NCBI GenBank assembly: GCA_964057225.1
Contig: OZ059898.1
Coordinates: forward strand, 21,514,001-21,578,000
DNA from: Auanema rhodensis
Taxonomy: Eukaryota; Animalia; Nematoda
Direction: 5' to 3'
DNA: 64,000 nt
The position numbers were made by a program, and so were the translations under genes. This document shows positions 1-64,000 of this stretch, piece by piece; positions within the stretch are counted from its first letter, which is position 1, and every line of letters begins with the position of its first letter. The notes under the pieces were generated by a model. That model made no database searches, was not told the DNA's origin, and saw only the letters and a list, made by a program, of their open reading frames with translations.

Positions 1-3000
1 GCATAAATTAAAGTACACGTAAATTTCAAAGTCATGGTTACCATGAACCAATATCAATAAAAATTTGTTTTTAGACTAATATGAACATGGGGAATCTAAT
101 TTTGAAAACCGCATCTCTTTATCTTTCACGTGAAGCGAGTTACATACCAAGTGCACATCATGTGTACATTTAATTAGCATAAATTAAAGTTCACGTAAAT
201 TTCAAAGTCATGGTTACCATGCACCAATATCAATAAAAATTTGTTTTTAGACTAATTTGGACATGGGGAATCTAATTTTGAAAACCGCATCTCTTTATCT
301 TTCACGTGAAGCGAGTTACATACCAAGTGCACATCACGTGTACATTTAATTAGCATAAATTAAAGTTCACGTAAATTTCAAAGTCATGGTTACCAGGCAC
401 CAATATCAATAAAAATTTGTTTTTAGACTAATATGGACATGGGGAATCTAATTGTGAAAACCGCATCTCTTTATCTTTCACGTGAAGCGAGTTACATACC
501 AAGTGCACATCACGTGTACATTTAATTAGCATAAATTAAAGTTCACGTAAATTTCAAAGTCATGGTTACCATGAAGCAATATCAATAAAAATTTGTTTTT
601 AGACTAATATGGACATGGGGAATCTAATTTTGAAAACCGCATCTCTTTATCTTTCACGTGAAGCGAGTTACATACCAAGTGCACATCACGTGTACATTTA
701 ATTAGCATAAATTAAAGTTCACGTAAATTTCAAAGTCATGGTTACCATGAACCAATATCAATAAAAATTTGTTTTTAGACTAATATGGACATGGGGAATC
801 TAATTTTGAAAACCGCATCTCTTTATCTTTCACGTGAAGCGAGTTACATACCAAGTGCACATCACGTGTACATTTAATTAGCATAAATTAAAGTTCACGT
901 AAATTTCAAAGTCATGGTTACCATGAACCAATATCAATAAAAATTTGTTTTTAGACTAATATGGACATGGGGAATCTAATTTTGGAAACCGCATCTCTTT
1001 ATCTTTCACGTGAAGCGAGTCACATACCAAGTGCACATCACGTGTACATTTAATTAGCATAAATTAAAGTTCACGTAAATTTCAAAGTCATGGTTACCAT
1101 GAACCAATATCAATAAAAATTTGTATTTAGACTAATATGGACATGAGGAATCTAATTTTGAAAACCGCATCTCTTTATCTTTCACGTGAAGCGAGTTACA
1201 TACCAAGTGCACATCACGTGTACATTTAATTAGCATAAATTAAAGTTCACGTAAATTTCAAAGTCATGGTTACCATGAACCAATATCAATAAAAATTTGT
1301 ATTTAGACTAATATGGACATGAGGAATCTAATTTTGAAAACCGCATCTCTTTATCTTTCACGTGAAGCGAGTTACATACCAAGTGCACATCACGTGTACA
1401 TTTAATTAGCATAAATTAAAGTTCACGTAAATTTGAAAGTCATGGTTACCATGAACCAATATCAATAAAAATTTGTTTTTAGACTAATATGGACATGGGG
1501 AATCTAATTTTGAAAACCGCATCTCTTTATCTTTCACGTGAAGCGAGTTACATACCAAGTGCACATCACGTGTACATTTAATTAGCATAAATTAAAGTTC
1601 ACGTAAATTTCAAAGTCATGGTTACCAGGCACCAATATCAATAAAAATTTGTTTTTAGACTAATATGGACATGGGGAATCTAATTGTGAAAACCGCATCT
1701 CTTTATCTTTCACGTGAAGCGAGTTACATACCAAGTGCACATCACGTGTACATTTAATTAGCATAAATTAAAGTTCACGTAAATTTCAAAGTCATGGTTA
1801 CCATGAAGCAATATCAATAAAAATTTGTTTTTAGACTAATATGGACATGGGGAATCTAATTTTGAAAACCGCATCTCTTTATCTTTCACGTGAAACGAGT
1901 TACATACCAAGTGCACATCACGTGTACATTTAATTAGCATAAATTAAAGTTCACGTAAATTTCAAAGTCATGGTTACCATGAACCAATATCAATAAAAAT
2001 TTGTATTTAGACTAATATGGACATGAGGAATCTAATTTTGAAAACCGCATCTCTTTATCTTTCACGTGAAGCGAGTTACATACCAAGTGCACATCACGTG
2101 TACATTTAATTAGCATAAATTAAAGTTCACGTAAATTTGAAAGTCATGGTTACCATGAACCAATATCAATAAAAATTTGTTTTTAGACTAATATGGACAT
2201 GGGGAATCTAATTTTGAAAACCGCATCTCTTTATCTTTCACGTGAAGCGAGTTACATACCAAGTGCACATCACGTGTACATTTGATTAGCATAAATTAAA
2301 GTACACGTAAATTTCAAAGTCATGGTTACCATGAACCAATATCAATAAAAATTTGTTTTTAGACTAATATGAACATGGGGAATCTAATTTTGAAAACCGC
2401 ATCTCTTTATCTTTCACGTGAAGCGAGTTACATACCAAGTGCACATCATGTGTACATTTAATTAGCATAAATTAAAGTTCACGTAAATTTCAAAGTCATG
2501 GTTACCATGCACCAATATCAATAAAAATTTGTTTTTAGACTAATTTGGACATGGGGAATCTAATTTTGAAAACCGCATCTCTTTATCTTTCACGTGAAGC
2601 GAGTTACATACCAAGTGCACATCACGTGTACATTTAATTAGCATAAATTAAAGTTCACGTAAATTTCAAAGTCATGGTTACCAGGCACCAATATCAATAA
2701 AAATTTGTTTTTAGACTAATATGGACATGGGGAATCTAATTGTGAAAACCGCACCTCTTTATCTTTCACGTGAAGCGAGTTACATACCAAGTGCACATCA
2801 CGTGTACATTTAATTAGCATAAATTAAAGTTCACGTAAATTTCAAAGTCATGGTTACCATGAAGCAATATCAATAAAAATTTGTTTTTAGACTAATATGG
2901 ACATGGGGAATCTAATTTTGAAAACCGCATCTCTTTATCTTTAACGTGAAGCGAGTTACATACCAAGTGCACATCACGTGTACATTTAATTAGCATAAAT

Positions 3001-5445
3001 TAAAGTTCACGTAAATTTCAAAGTCATGGTTACCATGAACCAATATCAATAAAAATTTGTTTTTAGACTAATATGGACATGGGGAATCTAATTTTGAAAA
3101 CCGCATCTCTTTATCTTTCACGTGAAGCGAGTTACATACCAAGTGCACATCACGTGTACATTTAATTAGCATAAATTAAAGTTCACGTAAATTTCAAAGT
3201 CATGGTTACCATGAACCAATATCAATAAAAATTTGTTTTTAGACTAATATGGACATGGGGAATCTAATTTTGGAAACCGCATCTCTTTATCTTTCACGTG
3301 AAGCGAGTCACATACCAAGTGCACATCACGTGTACATTTAATTAGCATAAATTAAAGTTCACGTAAATTTCAAAGTCATGGTTACCATGAACCAATATCA
3401 ATAAAAATTTGTATTTAGACTAATATGGACATGAGGAATCTAATTTTGAAAACCGCATCTCTTTATCTTTCACGTGAAGCGAGTTACATACCAAGTGCAC
3501 ATCACGTGTACATTTAATTAGCATAAATTAAAGTTCACGTAAATTTCAAAGTCATGGTTACCATGAACCAATATCAATAAAAATTTGTTTTTAGACTAAT
3601 ATGGACATGGGGAATCTAATTTTGAAAACCGCATCTCTTTATCTTTCACGTGAAGCGAGTTACATACCAAGTGCACATCACGTGTACATTTAATTATCAT
3701 AAATTAAAGTTCACGTAAATTTCAAAGTCATGGTGACCATGAACCAATATCAATAAAAATTTGTTTTTAGACTAATATGGACATGGGGAATCTAATTTTG
3801 AAAACCGCATCTCTTTATCTTTCACGTGAAGCGAGTTACATACCAAGTGCACATCACGTGTACATTTAATTAGCATAAATTAAAGTTCACGTAAATTTCA
3901 AAGTCATGGTTACCATGAACCAATATCAATAAAAATTTGTATTTAGACTAATATGGACATGAGGAATCTAATTTTGAAAACCGCATCTCTTTATCTTTCA
4001 CGTGAAGCGAGTTACATACCAAGTGCACATCACGTGTACATTTAATTAGCATAAATTAAAGTTCACGTAAATTTGAAAGTCATGGTTACCATGAACCAAT
4101 ATCAATAAAAATTTGTTTTTAGACTAATATGGACATGGGGAATCTAATTTTGAAAACCGCATCTCTTTATCTTTCACGTGAAGCGAGTTACATACCAAGT
4201 GCACATCACGTGTACATTTAATTAGCATAAATTAAAGTTCACGTAAATTTCAAAGTCATGGTTACCAGGCACCAATATCAATAAAAATTTGTTTTTAGAC
4301 TAATATGGACATGGGGAATCTAATTGTGAAAACCGCATCTCTTTATCTTTCACGTGAAGCGAGTTACATACCAAGTGCACATCACGTGTACATTTAATTA
4401 GCATAAATTAAAGTTCACGTAAATTTCAAAGTCATGGTTACCATGAAGCAATATCAATAAAAATTTGTTTTTAGACTAATATGGACATGGGGAATCTAAT
4501 TTTGAAAACCGCATCTCTTTATCTTTCACGTGAAGCGAGTTACATACCAAGTGCACATCACGTGTTCATTTAATTAGCATAAATTAAAGTTCACGTAAAT
4601 TTCAAAGTCATGGTTACCATGAACCAATATCAATAAAAATTTGTTTTTAGACTAATATGGACATGGGGAATCTAATTTTGAAAACCGCATCTCTTTATCT
4701 TTCACGTGAAGCGAGTTACATACCAAGTGCACATCACGTGTACATTTAATTAGCATAAATTAAAGTTCACGTAAATTTCAAAGTCATGGTTACCATGAAC
4801 CAATATCAATAAAAATTTGTTTTTAGACTAATATGGACATGGGGAATCTAATTTTGGAAACCGCATCTCTTTATCTTTCACGTGAAGCGAGTCACATACC
4901 AAGTGCACATCACGTGTACATTTAATTAGCATAAATTAAAGTTCACGTAAATTTCAAAGTCATGGTTACCATGAACCAATATCAATAAAAATTTGTATTT
5001 AGACTAATATGGACATGAGGAATCTAATTTTGAAAACCGCATCTCTTTATCTTTCACGTGAAGCGAGTTACATACCAAGTGCACATCACGTGTACATTTA
5101 ATTAGCATAAATTAAAGTTCACGTAAATTTCAAAGTCATGGTTACCATGAACCAATATCAATAAAAATTTGTTTTTAGACTAATATGGACATGGGGAATC
5201 TAATTTTGAAAACCGCATCTCTTTATCTTTCACGTGAAGCGAGTTACATACCAAGTGCACATCACGTGTACATTTAATTAGCATAAATTAAAGTTCACGT
5301 AAATTTCAAAGTCATGGTGACCATGAACCAATATCAATAAAAATTTGTTTTTAGACTAATATGGACATGGGGAATCTAATTTTGAAAACCGCATCTCTTT
5401 ATCTTTCACGTGAAGCGAGTTACATACCAAGTGCACATCACGTGT
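1..5445 (+). repeat. 176-bp tandem satellite array, about 31 monomers (continues off the left edge)
   Basis: GCATAAATTAAAG restarts at 1, 177, 881, 1761, 2641, 5281 (period 176). Consensus GCATAAATTAAAGTTCACGTAAATTTCAAAGTCATGGTTACCATGMACCAATATCAATAAAAATTTGTTTTTAGACTAATATGGACATGGGGAATCTAATTTTGAAAACCGCATCTCTTTATCTTTCACGTGAAGCGAGTTACATACCAAGTGCACATCACGTGTACATTTAATTA; monomers differ by only a few substitutions. Confidence 0.99.
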
Positions 5446-6782
5446 TCAAATCCGGCAATCGTTCTACTCCTTCCAATTATCGTCCTATATCTCTTACTCC
5501 TAGTCTCTCCAAGGTTTTTGAGCGTCTTATAAGCTCTCCCCTTCTCAACTTTGGCATTTCAACCGGTTCAATATCTTCTAACCAACACGCTTTTCTTCCT
5601 AAGCGTAATACGGTTTCAGCCATTATCAACAGTCATATTGCTTGGAGATCATCTATCGACAAAAACTTACCAGTTTTTGTTGCATTCATAGATTTCTCAA
5701 AAGCATTTGACCTCATCAATCACTCTATACTCATCCACAAACTTCACTCCATTGGTGTGCGTGGCTCTCTTCTATCATTTCTCAAAAATTTCATCACAAA
5801 CAGATCTTACTCAGTTTTGGTCAATAATTCTCTCTCCAACTCTACCAATTTATTGTGTGGCGTTCCCCAAGGTACTGTTTTAGGCCCTCTTCTTTTTCTT
5901 TTTTACATCAACGACATCACATCTTTTCTCCCTGATGACGTTCATTCCACTTTATTTGCTGACGATCTCAAGCTGTACAGCACTAACCGGGTAAGTCTTC
6001 AAAATGCACTCAATTCTCTTAATGATTGGTGTAACAACAACGGAATGAGAGTCAACACAAGCAAAACTAAAATAATGGTGTTTTCTGATGATAGCTCATC
6101 TCAAAAAATTGAAAAAACGTTTTCTTTCGGTGAGTTCCCTTTGTCTCTAGCATCAAGCTATAAAGACCTCGGAGTTTTAACAGACCAAAACTTATCATTT
6201 GGTAGTCACATCAACTATGTTAGCAACTTGGCAGCTCAAAAATGCCGCATTATCCTACGTTGTTTTCATTCTAGATCCCCGGTCTTAATGTTTAGACTTT
6301 TTTGTTGCTATGTTCGTCCTATTCTTGAGTACGCATCAGTCGTATGGTCACCACAGGATAACAAAAACAAAGCTCGTATAGAAAACGTACAGAAAAAGTT
6401 TTTGCGTGCAGTTTTTTGTAGGGCAGGAATTTTTTCTAGCTACGCCGATCAGCTTACCGCTCTTCAAGCCGATGATCTATCAACCAGAAGGCTGGTAACC
6501 GATCTTTTATTTTATTTTAACCATATTAAAGCTGAGGCAGAATTTAGAATTTTTGAAATTAAACTTTTTTCTCACTCTCTACGTAGACACCAATGGAATG
6601 TTGTTTTTCCGAATCTTCGGAAAAACACTTCAAGAAACGGCATCGAATACAGAGCTATAAAGGCATGGAATTCCTTACCTGAGAACCTAATTCAACAAAC
6701 AAAAATCGGAAGCTTCAAGAAACACCTCTACAATGCCCTACGAGGCTCACAACATGATCCTTCCACATTTTTATGTAGTTAA
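5361..6782 (+). CDS. Chimeric ORF: about 28 satellite-derived codons fused in frame to the truncated LINE ORF2 reverse transcriptase (no endonuclease)
   Basis: ORF track 473 aa. MDMGNLILKTASLYLSREASYIPSAHHV is satellite sequence (5361-5445); FKSGNRS onward aligns colinearly with ORF2 of element B. Expression is not demonstrated. Confidence 0.7.
   Translation: MDMGNLILKTASLYLSREASYIPSAHHVFKSGNRSTPSNYRPISLTPSLSKVFERLISSPLLNFGISTGSISSNQHAFLPKRNTVSAIINSHIAWRSSIDKNLPVFVAFIDFSKAFDLINHSILIHKLHSIGVRGSLLSFLKNFITNRSYSVLVNNSLSNSTNLLCGVPQGTVLGPLLFLFYINDITSFLPDDVHSTLFADDLKLYSTNRVSLQNALNSLNDWCNNNGMRVNTSKTKIMVFSDDSSSQKIEKTFSFGEFPLSLASSYKDLGVLTDQNLSFGSHINYVSNLAAQKCRIILRCFHSRSPVLMFRLFCCYVRPILEYASVVWSPQDNKNKARIENVQKKFLRAVFCRAGIFSSYADQLTALQADDLSTRRLVTDLLFYFNHIKAEAEFRIFEIKLFSHSLRRHQWNVVFPNLRKNTSRNGIEYRAIKAWNSLPENLIQQTKIGSFKKHLYNALRGSQHDPSTFLCS
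5440..5445 (+). other. Left target-site duplication ACGTGT (right copy 7262-7267)
   Basis: Direct repeat on both sides of element A. Length is ambiguous (4-6 bp) because the element tail ends in ...AAAC. Confidence 0.85.
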
Positions 6783-7261
6783 GTTCATTCTTGGTTATAA
6801 TCTCTTTGTTTTGTTTTTTTTTTCATATTACTCTTCGCGTTTTTGTTTTTTTCTCTTTAAATGTTTTTCTGATTATGACTAAGTGCGACAGTTTCATTTC
6901 TTTTTTCCAACCCTTCTACACTTCTTGTTACTTCGCTTCAAATCTTATAGACATGAGTCATACGGATTGAATGCAAGTTACCTCCTATTGTTAGAACGGG
7001 CTCGGCTCGAATCATGAGTACCTCCGTACCTAACAACTACCAACCGGAGGTCAGCAATTCGCTGAACAAAACCCCCTGTTCTCACTGGAAAAATTTGAAA
7101 GAAACTGCTCACTGCAACTCATTCTCAGATCATTCTCTCCCTAACTATGTTATATAATGTTTCCTATTTTTCCTGTTCCTATTGTAAGGTTCTTATACAT
7201 CCTACTACACAACTATTTACTCATTTCGTTAAACCTGTAATATTGAACATTAAACCAATAA
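5446..7261 (+). mobile_element. 5'-truncated CR1-clade-like LINE, subfamily A (RT domain, C-terminus and 3' UTR)
   Basis: Non-satellite 1816 bp flanked by ACGTGT at 5440-5445 and 7262-7267. The satellite phase shifts by 1822 bp (1816 + 6). Encodes non-LTR RT motifs YRPISLT, FIDFSKAFD, GVPQGTVLGPLLF, FADDLKLY, RPILEYASVVWSP. Ends in AACATTAAACCAATAA without poly(A). Confidence 0.95.
6874..7113 (+). ncRNA. Putative conserved structured RNA element in LINE A 3' UTR
   Basis: Blocks shared with the element B 3' UTR are mutually complementary: TATGACT/AGTCATA, CAGTTTC/GAAACTG, TACGGA/TCCGTA, ACCTCC/GGAGGT, TCAGC/GCTGA. Confidence 0.6.
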
Positions 7262-10200
7262 ACGTGTACATTTAATTAGCATAAATTAAAGTTCACGTAA
7301 ATTTCAAAGTCATGGTTACCATGAACCAATATCAATAAAAATTTGTATTTAGACTAATATGGACATGAGGAATCTAATTTTGAAAACCGCATCTCTTTAT
7401 CTTTCACGTGAAGCGAGTTACATACCAAGTGCACATCACGTGTACATTTAATTAGCATAAATTAAAGTTCACGTAAATTTGAAAGTCATGGTTACCATGA
7501 ACCAATATCAATAAAAATTTGTTTTTAGACTAATATGGACATGGGGAATCTAATTTTGAAAACCGCATCTCTTTATCTTTCACGTGAAGCGAGTTACATA
7601 CCAAGTGCACATCACGTGTACATTTAATTAGCATAAATTAAAGTTCACGTAAATTTCAAAGTCATGGTTACCATGAACCAATATCAATAAAAATTTGTTT
7701 TTAGACTAATATGGACATGGGGAATCTAATTTTGAAAACCGCATCTCTTTATCTTTCACATGAAGCGAGTTACATACCAAGTGCACATCACGTGTACATT
7801 TAATTAGCATAAATTAAAGTTCACGTAAATTTCAAAGTCATGGTTACCATGAACCAATATCAATAAAAGTTTGTTTTTAGACTAATATGGACATGGGGAA
7901 TCTAATTTTGAAAACCGCATCTCTTTATCTTTCACGTGAAGCGAGTTACATACCAAGTGCACATCACGTGTACATTTAATTAGCATAAATTAAAGTTCAC
8001 GTAAATTTCAAAGTCATGGTTACCATGCACCAATATCAATAAAAATTTGTTTTTAGACTAATATGGACATGAGGAATCTAATTTTGAAAACCGCATCTCT
8101 TTATCTTCCACGTGAAGCGAGTTACATACCAAGTGCACATCACGTGTACATTTAATTAGCATAAATTAAAGTTCACGTAAATTTCAAAGTCATGGTTACC
8201 ATGCACCAATATCAATAAAAATTTGTTTTTAGACTAATATGGACATGGGGAATCTAATTGTGAAAACCGCATCTCTTTATCTTTCACGTGAAGCGAGTTA
8301 CATACCAAGTGCACATCACGTGTACATTTAATTAGCATAAATTAAAGTTCACGTAAATTTCAAAGTCATGGTTACCATGAACCAATATCAATAAAAATTT
8401 GTTTTTAGACTAATATGGACATGGGGAATCTAATTTTGAAAACCGCATCTCTTTATCTTTCACGTGAAGCGAGTTACATACCAAGTGCACATCACGTGTA
8501 CATTTAATTAGCATAAATTAAAGTTCACGTAAATTTCAAAGTCATGGTGACCATGAACCAATATCAATAAAAATTTGTTTTTAGACTAATATGGACATGG
8601 GGAATCTAATTTTGAAAACCGCATCTCTTTATCTTTCACGTGAAGCGAGTTACATACCAAGTGCACATCACGTGTACATTTAATTAGCATAAATTAAAGT
8701 TCACGTAAATTTCAAAGTCATGGTGACCATGAACCAATATCAATAAAAATTTGTTTTTAGACTAATATGGACATGGGGAATCTAATTTTGAAAACCGCAT
8801 CTCTTTATCTTTCACGTGAAGCGAGTTACATACCAAGTGCACATCACGTGTACATTTAATTAGCATAAATTAAAGTTCATGTAAATTTCAAAGTCATGGT
8901 TACCATGAACCAATATCAATAAAAATTTGTATTTAGACTAATATGGACATGAGGAATCTAATTTTGAAAACCGCATCTCTTTATCTTTCACGTGAAGCGA
9001 GTTACATACCAAGTGCACATCACGTGTACATTTAATTAGCATAAATTAAAGTTCACGTAAATTTCAAAGTCATGGTTACCATGAACCAATATCAATAAAA
9101 ATTTGTTTTTAGACTAATATGGACATGGGGAATCTAATTTTGAAAACCGCATCTCTTTATCTTTCACGTGAAGCGAGTTACATACCAAGTGCACATCACG
9201 TGTACATTTAATTAGCATAAATTAAAGTTCACGTAAATTTCAAAGTCATGGTTACCATGAACCAATATCAATAAAAATTTGTTTTTAGACTAATATGGAC
9301 ATGGGGAATCTAATTTTGGAAACCGCATCTCTTTATCTTTCACGTGAAGCGAGTTACATACCAAGTGCACATCACGTGTACATTTAATTAGCATAAATTA
9401 AAGTTCACGTAAATTTCAAAGTCATGGTTACCATGAACCAATATCAATAAAAATTTGTTTTTAGACTAATATGGACATGGGGAATCTAATTTTGAAAACC
9501 GCATCTCTTTATCTTTCACGTGAAGCGAGTTACATACCAAGTGCACATCACGTGTACATTTAATTAGCATAAATTAAAGTTCACGTAAATTTCAAAGTCA
9601 TGGTTACCAGGCACCAATATCAATAAAAATTTGTTTTTAGACTAATATGGACATGGGGAATCTAATTGTGAAAACCGCATCTCTTTATCTTTCACGTGAA
9701 GCGAGTTACATACCAAGTGCACATCACGTGTACATTTAATTAGCATAAATTAAAGTTCACGTAAATTTCAAAGTCATGGTTACCATGCACCAATATCAAT
9801 AAAAATTTGTTTTTAGACTAATATGGACATGAGGAATCTAATTTTGAAAACCGCATCTCTTTATCTTCCACGTGAAGCGAGTTACATACCAAGTGCACAT
9901 CACGTGTACATTTAATTAGCATAAATTAAAGTTCACGTAAATTTCAAAGTCATGGTTACCAGGCACCAATATCAATAAAAATTTGTTTTTAGACTAATAT
10001 GGACATGGGGAATCTAATTGTGAAAACCGCATCTCTTTATCTTTCACGTGAAGCGAGTTACATACCAAGTGCACATCACGTGTACATTTAATTAGCATAA
10101 ATTAAAGTTCACGTAAATTTCAAAGTCATGGTTACCATGAAGCAATATCAATAAAAATTTGTTTTTAGACTAATATGGACATGGGGAATCTAATTTTGAA

Positions 10201-13200
10201 AACCGCATCTCTTTATCTTTCACGTGAAGCGAGTTACATACCAAGTGCACATCACGTGTACATTTAATTAGCATAAATTAAAGTTCACGTAAATTTCAAA
10301 GTCATGGTTACCATGAACCAATATCAATAAAAATTTGTTTTTAGACTAATATGGACATGGGGAATCTAATTTTGAAAACCGCATCTCTTTATCTTTCACG
10401 TGAAGCGAGTTACATACCAAGTGCACATCACGTGTACATTTAATTAGCATAAATTAAAGTTCACGTAAATTTCAAAGTCATGGTTACCATGAACCAATAT
10501 CAATAAAAATTTGTTTTTAGACTAATATGGACATGGGGAATCTAATTTTGGAAACCGCATCTCTTTATCTTTCACGTGAAGCGAGTCACATACCAAGTGC
10601 ACATCACGTGTACATTTAATTAGCATAAATTAAAGTTCACGTAAATTTCAAAGTCATGGTTACCATGAACCAATATCAATAAAAATTTGTATTTAGACTA
10701 ATATGGACATGAGGAATCTAATTTTGAAAACCGCATCTCTTTATCTTTCACGTGAAGCGAGTTACATACCAAGTGCACATCACGTGTACATTTAATTAGC
10801 ATAAATTAAAGTTCACGTAAATTTCAAAGTCATGGTTACCATGAACCAATATCAATAAAAATTTGTTTTTAGACTAATATGGACATGGGGAATCTAATTT
10901 TGAAAACCGCATCTCTTTATCTTTCACGTGAAGCGAGTTACATACCAAGTGCACATCACGTGTACATTTAATTAGCATAAATTAAAGTTCACGTAAATTT
11001 CAAAGTCATGGTGACCATGAACCAATATCAATAAAAATTTGTTTTTAGACTAATATGGACATGGGGAATCTAATTTTGAAAACCGCATCTCTTTATCTTT
11101 CACGTGAAGCGAGTTACATACCAAGTGCACATCACGTGTACATTTAATTAGCATAAATTAAAGTTCACGTAAATTTCAAAGTCATGGTTACCATGAACCA
11201 ATATCAATAAAAATTTGTATTTAGACTAATATGGACATGAGGAATCTAATTTTGAAAACCGCATCTCTTTATCTTTCACGTGAAGCGAGTTACATACCAA
11301 GTGCACATCACGTGTACATTTAATTAGCATAAATTAAAGTTCACGTAAATTTGAAAGTCATGGTTACCATGAACCAATATCAATAAAAATTTGTTTTTAG
11401 ACTAATATGGACATGGGGAATCTAATTTTGAAAACCGCATCTCTTTATCTTTCACGTGAAGCGAGTTACATACCAAGTGCACATCACGTGTACATTTAAT
11501 TAGCATAAATTAAAGTTCACGTAAATTTCAAAGTCATGGTTACCATGAACCAATATCAATAAAAATTTGTTTTTAGACTAATATGGACATGGGGAATCTA
11601 ATTTTGAAAACCGCATCTCTTTATCTTTCACGTGAAGCGAGTTACATACCAAGTGCACATCACGTGTACATTTAATTAGCATAAATTAAAGTTCACGTAA
11701 ATTTCAAAGTCATGGTTACCATGAACCAATATCAATAAAAATTTGTTTTTAGACTAACATGGACATGGGGAATCTAATTTTGAAAACCGCATCTCTTTAT
11801 CTTTCACGTGAAGCGAGTTACATACCAAGTGCACATCACGTGTACATTTAATTAGCATAAATTAAAGTTCACGTAAATTTCAAAGTCATGGTTACCATGC
11901 ACCAATATCAATAAAAATTTGTTTTTAGACTAATATAGACATGAGGAATCTAATTTTGAAAACCGCATCTCTTTATCTTCCACGTGAAGCGAGTTACATA
12001 CCAAGTGCACATCACGTGTACATTTAATTAGCATAAATTAAAGTTCACGTAAATTTCAAAGTCATGGTTACCATGCACCAATATCAATAAAAATTTGTTT
12101 TTAGACTAATATGGACATGGGGAATCTAATTGTGAAAACCGCATCTCTTTATCTTTCACGTGAAGCGAGTTACATACCAAGTGCACATCACGTGTACATT
12201 TAATTAGCATAAATTAAAGTTCACGTAAATTTCAAAGTCATGGTTACCATGAACCAATATCAATAAAAATTTGTTTTTAGACTAATATGGACATAGGGAA
12301 TCTAATTTTGAAAACCGCATCTCTTTATCTTTCACGTGAAGCGAGTTACATACCAAGTGCACATCACGTGTACATTTAATTAGCATAAATTAAAGTTCAC
12401 GTAAATTTCAAAGTCATGGTTACCATGAACCAATATCAATAAAAATTTGTTTTTAGACTAATATGGACATGAGGAATCTAATTTTGAAAACCGCATCTCT
12501 TTATCTTCCACGTGAAGCGAGTTACATACCAAGTGCACATCACGTGTACATTTAATTAGCATAAATTAAAGTTCACGTAAATTTCAAAGTCATGGTTACC
12601 ATGAACCAATATCAATAAAAATTTGTTTTTAGACTAATATGGACATGGGGAATCTAATTTTGAAAACCGCATCTCTTTATCTTTCACGTGAAGCGAGTTA
12701 CATACCAAGTGCACATCACGTGTACATTTAATTAGCATAAATTAAAGTTCACGTAAATTTCAAAGTCATGGTTACCATGCACCAATATCAATAAAAATTT
12801 GTTTTTAGACTAATATGGACATGAGGAATCTAATTTTGAAAACCGCATCTCTTTATCTTCCACGTGAAGCGAGTTACATACCAAGTGCACATCACGTGTA
12901 CATTTAATTAGCATAAATTAAAGTTCACGTAAATTTCAAAGTCATGGTTACCATGCACCAATATCAATAAAAATTTGTTTTTAGACTAATATGGACATGG
13001 GGAATCTAATTGTGAAAACCGCATCTCTTTATCTTTCACGTGAAGCGAGTTACATACCAAGTGCACATCACGTGTACATTTAATTAGCATAAATTAAAGT
13101 TCACGTAAATTTCAAAGTCATGGTTACCATGAACCAATATCAATAAAAATTTGTTTTTAGACTAATATGGACATGGGGAATCTAATTTTGAAAACCGCAT

Positions 13201-16200
13201 CTCTTTATCTTTCACGTGAAGCGAGTTACATACCAAGTGCACATCACGTGTACATTTGATTAGCATAAATTAAAGTTCACGTAAATTTCAAAGTCATATT
13301 TACCATGCACCAATATCAATAAAAATTTGTTTTTAGACTAATATGGACATGGGGAATCTAATTTTAAAACATCTCTTTATCTTTCACGTGAAGCGAGTTA
13401 CATACCAAGTGCACATCACGTGTACATTTGATTAGCATAAATTAAAGTTCACGTAAATTTCAAAGTCATGGTTACCATGAACCAATATCAATAAAAATTT
13501 GTTTTTAGACTAATATGAACATCGGGAATCTAATTTTGAAAACCGCATCTCTTTATCTTTCACGTGAAGCGAGTTACATACCAAGTGCACATCATGTGTA
13601 CATTTAATTAGCATAAATTAAAGTTCACGTAAATTTCAAAGTCATGGTTACCATGCACCAATATCAATAAAAATTTGTTTTTAGACTAATTTGGACATGG
13701 GGAATCTAATTTTGAAAACCGCATCTCTTTATCTTTCACGTGAAGCGAGTTACATACCAAGTGCACATCATGTGTACATTTAATTAGCATAAATTAAAGT
13801 TCACGTAAATTTCAAAGTCATGGTTACCATTCACCAATATCAATAAAAATTTGTTTTTAGACTAATTTGGACATGGGGAATCTAATTTTGAAAACCGCAT
13901 CTCTTTATCTTTCACGTGAAGCGAGTTACATACCAAGTGCACATCATGTGTACATTTAATTAGCATAAATTAAAGTTCACGTAAATTTCAAAGTCATGGT
14001 TACCATGCACCAATATCAATAAAAATTTGTTTTTAGACTAATATGGACATGGGGAATCTAATTTTGAAAACCGCATCTCTTTATCTTTCACGTGAAGCGA
14101 GTTACATACCAAGTGCACATCACGTGTACATTTGATTAGCATAAATTAAAGTTCACGTAAATTTCAAAGTCATGGTTACCATGAACCAATATCAATAAAA
14201 ATTTGTTTTTAGACTAATATGAACATCGGGAATCTAATTTTGAAAACCGCATCTCTTTATCTTTCACGTGAAGCGAGTTACATACCAAGTGCACATCACG
14301 TGTACATTTAATTAGCATAAATTAAAGTTCACGTAAATTTCAAAGTCATGGTGACCATGAACCAATATCAATAAAAATTTGTTTTTAGACTAATATGGAC
14401 ATGGGGAATCTAATTTTGAAAACCGCATCTCTTTATCTTTCACGTGAAGCGAGTTACATACCAAGTGCACATCACGTGTACATTTAATTAGCATAAATTA
14501 AAGTTCACGTAAATTTCAAAGTCATGGTTACCATGCACCAATATCAATAAAAATTTGTTTTTAGACTAATATGGACATGGGGAATCTAATTTTGAAAACC
14601 GCATCTCTTTATCTTTCACGTGAAGCGAGTTACATACCAAGTGCACATCACGTGTACATTTGATTAGCATAAATTAAAGTTCACGTAAATTTCAAAGTCA
14701 TATTTACCATGCACCAATATCAATAAAAATTTGTTTTTAGACTAATATGGACATGGGGAATCTAATTTTAAAACATCTCTTTATCTTTCACGTGAAGCGA
14801 GTTACATACCAAGTGCACATCACGTGTACATTTGATTAGCATAAATTAAAGTTCACGTAAATTTCAAAGTCATGGTTACCATGAACCAATATCAATAAAA
14901 ATTTGTTTTTAGACTAATATGAACATCGGGAATCTAATTTTGATAACCGCATCTCTTTATCTTTCACGTGAAGCGAGTTACATACCAAGTGCACATCATG
15001 TGTACATTTAATTAGCATAAATTAAAGTTCACGTAAATTTCAAAGTCATGGTTACCATGCACCAATATCAATAAAAATTTGTTTTTAGACTAATTTGGAC
15101 ATGGGGAATCTAATTTTGAAAACCGCATCTCTTTATCTTTCACGTGAAGCGAGTTACATACCAAGTGCACATCATGTGTACATTTAATTAGCATAAATTA
15201 AAGTTCACGTAAATTTCAAAGTCATGGTTACCATGCACCAATATCAATAAAAATTTGTTTTTAGACTAATATGGACATGGGGAATCTAATTTTGAAAACC
15301 GCATCTCTTTATCTTTCACGTGAAGCGAGTTACATACCAAGTGCACATCACGTGTACATTTGATTAGCATAAATTAAAGTTCACGTAAATTTCAAAGTCA
15401 TGGTTACCATGAACCAATATCAATAAAAATTTGTTTTTAGACTAATATGAACATCGGGAATCTAATTTTGAAAACCGCATCTCTTTATCTTTCACGTGAA
15501 GCGAGTTACATACCAAGTGCACATCATGTGTACATTTAATTAGCATAAATTAAAGTTCACGTAAATTTCAAAGTCATGGTTACCATGCACCAATATCAAT
15601 AAAAATTTGTTTTTAGACTAATATGGACATGGGGAATCTAATTTTGAAAACCGCATCTCTTTATCTTTCACGTGAAGCGAGTTACATACCAAGTGCACAT
15701 CACGTGTACATTTAATTAGCATAAATTAAAGTTCACGTAAATTTCAAAGTCATGGTTACCATGCACCAATATCAATAAAAATTTGTTTTTAGACTAATAT
15801 GGACATGGGGAATCTAATTTTGAAAACCGCATCTCTTTATCTTTCACGTGAAGCGAGTTACATACCAAGTGCACATCACGTGTACATTTAATTAGCATAA
15901 ATTAAAGTTCACGTAAATTTCAAAGTCATGGTTACCATGAACCAATATCAATAAAAATTTGTTTTTAGACTAATATGGACATGGGGAATCTAATTTTGAA
16001 AACCGCATCTCTTTATCTTTCACGTGAAGCGAGTTACATACCAAGTGCACATCACGTGTACATTTAATTAGCATAAATTAAAGTTCACGTAAATTTCAAA
16101 GTCATGGTTACCATGCACCAATATCAATAAAAATTTGTTTTTAGACTAATATGGACATGGGGAATCTAATTTTGAAAACCGCATCTCTTTATCTTTCACG

Positions 16201-19200
16201 TGAAGCGAGTTACATACCAAGTGCACATCACGTGTACATTTAATTAGCATAAATTAAAGTTCACGTAAATTTCAAAGTCATGGTTACCATGCACCAATAT
16301 CAATAAAAATTTGTTTTTAGACTAATATGGACATGGGGAATCTAATTTTGAAAACCGCATCTCTTTATCTTTCACGTGAAGCGAGTTACATACCAAGTGC
16401 ACATCACGTGTACATTTAATTAGCATAAATTAAAGTTCACGTAAATTTCAAAGTCATGGTTACCATGAACCAATATCAATAAAAATTTGTTTTTAGACTA
16501 ATATGGACATGGGGAATCTAATTTTGAAACCCGCATCTCTTTATCTTTCACGTGAAGCGAGTTACATACCAAGTGCACATCACGTGTACATTTAATTAGC
16601 ATAAATTAAAGTTCACGTAAATTTCAAAGTCATGGTTATCATGAACCAATATCAATAAAAATTTGTTTTTAGACTAATATGGACTTGGGGAATCTAATTT
16701 TGAAAACCGCATCTCTTTATCTTTCACGTGAAGCGAGTTACATACCAAGTGCACATCACGTGTACATTTAATTAGCATAAATTAAAGTTCACGTAAATTT
16801 CAAAGTCATGGTTACCATGCACCAATATCAATAAAAATTTGTTTTTAGACTAACATGGACATGGGGAATCTAATTTTGAAAACCGCATCTCTTTATCTTT
16901 CACGTGAAGCGGGTTACATACCAAGTTCACATCACGTGTACATTTAATTAGCATAAATTAAAGTTCACGTAAATTTCAAAGTCATGGTTACCATGAACCA
17001 ATATCAATAAAAATTTGTTTTTAGACTAATATGGACATGAGGAATCTAATTTTGAAAACCTCATCTCTTTATCTTTCACGTGAAGCGAGTTACATACCAA
17101 GTGCACATCACGTGTACATTTAATTAGCATAAATTAAAGTTCACGTAAATTTCAAAGTCATGGTTACCATGCACCAATATCAATAAAAATTTGTTTTTAG
17201 ACTAATATGGACATGGGGAATCTAATTTTGAAAACCGCATCTCTTTGTCTTTCACGTGAAGCGAGTTACATACCAAGTGCACATCACGTGTACATTTAAT
17301 TAGCATAAATTAAAGTTCACGTAAATTTCAAAGTCATGGTTACCATGCACCAATATCAATAAAAATTTGTTTTTAGACTAATATGGACATGGGGAATCTA
17401 ATTTTGAAAACCGCATCTCTTTATCTTTCACGTGAAGCGAGTTACATACCAAGTGCACATCACGTGTACATTTAATTAGCATAAATTAAAGTTCACGTAA
17501 ATTTCAAAGTCATGGTTACCATGAACCAATATCAATAAAAATTTGTTTTTAGACTAATATGGACATGAGGAATCTAATTTTGAAAACTGCATCTCTTTAT
17601 CTTTCACGTGAAGCGAGTTACATACCAAGTGCACATCACGTGTACATTTAATTAGCATAAATTAAAGTTCACGTAAATTTCAAAGTCATGGTTACCATGC
17701 ACCAATATCAATAAAAATTTGTTTTTAGACTAATATGGACATGAGGAATCTAATTTTGAAAACCGCATCTCTTTATCTTCCACGTGAAGCGAGTTACATA
17801 CCAAGTGCACATCACGTGTACATTTAATTAGCATAAATTAAAGTTCACGTAAATTTCAAAGTCATGGTTACCATGAACCAATATCAATAAAAATTTGATT
17901 TTAGACTAATATGGACATGGGGAATCTAATTGTGAAAACCGCATCTCTTTATCTTTCACGTGAAGCGAGTTACATACCAAGTGCACATCACGTGTACATT
18001 TAATTAGCATAAATTAAAGTTCACGTAAATTTCAAAGTCATGGTTACCATGAACCAATATCGATAATAATTTGTTTTTAGACTAATATGGACATGGGGAA
18101 TCTAATTTTGAAAACCGCATCTCTTTATCTTTCACGTGAAGCGAGTTACATACCAAGTGCACATCACGTGTACATTTAATTAGCATAAATTAAAGTTCAC
18201 GTAAATTTCAAAGTCATGGTTACCATGCACCAATATCAATAAAAATTTGTTTTTAGACTAATATGGACATGGGGAATCTAATTTTGAAAACCGCATCTCT
18301 TTATCTTTCACGTGAAGCGAGTTACATACCAAGTGCACATCACGTGTACATTTAATTAGCATAAATTAAAGTTCACGTAAATTTCAAAGTCATGGTTACC
18401 ATGAACCAATATCAATAAAAATTTGTTTTTAGACTAATATGGACATGGGGAATCTAATTTTGAAAACCGCATCTCTTTATCTTTCACGTGAAGCGAGTTA
18501 CATACCAAGTGCACATCACGTGTACATTTAATTAGCATAAATTAAAGTTCACGTAAATTTCAAAGTCATGGTTACCATGCACCAATATCAATAAAAATTT
18601 GTTTTTAGACTAATATGGACATGAGGAATCTAATTTTGAAAACCGCATCTCTTTATCTTCCACGTGAAGCGAGTTACATACCAAGTGCACATCACGTGTA
18701 CATTTAATTAGCATAAATTAAAGTTCACGTAAATTTCAAAGTCATGGTTACCATGAACCAATATCAATAAAAATTTGATTTTAGACTAATATGGACATGG
18801 GAAATCTAATTTTGAAAACCGCATCTCTTTATCTTTCACGTGAAGCGAGTTACATACCAAGTGCACATCACGTGTACATTTAATTAGCATAAATCAAAGT
18901 TCACGTAAATTTCAAAGTCATGGTTACCATGAACCAATATCAATAAAAATTTGTTTTTAGACTAATATGGACATGGGGAATCTAATTTTGAAAACCGCAT
19001 CTCTTTATCTTTCACGTGAAGCGATTTACATACCAAGTGCACATCACGTGTACATTTAATTAGCATAAATTAAAGTTCACGTAAATTTCAAAGTCATGGT
19101 TACCATGAACCAATATCGATAAAAATTTGTTTTTAGACTAATATGGACATGGGGAATCTAATTTTGAAAACCGCATCTCTTTATCTTTCACGTGAAGCGA

Positions 19201-22200
19201 GTTACATACCAAGTGCACATCACGTGTACATTTAATTAGCATAAATTAAATTTCACGTAAATTTCAAAGTCATGGTTACCATGCACCAATATCAATAAAA
19301 ATTTGTTTTTAGACTAATATGGACATGGGGAATCTAATTTTGAAAACCGCATCTCTTTATCTTTCAAGTGAAGCGAGTTACATACCAAGTGCACATCACG
19401 TGTACATTTAATTAGCATAAATTAAAGTTCACGTAAATTTCAAAGTCATGGTTACCATGAACCAATATCAATTAAAATTTGTTTTTAGACTAATATGGAC
19501 ATGAGGAATCTAATTTTGAAAACCGCATCTCTTTATCTTTCACGTGAAGCGGGTTACATACCAAGTGCACATCACGTGTACATTTAATTAGCATAAATTA
19601 AAGTTCACGTAAATTTCAAAGTCATGGTTACCATGCACCAATATCAATAAAAATTTGTTTTTAGACTAATATGGACATGGGGAATCTAATTTTGAAAACC
19701 GCATCTCTTTATCTTTCACGTGAAGCGAGTTACATACCAAGTGCACATCACGTGTACATTTAATTAGCATAAATCAAAGTTCACGTAAATTTCAAAGTCA
19801 TGGTTACCATGCACCAATATCAATAAAAATTCGTTTTTAGACTAATATGGACATGGGGAATCTAATTTTGAAAACCGCATCTCTTTATCTTTCACGTGAA
19901 GCGAGTTACATACCAAGTGCACATCACGTGTACATTTAATTAGCATAAATTAAATTTCACGTAAATTTCAAAGTCATGGTTACCATGCACCAATATCAAT
20001 AAAAATTTGTTTTTAGACTAATATGGACATGAGGAATCTAATTTTGAAAACCGCATCTCTTTATCTTTCAAGTGAAGCGAGTTACATACCAAGTGCACAT
20101 CACGTGTACATTTAATTAGCATAAATTAAAGTTCACGTAAATTTCAAAGTCATGGTTACCATGAACCAATATCAATTAAAATTTGTTTTTAGACTAATAT
20201 GGACATGAGGAATCTAATTTTGAAAACCGCATCTCTTTATCTTTCACGTGAAGCGGGTTACATACCAAGTGCACATCACGTGTACATTTAATTAGCATAA
20301 ATTAAAGTTCACGTAAATTTCAAAGTCATGGTTACCATGCACCAATATCAATAAAAATTTGTTTTTAGACTACTATGGACATGGGAAATCTAATTTTGAA
20401 AACCGCATCTCTTTATCTTTCACGTGAAGCGAGTTACATACCAAGTGCACATCACGTGTACATTTAATTAGCATAAATCAAAGTTCACGTAAATTTCAAA
20501 GTCATGGTTACCATGCACCAATATCAATAAAAATTTGTGTTTAGACTAATATGGACATGGGGAATCTAATTTTGAAAACCGCATCTTTTTATCTTTCACG
20601 TGAAGCGAGTTACATACCAAGTGCACATCACGTGTACATTTAATTAGCATAAATCAAAGTTCACGTAAATTTCAAAGTCATGGTTACCATGAACCAATAT
20701 CAATAAAAATTTGTTTTTAGACTAATATGGACATGGGGAATCTAATTTTGAAAACCGCATCTTTTTATCTTTCACGTGAAGCGAGTTACATACCAAGTGC
20801 ACATCACGTGTACATTTAATTAGCATAAATTAAAGTTCACGTAAATTTCAAAGTCATGGTTACCATGAACCAATATCAATAAAAATTTGTTTTTAGACTA
20901 ATATGGACTTGGGGAATCTAATTTTGAAAACCGCATCTCTTTATCTTTCACGTGAAGCGAGTTACATACCAAGTGCACATCACGTGTACATTTAATTAGC
21001 ATAAATTAAAGTTCACGTAAATTTCAAAGTCATGGTTACCATGCACCAATATCAATAAAAATTTGTTTTTAGACTAATATGGACATGGGGAATCTAATTT
21101 TGAAAACCGCATCTCTTTATCTTTCACGTGAAGCGAGTTACATACCAAGTGCACATCACGTGTACATTTAATTAGCATAAATTAAAGTTCACGTAAATTT
21201 CAAAGTCATGGTTACCATGAACCAATATCGATAAAAATTTGTTTTTAGACTAATATGGACATGGGGAATCTAATTTTGAAAACCGCATCTCTTTATCTTT
21301 CACGTGAAGTGAGTTACATACCAAGTGCACATCACGTGTACATTTAATTAGCATAAATTAAAGTTCACGTAAATTTCAAAGTCATGGTTACCATGCACCA
21401 ATATCAATAAAAATTTGTTTTTAGACTAATATGGACATGGGGAATCTAATTTTGAAAACCGCATCTCTTTATCTTTCACGTGAAGCGAGTTACATACCAA
21501 GTGCACATCACGTGTACATTTAATTAGCATAAATTAAAGTTCACGTAAATTTCAAAGTCATGGTTACCATGAACCAATATCGATAAAAATTTGTTTTTAG
21601 ACTAATATGGACATAGGGAATCTAATTTTGAAAACCGCATCTCTTTATCTTTCACGTGAAGCGAGTTACATACCAAGTGCACATTACGTGTACATTTAAT
21701 TAGCATAAATTAAAGTTCACGTAAATTTCAAAGTCATGGTTACCATGCACCAATATCAATAAAAATTTGTTTTTAGACTAATATGGACATGGGGAATCTA
21801 ATTTTGAAAACCGTATCTCTTTATCTTTCACGTGAAGCGAGTTACATACCAAGTGCACATCACGTGTACATTTAATTAGCATAAATTAAAGTTCACGTAA
21901 ATTTCAAAGTCATGGTTACCATGAACCAATATCAATGAAAATTTGTTTTTAGACTAATATGGACATGAGGAATCTAATTTCGAAAACCGCATCTCTTTAT
22001 CTTTCACGTGAAGCGAGTTACATACCAAGTGCACATCACGTGTACATTTAATTAGCATAAATTAAAGTTCACGTAAATTTCAAAGTCATGGTTACCATGA
22101 ACCAATATCGATAAAAATTTGTTTTTAGACTAATATGGACATAGGGAATCTAATTTTGAAAACCGCATCTCTTTATCTTTCACGTGAAGCGAGTTACATA

Positions 22201-25200
22201 CCAAGTGCACATCACGTGTACATTTAATTAGCATAAATTAAAGTTCACGTAAATTTCAAAGTCATGGTTACCATGCACCAATATCAATAAAAATTTGTTT
22301 TTAGACTAATATGGACATGGGGAATCTAATTTTGAAAACCGCATCTCTTTATCTTTCACGTGAAGCGAGTTACATACCAAGTGCACATCACGTGTACATT
22401 TAATTAGCATAAATTAAAGTTCACGTAAATTTCAAAGTCATGGTTACCATGAACCAATATCGATAAAAATTTGTTTTTAGACTAATATGGACATGGGGAA
22501 TCTAATTTTGAAAACCCCATCTCTTTATCTTTCACGTGAAGCGAGTTACATACCAAGTGCACATCACGTGTACATTCAATTAGCATAAATTAAAGTTCAC
22601 GTAAATTTCAAAGTCATGGTTACCATGAACCAATATCGATAAAAATTTGTTTTTAGACTAATATGGACATGGGGAATCTAATTTTGAAAACCCCATCTCT
22701 TTATCTTTCACGTGAAGCGAGTTACATACCAAGTGCACATCACGTGTACATTTAATTAGCATAAATTAAAGTTCACGTAAATTTCAAAGTCATGGTTACC
22801 ATGAACCAATATCGATAAAAATTTGTTTTTAGACTAATATGGACATAGGGAATCTAATTTTGAAAACCGCATCTCTTTATCTTTCACGTGAAGCGAGTTA
22901 CATACCAAGTGCACATCACGTGTACATTTAATTAGCATAAATTAAAGTTCACGTAAATTTCAAAGTCATGGTTACCATGCACCAATATCAATAAAAATTT
23001 GTTTTTAGACTAATATGGACATGGGGAACCTAATTTTGAAAACCGCATCTCTTTATCTTTCACGTGAAGCGAGTTACATACCAAGTGCACATCACGTGTA
23101 CATTTAATTAGCATAAATTAAAGTTCACGTAAATTTCAAAGTCATGGTTACCATGAACCTATATCGATAAAAATTTGTTTTTAGACTAATATGGACATAG
23201 GGAATCTAATTTTGAAAACCGCATCTCTTTATCTTTCACGTGAAGCGAGTTACATACCAAGTGCACATCACGTGTACATTTAATTAGCATAAATTAAAGT
23301 TCACGTAAATTTCAAAGTCATGGTTACCATGCACCAATATCAATAAAAATTTGTTTTTAGACTAATATGGACATGGGGAATCTAATTTTGAAAACCGCAT
23401 CTCTTTATCTTTCACGTGAAGCGGGTTACATACCAAGTGCACATCACGTGTACATTTAATTAGCATAAATTAAAGTTCACGTAAATTTCAAAGTCATGGT
23501 TACCATGAACCTATATCGATAAAAATTTGTTTTTAGACTAATATGGACATAGGGAATCTAATTTTGAAAACCGCATCTCTTTATCTTTCACGTGAAGCGA
23601 GTTACATACCAAGTGCACATCACGTGTACATTTAATTAGCATAAATTAAAGTTCACGTAAATTTCAAAGTCATGGTTACCATGCACCAATATCAATAAAA
23701 ATTTGTTTTTAGACTAATATGGACATGGGGAATCTAATTTTGAAAACCGCATCTCTTTATCTTTCACGTGAAGCGAGTTACATACCAAGTGCACATCACG
23801 TGTACATTTAATTAGCATAAATTAAAGTTCACGTAAATTTCAAAGTCATGGTTACCATGAACCAATATCAATAAAAATTTGTTTTTAGACTAATATGGAC
23901 ATGAGGAATCTAATTTCGAAAACCGCATCTCTTTATCTTTCACGTGAAGCGAGTTACATACCAAGTGCACATCACGTGTACATTTAATTAGCATAAATTA
24001 AAGTTCACGTAAATTTCAAAGTCATGGTTACCATGCACCAATATCAATAAAAATTTGTTTTTAGACTAATATGGACATGGGGAATCTAATTTTGAAAACC
24101 GCATCTCTTTATCTTTCACGTGAAGCGGGTTACATACCAAGTGCACATCACGTGTACATTTAATTAGCATAAATTAAAGTTCACGTAAATTTCAAAGTCA
24201 TGGTTACCATGCACCAATATCAATAAAAATTTGTTTTTAGACTAATATGGACATGGGGAATCTAATTTTGAAAACCGCATCTCTTTATCTTTCACGTGAA
24301 GCGAGTTACATACCAAGTGCACATCACGTGTACATTTAATTAGCATAAATCAAAGTTCACGTAAATTTCAAAGTCATGGTTACCATGCACCAATATCAAT
24401 AAAAATTTGTTTTTAGACTAATATGGACATGGGGAATCTAATTTTGAAAACCCCATCTCTTTATCTTTCACGTGAAGCGAGTTACATACCAAGTGCACAT
24501 CACGTGTACATTCAATTAGCATAAATTAAAGTTCACGTAAATTTCAAAGTCATGGTTACCATGAACCAATATCGATAAAAATTTGTTTTTAGACTAATAT
24601 GGACATGGGGAATCTAATTTTGAAAACCCCATCTCTTTATCTTTCACGTGAAGCGAGTTACATACCAAGTGCACATCACGTGTACATTTAATTAGCATAA
24701 ATTAAAGTTCACGTAAATTTCAAAGTCATGGTTACCATGAACCAATATCGATAAAAATTTGTTTTTAGACTAATATGGACATAGGGAATCTAATTTTGAA
24801 AACCGCATCTCTTTATCTTTCACGTGAAGCGAGTTACATACCAAGTGCACATCACGTGTACATTTAATTAGCATAAATTAAAGTTCACGTAAATTTCAAA
24901 GTCATGGTTACCATGCACCAATATCAATAAAAATTTGTTTTTAGACTAATATGGACATGGGGAACCTAATTTTGAAAACCGCATCTCTTTATCTTTCACG
25001 TGAAGCGAGTTACATACCAAGTGCACATCACGTGTACATTTAATTAGCATAAATTAAAGTTCACGTAAATTTCAAAGTCATGGTTACCATGAACCTATAT
25101 CGATAAAAATTTGTTTTTAGACTAATATGGACATAGGGAATCTAATTTTGAAAACCGCATCTCTTTATCTTTCACGTGAAGCGAGTTACATACCAAGTGC

Positions 25201-28200
25201 ACATCACGTGTACATTTAATTAGCATAAATTAAAGTTCACGTAAATTTCAAAGTCATGGTTACCATGCACCAATATCAATAAAAATTTGTTTTTAGACTA
25301 ATATGGACATGGGGAATCTAATTTTGAAAACCGCATCTCTTTATCTTTCACGTGAAGCGGGTTACATACCAAGTGCACATCACGTGTACATTTAATTAGC
25401 ATTAATTAAAGTTCACGTAAATTTCAAAGTCATGGTTACCATGAACCTATATCGATAAAAATTTGTTTTTAGACTAATATGGACATAGGGAATCTAATTT
25501 TGAAAACCGCATCTCTTTATCTTTCACGTGAAGCGAGTTACATACCAAGTGCACATCACGTGTACATTTAATTAGCATAAATTAAAGTTCACGTAAATTT
25601 CAAAGTCATGGTTACCATGCACCAATATCAATAAAAATTTGTTTTTAGACTAATATGGACATGGGGAATCTAATTTTGAAAACCGCATCTCTTTATCTTT
25701 CACGTGAAGCGAGTTACATACCAAGTGCACATCACGTGTACATTTAATTAGCATAAATTAAAGTTCACGTAAATTTCAAAGTCATGGTTACCATGAACCA
25801 ATATCAATAAAAATTTGTTTTTAGACTAATATGGACATGAGGAATCTAATTTCGAAAACCGCATCTCTTTATCTTTCACGTGAAGCGAGTTACATACCAA
25901 GTGCACATCACGTGTACATTTAATTAGCATAAATTAAAGTTCACGTAAATTTCAAAGTCATGGTTACCATGCACCAATATCAATAAAAATTTGTTTTTAG
26001 ACTAATATGGACATGGGGAATCTAATTTTGAAAACCGCATCTCTTTATCTTTCACGTGAAGCGGGTTACATACCAAGTGCACATCACGTGTACATTTAAT
26101 TAGCATAAATTAAAGTTCACGTAAATTTCAAAGTCATGGTTACCATGCACCAATATCAATAAAAATTTGTTTTTAGACTAATATGGACATGGGGAATCTA
26201 ATTTTGAAAACCGCATCTCTTTATCTTTCACGTGAAGCGAGTTACATACCAAGTGCACATCACGTGTACATTTAATTAGCATAAATCAAAGTTCACGTAA
26301 ATTTCAAAGTCATGGTTACCATGCACCAATATCAATAAAAATTTGTTTTTAGACTAATATGGACATGGGGAATTTAATTTTGAAAATCGCATCTTTTTAT
26401 CTTTCACGTGAAGCGAGTTACATACCAAGTGCACATCACGTGTACATTTAATTAGCATAAATCAAAGTTCACGTAAATTTCAAAGTCATGGTTACCATGA
26501 ACCAATATCAATAAAAATTTGTTTTTAGACTAATATGGACATGGGGAATCTAATTTTGAAAACCGCATCTTTTTATCTTTCACGTGAAGCGAGTTACATA
26601 CCAAGTGCACATCACGTGTACATTTAATTAGCATAAATTAAAGTTCACGTAAATTTCAAAGTCATGGTTACCATGAACCAATATCAATAAAAATTTGTTT
26701 TTAGACTAATATGGACTTGGGGAATCTAATTTTGAAAACCGCATCTCTTTATCTTTCACGTGAAGCGAGTTACATACCAAGTGCACATCACGTGTACATT
26801 TAATTAGCATAAATTAAAGTTCACGTAAATTTCAAAGTCATGGTTACCATGCACCAATATCAATAAAAATTTGTTTTTAGACTAATATGGACATGGGGAA
26901 TCTAATTTTGAAAACCGCATCTCTTTATCTTTCACGTGAAGCGAGTTACATACCAAGTGCACATCACGTGTACATTTAATTAGCATAAATTAAAGTTCAC
27001 GTAAATTTCAAAGTCATGGTTACCATGAACCAATATCGATAAAAATTTGTTTTTAGACTAATATGGACATGGGGAATCTAATTTTGAAAACCGCATCTCT
27101 TTATCTTTCACGTGAAGCGAGTTACATACCAAGTGCACATCACGTGTACATTTAATTAGCATAAATTAAAGTTCACGTAAATTTCAAAGTCATGGTTACC
27201 ATGCACCAATATCAATAAAAATTTGTTTTTAGACTAATATGGACATGGGGAATCTAATTTTGAAAACCGCATATCTTTATCTTTCACGTGAAGCGAGTTA
27301 CATACCAAGTGCACATCACGTGTACATTTAATTAGCATAAATTAAAGTTCACGTAAATTTCAAAGTCATGGTTACCATGAACCAATATCGATAAAAATTT
27401 GTTTTTAGACTAATATGGACATAGGGAATCTAATTTTGAAAACCGCATCTCTTTATCTTTCACGTGAAGCGAGTTACATACCAAGTGCACATTACGTGTA
27501 CATTTAATTAGCATAAATTAAAGTTCACGTAAATTTCAAAGTCATGGTTACCATGCACCAATATCAATAAAAATTTGTTTTTAGACTAATATGGACATGG
27601 GGAATCTAATTTTGAAAACCGCATCTCTTTATCTTTCACGTGAAGCGAGTTACATACCAAGTGCACATCACGTGTACATTCAATTAGCATAAATTAAAGT
27701 TCACGTAAATTTCAAAGTCATGGTTACCATGAACCAATATCAATAAAAATTTGTTTTTAGACTAATATGGACATGGGGAATCTAATTTTGAAAACCCCAT
27801 CTCTTTATCTTTCACGTGAAGCGAGTTACATACCAAGTGCACATCACGTGTACATTTAATTAGCATAAATTAAAGTTCACGTAAATTTCAAAGTCATGGT
27901 TACCATGAACCAATATCGATAAAAATTTGTTTTTAGACTAATATGGACATAGGGAATCTAATTTTGAAAACCGCATCTCTTTATCTTTCACGTGAAGCGA
28001 GTTACATACCAAGTGCACATCACGTGTACATTTAATTAGCATAAATTAAAGTTCACGTAAATTTCAAAGTCATGGTTACCATGCACCAATATCAATAAAA
28101 ATTTGTTTTTAGACTAATATGGACATGGGGAATCTAATTTTGAAAACCGCATCTCTTTATCTTTCACGTGAAGCGAGTTACATACCAAGTGCACATCACG

Positions 28201-31200
28201 TGTACATTTAATTAGCATAAATTAAAGTTCACGTAAATTTCAAAGTCATGGTTACCATGAACCAATATCGATAAAAATTTGTTTTTAGACTAATATGGAC
28301 ATAGGGAATCTAATTTTGAAAACCGCATCTCTTTATCTTTCACGTGAAGCGAGTTACATACCAAGTGCACATCACGTGTACATTTAATTAGCATAAATTA
28401 AAGTTCACGTAAATTTCAAAGTCATGGTTACCATGCACCAATATCAATAAAAATTTGTTTTTAGACTAATATGGACATGGGGAATCTAATTTTGAAAACC
28501 GCATCTCTTTATCTTTCACGTGAAGCGAGTTACATACCAAGTGCACATCACGTGTACATTTAATTAGCATAAATTAAAGTTCACGTAAATTTCAAAGTCA
28601 TGGTTACCATGAACCAATATCAATAAAAATTTGTTTTTAGACTAATATGGACATGAGGAATCTAATTTCGAAAACCGCATCTCTTTATCTTTCACGTGAA
28701 GCGAGTTACATACCAAGTGCACATCACGTGTACATTTAATTAGCATAAATTAAAGTTCACGTAAATTTCAAAGTCATGGTTACCATGCACCAATATCAAT
28801 AAAAATTTGTTTTTAGACTAATATGGACATGGGGAATCTAATTTTGAAAACCGCATCTCTTTATCTTTCACGTGAAGCGGGTTACATACCAAGTGCACAT
28901 CACGTGTACATTTAATTAGCATAAATCAAAGTTCACGTAAATTTCAAAGTCATGGTTACCATGAACCAATATCAATAAAAATTTGTTTTTAGACTAATAT
29001 GGACATGGGAAATCTAATTTTGAAAACCGCATCTCTTTATCTTTCACGTGAAGCGAGTTACATACCAAGTGCACATCACGTGTACATTTAATTAGCATAA
29101 ATTAAAGTTCACGTAAATTTCAAAGTCATGGTTACCATGAACCAATATCAATAAAAATTTGTTTTTAGACTAATATGGACTTGGGGAATCTAATTTTGGA
29201 AACCGCATCTCTTTATCTTTCACGTGAAGCGAGTTACATACCAAGTGCACATCACGTGTACATTTAATTAGCATAAATTAAAGTACACGTAAATTTCAAA
29301 GTCATGGTTACCATGCACCAATATCAATAAAAATTTGTTTTTAGACTAATATGGACATGAAGAATCTAATTTTGAAAACCGCATCTCTTTATCTTTCACG
29401 TGAAGCGAGTTACATACCAAGTGCACATCACGTGTACATTTAATTAGCATAAATTAAAGTTCACGTAAATTTCAAAGTCATGGTTACCATGCACCAATAT
29501 CAATAAAAATTTGTTTTTAGACTAATATGGTCATGAGGAATCTAATTTTGAAAACCGCATCTCTTTATCTTTCACGTGAAGCGAGTTACATACCAAGTGC
29601 ACATCACGTGTACATTTAATTAGCATAAATTAAAGTTCACGTAAATTTCAAAGTCATGGTTACCATGCACCAATATCAATAAAAATTTGTTTTTAGACTA
29701 ATATGGACATGGGGAATCTAATTTTGAAAACCGCATCTCTTTATCTTTCACGTGAAGCGAGTTACATACCAAGTGCACATCACGTGTACATTTAATTAGC
29801 ATAAATTAAAGTTCACGTAAATTTCAAAGTCATGGTTACCATGCACCAATATCAATAAAAATTTGTTTTTAGACTAATATGGACATGGGGAATCTAATTT
29901 TGAAAACCGCATCTCTTTATCTTTCACGTGAAGCGAGTTACATACCAAGTGCACATCACGTGTACATTTAATTAGCATAAATTAAAGTTCACGTAAATTT
30001 CAAAGTCATGGTTACCATGAACCAATATCAATAAAAATTTGTTTTTAGACTAATATGGACATGAGGAATCTAATTTCGAAAACCGCATCTCTTTATCTTT
30101 CACGTGAAGCGAGTTACATACCAAGTGCACATCACGTGTACATTTAATTAGCATAAATTAAAGTTCACGTAAATTTCAAAGTCATGGTTACCATGCACCA
30201 ATATCAATAAAAATTTGTTTTTAGACTAATATGGACATGGGGAATCTAATTTTGAAAACCGCATCTCTTTATCTTTCACGTGAAGCGGGTTACATACCAA
30301 GTGCACATCACGTGTACATTTAATTAGCATAAATCAAAGTTCACGTAAATTTCAAAGTCATGGTTACCATGAACCAATATCAATAAAAATTTGTTTTTAG
30401 ACTAATATGGACATGGGAAATCTAATTTTGAAAACCTCATCTCTTTATCTTTCACGTGAAGCGAGTTACATACCAAGTGCACATCACGTGTACATTTAAT
30501 TAGCATAAATTAAAGTTCACGTAAATTTCAAAGTCATGGTTACCATGAACCAATATCAATAAAAATTTGTTTTTAGACTAATATGGACTTGGGGAATCTA
30601 ATTTTGGAAACCGCATCTCTTTATCTTTCACGTGAAGCGAGTTACATACCAAGTGCACATCACGTGTACATTTAATTAGCATAAATTAAAGTACACGTAA
30701 ATTTCAAAGTCATGGTTACCATGCACCACTATCAATAAAAATTTGTTTTTAGACTAATATGGACATGGGAAATCTAATTTTGAAAACCGCATCTCTTTAT
30801 CTTTCACGTGAAGCGAGTTACATACCAAGTGCACATCACGTGTACATTTAATTAGCATAAATTAAAGTTCACGTAAATTTCAAAGTCATGGTTACCATGC
30901 ACCAATATCAATAAAAATTTGTTTTTAGACTAATATGGTCATGAGGAATCTAATTTTGAAAACCGCATCTCTTTATCTTTCACGTGAAGCGAGTTACATA
31001 CCAAGTGCACATCACGTGTACATTTAATTAGCATAAATTAAAGTTCACGTAAATTTCAAAGTCATGGTTACCATGCACCAATATCAATAAAAATTGGTTT
31101 TTAGACTAATATGGACATGGGGAATCTAATTTTGAAAACCGCATCTCTTTATCTTTCACGTGAAGCGAGTTACATACCAAGTGCACATCACGTGTACATT

Positions 31201-34200
31201 TAATTAGCATAAATTAAAGTTCACGTAAATTTCAAAGTCATGGTTACCATGAACCAATATCGATAAAAATTTGTTTTTAGACTAATATGGACATAGGGAA
31301 TCTAATTTTGAAAACCGCATCTCTTTATCTTTCACGTGAAGCGAGTTACATACCAAGTGCACATTACGTGTACATTTAATTAGCATAAATTAAAGTTCAC
31401 GTAAATTTCAAAGTCATGGTTACCATGCACCAATATCAATAAAAATTTGTTTTTAGACTAATATGGACATGGGGAATCTAATTTTGAAAACCGCATCTCT
31501 TTATCTTTCACGTGAAGCGAGTTACATACCAAGTGCACATCACGTGTACATTTAATTAGCATAAATTAAAGTTCACCTAAATTTCAAAGTCATGGTTACC
31601 ATGAACCAATATCAATAAAAATTTGTTTTTAGACTAATATGGACATGAGGAATCTAATTTCGAAAACCGCATCTCTTTATCTTTCACGTGAAGCGAGTTA
31701 CATACCAAGTGCACATCACGTGTACATTTAATTAGCATAAATTAAAGTTCACGTAAATTTCAAAGTCATGGTTACCATGAACCAATATCGATAAAAATTT
31801 GTTTTTAGACTAATATGGACATAGGGAATCTAATTTTGAAAACCGCATCTCTTTATCTTTCACGTGAAGCGAGTTACATACCAAGTGCACATCACGTGTA
31901 CATTTAATTAGCATAAATTAAAGTTCACGTAAATTTCAAAGTCATGGTTACCATGCACCAATATCAATAAAAATTGGTTTTTAGACTAATATGGACATGG
32001 GGAATCTAATTTTGAAAACCGCATCTCTTTATCTTTCACGTGAAGCGAGTTACATACCAAGTGCACATCACGTGTACATTTAATTAGCATAAATTAAAGT
32101 TCACGTAAATTTCAAAGTCATGGTTACCATGAACCAATATCGATAAAAATTTGTTTTTAGACTAATATGGACATAGGGAATCTAATTTTGAAAACCGCAT
32201 CTCTTTATCTTTCACGTGAAGCGAGTTACATACCAAGTGCACATTACGTGTACATTTAATTAGCATAAATTAAAGTTCACGTAAATTTCAAAGTCATGGT
32301 TACCATGCACCAATATCAATAAAAATTTGTTTTTAGACTAATATGGACATGGGGAATCTAATTTTGAAAACCGCATCTCTTTATCTTTCACGTGAAGCGA
32401 GTTACATACCAAGTGCACATCACGTGTACATTTAATTAGCATAAATTAAAGTTCACCTAAATTTCAAAGTCATGGTTACCATGAACCAATATCAATAAAA
32501 ATTTGTTTTTAGACTAATATGGACATGAGGAATCTAATTTCGAAAACCGCATCTCTTTATCTTTCACGTGAAGCGAGTTACATACCAAGTGCACATCACG
32601 TGTACATTTAATTAGCATAAATTAAAGTTCACGTAAATTTCAAAGTCATGGTTACCATGAACCAATATCAATAAAAATTTGTTTTTAGACTAATATGGAC
32701 TTGGGGAATCTAATTTTGAAAACCGCATCTCTTTATCTTTCACGTGAAGCGAGTTACATACCAAGTGCACATCACGTGTACATTTAATTAGCATAAATTA
32801 AAGTTCACGTAAATTTCAAAGTCATGGTTACCATGCACCAATATCAATAAAAATTTGTTTTTAGACTAATATGGACATGGGGAATCTAATTTTGAAAACC
32901 GCATCTCTTTATCTTTCACGTGAAGCGAGTTACATACCAAGTGCACATCACGTGTACATTTAATTAGCATAAATTAAAGTTCACGTAAATTTCAAAGTCA
33001 TGGTTACCATGAACCAATATCGATAAAAATTTGTTTTTAGACTAATATGGACATGGGGAATCTAATTTTGAAAACCGCATCTCTTTATCTTTCACGTGAA
33101 GCGAGTTACATACCAAGTGCACATCACGTGTACATTTAATTAGCATAAATTAAAGTTCACGTAAATTTCAAAGTCATGGTTACCATGCACCAATATCAAT
33201 AAAAATTTGTTTTTAGACTAATATGGACATGGGGAATCTAATTTTGAAAACCGCATCTCTTTATCTTTCACGTGAAGCGAGTTACATACCAAGTGCACAT
33301 CACGTGTACATTTAATTAGCATAAATTAAAGTTCACGTAAATTTCAAAGTCATGGTTACCATGAACCAATATCGATAAAAATTTGTTTTTAGACTAATAT
33401 GGACATAGGGAATCTAATTTTGAAAACCGCATCTCTTTATCTTTCACGTGAAGCGAGTTACATACCAAGTGCACATTACGTGTACATTTAATTAGCATAA
33501 ATTAAAGTTCACGTAAATTTCAAAGTCATGGTTACCATGCACCAATATCAATAAAAATTTGTTTTTAGACTAATATGGACATGGGGAATCTAATTTTGAA
33601 AACCGCATCTCTTTATCTTTCACGTGAAGCGAGTTACATACCAAGTGCACATCACGTGTACATTCAATTAGCATAAATTAAAGTTCACGTAAATTTCAAA
33701 GTCATGGTTACCATGAACCAATATCAATAAAAATTTGTTTTTAGACTAATATGGACATGGGGAATCTAATTTTGAAAACCCCATCTCTTTATCTTTCACG
33801 TGAAGCGAGTTACATACCAAGTGCACATCACGTGTACATTTAATTAGCATAAATTAAAGTTCACGTAAATTTCAAAGTCATGGTTACCATGAACCAATAT
33901 CGATAAAAATTTGTTTTTAGACTAATATGGACATAGGGAATCTAATTTTGAAAACCGCATCTCTTTATCTTTCACGTGAAGCGAGTTACATACCAAGTGC
34001 ACATCACGTGTACATTTAATTAGCATAAATTAAAGTTCACGTAAATTTCAAAGTCATGGTTACCATGCACCAATATCAATAAAAATTTGTTTTTAGACTA
34101 ATATGGACATGGGGAATCTAATTTTGAAAACCGCATCTCTTTATCTTTCACGTGAAGCGAGTTACATACCAAGTGCACATCACGTGTACATTTAATTAGC

Positions 34201-37200
34201 ATAAATTAAAGTTCACGTAAATTTCAAAGTCATGGTTACCATGAACCAATATCGATAAAAATTTGTTTTTAGACTAATATGGACATAGGGAATCTAATTT
34301 TGAAAACCGCATCTCTTTATCTTTCACGTGAAGCGAGTTACATACCAAGTGCACATCACGTGTACATTTAATTAGCATAAATTAAAGTTCACGTAAATTT
34401 CAAAGTCATGGTTACCAAGCACCAATATCAATAAAAATTTGTTTTTAGACTAATATGGACATGGGGAATCTAATTTTGAAAACCGCATCTCTTTATCTTT
34501 CACGTGAAGCGAGTTACATACCAAGTGCACATCACGTGTACATTTAATTAGCATAAATTAAAGTTCACGTAAATTTCAAAGTCATGGTTACCATGAACCA
34601 ATATCAATAAAAATTTGTTTTTAGACTAATATGGACATGAGGAATCTAATTTCGAAAACCGCATCTCTTTATCTTTCACGTGAAGCGAGTTACATACCAA
34701 GTGCACATCACGTGTACATTTAATTAGCATAAATTAAAGTTCACGTAAATTTCAAAGTCATGGTTACCATGCACCAATATCAATAAAAATTTGTTTTTAG
34801 ACTAATATGGACATGGGGAATCTAATTTTGAAAACCGCATCTCTTTATCTTTCACGTGAAGCGGGTTACATACCAAGTGCACATCACGTGTACATTTAAT
34901 TAGCATAAATCAAAGTTCACGTAAATTTCAAAGTCATGGTTACCATGAACCAATATCAATAAAAATTTGTTTTTAGACTAATATGGACATGGGAAATCTA
35001 ATTTTGAAAACCGCATCTCTTTATCTTTCACGTGAAGCGAGTTACATACCAAGTGCACATCACGTGTACATTTAATTAGCATAAATTAAAGTTCACGTAA
35101 ATTTCAAAGTCATGGTTACCATGAACCAATATCAATAAAAATTTGTTTTTAGACTAATATGGACTTGGGGAATCTAATTTTGGAAACCGCATCTCTTTAT
35201 CTTTCACGTGAAGCGAGTTACATACCAAGTGCACATCACGTGTACATTTAATTAGCATAAATTAAAGTACACGTAAATTTCAAAGTCATGGTTACCATGC
35301 ACCAATATCAATAAAAATTTGTTTTTAGACTAATATGGACATGGGGAATCTAATTTTGAAAACCGCATCTCTTTATCTTTCACGTGAAGCGAGTTACATA
35401 CCAAGTGCACATCACGTGTACATTTAATTAGCATAAATTAAAGTTCACGTAAATTTCAAAGTCATGGTTACCATGCACCAATATCAATAAAAATTTGTTT
35501 TTAGACTAATATGGTCATGAGGAATCTAATTTTGAAAACCGCATCTCTTTATCTTTCACGTGAAGCGAGTTACATACCAAGTGCACATCACGTGTACATT
35601 TAATTAGCATAAATTAAAGTTCACGTAAATTTCAAAGTCATGGTTACCATGCACCAATATCAATAAAAATTGGTTTTTAGACTAATATGGACATGGGGAA
35701 TCTAATTTTGAAAACCGCATCTCTTTATCTTTCACGTGAAGCGAGTTACATACCAAGTGCACATCACGTGTACATTTAATTAGCATAAATTAAAGTTCAC
35801 GTAAATTTCAAAGTCATGGTTACCATGAACCAATATCGATAAAAATTTGTTTTTAGACTAATATGGACATAGGGAATCTAATTTTGAAAACCGCATCTCT
35901 TTATCTTTCACGTGAAGCGAGTTACATACCAAGTGCACATTACGTGTACATTTAATTAGCATAAATTAAAGTTCACGTAAATTTCAAAGTCATGGTTACC
36001 ATGCACCAATATCAATAAAAATTTGTTTTTAGACTAATATGGACATGGGGAATCTAATTTTGAAAACCGCATCTCTTTATCTTTCACGTGAAGCGAGTTA
36101 CATACCAAGTGCACATCACGTGTACATTTAATTAGCATAAATTAAAGTTCACCTAAATTTCAAAGTCATGGTTACCATGAACCAATATCAATAAAAATTT
36201 GTTTTTAGACTAATATGGACATGAGGAATCTAATTTCGAAAACCGCATCTCTTTATCTTTCACGTGAAGCGAGTTACATACCAAGTGCACATCACGTGTA
36301 CATTTAATTAGCATAAATTAAAGTTCACGTAAATTTCAAAGTCATGGTTACCATGAACCAATATCGATAAAAATTTGTTTTTAGACTAATATGGACATAG
36401 GGAATCTAATTTTGAAAACCGCATCTCTTTATCTTTCACGTGAAGCGAGTTACATACCAAGTGCACATCACGTGTACATTTAATTAGCATAAATTAAAGT
36501 TCACGTAAATTTCAAAGTCATGGTTACCATGCACCAATATCAATAAAAATTGGTTTTTAGACTAATATGGACATGGGGAATCTAATTTTGAAAACCGCAT
36601 CTCTTTATCTTTCACGTGAAGCGAGTTACATACCAAGTGCACATCACGTGTACATTTAATTAGCATAAATTAAAGTTCACGTAAATTTCAAAGTCATGGT
36701 TACCATGAACCAATATCGATAAAAATTTGTTTTTAGACTAATATGGACATAGGGAATCTAATTTTGAAAACCGCATCTCTTTATCTTTCACGTGAAGCGA
36801 GTTACATACCAAGTGCACATTACGTGTACATTTAATTAGCATAAATTAAAGTTCACGTAAATTTCAAAGTCATGGTTACCATGCACCAATATCAATAAAA
36901 ATTTGTTTTTAGACTAATATGGACATGGGGAATCTAATTTTGAAAACCGCATCTCTTTATCTTTCACGTGAAGCGAGTTACATACCAAGTGCACATCACG
37001 TGTACATTTAATTAGCATAAATTAAAGTTCACCTAAATTTCAAAGTCATGGTTACCATGAACCAATATCAATAAAAATTTGTTTTTAGACTAATATGGAC
37101 ATGAGGAATCTAATTTCGAAAACCGCATCTCTTTATCTTTCACGTGAAGCGAGTTACATACCAAGTGCACATCACGTGTACATTTAATTAGCATAAATTA

Positions 37201-40200
37201 AAGTTCACGTAAATTTCAAAGTCATGGTTACCATGAACCAATATCGATAAAAATTTGTTTTTAGACTAATATGGACATAGGGAATCTAATTTTGAAAACC
37301 GCATCTCTTTATCTTTCACGTGAAGCGAGTTACATACCAAGTGCACATCACGTGTACATTTAATTAGCATAAATTAAAGTTCACGTAAATTTCAAAGTCA
37401 TGGTTACCATGCACCAATATCAATAAAAATTTGTTTTTAGACTAATATGGACATGGGGAATCTAATTTTGAAAACCGCATCTCTTTATCTTTCACGTGAA
37501 GCGAGTTACATACCAAGTGCACATCACGTGTACATTTAATTAGCATAAATTAAAGTTCACGTAAATTTCAAAGTCATGGTTACCATGAACCAATATCGAT
37601 AAAAATTTGTTTTTAGACTAATATGGACATGGGGAATCTAATTTTGAAAACCCCATCTCTTTATCTTTCACGTGAAGCGAGTTACATACCAAGTGCACAT
37701 CACGTGTACATTCAATTAGCATAAATTAAAGTTCACGTAAATTTCAAAGTCATGGTTACCATGAACCAATATCGATAAAAATTTGTTTTTAGACTAATAT
37801 GGACATAGGGAATCTAATTTTGAAAACCGCATCTCTTTATCTTTCACGTGAAGCGAGTTACATACCAAGTGCACATTACGTGTACATTTAATTAGCATAA
37901 ATTAAAGTTCACGTAAATTTCAAAGTCATGGTTACCATGCACCAATATCAATAAAAATTTGTTTTCAGACTAATATGGACATGGGGAATCTAATTTTGAA
38001 AACCGCATCTCTTTATCTTTCACGTGAAGCGAGTTACATACCAAGTGCACATCACGTGTACATTTAATTAGCATAAATTAAAGTTCACCTAAATTTCAAA
38101 GTCATGGTTACCATGAACCAATATCAATAAAAATTTGTTTTTAGACTAATATGGACATGAGGAATCTAATTTCGAAAACCGCATCTCTTTATCTTTCACG
38201 TGAAGCGAGTTACATACCAAGTGCACATCACGTGTACATTTAATTAGCATAAATTAAAGTTCACGTAAATTTCAAAGTCATGGTTACCATGAACCAATAT
38301 CGATAAAAATTTGTTTTTAGACTAATATGGACATAGGGAATCTAATTTTGAAAACCGCATCTCTTTATCTTTCACGTGAAGCGAGTTACATACCAAGTGC
38401 ACATCACGTGTACATTTAATTAGCATAAATTAAAGTTCACGTAAATTTCAAAGTCATGGTTACCATGCACCAATATCAATAAAAATTTGTTTTTAGACTA
38501 ATATGGACATGGGGAATCTAATTTTGAAAACCGCATCTCTTTATCTTTCACGTGAAGCGAGTTACATACCAAGTGCACATCACGTGTACATTTAATTAGC
38601 ATAAATTAAAGTTCACGTAAATTTCAAAGTCATGGTTACCATGAACCAATATCGATAAAAATTTGTTTTTAGACTAATATGGACATGGGGAATCTAATTT
38701 TGAAAACCCCATCTCTTTATCTTTCACGTGAAGCGAGTTACATACCAAGTGCACATCACGTGTACATTCAATTAGCATAAATTGAAGTTCACGTAAATTT
38801 CAAAGTCATGGTTACCATGAACCAATATCGATAAAAATTTGTTTTTAGACTAATATGGACATGGGGAATCTAATTTTGAAAACCCCATCTCTTTATCTTT
38901 CACGTGAAGCGAGTTACATACCAAGTGCACATCACGTGTACATTTAATTAGCATAAATTAAAGTTCACGTAAATTTCAAAGTCATGGTTACCATGAACCA
39001 ATATCGATAAAAATTTGTTTTTAGACTAATATGGACATAGGGAATCTAATTTTGAAAACCGCATCTCTTTATCTTTCACGTGAAGCGAGTTACATACCAA
39101 CTGCACATCACGTGTACATTTAATTAGCATAAATTAAAGTTCACGTAAATTTCAAAGTCATGGTTACCATGCACCAATATCAATAAAAATTTGTTTTTAG
39201 ACTAATATGGACATGGGGAATCTAATTTTGAAAACCGCATCTCTTTATCTTTCACGTGAAGCGAGTTACATACCAAGTGCACATCACGTGTACATTTAAT
39301 TAGCATAAATTAAAGTTCACGTAAATTTCAAAGTCATGGTTACCATGAACCAATATCAATAAAAATTTGTTTTTAGACTAATATGGACATGAGGAATCTA
39401 ATTTCGAAAACCGCATCTCTTTATCTTTCACGTGAAGCGAGTTACATACCAAGTGCACATCACGTGTACATTTAATTAGCATAAATTAAAGTTCACGTAA
39501 ATTTCAAAGTCATGGTTACCATGCACCAATATCAATAAAAATTTGTTTTTAGACTAATATGGACATGGGGAATCTAATTTTGAAAACCGCATCTCTTTAT
39601 CTTTCACGTGAAGCGGGTTACATACCAAGTGCACATCACGTGTACATTTAATTAGCATAAATTAAAGTTCACGTAAATTTCAAAGTCATGGTTACCATGC
39701 ACCAATATCAATAAAAATTTGTTTTTAGACTAATATGGACATGGGGAATCTAATTTTGAAAACCGCATCTCTTTATCTTTCACGTGAAGCGAGTTACATA
39801 CCAAGTGCACATCACGTGTACATTTAATTAGCATAAATTAAAGTTCACGTAAATTTCAAAGTCATGGTTACCATGAACCAATATCGATAAAAATTTGTTT
39901 TTAGACTAATATGGACATAGGGAATCTAATTTTGAAAACCGCATCTCTTTATCTTTCACGTGAAGCGAGTTACATACCAAGTGCACATCACGTGTACATT
40001 TAATTAGCATAAATTAAAGTTCACGTAAATTTCAAAGTCATGGTTACCATGCACCAATATCAATAAAAATTTGTTTTTAGACTAATATGGACATGGGGAA
40101 TCTAATTTTGAAAACCGCATCTCTTTATCTTTCACGTGAAGCGAGTTACATACCAAGTGCACATCACGTGTACATTTAATTAGCATAAATTAAAGTTCAC

Positions 40201-43200
40201 GTAAATTTCAAAGTCATGGTTACCATGAACCAATATCAATAAAAATTTGTTTTTAGACTAATATGGACATGAGGATACTAATTTCGAAAACCGCATCTCT
40301 TTATCTTTCACGTGAAGCGAGTTACATACCAAGTGCACATCACGTGTACATTTAATTAGCATAAATTAAAGTTCACGTAAATTTCAAAGTCATGGTTACC
40401 ATGAACCAATATCGATAAAAATTTGTTTTTAGACTAATATGGACATAGGGAATCTAATTTTGAAAACCGCATCTCTTTATCTTTCACGTGAAGCGAGTTA
40501 CATACCAAGTGCACATCACGTGTACATTTAATTAGCATAAATTAAAGTTCACGTAAATTTCAAAGTCATGGTTACCATGAACCAATATCGATAAAAATTT
40601 GTTTTTAGACTAATATGGACATAGGGAATCTAATTTTGAAAACCGCATCTCTTTATCTTTCACGTGAAGCGAGTTACATACCAAGTGCACATCACGTGTA
40701 CATTTAATTAGCATAAATTAAAGTTCACGTAAATTTCAAAGTCATGGTTACCATGAACCAATATCGATAAAAATTTGTTTTTAGACTAATATGGACATGG
40801 GAAATCTAATTTTGAAAACCGCATCTCTTTATCTTTCACGTGAAGCGAGTTACATACCAAGTGCACATCACGTGTACATTTAATAAGCATAAATTAAAGT
40901 TCACGTAAATTTCAAAGTCATGGTTACCATGCACCAATATCAATAAAAATTTGTTTTTAGACTAATATGGACATGGGGAATCTAATTTTGAAAACCGCAT
41001 CTCTTTATCTTTCACGTGAAGCGAGTTACATACCAAGTGCACATCACGTGTACATTTAATTAGCATAAATTAAAGTTCACGTAAATTTCAAAGTCATGGT
41101 TACCATGAACCAATATTGATAAAAATTTGTTTTTAGACTAATATGGACATAGGGAATCTAATTTTGAAAACCGCATCTCTTTATCTTTCACGTGAAGCGA
41201 GTTACATACCAAGTGCACATCACGTGTACATTTAATTAGCATAAATTAAAGTTCACGTAAATTTCAAAGTCATGGTTACCATGCACCAATATCAATGAAA
41301 ATTTGTTTTTAGACTAATATGGACATGGGGAATCTAATTTTGAAAACCAAATCTCTTTATCTTTCACGTGAAGCGAGTTACATACCAAGTGCACATCACG
41401 TGTACATTTAATTAGCATAAATTAAAGTTCACGTAAATTTCAAAGTCATGGTTACCATGAACCAATATCGATAAAAATTTGTTTTTAGACTAATATGGAC
41501 ATGGGGAATCTAATTTTGAAAACCGCATCTCTTTATCTTTCACGTGAAGCGGGTTACATACCAAGTGCACATCACGTGTACATTTAATTAGCATAAATTA
41601 AAGTTCACGTAAATTTCAAAGTCATGGTTACCATGCACCAATATCAATAAAAATTTGTTTTTAGACTAATATGGACATGGGGAATCTAATTTTGAAAACC
41701 GCATCTCTTTATCTTTCACGTGAAGCGAGTTACATACCAAGTGCACATCACGTGTACATTTAATTAGCATAAATTAAAGTTCACGTAAATTTCAAAGTCA
41801 TGGTTACCATGAACCAATATCGATAAAAATTTGTTTTTAGACTAATATGGACATAGGGAATCTAATTTTGAAAACCGCATCTCTTTTTCTTTCACGTGAA
41901 GCGAGTTACATACCAAGTGCACATCACGTGTACATTTAATTAGCATAAATTAAAGTTCACGTAAATTTCAAAGTCATGGTTACCATGCACCAATATCAAT
42001 AAAAATTTGTTTTTAGACTAATATGGACATGGGGAATCTAATTTTGAAAACCGCATCTCTTTATCTTTCACGTGAAGCGAGTTACATACCAAGTGCACAT
42101 CACGTGTACATTTAATTAGCATAAATTAAAGTTCACGTAAATTTCAAAGTCATGGTTACCATGAACCAATATCGATAAAAATTTGTTTTTAGACTAATAT
42201 GGACATAGGGAATCTAATTTTGAAAACCGCATCTCTTTATCTTTCACGTGAAGCGAGTTACATACCAAGTGCACATCACGTGTACATTTAATTAGCATAA
42301 ATTAAAGTTCACGTAAATTTCAAAGTCATGGTTACCATGAACCAATATCGATAAAAATTTGTTTTTAGACTAATATGGACATAGGGAATCTAATTTTGAA
42401 AACCGCATCTCTTTATCTTTCACGTGAAGCGAGTTACATACCAAGTGCACATCACGTGTACATTTAATTAGCATAAATTAAAGTTCACGTAAATTTCAAA
42501 GTCATGGTTACCATGAACCAATATCGATAAAAATTTGTTTTTAGACTAATATGGACATGGGAAATCTAATTTTGAAAACCGCATCTCTTTATCTTTCACG
42601 TGAAGCGAGTTACATACCAAGTGCACATCACGTGTACATTTAATTAGCATAAATTAAAGTTCACGTAAATTTCAAAGTCATGGTTACCATGCACCAATAT
42701 CAATAAAAATTTGTTTTTAGACTAATATGGACATGGGGAATCTAATTTTGAAAACCGCATCTCTTTATCTTTCACGTGAAGCGAGTTACATACCAAGTGC
42801 ACATCACGTGTACATTTAATTAGCATAAATTAAAGTTCACGTAAATTTCAAAGTCATGGTTACCATGAACCAATATTGATAAAAATTTGTTTTTAGACTA
42901 ATATGGACATAGGGAATCTAATTTTGAAAACCGCATCTCTTTATCTTTCACGTGAAGCGAGTTACATACCAAGTGCACATCACGTGTACATTTAATTAGC
43001 ATAAATTAAAGTTCACGTAAATTTCAAAGTCATGGTTACCATGCACCAATATCAATGAAAATTTGTTTTTAGACTAATATGGACATGGGGAATCTAATTT
43101 TGAAAACCAAATCTCTTTATCTTTCACGTGAAGCGAGTTACATACCAAGTGCACATCACGTGTACATTTAATTAGCATAAATTAAAGTTCACGTAAATTT

Positions 43201-44133
43201 CAAAGTCATGGTTACCATGAACCAATATCAATAAAAATTTGTTTTTAGACTAATATGGACATGAGGAATCTAATTTCGAAAACCGCATCTCTTTATCGTT
43301 CACGTGAAGCGAGTTACATACCAAGTGCACATCACGTGTACATTTAATTAGCATAAATTAAAGTTCACGTAAATTTCAAAGTCATGGTTACCATGCACCA
43401 ATATCAATAAAAATTTGTTTTTAGACTAATATGGACATGGGGAATCTAATTTTGAAAACCGCATCTCTTTATCTTTCACGTGAAGCGGGTTACATACCAA
43501 GTGCACATCACGTGTACATTTAATTAGCATAAATTAAAGTTCACGTAAATTTCAAAGTCATGGTTACCATGCACCAATATCAATAAAAATTTGTTTTTAG
43601 ACTAATATGGTCATGGGGAATCTAATTTTGAAAACCGCATCTCTTTATCTTTCACGTGAAGCGGGTTACATACCAAGTGCACATCACGTGTACATTTAAT
43701 TAGCATAAATTAAAGTTCACGTAAATTTCAAAGTCATGGTTACCATGAACCAATATCAATAAAAATTTGTTTTTAGACTAATATGGACATGTGGAATCTA
43801 ATTTTGAAAACTGCATCTCTTTATCTTTCACGTGAAGCGAGTTACATACCAAGTGCACATCACGTGTACATTTAATTAGCATAAATTAAAGTTCACGTAA
43901 ATTTCAAAGTCATGCTTACCATGCACCAATATCAATAAAAATTTTTTTTTAGACTAATATGGACATGGGGAATCTAATTTTGTAAACCGCATCTCTTTAT
44001 CTTTCACGTGAAGCGAGTTACATACCAAGTGCACATCACGTGTACATTTAATTAGCATAAATTAAAGTTCACTTAAATTTCAAAGTCATGGTTACCATGA
44101 ACCAATATCAATAAAAATTTGTTTTTAGACTAA
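7262..44133 (+). repeat. 176-bp satellite array, about 209 monomers, with local higher-order repeats
   Basis: Uninterrupted 176-bp period apart from two 172-bp monomers (near 13365 and 14770); recurring diagnostic variants. Confidence 0.99.
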
Positions 44134-44168
44134 AAATTTGTTTTTAGACTGTTTTTAGACTTTAGACT
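44113..44168. other. Inversion breakpoint with nested templated repeats
   Basis: AAAAATTTGTTTTTAGACT (44113-44131), the same again (44132-44150), GTTTTTAGACT (44151-44161), TTAGACT (44162-44168), then minus-strand satellite CCCCATGTCC. Confidence 0.92.
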
Positions 44169-47100
44169 CCCCATGTCCATATTAGTCTAAAAACAAATTT
44201 TTATTGATATTGGTGCATGGTAACCATGACTTTGAAATTTACGTGAACTTTAATTTATGCTAATTAAATGTACACGTGATGTGCACTTGGTATGTAACTC
44301 GCTTCACGTGAAAGATAAAGAGATGCGGTTTTTGAAATTAGATTCCCCATGTCCATATTAGTCTAAAAACAAATTTTTATTGATATTGGTGCATGGTAAC
44401 CATGACTTTGAAATTTACGTGAACTTTAATTTATGCTAATTAAATGTACACGTGATGTGCACTTGGTATGTAACCCGCTTCACGTGAAAGATAAAGAGAT
44501 GCGTTTTTCAAAATTAGATTCCCCATGACCATATTAGTCTAAAAACAAATTTTTATTGATATTGGTTCATGGTAACCATGACTTTGAAATTTAAGTGAAC
44601 TTTAATTTATGCTAATTAAATGTACACGTGATGTGCACTTGGTATGTAACTCGCTTCACGTGAAAGATAAAGAGATGCGGTTTACAAAATTAGATTCCCC
44701 ATGTCCATATTAGTCTAAAAAAAAATTTTTATTGATATTGGTGCATGGTAAGCATGACTTTGAAATTTACGTGAACTTTAATTTATGCTAATTAAATGTA
44801 CACGTGATGTGCACTTGGTATGTAACTCGCTTCACGTGAAAGATAAAGAGATGCAGTTTTCAAAATTAGATTCCACATGTCCATATTAGTCTAAAAACAA
44901 ATTTTTATTGATATTGGTTCATGGTAACCATGACTTTGAAATTTACGTGAACTTTAATTTATGCTAATTAAATGTACACGTGATGTGCACTTGGTATGTA
45001 ACCCGCTTCACGTGAAAGATAAAGAGATGCGGTTTTCAAAATTAGATTCCCCATGACCATATTAGTCTAAAAACAAATTTTTATTGATATTGGTGCATGG
45101 TAACCATGACTTTGAAATTTACGTGAACTTTAATTTATGCTAATTAAATGTACACGTGATGTGCACTTGGTATGTAACTCGCTTCACGTGAAAGATAAAG
45201 AGATGCGGTTTTCAAAATTAGATTCCCCATGTCCATATTAGTCTAAAAACAAATTTTTATTGATATTGGTGCATGGTAACCATGACTTTGAAATTTACGT
45301 GAACTTTAATTCATGCTAATTAAATGTACACGTGATGTGCACTTGGTATGTAACTCGCTTCACGTGAAAGATAAAGAGATGCGGTTTTCAAAATTAGATT
45401 CCCCATGTCCATATTAGTCTAAAAACAAATTTTTATTGATATTGGTGCATGGTAACCATGACTTTGAAATTTACGTGTACTTTAATTTATGCTAATTAAA
45501 TGTACACGTGATGTGCACTTGGTATGTAACTCGCTTCACGTGAAAGATAAAGAGATGCGGTTTACAAAATTAGATTCCCCATGTCCATATTAGTCTAAAA
45601 ACAAATTTTTATTGATATTGGTTCATGGTAACCATGACTTTGAAATTTACGTGAACTTTAATTTATGCTAATTAAATGTACACGTGATGTGCACTTGGTA
45701 TGTAACTCGCTTCACGTGAAAGATAAAGAGATGCGGTTTTTAAAATTAGATTCCCCATGTCCATATTAGTCTAAAAACAAATTTTTATTGATATTGGTGC
45801 ATGGTAACCATGACTTTGAAATTTACGTGAACTTTAATTTATGCTAATTAAATGTACACGTGATGTGCACTTGGTATGTAACTCGCTTCACGTGAAAGAT
45901 AAAGAGATGCGGTTTTCAAAATTAGATTCCCCAAGTCCATATTAGTCTAAAAAAGAATTTTTTTTGATATTGGTTCATGGTAAACATGACTTTGAAATTT
46001 ACGTGAACTTTAATTTATGCTAATTAAATGTACACGTGATGTGCACTTGGTATGTAACCCGCTTCACGTGAAAGATAAAGAGATGCGGTTTTCAAAATTA
46101 GATTCCTCATGACCATATTAGTCTAAAAACAAATTTTATTGATATTGGTGCATGGTAACCATGACTTTGAAATTTACGTGAACTTTAATTTATGCTAATT
46201 AAATGTACACGTGATGTGCACTTGGTATGTAACTCGCTTCACGTGAAAGATAAAGAGATGGGGTTTTCAAAATTAGATTCCCCATGTCCATATTAGTCTA
46301 AAAACAAATTTTTATTGATATTGGTGCATGGTAACCATGACTTTGAAATTTACGTGTACTTTAATTTATGCTAATTAAATGTACACGTGATGTGCACTTG
46401 GTATGTAACTCGCTTCACGTGAAAGATAAAGAGATGCGGTTTCCAAAATTAGATTCCCCAAGTCCATATTAGTCTAAAAACAAATTTTTATTGATATTGG
46501 TTCATGGTAACCATGACTTTGAAATTTACGTGAACTTTAATTTATGCTAATTAAATGTACACGTGATGTGCACTTGGTATGTAACTCGCTTCACGTAAAA
46601 GATAAAGAGATGCGGTTTTCAAAATTAGATTTCCCATGTCCATATTAGTCTAAAAACAAATTTTTATTGATATTGGTTCATGGTAACCATGACTTTGAAA
46701 TTTACGTGAACTTTGATTTATGCTAATTAAATGTACACGTGATGTGCACTTGGTATGTAACCCGCTTCACGTGAAAGATAAAGAGATGCGGTTTTCAAAA
46801 TTAGATTCCCCATGTCCATATTAGTCTAAAAACAAATTTTTATTGATATTGGTGCATGGTAACCATGACTTTGAAATTTACGTGAACTTTAATTTATGCT
46901 AATTAAATGTACACGTGATGTGCACTTGGTATGTAACTCGCTTCACGTGAAAGATAAAGAGATGCGGTTTTCGAAATTAGATTCCTCATGTCCATATTAG
47001 TCTAAAAACAAATTTTTATTGATATTGGTTCATGGTAACCATGACTTTGAAATTTACGTGAACTTTAATTTATGCTAATTAAATGTACACGTGATGTGCA

Positions 47101-48500
47101 CTTGGTATGTAACTCGCTTCACGTGAAAGATAAAGAGATTTGGTTTTCAAAATTAGATTCCCCATGTCCATATTAGTCTAAAAACAAATTTTCATTGATA
47201 TTGGTGCATGGTAACCATGACTTTGAAATTTACGTGAACTTTAATTTATGCTAATTAAATGTACACGTGATGTGCACTTGGTATGTAACTCGCTTCACGT
47301 GAAAGATAAAGAGATGCGGTTTTCAAAATTAGATTCCCTATGTCCATATTAGTCTAAAAACAAATTTTTATCAATATTGGTTCATGGTAACCATGACTTT
47401 GAAATTTACGTGAACTTTAATTTATGCTAATTAAATGTACACGTGATGTGCACTTGGTATGTAACTCGCTTCACGTGAAAGATAAAGAGATGCGGTTTTC
47501 AAAATTAGATTCCCCATGTCCATATTAGTCTAAAAACAAATTTTTATTGATATTGGTGCATGGTAACCATGACTTTGAAATTTACGTGAACTTTAATTTA
47601 TGCTAATTAAATGTACACGTGATGTGCACTTGGTATGTAACTCGCTTCACGTGAAAGATAAAGAGATGCGGTTTTCAAAATTAGATTTCCCATGTCCATA
47701 TTAGTCTAAAAACAAATTTTTATCGATATTGGTTCATGGTAACCATGACTTTGAAATTTACGTGAACTTTAATTTATGCTAATTAAATGTACACGTGATG
47801 TGCACTTGGTATGTAACTCGCTTCACGTGAAAGATAAAGAGATGCGGTTTTCAAAATTAGATTCCCTATGTCCATATTAGTCTAAAAACAAATTTTTATC
47901 GATATTGGTTCATGGTAACCATGACTTTGAAATTTACGTGAACTTTAATTTATGCTAATTAAATGTACACGTGATGTGCACTTGGTATGTAACTCGCTTC
48001 ACGTGAAAGATAAAGAGATGCGGTTTTCAAAATTAGATTCCCTATGTCCATATTAGTCTAAAAACAAATTTTTATCGATATTGGTTCATGGTAACCATGA
48101 CTTTGAAATTTACGTGAACTTTAATTTATGCTAATTAAATGTACACGTGATGTGCACTTGGTATGTAACTCGCTTCACGTGAAAGATAAAGAGATGCGGT
48201 TTTCAAAATTAGATTCCCCATGTCCATATTAGTCTAAAAACAAATTTTTATTGATATTGGTGCATGGTAACCATGACTTTGAAATTTACGTGAACTTTAA
48301 TTTATGCTAATTAAATGTACACGTGATGTGCACTTGGTATGTAACTCGCTTCACGTGAAAGAAAAAGAGATGCGGTTTTCAAAATTAGATTCCCTATGTC
48401 CATATTAGTCTAAAAACAAATTTTTATCGATATTGGTTCATGGTAACCATGACTTTGAAATTTAAGTGAACTTTAATTTATGCTAATTAAATGTACACGT
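44169..48500 (-). repeat. Inverted block of the 176-bp satellite, about 24.6 monomers
   Basis: Reverse complement of the monomer (…TGCTAATTAAATGTACACGTGATGTGCACTTGG…) with 176-bp period. Confidence 0.99.
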
Positions 48501-49003
48501 TTAATGTTTACACGTTTAATGTTTATTGTTCAATATCACAGGTTAAGACAGTAGCTGTTAAGTCATGGAGTGAAAAAATCAAGAACCATTCAATAAGAAC
48601 ATAAAAAAGGACTTTTAATATTGTAAGTTCGATAAGAGCTCGCTTATCTATGATCAATAGTGAACAGTCTGCCAAATAAAATTCTTGCTGTATGCTTGGG
48701 GTTTGTTCAGCACAATGGCTGACCTCACTAATGTGGTTGTTAGGTACGGTGGTACTCGTGATGTGAGGCAAGCCCGTTCTAGCAATTTGGAGGTAACTAG
48801 CGTCCGATCCGTATGACTAATGTCTATAGGAATAGTGACGAAGTAACAATTATTGAGAAGGGACAAAGAAAAATAGATGGTAGACTGTTGCCATGTGGTC
48901 ATAGAGAAGTGTAAAAAAATACGAACTACAAATAAAAAGGAGCCTGATAAAAGAAAAAAAAATAGTTTTTCGAGAGGTGAGAACATTAATTACAATGGAT
49001 GGT

Positions 49004-52000
49004 TTACAAATCAATTGGAGCAGAGAGTAGGTGTTTTTTAAAATTATGAACATTAGTAAGGTTGATAAGGTTTTCAGGTAGATCGTTCCATGTTTTGATG
49101 CTTCTGTACTCAATACCATTTCTTGTCGCCTTTTTCCGAAGCTCGGGATAGTCGATATTCCATTGGTGTCTGCGAAGAGAGTGGGTGAAATGTTTAATTT
49201 GAAAAATTCTTAAAATACTGTCCGTTGATACGTCTTTAATTTGAGAGAAATAGAAACCTAGATCAGTTACCTGTCTCCTGGTTGATAGTTCTTGAGCATT
49301 CAAAAAAGTGAGCTGACTTTTGTAGTCGGAAAAAATTCCTGCTCTTGAGAAGACTGCTCGCAAGAATTTTTTTTGAACCATCTCAATACGAGATATTTTT
49401 TTAGATACTTGGGGAGACCATATCACGGATGCATATTCAAGGATTGGTCGAACGTAGCTGCAAAAAAGGTTGAACATAAATGAAGGTGATCTAGAGTAGA
49501 AGCAACGTAGAAGGATGCGACATTTCAGAGCTGCGGCGCAAGAGATGGCGTTTATGTGACAATCAAATGTTAGATTGTTATCAGTTAAGACTCCAAGGTC
49601 TTTATAATGAGGTACAAAGTCTAAAGGAAACTCACCAAAGGTAAATGGCTCGGTGGGGTTGAGGGTTGAGCTATTATTGCACACAATCATAATTTTGGAT
49701 TTGGTGGTGTTGACCATCATTCCATTATTTTTGCACCAGGCGTTGATTGTGTTTAAGGCAATCTGTAGACTTACCGGATTAGTACTGTATAGTTTGAGAT
49801 CATCGGCAAAAAGTGTAGGATGAACGTCTTCAGGGAGAGAAGACGTAATGTCATTAATGTAGAAAAGGAATAGAAGAGGACCGAGAACAGTGCCTTGTGG
49901 GACACCACAAGATAAGTTTACAGAAGTAGAAAGAGAACCATTGACAAGAACTGAGTAAGATCTGCCAGTGATGAAGTTTTTGAGAAAAGTTTGAAGAGAA
50001 CCGCAGATACCAATGGTTTTAAATTTGTGGAAAAGAACCGAGTGATCAATTAGATCAAAAGCTTTAGAGAAGTCTATAAAAGCAGTATAGACTGGAATGT
50101 TTTTATCCAAACATGATCTCCAGGCAATATGATTGTTAATGATTGCTGATATGGTATTACGTTTAGGAAGAAAAGCGTGCTGGTGAGCAGATATAGATCC
50201 AGTAGAAATGCCAAAGTGGAGGAGCGGGGGTGAAATGAGTCGCTCAAAAACTTTGGAAAGACTTGGTGTTAATGATATAGGGCGATAGTTTGAAGGATTA
50301 GAGCGATTTCCGGATTTGAAAACAGGACGGATCCAAGCTTTCTTCCAGTCCGGAGGGCATGAAGAAGAAACGAGTAAATTGTGAAAAATGAAGGCAAGTG
50401 GGTAGCAAAGAGTAGAGGCGCACTGATTAAGAAAGTAGTAGGGAATGCCATCAGAAGAAGTAGAAACTCTGAGAGGAAGATGAGAAAGAACTTTATAGAC
50501 TTTTTCGGGAGAAATGTCTATAAAATCAATGATAGAGGAAGGGCGAGAGGAGCTGTTGATTAAATCCGATGAAATACTTGGTTTGACAGAAAAAGAGCTT
50601 GCAAAAATGGAAGCTTTTTCTGTGTCTGTCGAGTATATTTCTTCACCAAGTCTAATCGTGGGGATATCTGAAGAGCAACCACCGAGACGAGTTCTACAGA
50701 AGCGATAAAAAAGTTTGGGGTTATTGGTTGAAGCAATGTGTTCTTCTTCCAAAATAGACTTTTGTTTAATAAGTCTATCTAGTTTTATAGTTAGTTTTTT
50801 GCGGAGAAGCTCGTCACGGTGGCAAATAGATGAACTGAGCCTTTTGATGTAACAGTAGAGATCCGCAATATTGCGGTCAACTTTTTTTCTACGCCTAGGT
50901 TGTTTGTGAGGAACGAATACAGAGATTATGGATTGTAGGATGTTGGTGAATTTGGAGTAAGAGTCAAGAGGGGAAAGACCAGATAATACCAAAGAAAAGT
51001 CGATGCTGACAAGATGGCGATTGATGGCATTGAAGTCGGCTCGATAGAAATTGAGTTGAGAAAAGTTGGAAAGTGAGGAGGTATTGAAGAATGTATTGGA
51101 AGAGAAAGGAAGGGTATCCAGAGGGGATACAGGGGTGTTGATGATGATGGAGAATGTAACCGAGAAGTGATCGGAGTTACCCAATGGAGGGGAGCGTGAT
51201 ATATTAGATATGATTGAAGGATTGTTTGTGATAAGGTAGTCTAAGATGTTGTTACCACGTGTAGGAAAATTGACAAGTTGATCAGAGTGACTACTTTGGA
51301 GAAATTGAATAATTGATTTACTAGAAGGAGATGAGAGTGAGGACTGAAGAAGATCCCAATTGATATTAGGAAAGTTCAGGTCACCCGTAATAAAGAAAGA
51401 GCGGTTAGAAATATGACCATTGAGATCAGAAAGATAAGAACAAAAATCAGAGTGAGAAGCAGTAGGGGAACGATAACAAACGGAGAAAACCGAGTTGTTA
51501 GAGGTTAGAAGGATGGTAACATATTGAACCGATGAAGAGAGGGGTGAGGAGGAGAGTAAAATTGAGTTAATTTGTTTTTTTAAGAACAAAAGAGTACCAC
51601 CGCCGCGTGAAGAATGCTTGTCTGCTCTGAATATGTTGTAATGATCATTTAGAGGAAGATGATCAGAAGAAAAATCAGAAAACAGCCAAGATTCCGATAT
51701 GGCGATGATATCAGGGGATGAGATAGAATGAATGATTGTGAGGAAATGAAGTTTATTGAGAATAGAACGTGCATTGTAACAGTGGACTGATAGTTTAACA
51801 GGGACATGAGAAGAAAGCAAGCATGGTGAAGAAGCGGTTTTATCGAAAGGACATGTTGTTACAGGACCGAGATAAAGATGTTGTATCGGATCCGCTTCTT
51901 GATCTAGTAGGAAGTTCGGCAGTAGGCTTAACAGAGCGTGGTGGATTCTTTCTTCTTCTTGGGCTAATAGAAGATTTTTTCTCCAGAGAAAGAATTTTTG

Positions 52001-52087
52001 ACCTGCCAGTTGAGCGACTATTCCTACTAGATTTAGAAGGGGGGCTAGATATAACACCAGTATCAATATTGGACGGACATTGGACAT
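49004..52087 (-). CDS. LINE ORF2: APE endonuclease + reverse transcriptase (inverted copy)
   Basis: 1027-aa ORF with APE motifs YNARS, IAISESW, YRSP, GDLNFP, PTRGNNILD, SDH and RT motifs including FADD. True start uncertain. Confidence 0.93.
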   Translation of the reverse strand: MSNVRPILILVLYLAPLLNLVGIVAQLAGQKFFLWRKNLLLAQEEERIHHALLSLLPNFLLDQEADPIQHLYLGPVTTCPFDKTASSPCLLSSHVPVKLSVHCYNARSILNKLHFLTIIHSISSPDIIAISESWLFSDFSSDHLPLNDHYNIFRADKHSSRGGGTLLFLKKQINSILLSSSPLSSSVQYVTILLTSNNSVFSVCYRSPTASHSDFCSYLSDLNGHISNRSFFITGDLNFPNINWDLLQSSLSSPSSKSIIQFLQSSHSDQLVNFPTRGNNILDYLITNNPSIISNISRSPPLGNSDHFSVTFSIIINTPVSPLDTLPFSSNTFFNTSSLSNFSQLNFYRADFNAINRHLVSIDFSLVLSGLSPLDSYSKFTNILQSIISVFVPHKQPRRRKKVDRNIADLYCYIKRLSSSICHRDELLRKKLTIKLDRLIKQKSILEEEHIASTNNPKLFYRFCRTRLGGCSSDIPTIRLGEEIYSTDTEKASIFASSFSVKPSISSDLINSSSRPSSIIDFIDISPEKVYKVLSHLPLRVSTSSDGIPYYFLNQCASTLCYPLAFIFHNLLVSSSCPPDWKKAWIRPVFKSGNRSNPSNYRPISLTPSLSKVFERLISPPLLHFGISTGSISAHQHAFLPKRNTISAIINNHIAWRSCLDKNIPVYTAFIDFSKAFDLIDHSVLFHKFKTIGICGSLQTFLKNFITGRSYSVLVNGSLSTSVNLSCGVPQGTVLGPLLFLFYINDITSSLPEDVHPTLFADDLKLYSTNPVSLQIALNTINAWCKNNGMMVNTTKSKIMIVCNNSSTLNPTEPFTFGEFPLDFVPHYKDLGVLTDNNLTFDCHINAISCAAALKCRILLRCFYSRSPSFMFNLFCSYVRPILEYASVIWSPQVSKKISRIEMVQKKFLRAVFSRAGIFSDYKSQLTFLNAQELSTRRQVTDLGFYFSQIKDVSTDSILRIFQIKHFTHSLRRHQWNIDYPELRKKATRNGIEYRSIKTWNDLPENLINLTNVHNFKKHLLSAPIDL

Positions 52088-52609
52088 TTGAATTGGACTT
52101 AGAAACAGTAGAAGTATTTAGAGAAACGTGTGGAGTAGAAGTGGTTGAACGGGCAGTTGGTTTACGTGGAATCTTTATAAGTTTGAGATCGCGTACAATG
52201 AAAAGTGATTCACTATTATCCAAATTTTTCGCTTTTGCTTCTTCGCGCAGTTTTTTTTCAAGATCTACCTCGAAGGGAAGATAATCGCGACGAATAAACG
52301 TTTTAGACAAGCTTTCAAAACATTTAGCTTTGTTTGTCCTAATGGTTTCAATGATTTTGTCACGTAAATCAACTGTTGAACATGAAATAATGAGAGGGCC
52401 TGGAGAATTAGATTTGAGAGTTGAGCGAGTAATGGTTATTTGGTTGCTGTTAATCAAAGAAATCAAGGTGTCATCATTAGACTTTCCAGCTATAAGTTTG
52501 AGAAGGGCGGTAGGGTCCGAGGGAAACTCAGATGAATCGTGAGGAACCCTAAACCAAACCGCTCTTTTCAAGCGATAAGAATACCTTGATTCCTCAGATC
52601 GAACTTTTT
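51840..52609 (-). pseudogene. N-terminally truncated ORF1 of the inverted copy
   Basis: Matches ORF1 from about residue 91 onward; lacks the ATG and the coiled-coil N-terminus. The track start at 52571 is a TTG codon. Confidence 0.85.
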
Positions 52610-52611
52610 TT

Positions 52612-52827
52612 CGCGCCGTGACCTCATCCCGCGCCGTGACCTCATCCCGCGCCGTGACCTCAACCCGCGCCGTGACCTCATCCCGCGCCGTGACCTCATC
52701 CCGCGCCGTGACCTCATCCCGCGCCGTGACCTCATTCCGCGCCGTGACCTCATTCCGCGCCGTGACCTCATTCCGCGCCGTGACCTCATTCCGCGCCGTG
52801 ACCTCATTCCGCGCCGTGACCTCATTT
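52612..52827 (+). repeat. 12 x 18-bp GC-rich minisatellite CGCGCCGTGACCTCAT(C/T)C at the LINE 5' end; candidate promoter
   Basis: Twelve counted units. The first six end TCC (one ACC), the next five TTC, the last TTT. Promoter role is inference. Confidence 0.95.
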
Positions 52828-52861
52828 CGTCGGACTGGTTCTTAAAGGTACGCTTTCTTAG

Positions 52862-53049
52862 TTCTTTCATTTTTTTTTCTTGTTCTTTTTCTTTTATCTC
52901 TTCTATTTTATTACTCTCTCTCTTTTCCAATTCTCTCTGTCCTTTCTGTCTTTTACTTTGTTATTTATTGTCTTTCACTTCTTTATACCACTGTCTTTAC
53001 ATTCTTTTTTCTTATTTTTCTGTTTCTTAATCTTATCTTTTTTCTCAAT
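52862..53049 (+). other. Polypyrimidine-rich 5' UTR of LINE B
   Basis: About 190 nt dominated by T and C directly upstream of the ORF1 ATG. Confidence 0.75.
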
Positions 53050-54090
53050 ATGACAGCTGTTACAAAAGATTTCTTTACTGATGCTCTCGAGTCTCTTTCC
53101 AAATCTTTCCGAGAATCTTTCTCTCAACTTTCATCTGACATCAAAAACGAACTCAACAGTATTAAAATCAATGTAGCAGCTAATGAAGCTCGTATCAAAA
53201 CTATCGAAACAAACCTCAAATCACGTATCGATACTTTAGAGCAACAACTCCTAAATGTTCCAACTTTCAATGCCTCTTCTCCTTCTCAAACCACTTCTAC
53301 CAGTATTATGTGTCATGTTCAAAAAGTTCGATCTGAGGAATCAAGGTATTCTTATCGCTTGAAAAGAGCGGTTTGGTTTAGGGTTCCTCACGATTCATCT
53401 GAGTTTCCCTCGGACCCTACCGCCCTTCTCAAACTTATAGCTGGAAAGTCTAATGATGACACCTTGATTTCTTTGATTAACAGCAACCAAATAACCATTA
53501 CTCGCTCAACTCTCAAATCTAATTCTCCAGGCCCTCTCATTATTTCATGTTCAACAGTTGATTTACGTGACAAAATCATTGAAACCATTAGGACAAACAA
53601 AGCTAAATGTTTTGAAAGCTTGTCTAAAACGTTTATTCGTCGCGATTATCTTCCCTTCGAGGTAGATCTTGAAAAAAAACTGCGCGAAGAAGCAAAAGCG
53701 AAAAATTTGGATAATAGTGAATCACTTTTCATTGTACGCGATCTCAAACTTATAAAGATTCCACGTAAACCAACTGCCCGTTCAACCACTTCTACTCCAC
53801 ACGTTTCTCTAAATACTTCTACTGTTTCTAAGTCCAATTCAAATGTCCAATGTCCGTCCAATATTGATACTGGTGTTATATCTAGCCCCCCTTCTAAATC
53901 TAGTAGGAATAGTCGCTCAACTGGCAGGTCAAAAATTCTTTCTCTGGAGAAAAAATCTTCTATTAGCCCAAGAAGAAGAAAGAATCCACCACGCTCTGTT
54001 AAGCCTACTGCCGAACTTCCTACTAGATCAAGAAGCGGATCCGATACAACATCTTTATCTCGGTCCTGTAACAACATGTCCTTTCGTTAA
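53050..54090 (+). CDS. LINE ORF1 protein (coiled coil, probable RRM-like core, Ser/Arg/Lys-rich tail)
   Basis: 346-aa ATG-started ORF upstream of ORF2. Heptad-like LSSDIKNELNSIKINVAANEARIKTIETNLKSRIDTLEQQL; core with PGPLII and FIRRD reminiscent of CR1/L2 ORF1p; basic low-complexity C-terminus. Confidence 0.85.
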   Translation: MTAVTKDFFTDALESLSKSFRESFSQLSSDIKNELNSIKINVAANEARIKTIETNLKSRIDTLEQQLLNVPTFNASSPSQTTSTSIMCHVQKVRSEESRYSYRLKRAVWFRVPHDSSEFPSDPTALLKLIAGKSNDDTLISLINSNQITITRSTLKSNSPGPLIISCSTVDLRDKIIETIRTNKAKCFESLSKTFIRRDYLPFEVDLEKKLREEAKAKNLDNSESLFIVRDLKLIKIPRKPTARSTTSTPHVSLNTSTVSKSNSNVQCPSNIDTGVISSPPSKSSRNSRSTGRSKILSLEKKSSISPRRRKNPPRSVKPTAELPTRSRSGSDTTSLSRSCNNMSFR

Positions 54091-56926
54091 AACCGCTTCT
54101 TCACCATGCTTGCTTTCTTCTCATGTCCCTGTTAAACTATCAGTCCACTGTTACAATGCACGTTCTATTCTCAATAAACTTCATTTCCTCACAATCATTC
54201 ATTCTATCTCATCCCCTGATATCATCGCCATATCGGAATCTTGGCTGTTTTCTGATTTTTCTTCTGATCATCTTCCTCTAAATGATCATTACAACATATT
54301 CAGAGCAGACAAGCATTCTTCACGCGGCGGTGGTACTCTTTTGTTCTTAAAAAAACAAATTAACTCAATTTTACTCTCCTCCTCACCCCTCTCTTCATCG
54401 GTTCAATATGTTACCATCCTTCTAACCTCTAACAACTCGGTTTTCTCCGTTTGTTATCGTTCCCCTACTGCTTCTCACTCTGATTTTTGTTCTTATCTTT
54501 CTGATCTCAATGGTCATATTTCTAACCGCTCTTTCTTTATTACGGGTGACCTGAACTTTCCTAATATCAATTGGGATCTTCTTCAGTCCTCACTCTCATC
54601 TCCTTCTAGTAAATCAATTATTCAATTTCTCCAAAGTAGTCACTCTGATCAACTTGTCAATTTTCCTACACGTGGTAACAACATCTTAGACTACCTTATC
54701 ACAAACAATCCTTCAATCATATCTAATATATCACGCTCCCCTCCATTGGGTAACTCCGATCACTTCTCGGTTACATTCTCCATCATCATCAACACCCCTG
54801 TATCCCCTCTGGATACCCTTCCTTTCTCTTCCAATACATTCTTCAATACCTCCTCACTTTCCAACTTTTCTCAACTCAATTTCTATCGAGCCGACTTCAA
54901 TGCCATCAATCGCCATCTTGTCAGCATCGACTTTTCTTTGGTATTATCTGGTCTTTCCCCTCTTGACTCTTACTCCAAATTCACCAACATCCTACAATCC
55001 ATAATCTCTGTATTCGTTCCTCACAAACAACCTAGGCGTAGAAAAAAAGTTGACCGCAATATTGCGGATCTCTACTGTTACATCAAAAGGCTCAGTTCAT
55101 CTATTTGCCACCGTGACGAGCTTCTCCGCAAAAAACTAACTATAAAACTAGATAGACTTATTAAACAAAAGTCTATTTTGGAAGAAGAACACATTGCTTC
55201 AACCAATAACCCCAAACTTTTTTATCGCTTCTGTAGAACTCGTCTCGGTGGTTGCTCTTCAGATATCCCCACGATTAGACTTGGTGAAGAAATATACTCG
55301 ACAGACACAGAAAAAGCTTCCATTTTTGCAAGCTCTTTTTCTGTCAAACCAAGTATTTCATCGGATTTAATCAACAGCTCCTCTCGCCCTTCCTCTATCA
55401 TTGATTTTATAGACATTTCTCCCGAAAAAGTCTATAAAGTTCTTTCTCATCTTCCTCTCAGAGTTTCTACTTCTTCTGATGGCATTCCCTACTACTTTCT
55501 TAATCAGTGCGCCTCTACTCTTTGCTACCCACTTGCCTTCATTTTTCACAATTTACTCGTTTCTTCTTCATGCCCTCCGGACTGGAAGAAAGCTTGGATC
55601 CGTCCTGTTTTCAAATCCGGAAATCGCTCTAATCCTTCAAACTATCGCCCTATATCATTAACACCAAGTCTTTCCAAAGTTTTTGAGCGACTCATTTCAC
55701 CCCCGCTCCTCCACTTTGGCATTTCTACTGGATCTATATCTGCTCACCAGCACGCTTTTCTTCCTAAACGTAATACCATATCAGCAATCATTAACAATCA
55801 TATTGCCTGGAGATCATGTTTGGATAAAAACATTCCAGTCTATACTGCTTTTATAGACTTCTCTAAAGCTTTTGATCTAATTGATCACTCGGTTCTTTTC
55901 CACAAATTTAAAACCATTGGTATCTGCGGTTCTCTTCAAACTTTTCTCAAAAACTTCATCACTGGCAGATCTTACTCAGTTCTTGTCAATGGTTCTCTTT
56001 CTACTTCTGTAAACTTATCTTGTGGTGTCCCACAAGGCACTGTTCTCGGTCCTCTTCTATTCCTTTTCTACATTAATGACATTACGTCTTCTCTCCCTGA
56101 AGACGTTCATCCTACACTTTTTGCCGATGATCTCAAACTATACAGTACTAATCCGGTAAGTCTACAGATTGCCTTAAACACAATCAACGCCTGGTGCAAA
56201 AATAATGGAATGATGGTCAACACCACCAAATCCAAAATTATGATTGTGTGCAATAATAGCTCAACCCTCAACCCCACCGAGCCATTTACCTTTGGTGAGT
56301 TTCCTTTAGACTTTGTACCTCATTATAAAGACCTTGGAGTCTTAACTGATAACAATCTAACATTTGATTGTCACATAAACGCCATCTCTTGCGCCGCAGC
56401 TCTGAAATGTCGCATCCTTCTACGTTGCTTCTACTCTAGATCACCTTCATTTATGTTCAACCTTTTTTGCAGCTACGTTCGACCAATCCTTGAATATGCA
56501 TCCGTGATATGGTCTCCCCAAGTATCTAAAAAAATATCTCGTATTGAGATGGTTCAAAAAAAATTCTTGCGAGCAGTCTTCTCAAGAGCAGGAATTTTTT
56601 CCGACTACAAAAGTCAGCTCACTTTTTTGAATGCTCAAGAACTATCAACCAGGAGACAGGTAACTGATCTAGGTTTCTATTTCTCTCAAATTAAAGACGT
56701 ATCAACGGACAGTATTTTAAGAATTTTTCAAATTAAACATTTCACCCACTCTCTTCGCAGACACCAATGGAATATCGACTATCCCGAGCTTCGGAAAAAG
56801 GCGACAAGAAATGGTATTGAGTACAGAAGCATCAAAACATGGAACGATCTACCTGAAAACCTTATCAACCTTACTAATGTTCATAATTTTAAAAAACACC
56901 TACTCTCTGCTCCAATTGATTTGTAA
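53843..56926 (+). CDS. LINE ORF2: APE endonuclease + reverse transcriptase
   Basis: Intact 1027-codon frame. APE domain starts near 54137 (LSVHCYNARS). RT motifs YRPISLT, DFSKAFD, GVPQG, FADD, YKDLGV; C-terminal RPILEYAS…WSP…VQKKF typical of the CR1 clade. No RNase H or CCHC motif seen. Confidence 0.95.
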   Translation: MSNVRPILILVLYLAPLLNLVGIVAQLAGQKFFLWRKNLLLAQEEERIHHALLSLLPNFLLDQEADPIQHLYLGPVTTCPFVKTASSPCLLSSHVPVKLSVHCYNARSILNKLHFLTIIHSISSPDIIAISESWLFSDFSSDHLPLNDHYNIFRADKHSSRGGGTLLFLKKQINSILLSSSPLSSSVQYVTILLTSNNSVFSVCYRSPTASHSDFCSYLSDLNGHISNRSFFITGDLNFPNINWDLLQSSLSSPSSKSIIQFLQSSHSDQLVNFPTRGNNILDYLITNNPSIISNISRSPPLGNSDHFSVTFSIIINTPVSPLDTLPFSSNTFFNTSSLSNFSQLNFYRADFNAINRHLVSIDFSLVLSGLSPLDSYSKFTNILQSIISVFVPHKQPRRRKKVDRNIADLYCYIKRLSSSICHRDELLRKKLTIKLDRLIKQKSILEEEHIASTNNPKLFYRFCRTRLGGCSSDIPTIRLGEEIYSTDTEKASIFASSFSVKPSISSDLINSSSRPSSIIDFIDISPEKVYKVLSHLPLRVSTSSDGIPYYFLNQCASTLCYPLAFIFHNLLVSSSCPPDWKKAWIRPVFKSGNRSNPSNYRPISLTPSLSKVFERLISPPLLHFGISTGSISAHQHAFLPKRNTISAIINNHIAWRSCLDKNIPVYTAFIDFSKAFDLIDHSVLFHKFKTIGICGSLQTFLKNFITGRSYSVLVNGSLSTSVNLSCGVPQGTVLGPLLFLFYINDITSSLPEDVHPTLFADDLKLYSTNPVSLQIALNTINAWCKNNGMMVNTTKSKIMIVCNNSSTLNPTEPFTFGEFPLDFVPHYKDLGVLTDNNLTFDCHINAISCAAALKCRILLRCFYSRSPSFMFNLFCSYVRPILEYASVIWSPQVSKKISRIEMVQKKFLRAVFSRAGIFSDYKSQLTFLNAQELSTRRQVTDLGFYFSQIKDVSTDSILRIFQIKHFTHSLRRHQWNIDYPELRKKATRNGIEYRSIKTWNDLPENLINLTNVHNFKKHLLSAPIDL
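54079..54090 (+). promoter_or_regulatory. Candidate +1 ribosomal frameshift site TCC TTT CGT TAA at the ORF1/ORF2 junction
   Basis: Last ORF1 codons are S-F-R-stop; the +1 frame (TTC GTT AAA) is ORF2. Matches the UCC_UUU_CGU / UUU_CGN motif. Confidence 0.55.
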
Positions 56927-57026
56927 ACCATCCATTGTAATTAATGTTCTCACCTCTCGAAAAACTATTTTTTTTTCTTTTATCAGGCTCCTTTTTATTT
57001 GTAGTTCGTATTTTTTTACACTTCTC

Positions 57027-57267
57027 TATGACCACATGGCAACAGTCTACCATCTATTTTTCTTTGTCCCTTCTCAATAATTGTTACTTCGTCACTATTC
57101 CTATAGACATTAGTCATACGGATCGGACGCTAGTTACCTCCAAATTGCTAGAACGGGCTTGCCTCACATCACGAGTACCACCGTACCTAACAACCACATT
57201 AGTGAGGTCAGCCATTGTGCTGAACAAACCCCAAGCATACAGCAAGAATTTTATTTGGCAGACTGTT
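57027..57267 (+). ncRNA. Putative conserved structured RNA element in LINE B 3' UTR (mirror copy 48663-48903)
   Basis: TATGAC/GTCATA, AACAGTCTACCA/TGGCAGACTGTT, TACGG/CCGTA, ACCTC/GAGGT and TCAGC/GCTGA occur in the same order as in element A. Confidence 0.6.
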
Positions 57268-57405
57268 CACTATTGATCATAGATAAGCGAGCTCTTATCG
57301 AACTTACAATATTAAAAGTCCTTTTTTATGTTCTTATTGAATGGTTCTTGATTTTTTCACTCCATGACTTAACAGCTACTGTCTTAACCTGTGATATTGA
57401 ACAAT

Positions 57406-57435
57406 AAACATTAAACGTGTAAACATTAAACGTGT
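57406..57435 (+). repeat. Duplicated 3' junction (AAACATTAAACGTGT) x2
   Basis: 57406-57420 and 57421-57435 are identical and each includes the target hexamer; mirrored at 48495-48524. Confidence 0.92.
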
Positions 57436-60400
57436 ACATTTAATTAGCATAAATTAAAGTTCACTTAAATTTCAAAGTCATGGTTACCATGAACCAATAT
57501 CAATAAAAATTTGTTTTTAGACTAATATGGACATGAGGAATCTAATATTGAAAACCGCATCTCTTTATCTTTCACGTGAAGCGAGTTACATACCAAGTGC
57601 ACATCACGTGTACATTTAATTAGCATAAATTAAAGTTCACGTAAATTTCAAAGTCATGGTTACCATGAACCAATATCAATAAAAATTTGTTTTTAGACTA
57701 ATATGGACATGAGGAATCTAATATTGAAAACCGCATCTCTTTATCTTTCACGTGAAGCGAGTTACATACCAAGTGCACATCACGTGTACATTTAATTAGC
57801 GTAAATTAAAGTTCACGTAAATTTCAAAGTCATGGTTACCATGAACCAATATCGATAAAAATTTGTTTTTAGACTAATATGGACATGTGGAATCTAATTT
57901 TGAAAACCGCATCTCTTTATATTTCACGTGAAGCGAGTTACATACCAAGTGCACATCACGTGTACATTTAATTAGCATAAATTAAAGTCCACGTAAATTT
58001 CAAAGTCATGGTTACCATGCACCAATATCAATAAAAATTTGTTTTTAGACTAATATGGACATGGGGAATCTAATTTTGAAAACCGCATCTCTTTATCTTT
58101 CACGTGAAGCGAGTTACATACCAAGTGCACATCACGTGTACATTTAATTAGCATAAATTAAAGTTCACTTAAATTTCAAAGTCATGGTTACCATGAACCA
58201 ATATCACTAAAAATTTGTTTTTAGACTAATATGGACATGAGGAATCTAATTTTGAAAACCGCATCTCTTTATCTTTCACGTGAAGCGAGTTACATACCAA
58301 GTGCACATCACGTGTACATTTAATTAGCATAAATTAAAGTTCACGTAAATTTCAAAGTCATGGTTACCATGCACCAATATCAATAAAAATTTGTTTTTAG
58401 ACTAATATGGACATGGGGAATCTAATTTTGAAAACCGCATCTCTTTATCTTTCACGTGAAGCGAGTTACATACCAAGTGCACATCACGTGTACATTTAAT
58501 TAGCATAAATTAAAGTTCACGTAAATTTCAAAGTCATGGTTACCATGCACCAATATCAATAAAAATTTGTTTTTAGACTAATATGGACATGGGGAATCTA
58601 ATTTTGAAAACCGCATCTCTTTATCTTTCACGTGAAGCGAGTTACATACCAAGTGCACATCACGTGTACATTTAATTAGCATAAATTAAAGTTCACTTAA
58701 ATTTCAAAGTCATGGTTACCATGAACCAATATCACTAAAAATTTGTTTTTAGACTAATATGGACATGAGGAATCTAATTTTGAAAACCGCATCTCTTTAT
58801 CTTTCACGTGAAGCGAATTACATACCAAGTGCACATCACGTGTACATTTAATTAGCATAAATTAAAGTTCACGTAAATTTCAAAGTCATGGTTACCATGC
58901 ACCAATATCAATAAAAATTTGTTTTTAGACTAATATGGACATGGGGAATTTAATTTTGAAAACCGCATCTCTTTATCTTTCACGTGAAGCGAGTTACATA
59001 CCAAGTGCACATCACGTGTACATTTAATTAGCATAAATTGAAGTTCACGTAAATTTCAAAGTCATGGTTACCATGAACCAATATCAATAAAAATTGGTTT
59101 TTAGACTAATATGGACATGGGGAATCTAATTTTGAAAACCGCATCTCTTTATCTTTCACGTGAAGCGAGTTACATACCAAGTGCACATCACGTGTACATT
59201 TAATTAGCATAAATTAAAGTTCACGTAAATTTCAAAGTCATGGTTACCATGAACCAATATCAATAAAAATTTGTTTTTAGACTAATATGGACATGGGGAA
59301 TCTAATTTTGAAAACCGCATCTCTTTATCTTTCACGTGAAGCGAGTTACATACCAAGTGCACATCACGTGTACATTTAATTAGCATAAATTAAAGTTCAC
59401 GTAAATTTCAAAGTCATGGTTACCATGAACCAATATCAATAAAAATTTGTTTTTAGACTAATATGGACATGGGGAATCTAATTTTGAAAACCGCTTCTCT
59501 TTATCTTTCACGTGAAGCGAGTTACATACCAAGTGCACATCACGTGTACATTTAATTAGCATAAATTAAAGTTCACGTAAATTTCAAAGTCATGGTTACC
59601 ATGAACCAATATCAATAAAAATTTGTTTTTAGACTAATATGGACATGGGGAATCTAATTTTGAAAACCGCATCTCTTTATCTTTCACGTGAAGCGAGTTA
59701 CATACCAAGTGCACATCACGTGTACATTTAATTAGCATAAATTAAAGTTCACGTAAATTTCAAAGTCATGGTTACCATGAACCAATATCACTAAAAATTT
59801 GTTTTTAGACTAATATGGACATGAGGAATCTAATTTTGAAAACCGCATCTCTTTATCTTTCACGTGAAGCGAGTTACATACCAAGTGCACATCACGTGTA
59901 CATTTAATTAGCATAAATTAAAGTTCACGTAAATTTCAAAGTCATGGTTACCATGAACCAATATCAATAAAAATTTGTTTTTAGACTAATATGGACATGG
60001 GGAATCTAATTTTGAAAACGGCATCTCTTTATCTCTCACGTGAAGCGAGTTACATACCAAGTGCACATCACGTGTACATTTAATTAGCATAAATTAAAGT
60101 TCACGTAAATTTCAAAGTCATGGTTACCATGCACCAATATCAATAAAAATTGATTTTTAGACTAATATGGACATGGGGAATCTAATTTTGAAAACCGCTT
60201 CTCTTTATCTTTCACGTGAAGCGAGTTACATACCAAGTGCACATCACGTGTACATTTAATTAGCATAAATTAAAGTTCACTTAAATTTCAAAGTCATGGT
60301 TACCATGAACCAATATCACTAAAAATTTGTTTTTAGACTAATATGGACATGAGGAATCTAATTTTGAAAACCGCATCTCTTTATCTTTCACGTGAAGCGA

Positions 60401-63400
60401 GTTACATACCAAGTGCACATCACGTGTACATTTAATTAGCATAAATTAAAGTTCACGTAAATTTCAAAGTCATGGTTATCATGAACCAATATCAATAAAA
60501 ATTTGTTTTTAGACTAATATGGACTTAGGGAATCTAATTTTGAAAACCGCATCTCTTTATCTTTCACGTGAAGCGAGTTACATACCAAGTGCACATCACG
60601 TGTACATTTAATTAGCATAAATTAAAGTTCACGTAAATTTCAAAGTCATGGTTACCATGCACCAATATCAATAAAAATTTGTTTTTAGACTAATATGGAC
60701 ATGGGGAATCTAATTTTAAAAACCGCATCTCTTTATCTTTCACGTGAAGCGAGTTACATACCAAGTGCACATCACGTGTACATTTAATTAGCATAAATTA
60801 AAGTACACGTAAATTTCAAAGTCATGGTTATCATGCACCAATATCAATAAAAATTTGTTTTTAGACTAATATGGACATGGGGAATCTAATTTTGAAAACC
60901 GCATCTCTTTATCTTTCACGTGAAGCGAGTTACATACCAAGTGCACATCACGTGTACATTTAATTAGCATAAATTAAAGTTCACGTAAATTTCAAAGTCA
61001 TGGTTACCATGCACCAATATCAATAAAAATTTGTTTTTAGACTAATATGGACATGGGGAATCTAATTTTGAAAACCGCATCTCTTTATCTTTCACGTGAA
61101 GCGAGTTACATACCAAGTGCACATCACGTGTACATTTAATTAGCATAAATTAAAGTTCACGTAAATTTCAAAGTCATGGTTACCATGAACCAATATCACT
61201 AAAAATTTGTTTTTAGACTAATATGGACATGAGGAATCTAATTTTGAAAACCGCATCTCTTTATCTTTCACGTGAAGCGAGTTACATACCAAGTGCACAT
61301 CACGTGTACATTTAATTAGCATAAATTAAAGTTCACGTAAATTTCAAAGTCATGGTTACCATGCACCAATATCAATAAAAATTTGTTTTTAGACTAATAT
61401 GGACATGGGGAATCTAATTTTGAAAACCGCATCTCTTTATCTTTCACGTGAAGCGAGTTACATACCAAGTGCACATCACGTATACATTTAATTAGCATAA
61501 ATTAAAGTTCACTTAAATTTCAAAGTCATGGTTACCATGAACCAATATCACTAAAAATTTGTTTTTAGACTAATATGGACATGAGGAATCTAATTTTGAA
61601 AACCGCATCTCTTCATCTTTCACGTGAAGCGGGTTACATACCAAGTGCACATCACGTGTACATTTAATTAGCATAAATTAAAGTTCACTTAAATTTCAAA
61701 GTCATGGTTACCATGAACCAATATCACTAAAAATTTGTTTTTAGACTAATATGGACATGAGGAATCTAATTTTGAAAACCGCATCTCTTTATCTTTCACG
61801 TGAAGCGAGTTACATACCAAGTGCACATCACGTGTACATTTAATTAGCATAAATTAAAGTTCACGTAAATTTCAAAGTCATGGTTACCATGCACCAATAT
61901 CAATAAAAATTTGTTTTTAGACTAATATGGACATGGGGAATCTAATTTTAAAAACCGCATCTCTTTATCTTTCACGTGAAGCGAGTTACATACCAAGTGC
62001 ACATCACGTGTACATTTAATTAGCATAAATTAAAGTTCACGTAAATTTCAAAGTCATGGTTACCATGCACCAATATCAATAAAAATTTGTTTTTAGACTA
62101 ATATGGACATGGGGAATCTAATTTTAAAAACCGCATCTCTTTATCTTTCACGTGAAGCGAGTTACATACCAAGTGCACATCACGTGTACATTTAATTAGC
62201 ATAAATTAAAGTACACGTAAATTTCAAAGTCATGGTTATCATGCACCAATATCAATAAAAATTTGTTTTTAGACTAATATGGACATGTGGAATCTAATTT
62301 TGAAAACCGCATCTCTTTATCTTTCACGTGAAGCGAGTTACATACCAAGTGCACATCACGTGTACATTTAATTAGCATGAATTAAAGTTCACGTAAATTT
62401 CAAAGTCATGGTTACCATGCACCAATATCAATAAAAATTTGTTTTTAGACTAATATGGACATGGGGAATCTAATTTTGAAAACCGCATCTCTTTATCTTT
62501 CACGTGAAGCGAGTTACATACCAAGTGCACATCACGTGTACATTTAATTAGCATAAATTAAAGTTCACGTAAATTTCAAAGTCATGGTTACCATGCACCA
62601 ATATCAATAAAAATTTGTTTTTAGACTAATATGGACATGGGGAATCTAATTTTGAAAACCGCATCTCTTTATCTTTCACGTGAAGCGAGTTACATACCAA
62701 GTGCACATCACGTGTACATTTAATTAGCATAAGTTAAAGTTCACGTAAATTTCAAAGTCATGGTTACCATGAACCAATATCAATAAAAATTTGTTTTTAG
62801 ACTAATATGGACATGGGGAATCTAATTTTGAAAACCGCATCTCTTTATCTCTCACGTGAAGCGAGTTACATACCAAGTGCACATCACGTGTACATTTAAT
62901 TAGCATAAATTAAAGTTCACGTAAATTTCAAAGTCATGGTTACCATGCACCAATATCAATAAAAATTTGTTTTTAGACTAATATGGACATGGGGAATCTA
63001 ATTTTGAAAACCGCATCTCTTTATCTTTCACGTGAAGCGAGTTACATACCAAGTGCACATCACGTGTACATTTAATTAGCATAAGTTAAAGTTCACGTAA
63101 ATTTCAAAGTCATGGTTACCATGAACCAATATCAATAAAAATTTGTTTTTAGACTAATATGGACATGGGGAATCTAATTTTGAAAACCGCATCTCTTTAT
63201 CTCTCACGTGAAGCGAGTTACATACCAAGTGCACATCACGTGTACATTTAATTAGCATAAATTAAAGTTCACGTAAATTTCAAAGTCATGGTTACCATGC
63301 ACCAATATCAATAAAAATTTGTTTTTAGACTAATATGGACATGGGGAATCTAATTTTGAAAACCGCATCTCTTTATCTTTCACGTGAAGCGAGTTACATA

Positions 63401-64000
63401 CCAAGTGCACATCACGTGTACATTTAATTAGCATAAATTAAAGTACACGTAAATTTCAAAGTCATGGTTACCATGCACCAATATCAATAAAAATTTGTTT
63501 TTAGACTAATATGGACATGGGGAATCTAATTTTGAAAACCGCATCTCTTTATCTCTCACGTGAAGCGAGTTACATACCAAGTGCACATCACGTGTACATT
63601 TAATTAGCATAAATTAAAGTTCACGTAAATTTCAAAGTCATGGTTACCATGAACCAATATCAATAAAAATTTGTTTTTAGACTAATATGGACATGGGGAA
63701 TCTAATTTTGAAAACCGCATCTCTTTATCTTTCACGTGAAGCGAGTTACATACCAAGTGCACATCACGTGTACATTTAATTAGCATAAATTAAAGTTCAC
63801 GTAAATTTCAAAGTCATGGTTACCATGAACCAATATCAATAAAAATTTGTTTTTAGACTAATATGGACTTGGGGAATCTAATTTTGAAAACCGCATCTCT
63901 TTATCTCTCACGTGAAGCGAGTTACATACCAAGTGCACATCACGTGTACATTTAATTAGCATAAATTAAAGTTCACGTAAATTTCAAAGTCATGGTTACC
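57430..64000 (+). repeat. 176-bp satellite array, about 37 monomers (continues off the right edge)
   Basis: Same monomer, with regional variants TTCACTT, ATCACTAA, ATCTCTCACG, ATAAGTT. Confidence 0.99.

Follow-up and report, generated by a model that had tools for sequence, protein, structure and literature searches.

Among APE-type LINEs, target specificity has been documented chiefly in the R1 and Tx1 clades (Kojima & Jurka 2015, PMC4640811), in agreement with the background on which the original prediction for this locus was built. In the R1 clade, the APE-type elements R1Bm (28S rDNA) and TRAS1/SART1 (telomeric TTAGG repeats) occupy a single position within a tandem target, inserting in one orientation only and creating short target-site duplications (TSDs). 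According to work from the Fujiwara laboratory, a target-matching sequence at the RNA 3' end reportedly helps to fix the junction in these R1-clade systems. The Tx1-clade elements (Tx1, Keno, Mutsu, Kibi and Koshi) are likewise APE-type and sequence-specific, with repeated targets (PMC4640811), and Tx1 is a member of the L1 group (PMC3747384). R2 and other RLE-type site-specific LINEs have likewise resided for long at one fixed position within multicopy tandem targets. However, these have a restriction-like endonuclease, one ORF only and zinc-finger/Myb DNA-binding domains at the N-terminus; the family described here has none of these features.

The CR1/L2 group (chicken and turtle CR1, UnaL2 and nematode CR1-like elements) has the following in common with this family: two ORFs, an APE, RT and C-terminal domain without RNase H, a 3' end without poly(A) but with a short repeated unit, and a conserved stem in the 3'UTR. 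For CR1/L2-type LINEs, stringent 3' recognition and slippage of 3' repeats have been described (PMC3747384). Yet, those families are described as dispersed and without defined targets, whereas the two elements of this locus, A and B, share one exact site.

Insertion site in the 176-bp satellite

The window, i.e., the whole stretch of 64,000 bp of Auanema rhodensis DNA that was analysed, consists for ~83% of a satellite with a TRF period of 176. Any insertion in the window would therefore fall in satellite, and location as such is uninformative. The features around A and B are as follows.

1 to 5439, + strand: 176-bp satellite left of A (TRF period 176; anchor chain and consensus)
5440 to 5445, + strand: upstream ACGTGT, the TSD of A or partly 5' microhomology
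5446 to 7261, + strand: element A, a 5'-truncated LINE copy with the RT and C-terminal part of ORF2, then 3'UTR (RVT_1)
7262 to 7267, + strand: downstream ACGTGT, the target site at the 3' junction of A
7262 to 44131, + strand: 176-bp satellite, 209 monomers, including 41750-43509, an uninterrupted near-identical paralogue of the flank of B' (the inverted copy of B, see below)
52610 to 57429, + strand: element B, an apparently full-length LINE of ~4.8 kb
57405 to 57435, + strand: 3' end of B, with two copies of the 15-nt unit AAACATTAAACGTGT (TRF row 57405-57436)
57430 to 64000, + strand: 176-bp satellite right of B, with private variants such as T36

The 3' ends of A and B both directly abut ACGTGTACATTT of the 176-bp monomer. 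A ends in ...CCAATAA, followed by ACGTGTACATTTAATTAGC (7261/7262, + strand), and B ends in ...CATTAA, again followed by ACGTGTACATTTAATTAGC (57429/57430, + strand). Both junctions thus have the form ...TAA followed by ACGTGT, and a poly(A) tail is absent from both elements. The satellite surrounding A and B is forward-oriented, and both elements are sense to it. Anchor spacing over A is 1998, or 176 + 1822, so that A adds exactly 1822 bp and the satellite phase is preserved exactly. ACGTGT stands on either side of A (5440-5445 and 7262-7267); GTGT is also present within the element at the 5' boundary of A, and the corresponding position of B reads ...CCTGTGTTCAAATC.

ACGTGT occurs once per monomer, on one strand only, and the palindromic CACGTG has two sites per monomer. 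The anchor-spacing analysis revealed no other insertions among the 299 full monomers of the window, and hence the other CACGT motifs, the second CACGTG included, are unused in the window. A uniform null gives p = 1/352 (~0.003) for a match of a second insertion in both site and strand, while a preference merely for CACGTG, with its two palindromic sites, would give p = 1/4. The same target sequence, position and orientation are shared by A and B as independent copies (n=2). In all these respects the original prediction, which had described both 3' junctions, the sense orientation, the unused CACGT motifs and a chance of ~1/352, was borne out by the junction sequences, the uninterrupted monomers and the uniform null.

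A non-specific LINE family might have reached the same phase twice by chance, given that there are only two independent events and that site specificity is generally not ascribed to CR1-type elements (PMC4640811). However, the probability of ~1/352, the common form of the two junctions, the clean ACGTGT duplication at A and the repetition of the target in the tail of B make such a coincidence very improbable.

The tail of B contains an extra unit, consisting of the 9-nt tail AAACATTAA plus ACGTGT, and the second ACGTGT of the 3' end (57430-57435) is the satellite target. Because ACGTGT also lies inside the tail, the exact junction of B is ambiguous by up to 6 nt. This internal copy of ACGTGT had escaped the original prediction. 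The duplicated tail unit suggests that the site was used repeatedly or that the tail annealed to the target. In the former case, the extra unit is what would be expected to remain of an abortive insertion of 9 nt, with a TSD of 6 bp, at the same site. Alternatively, RT slippage could have generated the duplicated unit instead of a second event.

Inverted copy of B and the satellite array

Left of B, the array switches orientation and contains an inverted copy of the element.

44132 to 44168, no strand: junction at which the orientation switches, with nested re-copies of 19, 11 and 7 nt, each of which ends in TTAGACT
44169 to 48500, - strand: reverse-oriented satellite flanking B'
48501 to 52609, - strand: B', a 5'-truncated inverted duplicate of B (blastn 99.976%, 1 mismatch/4109 bp)

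B' was considered as a third insertion event and rejected, as B and B' have the T36 flank variant in common. The flank of B' looked unrelated at first, and monomer-by-monomer analysis revealed it to be a mosaic, with the private T36 variant of B first and then an inverted copy of 41750-43509 (monomers 46741-48500; 2 mismatches/1760 bp). Hence, B' carries the junction of B by descent and is not an independent event. The single mismatch in 4109 bp and the T36 variant justify the earlier decision to leave the inverted copy out of the count.

Possibly, the head-to-head arrangement of B' and B, together with the inverted satellite block, is an artefact of the assembly, since the block combines copies from two different places and lies within near-identical, misassembly-prone repeats. 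Yet, nested re-copies of 19, 11 and 7 nt at the switch are typical of replicative template switching, and the arms are asymmetric around a unique centre of 711 bp. We therefore regard an artefact as improbable, and it would leave the junctions of A and B untouched.

Odd anchor spacings at 13070-15702 were examined as insertions and rejected, because they trace to two monomers with a 4-bp deletion; the remaining odd spacings in the array are mutated anchors. A literature search for the satellite gave plant satellites only, or nothing.

Divergence of A and B and their proposed mode of integration

Besides the 3' end, the following parts of the two elements were delimited.

6926 to 7070, + strand (B counterpart ~57082-57230): 3'UTR block conserved between A and B (alignments, consensus fold)
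52612 to 52825, + strand: 5'UTR of B, with an 18-bp GC-rich unit in 12 tandem copies (TRF, sequence)
53050 to 54090, + strand: ORF1 of B, 346 aa, with a long N-terminal helix, an alpha/beta domain and a Ser/Arg-rich tail
53843 to 56926, + strand: ORF2 of B, 1027 aa, intact, with APE (~aa 114-310), RT (~aa 598-801) and C-terminal domain

ORF1 and ORF2 of B overlap by 248 nt in different frames. Pfam recognised only Exo_endo_phos, Exo_endo_phos_2 and RVT_1 in ORF2. Its APE and RT are intact, with all APE catalytic residues and motifs kept, and the C-terminal ~225 aa past the RT are conserved with homologues to their ends. In A, the ORF (5361-6782) enters from the satellite, its 445-codon frame is unbroken, and the RVT_1 match has an E-value of 1.7e-34. 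Rfam contained no match to the elements, also when ribozymes at their 5' end were considered.

A and B are identical at 314/434 amino acids (72%) and at 71% of their coding nucleotides. Over 435 codons dN/dS was 0.11, with a saturated dS of ~1.8, which shows that A and B are separate active lineages and independent insertions. The pattern of substitutions supports the interpretation that they are long-separated lineages under purifying selection, which diverged as functional elements and not in place. This is in line with the original prediction that A and B are clearly different and independent, although its estimate of ~80% amino acid identity was slightly too high.

Conversely, a single old insertion, copied along with the array, might have given rise to both A and B, which would then have diverged in situ while concerted evolution homogenised the flanking monomers. 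Multi-monomer duplications are indeed common in the array, and B and B' show that an element and its junction can be copied together. However, a dN/dS of 0.11 over 435 codons and the unbroken frame of A signify selection for function, and A, a 5'-truncated copy, sits in exact phase between ACGTGT flanks of its own. Divergence in place is hence scarcely credible.

The 3'UTR block is 77–78% identical between A and B, against 42–57% in the neighbouring UTR (sliding window), and forms a candidate cis-acting RNA element. Both the block and the terminal stem were kept despite saturated synonymous sites. This conservation suggests that the RT recognises its own RNA 3' end, which would be of the 'stringent' type.

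The shared base and orientation of two diverged branches suggest sequence-targeted integration, from two independent events. We consider it rather probable that A and B represent two anciently separated branches, both still active recently, of a single APE-type LINE family. This family, most likely a member of the CR1 group, would use target-primed reverse transcription to insert at one defined sequence within the 176-bp monomer. In this proposal we infer where the nicks lie, what confers the specificity and to which clade the family belongs. The APE endonuclease would nick the bottom strand opposite CATC^ACGTGT, and the freed 3' end (...ACACGT-3') would prime cDNA synthesis on the RNA 3' end (...TAA). 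In the B lineage, the freed 3' end may first pair with ACGUGU at the RNA end. A break of the second strand <=6 bp downstream would then produce the ACGTGT duplication. Recognition by the endonuclease, pairing of the tail with the target, or a combination of the two might determine the site.

An alternative explanation might be that the family merely prefers a short motif (ACGTGT or a CACGTG-type E-box) wherever it occurs in the genome, and that the satellite offers one motif per 176 bp in a window that happens to be satellite. With ACGTGT once per monomer and on one strand, a 6-bp preference alone would force the site, and the window is nearly all satellite. Moreover, the nearest relatives from nematode genomes (C. 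brenneri and M. hapla) lie among genes and not in satellites (one with an A-rich tail), and the 440-bp repeat-bearing 5'UTR of B is its own, unlike site-specific elements that rely on co-transcription. In contrast, the unused second CACGTG of the monomer indicates that recognition reaches beyond the hexamer, both lineages retained the same site despite saturated dS, and the target motif is fixed within the tail of B. These three observations are all still compatible with a specificity of 6–7 bp, however, and although we regard a short-motif preference as unlikely, it has a stronger claim than either coincidence or divergence in place.

Clade affinity and relatives

The sequence-targeted family proposed above most likely belongs to the CR1 group, judging from its coding sequence and 3' ends. 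The architecture of ORF2 (APE, RT and C-terminal domain, with RNase H absent according to Pfam) and its relatives fit this group, and so do the missing poly(A), the short repeated unit and the conserved 3'UTR structure. In a tree of 32 proteins, which left out named CR1, L2, R1 and Tx1 references, A and B paired with a support of 100. Together with nematode LINEs (97–99), they fell in a clade that lacks RNase H. The clade of A and B was sister to PHD-bearing LINEs and apart from the RNase H-bearing ones. A coiled-coil-type ORF1 is allowed in CR1/L2, while type II ORF1 is also found in L1 and R1 (PMC4120745). The likeness of ORF1 to the coiled-coil type rests on a low-confidence model (mean pLDDT 51), in which the N-terminal helix exceeds a pLDDT of 90 and the alpha/beta domain is of low confidence. 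Pfam, motif scans and protein searches found no Pfam match, zinc knuckle or detectable homologue for ORF1.

Membership in the R1 clade found no support. The endonuclease profile of the family matched L1-EN (3e-12) and Exo III, but neither R1Bm EN nor TRAS1 EN at E <= 1; structures of both are presumably present in the PDB. This result came from the profile search alone, as phmmer with the endonuclease domain gave no match in the PDB. Regular-expression scans of ORF1, ORF2 and A found no CCHC or any other four-ligand motif, and thus neither the CCHC knuckles nor the post-RT Cys-His motif of the R1 clade. The target differs as well, since it is a non-coding 176-bp satellite, while the ACGTGT in the tail of B resembles the target-matching RNA 3' ends of R1-clade systems. 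Membership in the Tx1 clade (L1 group) likewise found no support, in a comparison with L1 and R2 RTs. With ORF2, phmmer matched only L1 and R2 RTs, and the weak score for L1 ORF2p (1.5e-14) was comparable to that for R2 (1.8e-11), so that the RT is about equally far from both; CCHC and a C-terminal Cys-His motif are lacking. For the CR1-like assignment of the original prediction, domains, tail, endonuclease profile and the tree without named references therefore give indirect support, while its shared site and independent insertions stand. Its idea of a family specialised for the satellite drew no support from the window, of which ~83% is satellite and in which a plain 6-bp preference would produce the same pattern.

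More tentatively, and with somewhat less than an even chance, a CR1-group lineage may have been specialised on one monomer position for longer than the synonymous saturation of its two branches. Its APE-based or RNA-pairing specificity would then have evolved independently of R1 and Tx1, and the lineage would be resident and still active in a large, possibly centromeric array. If true, this would be a third, independent origin of APE target specificity, and would illustrate the ease with which an APE endonuclease, or the pairing of RNA tail and target, can be retuned to a defined site. The satellite target would offer a natural case of a retrotransposon inhabiting a tandem array without hitting genes, with a bearing on the colonisation and rearrangement of satellite and centromere arrays and on efforts to find new enzymes for site-specific insertion. 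Because the ORFs of B are intact, the system looks experimentally tractable.

The collections searched yielded no additional copies of A or B. An exact look-up of ORF2 returned no record, and DNA scans of metagenome and prokaryote genome contigs gave zero matches to the conserved 3' tail and the satellite. Searches with full ORF2, the RT plus C-terminal half, and ORF1, exhaustive over representatives, found no proteins of >40% identity. The family also differs from described CR1/L2 elements in being <= 37% identical to any known protein. The relatives of ORF2 within this limit include nematode LINEs, with PHD-bearing elements as neighbours. The closest of them, L001, has a short (AAGT)n-type tail immediately after its ORF2.

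Position of the insertions within the satellite

Nearly the whole window consists of a satellite with a period of 176 bp and 32% GC (TRF; composition), which we phased on the anchor ACGTGTACATTTAATTAGC; 237 regular monomers went into the consensus. In all, the arrays contain 299 full monomers. Departures from the 176-bp spacing are limited to point-mutated anchors, two monomers, 1404 bp apart, with an identical 4-bp deletion (13246-13421 and 14650-14825), the LINE copy A, and a block at 44.1-57.4 kb that contains a second LINE, B, and its inverted duplicate, B'.

Satellite arrays and LINE copies
1-5439, 7262-44131 and 57430-64000, forward strand: satellite
44169-48500, reverse strand: satellite
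5446-7261, forward strand: A, 5'-truncated
48501-52609, reverse strand: B', 5'-truncated
about 52610-57429, forward strand: B, apparently full-length

The 3' end of A (...CCAATAA, 7261) and that of B (...CATTAA, 57429) both abut ACGTGTACATTTAATTAGC, and both elements lie sense to the satellite. The original prediction of a shared site and strand is thus confirmed, as is its remark that the other CACGT motifs are unused: two others per monomer carry no insertion, since no further monomer is interrupted in the window. Because satellite makes up about 83% of the window, location in the satellite is uninformative, and phase and strand alone carry information. Under a uniform null, their coincidence has p = 1/352. 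If the enzyme merely recognised CACGTG, the observed match would have p = 1/4. The monomer has a second CACGTG, 27 bp upstream, which no element in the window uses, and recognition must therefore reach beyond this hexamer. That sequence-targeted integration is real seems to us probable. The site itself (5425-5450 and every monomer boundary) lies where short palindromes (GTGCAC, CACGTG, TGTACA) cluster, and ATCACGTG is an E-box-like motif.

The anchor distance across A is 1998 bp (176 + 1822), so that no satellite bases were lost, and ACGTGT flanks A on both sides (5440-5445 and 7262-7267). Judged from sequence, this pair fits a 6-bp target-site duplication. Alternatively, as many as four of its bases (GTGT) may stem from 5' microhomology, since B has ...CCTGTGTTCAAATC at the point where the truncated 5' end of A meets the satellite. 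The satellite also supplies an in-frame ATG and 28 codons (5361-5444) ahead of the truncated ORF2 of A; the resulting chimeric frame of 473 aa is probably fortuitous.

Independence of the copies

At the amino-acid level A and B are 72% identical over 434 residues, and at the nucleotide level 71%, with dN = 0.20, dS = 1.83 and dN/dS = 0.11 (Nei-Gojobori, 435 codons). The part of ORF2 kept in A, 445 codons, is unbroken. A single old insertion in which A and B diverged in place is ruled out by these two results; A and B were thus functional while they diverged, and they were inserted in separate events, as had been proposed.

B' matches B 53321-57429 with 1 mismatch in 4109 bp. Taken whole, its satellite flank is no copy of the flank of B. 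Its first flank monomer has a T at monomer position 36, a variant found in none of the 238 monomers of the left array and in 6 of the 37 monomers right of B. From position 73 on, the flank repeats forward 41750-43509 in inverted orientation for ten monomers (46741-48500; 2 mismatches in 1760 bp), which places the crossover between positions 36 and 73. Hence, B' and at least 36 bp of its flank copy the junction of B, joined to a duplicate of another part of the array. This excludes B' as a separate insertion event, and the earlier decision to leave it uncounted was correct.

Overall, the reverse block represents an inverted duplication with a mosaic composition; its palindrome is asymmetric, with a centre (52610-53320) unique to B. 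At the orientation switch (44113-44175), the forward array ends at monomer position 94 (...TTAGACT), followed by re-copies of 19, 11 and 7 nt, each ending in TTAGACT, before the reverse satellite starts at position 109. This stuttered junction suggests a series of template switches in the course of replication or repair; a clean inversion fits it less well. Recent duplications of 6-15 monomers with 1-3 mismatches form many pairs in the array (e.g., 26614/32598 and 30486/35062); it shows a weak 8-monomer signal and no regular higher-order repeat.

Element structure and affiliation

Anatomy of B, with the conserved block shared with A
52612-52825: 5'UTR repeats, twelve tandem 18-bp GC-rich units (CGCGCCGTGACCTCATCC), then a long pyrimidine-rich stretch before ORF1
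53050-54090: ORF1, 346 aa
53843-56926: ORF2, 1027 aa, overlapping ORF1 by 248 nt (53843-54090) in another frame
56927-57429: 3'UTR, about 500 nt
A 6926-7070 and B about 57082-57230: conserved 3'UTR block, ~145 nt (A/B alignment)

The 18-bp repeats may form an internal promoter region. Within its first 130 codons, ORF2 has a single in-frame ATG, at 53843, deep within ORF1; its translation may proceed by frameshift, reinitiation or some other route. In ORF2, Pfam detects an APE endonuclease (at about residues 114-310) together with RVT_1 (598-801), and no other domain, RNase H included. In an alignment with nine homologues, B keeps all APE catalytic positions (N of NARS, E of SESW, GDxN, D and SDH). 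Neither ORF contains a CCHC or other four-ligand zinc motif. ORF1 has no Pfam match and no homologue; its single-sequence AlphaFold model, which shows an N-terminal helix of 65 residues at high confidence, an alpha/beta domain at low confidence and a Ser/Arg-rich tail that is disordered, is compatible with a putative coiled-coil type.

Protein searches found no close relative of the A/B family: best identities were 30% for full ORF2 (word-indexed search), 35-40% with the RT plus C-terminal half as query, and 35-37% when 1.84 billion representatives were scanned exhaustively with HMMER. Named neighbours were nematode proteins (C. brenneri, C. japonica, Meloidogyne) and one rotifer protein. An exact ORF2 look-up and DNA scans of metagenome and prokaryote genome contigs turned up neither the satellite nor another copy of A or B. 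A quick maximum-likelihood tree covering 32 proteins paired A with B (support 100) and joined them to three representatives (99), then to nematode sequences (97). Outside these comes a group with N-terminal PHD fingers, a domain originally discovered in CR1 elements (PMC4120745), and LINEs with RNase H stand apart in a clade of their own. Run against the PDB, the family's endonuclease profile matched L1-EN (3e-12) as well as Exo III, and left R1Bm EN and TRAS1 EN, whose structures we take to be present there, unmatched at E <= 1. RT scores were about equal for L1 ORF2p and R2. The closest relative, L001, carries an (AAGT)n-type tail directly past ORF2. The C-terminal motifs of ORF2 (LEYxxxxW..., VQKKFLR, ...WNxLP...FKxxL) presumably resemble those of chicken CR1.

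Together, the searches, tree, endonuclease profile and L001 tail argue against R1 and Tx1, whose testable membership features the family lacks, and for the CR1 group as the likely placement. The original prediction was borne out in part; the CR1-like assignment gains indirect support from tree neighbours, endonuclease profile and tail, within the limits of a tree built without named clade references. The family is probably a site-specific APE LINE of the CR1 group with the satellite monomer as target.

Proposed integration mechanism and 3' ends

On balance we favour, with some reserve, a CR1-group APE LINE family that would integrate by TPRT at one defined sequence of the 176-bp monomer. The bottom strand would be nicked opposite CATC^ACGTGT; the freed 3' end (...ACACGT) would prime on the RNA tail, where it may pair with a terminal ACGUGU, and the top strand would be cut up to 6 bp downstream. 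By analogy, this would be most like the working of R1, TRAS and SART, which likewise combine an APE-type element with one tandem-repeat position, a fixed orientation and an RNA 3' end that carries bases matching the target. A plain 6-bp preference for ACGTGT, without satellite specialisation, would also reproduce the data, as this motif occurs once per monomer and on one strand, and related nematode elements sit among genes, one with an A-rich tail. That the family is a true satellite specialist is accordingly a tentative proposal, somewhat more doubtful than not.

Alignment between the A and B 3'UTRs is poor outside the ~145-nt block, which has predicted stem-loops and a few compensatory changes, and the last ~80 nt, where in both elements a stem pairs TGTTCYTATTG with TRATATTGAACA. 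Since synonymous sites are saturated, these conserved parts point to candidate cis-acting RNA. No Rfam match was found in the B/B' region searched (48300-57700). A 'stringent' type of 3'-end recognition has been described for CR1/L2-type LINEs (PMC3747384).

Past the common TTGAACAWTAAAC, A ends in CAATAA and B in ATTAA. The tail of B continues with ACGTGT and AAACATTAA ahead of the genomic ACGTGT, giving two copies of the 15-nt unit AAACATTAAACGTGT. One reading is a 9-nt abortive insertion with a 6-bp target-site duplication at the regenerated site, i.e., another event at the same position; the other is a 3' repeat from RT slippage that includes target-matching bases. Both readings tie the B lineage to ACGTGT.

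Follow-up and report, generated by a model that had tools for sequence, protein, structure and literature searches.

Frameshifting of the influenza A PA-X type is a +1 shift in which the P-site tRNA-Phe re-pairs from UUU to UUC. According to the relevant passages of PMC3498833, it is stimulated by UCC in the E-site and a CGN codon in the A-site, and is abolished by UUC_AGA. All four CGN codons occur at the sites of amalgaviruses, as described in PMC5052127, which also gives an efficiency of about 1-2%. The sequence UCC_UUU_CGU apparently needs no RNA structure, as stated in PMC5644247, and among nematodes +1 frameshifting occurs in the antizyme of C. elegans, as mentioned in PMC5009743.

The translation of ORF2 has been settled for few LINEs, and the animal cases studied use re-initiation. 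Frameshifting has been proposed for some elements among the C. elegans CR1-like, RTE-1 and R1 elements. TRE5-A and TRE3-A are stated in PMC5911963 to need a -1 frameshift for ORF2, and HeT-A is described as needing a frameshift within gag.

In this study, a LINE of Auanema rhodensis was analysed within a window of 64,000 nucleotides, i.e. the whole stretch of contig OZ059898.1 from position 21,514,001 to 21,578,000. An earlier note, made from the letters alone, had proposed that ORF1 of this element is fused to ORF2 by a +1 slip on a PA-X-type site. The analysis of the sequence supports this proposal, and the details are discussed in the following sections.

The LINE family and its satellite setting

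The window is an array of a 176-base satellite that holds three copies of one LINE family, two of subfamily B and one of subfamily A (Table 1). The element is an APE-type LINE with a type II ORF1. ORF2 matches PF03372, PF14529 and PF00078 above cut-off, which identifies an APE endonuclease and a reverse transcriptase (RT), and a search of ORF2 by regular expression revealed no CCHC finger. The absent finger and the tandem-repeat 3′ end presumably fit CR1/L2. The named homologs of the element come from nematodes.

ORF1 has no Pfam match above cut-off. In its structure model, a coiled coil and an RRM-CTD are followed by a tail whose pLDDT is below 50. Foldseek with this model returned ten matches at E values up to 0.001, all of them human L1 ORF1p (best E 1.1e-5), and a wide fold search likewise placed human L1 ORF1p first (Z 9.2, rmsd 9.2, 159 aligned). 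Judged by the model, ORF1p is a type II ORF1, as this type is defined in PMC4120745, with a predicted L1-like fold. The ESM Atlas yielded no match at 0.9 or above.

Table 1. Features of the LINE family in the window (positions of the window).
Feature	Position	Strand	Remarks
Full copy of the LINE (subfamily B)	ORF1 53050-54090; ORF2 frame 53813-56926	+	open frames, domain matches; ORF2 open in the +1 frame
ORF1, 346 aa	53050..54090	+	coiled coil 4-68; RRM-CTD about 100-240; tail, predicted disordered, about 250-346, with SFR at its end
Candidate +1 shift site TCC TTT CGT with ORF1 stop TAA	54079..54090	+	
ORF2-encoded part (946 aa) of the predicted fusion	54086..56926	+	APE endonuclease, RT, no CCHC finger
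+1-frame stretch from buried ATG, 80 codons, hydrophobic	53843..54085	+	competing start; probably a side effect of the ORF1 tail sequence
3′ UTR	56927..57436	+	ends with two copies of a 15-base unit joining the satellite
Array of about 12 18-base units	52612..52825	+	precedes the plus copy; may be 5′ UTR monomers
Second subfamily B copy	48494..52609	-	5′-truncated inside ORF1; CGA TAA at 51843
Subfamily A copy	5446..7263	+	5′-truncated before RT, hence no junction to compare

The subfamily A copy shares 72% amino acid identity with the plus copy over 433 residues. The two B copies show a single difference in 4110 element positions, a T to A change at 54087/51843, and the minus copy starts after 53321 in the numbering of the plus copy, so that everything 5′ of this position is missing. 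Over 44133-57436, the B copies are arranged head to head on either side of the 18-base array, with the satellite inverted from 44133 to 48500. The flanks differ at 51 of 2359 bases against 1 of 4110 in the elements, which indicates that the pair is not a plain inverted duplication.

We also note that all three copies, from two subfamilies with 72% protein identity, meet the satellite (at 5446/7263, 48494 and 57436) at the same point, ACGTGT followed by ACATTTAATTAG. ACGTGT flanks copy A on both sides, and the same hexamer is present at the 3′ ends of the elements. This suggests a satellite-targeting LINE that would be primed by 3′ microhomology.

The candidate shift site and the frames around it

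The end of ORF1, at 54076-54090, reads ATG TCC TTT CGT TAA and ORF2 is situated in the +1 frame, exactly as the earlier note had read them. The statement that ORF2 has no Met between 53843 and the end of the RT core also holds, since the next ORF2-frame Met codon after 53843 is found at 56210, within the last residues of the RVT_1 match, and is followed by four later ones; no ORF2-frame AUG is present near the ORF1 stop. The zero-frame UUU followed by C at 54082-54085 permits re-pairing from UUU to UUC, and this TTT is the only codon of the overlap at which a Phe-to-Phe +1 re-pairing is permitted. The E-site codon is TCC and the A-site codon is of the CGN type, CGT in the full copy and CGA in the truncated copy. 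Within the window, TCCTTTCG occurs only in the two B copies. After a +1 slip the chain would read VKTASSPCLLSSHVPVKLSVHCYNARS, in which the first APE strand begins about 18 codons on (the earlier note had put the APE domain at about 17) and N-A-R-S stands at codon 24. The predicted fusion comprises 345 + 946 = 1291 aa, in agreement with the roughly 1290 aa estimated from the letters alone.

Under the codon usage of the element, the chance at a fixed position is 2.4e-5 for TCC TTT CGN and 1e-3 for TTT CGN, and given an S-F-R end, the chance in a synonymous draw is 0.048 and 0.32, respectively; all of these figures are post hoc, the motif having been picked in the earlier note. A -1 frameshift was rejected, as the -1 frame is closed by stops throughout. 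Regular expressions found no strict splice donor or acceptor in 52826-54200, and the lone relaxed acceptor sits inside the APE domain. In local RNA folding, 13 of the 14 windows folded have z above -1.4; the remaining one, 54230-54319, reaches z -3.5 against shuffles, lies inside the APE coding region and begins 140 bases downstream. No stimulatory RNA structure adjoining the candidate site was found in this 14-window folding.

The lone difference between the B copies is the third base of the A-site codon. The earlier note had pointed to it as the one coding difference and one that keeps the motif. It is indeed the sole change and CGN is kept, but it carries little evidential weight: the CGA copy, being truncated at the 5′ side, is not translatable, and its base has thus not been filtered by selection in place. 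The difference was rejected as a sign of selection, and as evidence for a shift site it is weak. Its position is odd all the same, the chance of a lone difference falling within these 12 bases being about 0.3%. Contigs from all four sequencing runs that were compared cover 54087 and none lists A, with the proviso that contigs drop rare variants.

Conservation of the ORF1 end and variation in sequencing runs

An exhaustive protein search with ORF1 gave 29 matches, from which one 5679-aa repetitive protein was dropped. The three best real matches (CAI4220742.1, CAI4221027.1 and CAI4220829.1) are 28-34% identical and all come from a single species, Auanema sp. JU1783. They end TSFRK, NSFR and STFRK. 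The comparison with relatives that the earlier note had suggested therefore favours its proposal at the protein level, the ending (S/T)FR(K) being present in 3/3 same-clade relatives. In a tree of 25 rows, from which P0035, the cluster members P0063-P0067 and the fused gene models P0044, P0047, P0052 and P0061 were excluded, a branch with support 100/99 separates the query and the three Auanema relatives from all other rows. The relatives are about 2.4-2.8 changes per column away from the query.

Upstream of the motif, 7 of the 103 columns of the tail and 1 of the 102 adjacent column pairs are invariant, and two pre-named columns would both be invariant by chance with a probability of about 0.005-0.01. 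One relative carries an insertion directly upstream of FR and two have Lys after it. The tail of ORF1 is predicted to be disordered, and its fold therefore does not explain the conserved Phe-Arg end. Selection on Phe-Arg at the ORF1 end in this clade, in relatives known as protein, is well supported by these comparisons. In these relatives the residues could be encoded with TTC or AGR codons, and a C-terminal protein motif could give the same ending.

More distant ORF1-like rows under 420 aa do not have an FR or FRx end (0 of 27, a number that includes five near-duplicates and gene models with possibly wrong ends), which shows that the F-R ending signal is limited to the clade. Several distant nematode rows (P0043/P0064, P0040, P0042, P0050 and P0056) end Phe-stop or Leu-stop; such ends could represent stop-stimulated +1 slips or overlapping stop-start codons.

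DNA of relatives was sought in several collections. The four-member ORF1 alignment found none in viral or metagenome contigs, nor did the nine-member alignment in viral contigs. A degenerate ORF1 pattern found no relative in viral, metagenome and prokaryote collections, its single match, L009, being an unrelated bacterial stretch. A pattern combining the motif with APE gave eight matches in viral contigs, which were taken as chance, and ORF2 found no diverged relative in the same kind of contigs. A word-indexed search gave nothing with ORF1 alone and, with the alignment, only two of the alignment's own members. The 31 homologs of ORF2, at 24-30% identity, have diverged too far to be informative about the junction.

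Ten sequencing runs from three studies, none of them recorded as RNA, contain all or some of the element. A close variant, about 4-10% diverged in blocks (in one comparison as judged from 40 of 116 difference rows), is present in two of the five runs examined. From 54056 across the motif it is identical to the window, within a difference-free block of 266 or 719 bases. A difference-free block of this length makes mosaicism likely, and the close variant is therefore not independent support for the motif. In runs X2 and X5, over 53576-54581, blocks of 4-10% divergence alternate with difference-free blocks, which suggests recombination between subfamilies. For a subfamily with greater divergence, the alignment of a contig is confined to the start of APE; the 30 letters upstream are open and free of Met but stop short of the motif. 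In run X9, two low-depth contigs have loose ends at 54029-54038; these ends are mutual reverse complements and resemble the inverted ends of an element inserted in the ORF1 tail of one copy.

Routes to ORF2 and comparison with known systems

Taken together, the motif with its phase, the lack of a Met, the domains and the F-R ends of the relatives make a fusion by +1 slip likely, and ORF2 of this LINE is probably expressed by a programmed +1 frameshift of the PA-X type. The main competitor is the route that has been proposed for mammalian L1, in which ribosomes would terminate at the ORF1 stop and re-initiate there or close by without an AUG; ORF2 would then be a separate protein and the Phe-Arg end a protein motif of ORF1p. 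ORF2 of L1 tolerates sense codons in place of its AUG, as reported in PMC1965478, and termination-reinitiation is described for L1 and SART1 in PMC5972666; in the present element, near-cognate codons occur in the ORF2 frame (ATA at 54044 and TTG at 54110) and ORF1p has the L1-type fold. Nevertheless, four out-of-frame AUGs (54076, 54106, 54123 and 54156) would offer competing starts, and both the exact PA-X codons (0.048 given S-F-R, as above) and the +1 phase would have to be coincidence. The Lys that follows FR in two relatives would also be disfavoured under a strict C-terminal motif. We regard this route as rather unlikely.

A start at ATG 53843 inside ORF1, reached by internal entry or on a shorter or trans-spliced RNA, would give a 1027-aa protein with an 80-residue extension. 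In both B copies the frame stays open after this ATG. The close variant retains the ATG and an open frame behind it: its two new TAA codons, at 53828 and 53840, fall shortly before the ATG, and none of its ten changed codons downstream is a stop. However, 8 of these 10 changes are non-synonymous in the +1 frame as against 5 of 10 in ORF1, a pattern that fits an unconstrained +1 frame with too little power to exclude the ATG. The extension looks fortuitous; among 20000 synonymous shuffles, the share with an open run of 92 codons in +1 is 0.27, and the share in which such a run holds an ATG is 0.18. Twelve AUGs precede ATG 53843 from 53050 on, no strict acceptor-like site lies upstream, and a start here leaves the conserved FR unexplained. 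The extension, described in the earlier note as atypical and hydrophobic, contains a membrane-anchor-like stretch of 19 residues at mean hydropathy 2.6. The probability of this start is small. Slightly smaller still is that of a fusion made by a shift elsewhere in the overlap (the A-runs at 53932 or 53950, the C-run at 53887) or by polymerase slippage. Three other codons of the overlap would allow +1 re-pairing with the same residue, in a +1 frame that runs open from 53813; against this, both A-runs are shortened in the close variant by changes at 53935 and 53952, and the relatives keep the terminal FR while no invariant Lys column is seen at the places of the A-runs or the C-run.

In the preferred +1 frameshift at the candidate site, a small share of ribosomes would slip forward one base at UUU_C near the end of ORF1. 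By analogy with the PA-X work, the P-site tRNA-Phe would re-pair from UUU to UUC during slow decoding of the A-site CGN, with an efficiency of perhaps 1-2% and no need for RNA structure. The product would be the predicted ORF1-endonuclease-RT fusion, and a ribosome missing the site would stop one codon later. The low rate of slipping may set a high ratio of ORF1p to RT, and the coiled coil of the fusion could tether RT to ORF1p trimers via the 100-residue disordered tail. A wider reading is that this nematode LINE clade has kept a PA-X-type UUU_CGN over very long divergence and makes RT only as a Gag-Pol-like ORF1-ORF2 fusion riding on ORF1p trimers, a chromosomal case in which the element could not do without the +1 signal, and that LINEs commonly make ORF2 by frameshift fusion and not by re-initiation; we consider the chances for and against it to be evenly balanced.

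The earlier note had not regarded the mechanism as established for CR1 LINEs. This stands for the site itself, as no UUU_CGN site in a LINE was found in the literature searched, a search that did not extend to the older papers on C. elegans CR1-like, RTE-1 and R1 elements. It does not stand for frameshifting as such, for which TRE5-A and TRE3-A provide a precedent in the -1 direction. What is new is the +1 PA-X-type site. In a term search, the word "frameshift" is absent from a 2026 survey of vertebrate CR1 elements (PMC13343379), and the pertinent passages of a 2016 review do not link PA-X with non-LTR frameshifting. If conserved, the PA-X-type site would be a second, retrovirus-like fusion route that changes the expected make-up of the retrotransposition particle, and it would be among very few chromosomal uses of a +1 signal whose mechanism is still unclear.

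The influenza A PA-X site, as described, shares with the LINE site the nine letters, the UUU to UUC logic and the lack of an adjoining stimulatory structure. In PA-X, a long dual-coding overlap has the site close to its 5′ end. In the LINE, by contrast, the site comes last in the overlap, at its 3′ end and one codon ahead of the zero-frame stop, and a shift there would take ribosomes into a retrotransposon's essential polymerase ORF. Amalgaviruses, according to PMC5052127, likewise have a coiled-coil ORF1, with ORF2 overlapping in +1, and a +1 slip on UUU_CGN has been proposed to join this ORF1 to the polymerase, but they are dsRNA viruses with an RdRp, whereas the present element is an APE-RT LINE with an L1-type ORF1p. 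UCC_UUU_CGU has also been proposed, from conservation, in an animal nuclear genome, in ASXL1 (PMC5644247), which differs in being a host gene with an internal site and a short transframe ORF, as described there. Mammalian L1 and silkworm SART1, in the accounts of PMC5972666 and PMC1965478, share the bicistronic LINE RNA, and by the fold comparisons above L1 also shares the type II ORF1p fold; they differ in that a separate ORF2 is made by re-initiation, across a 63-base spacer to an AUG in L1 and at an overlapping stop-start in SART1. Dictyostelium TRE5-A and TRE3-A are, like the present element, of the APE-type non-LTR class and are stated to need a frameshift for ORF2, in contrast to it in the -1 direction, with a zinc finger on ORF2 and with no UUU_CGN mentioned in the pertinent passages of PMC5911963.
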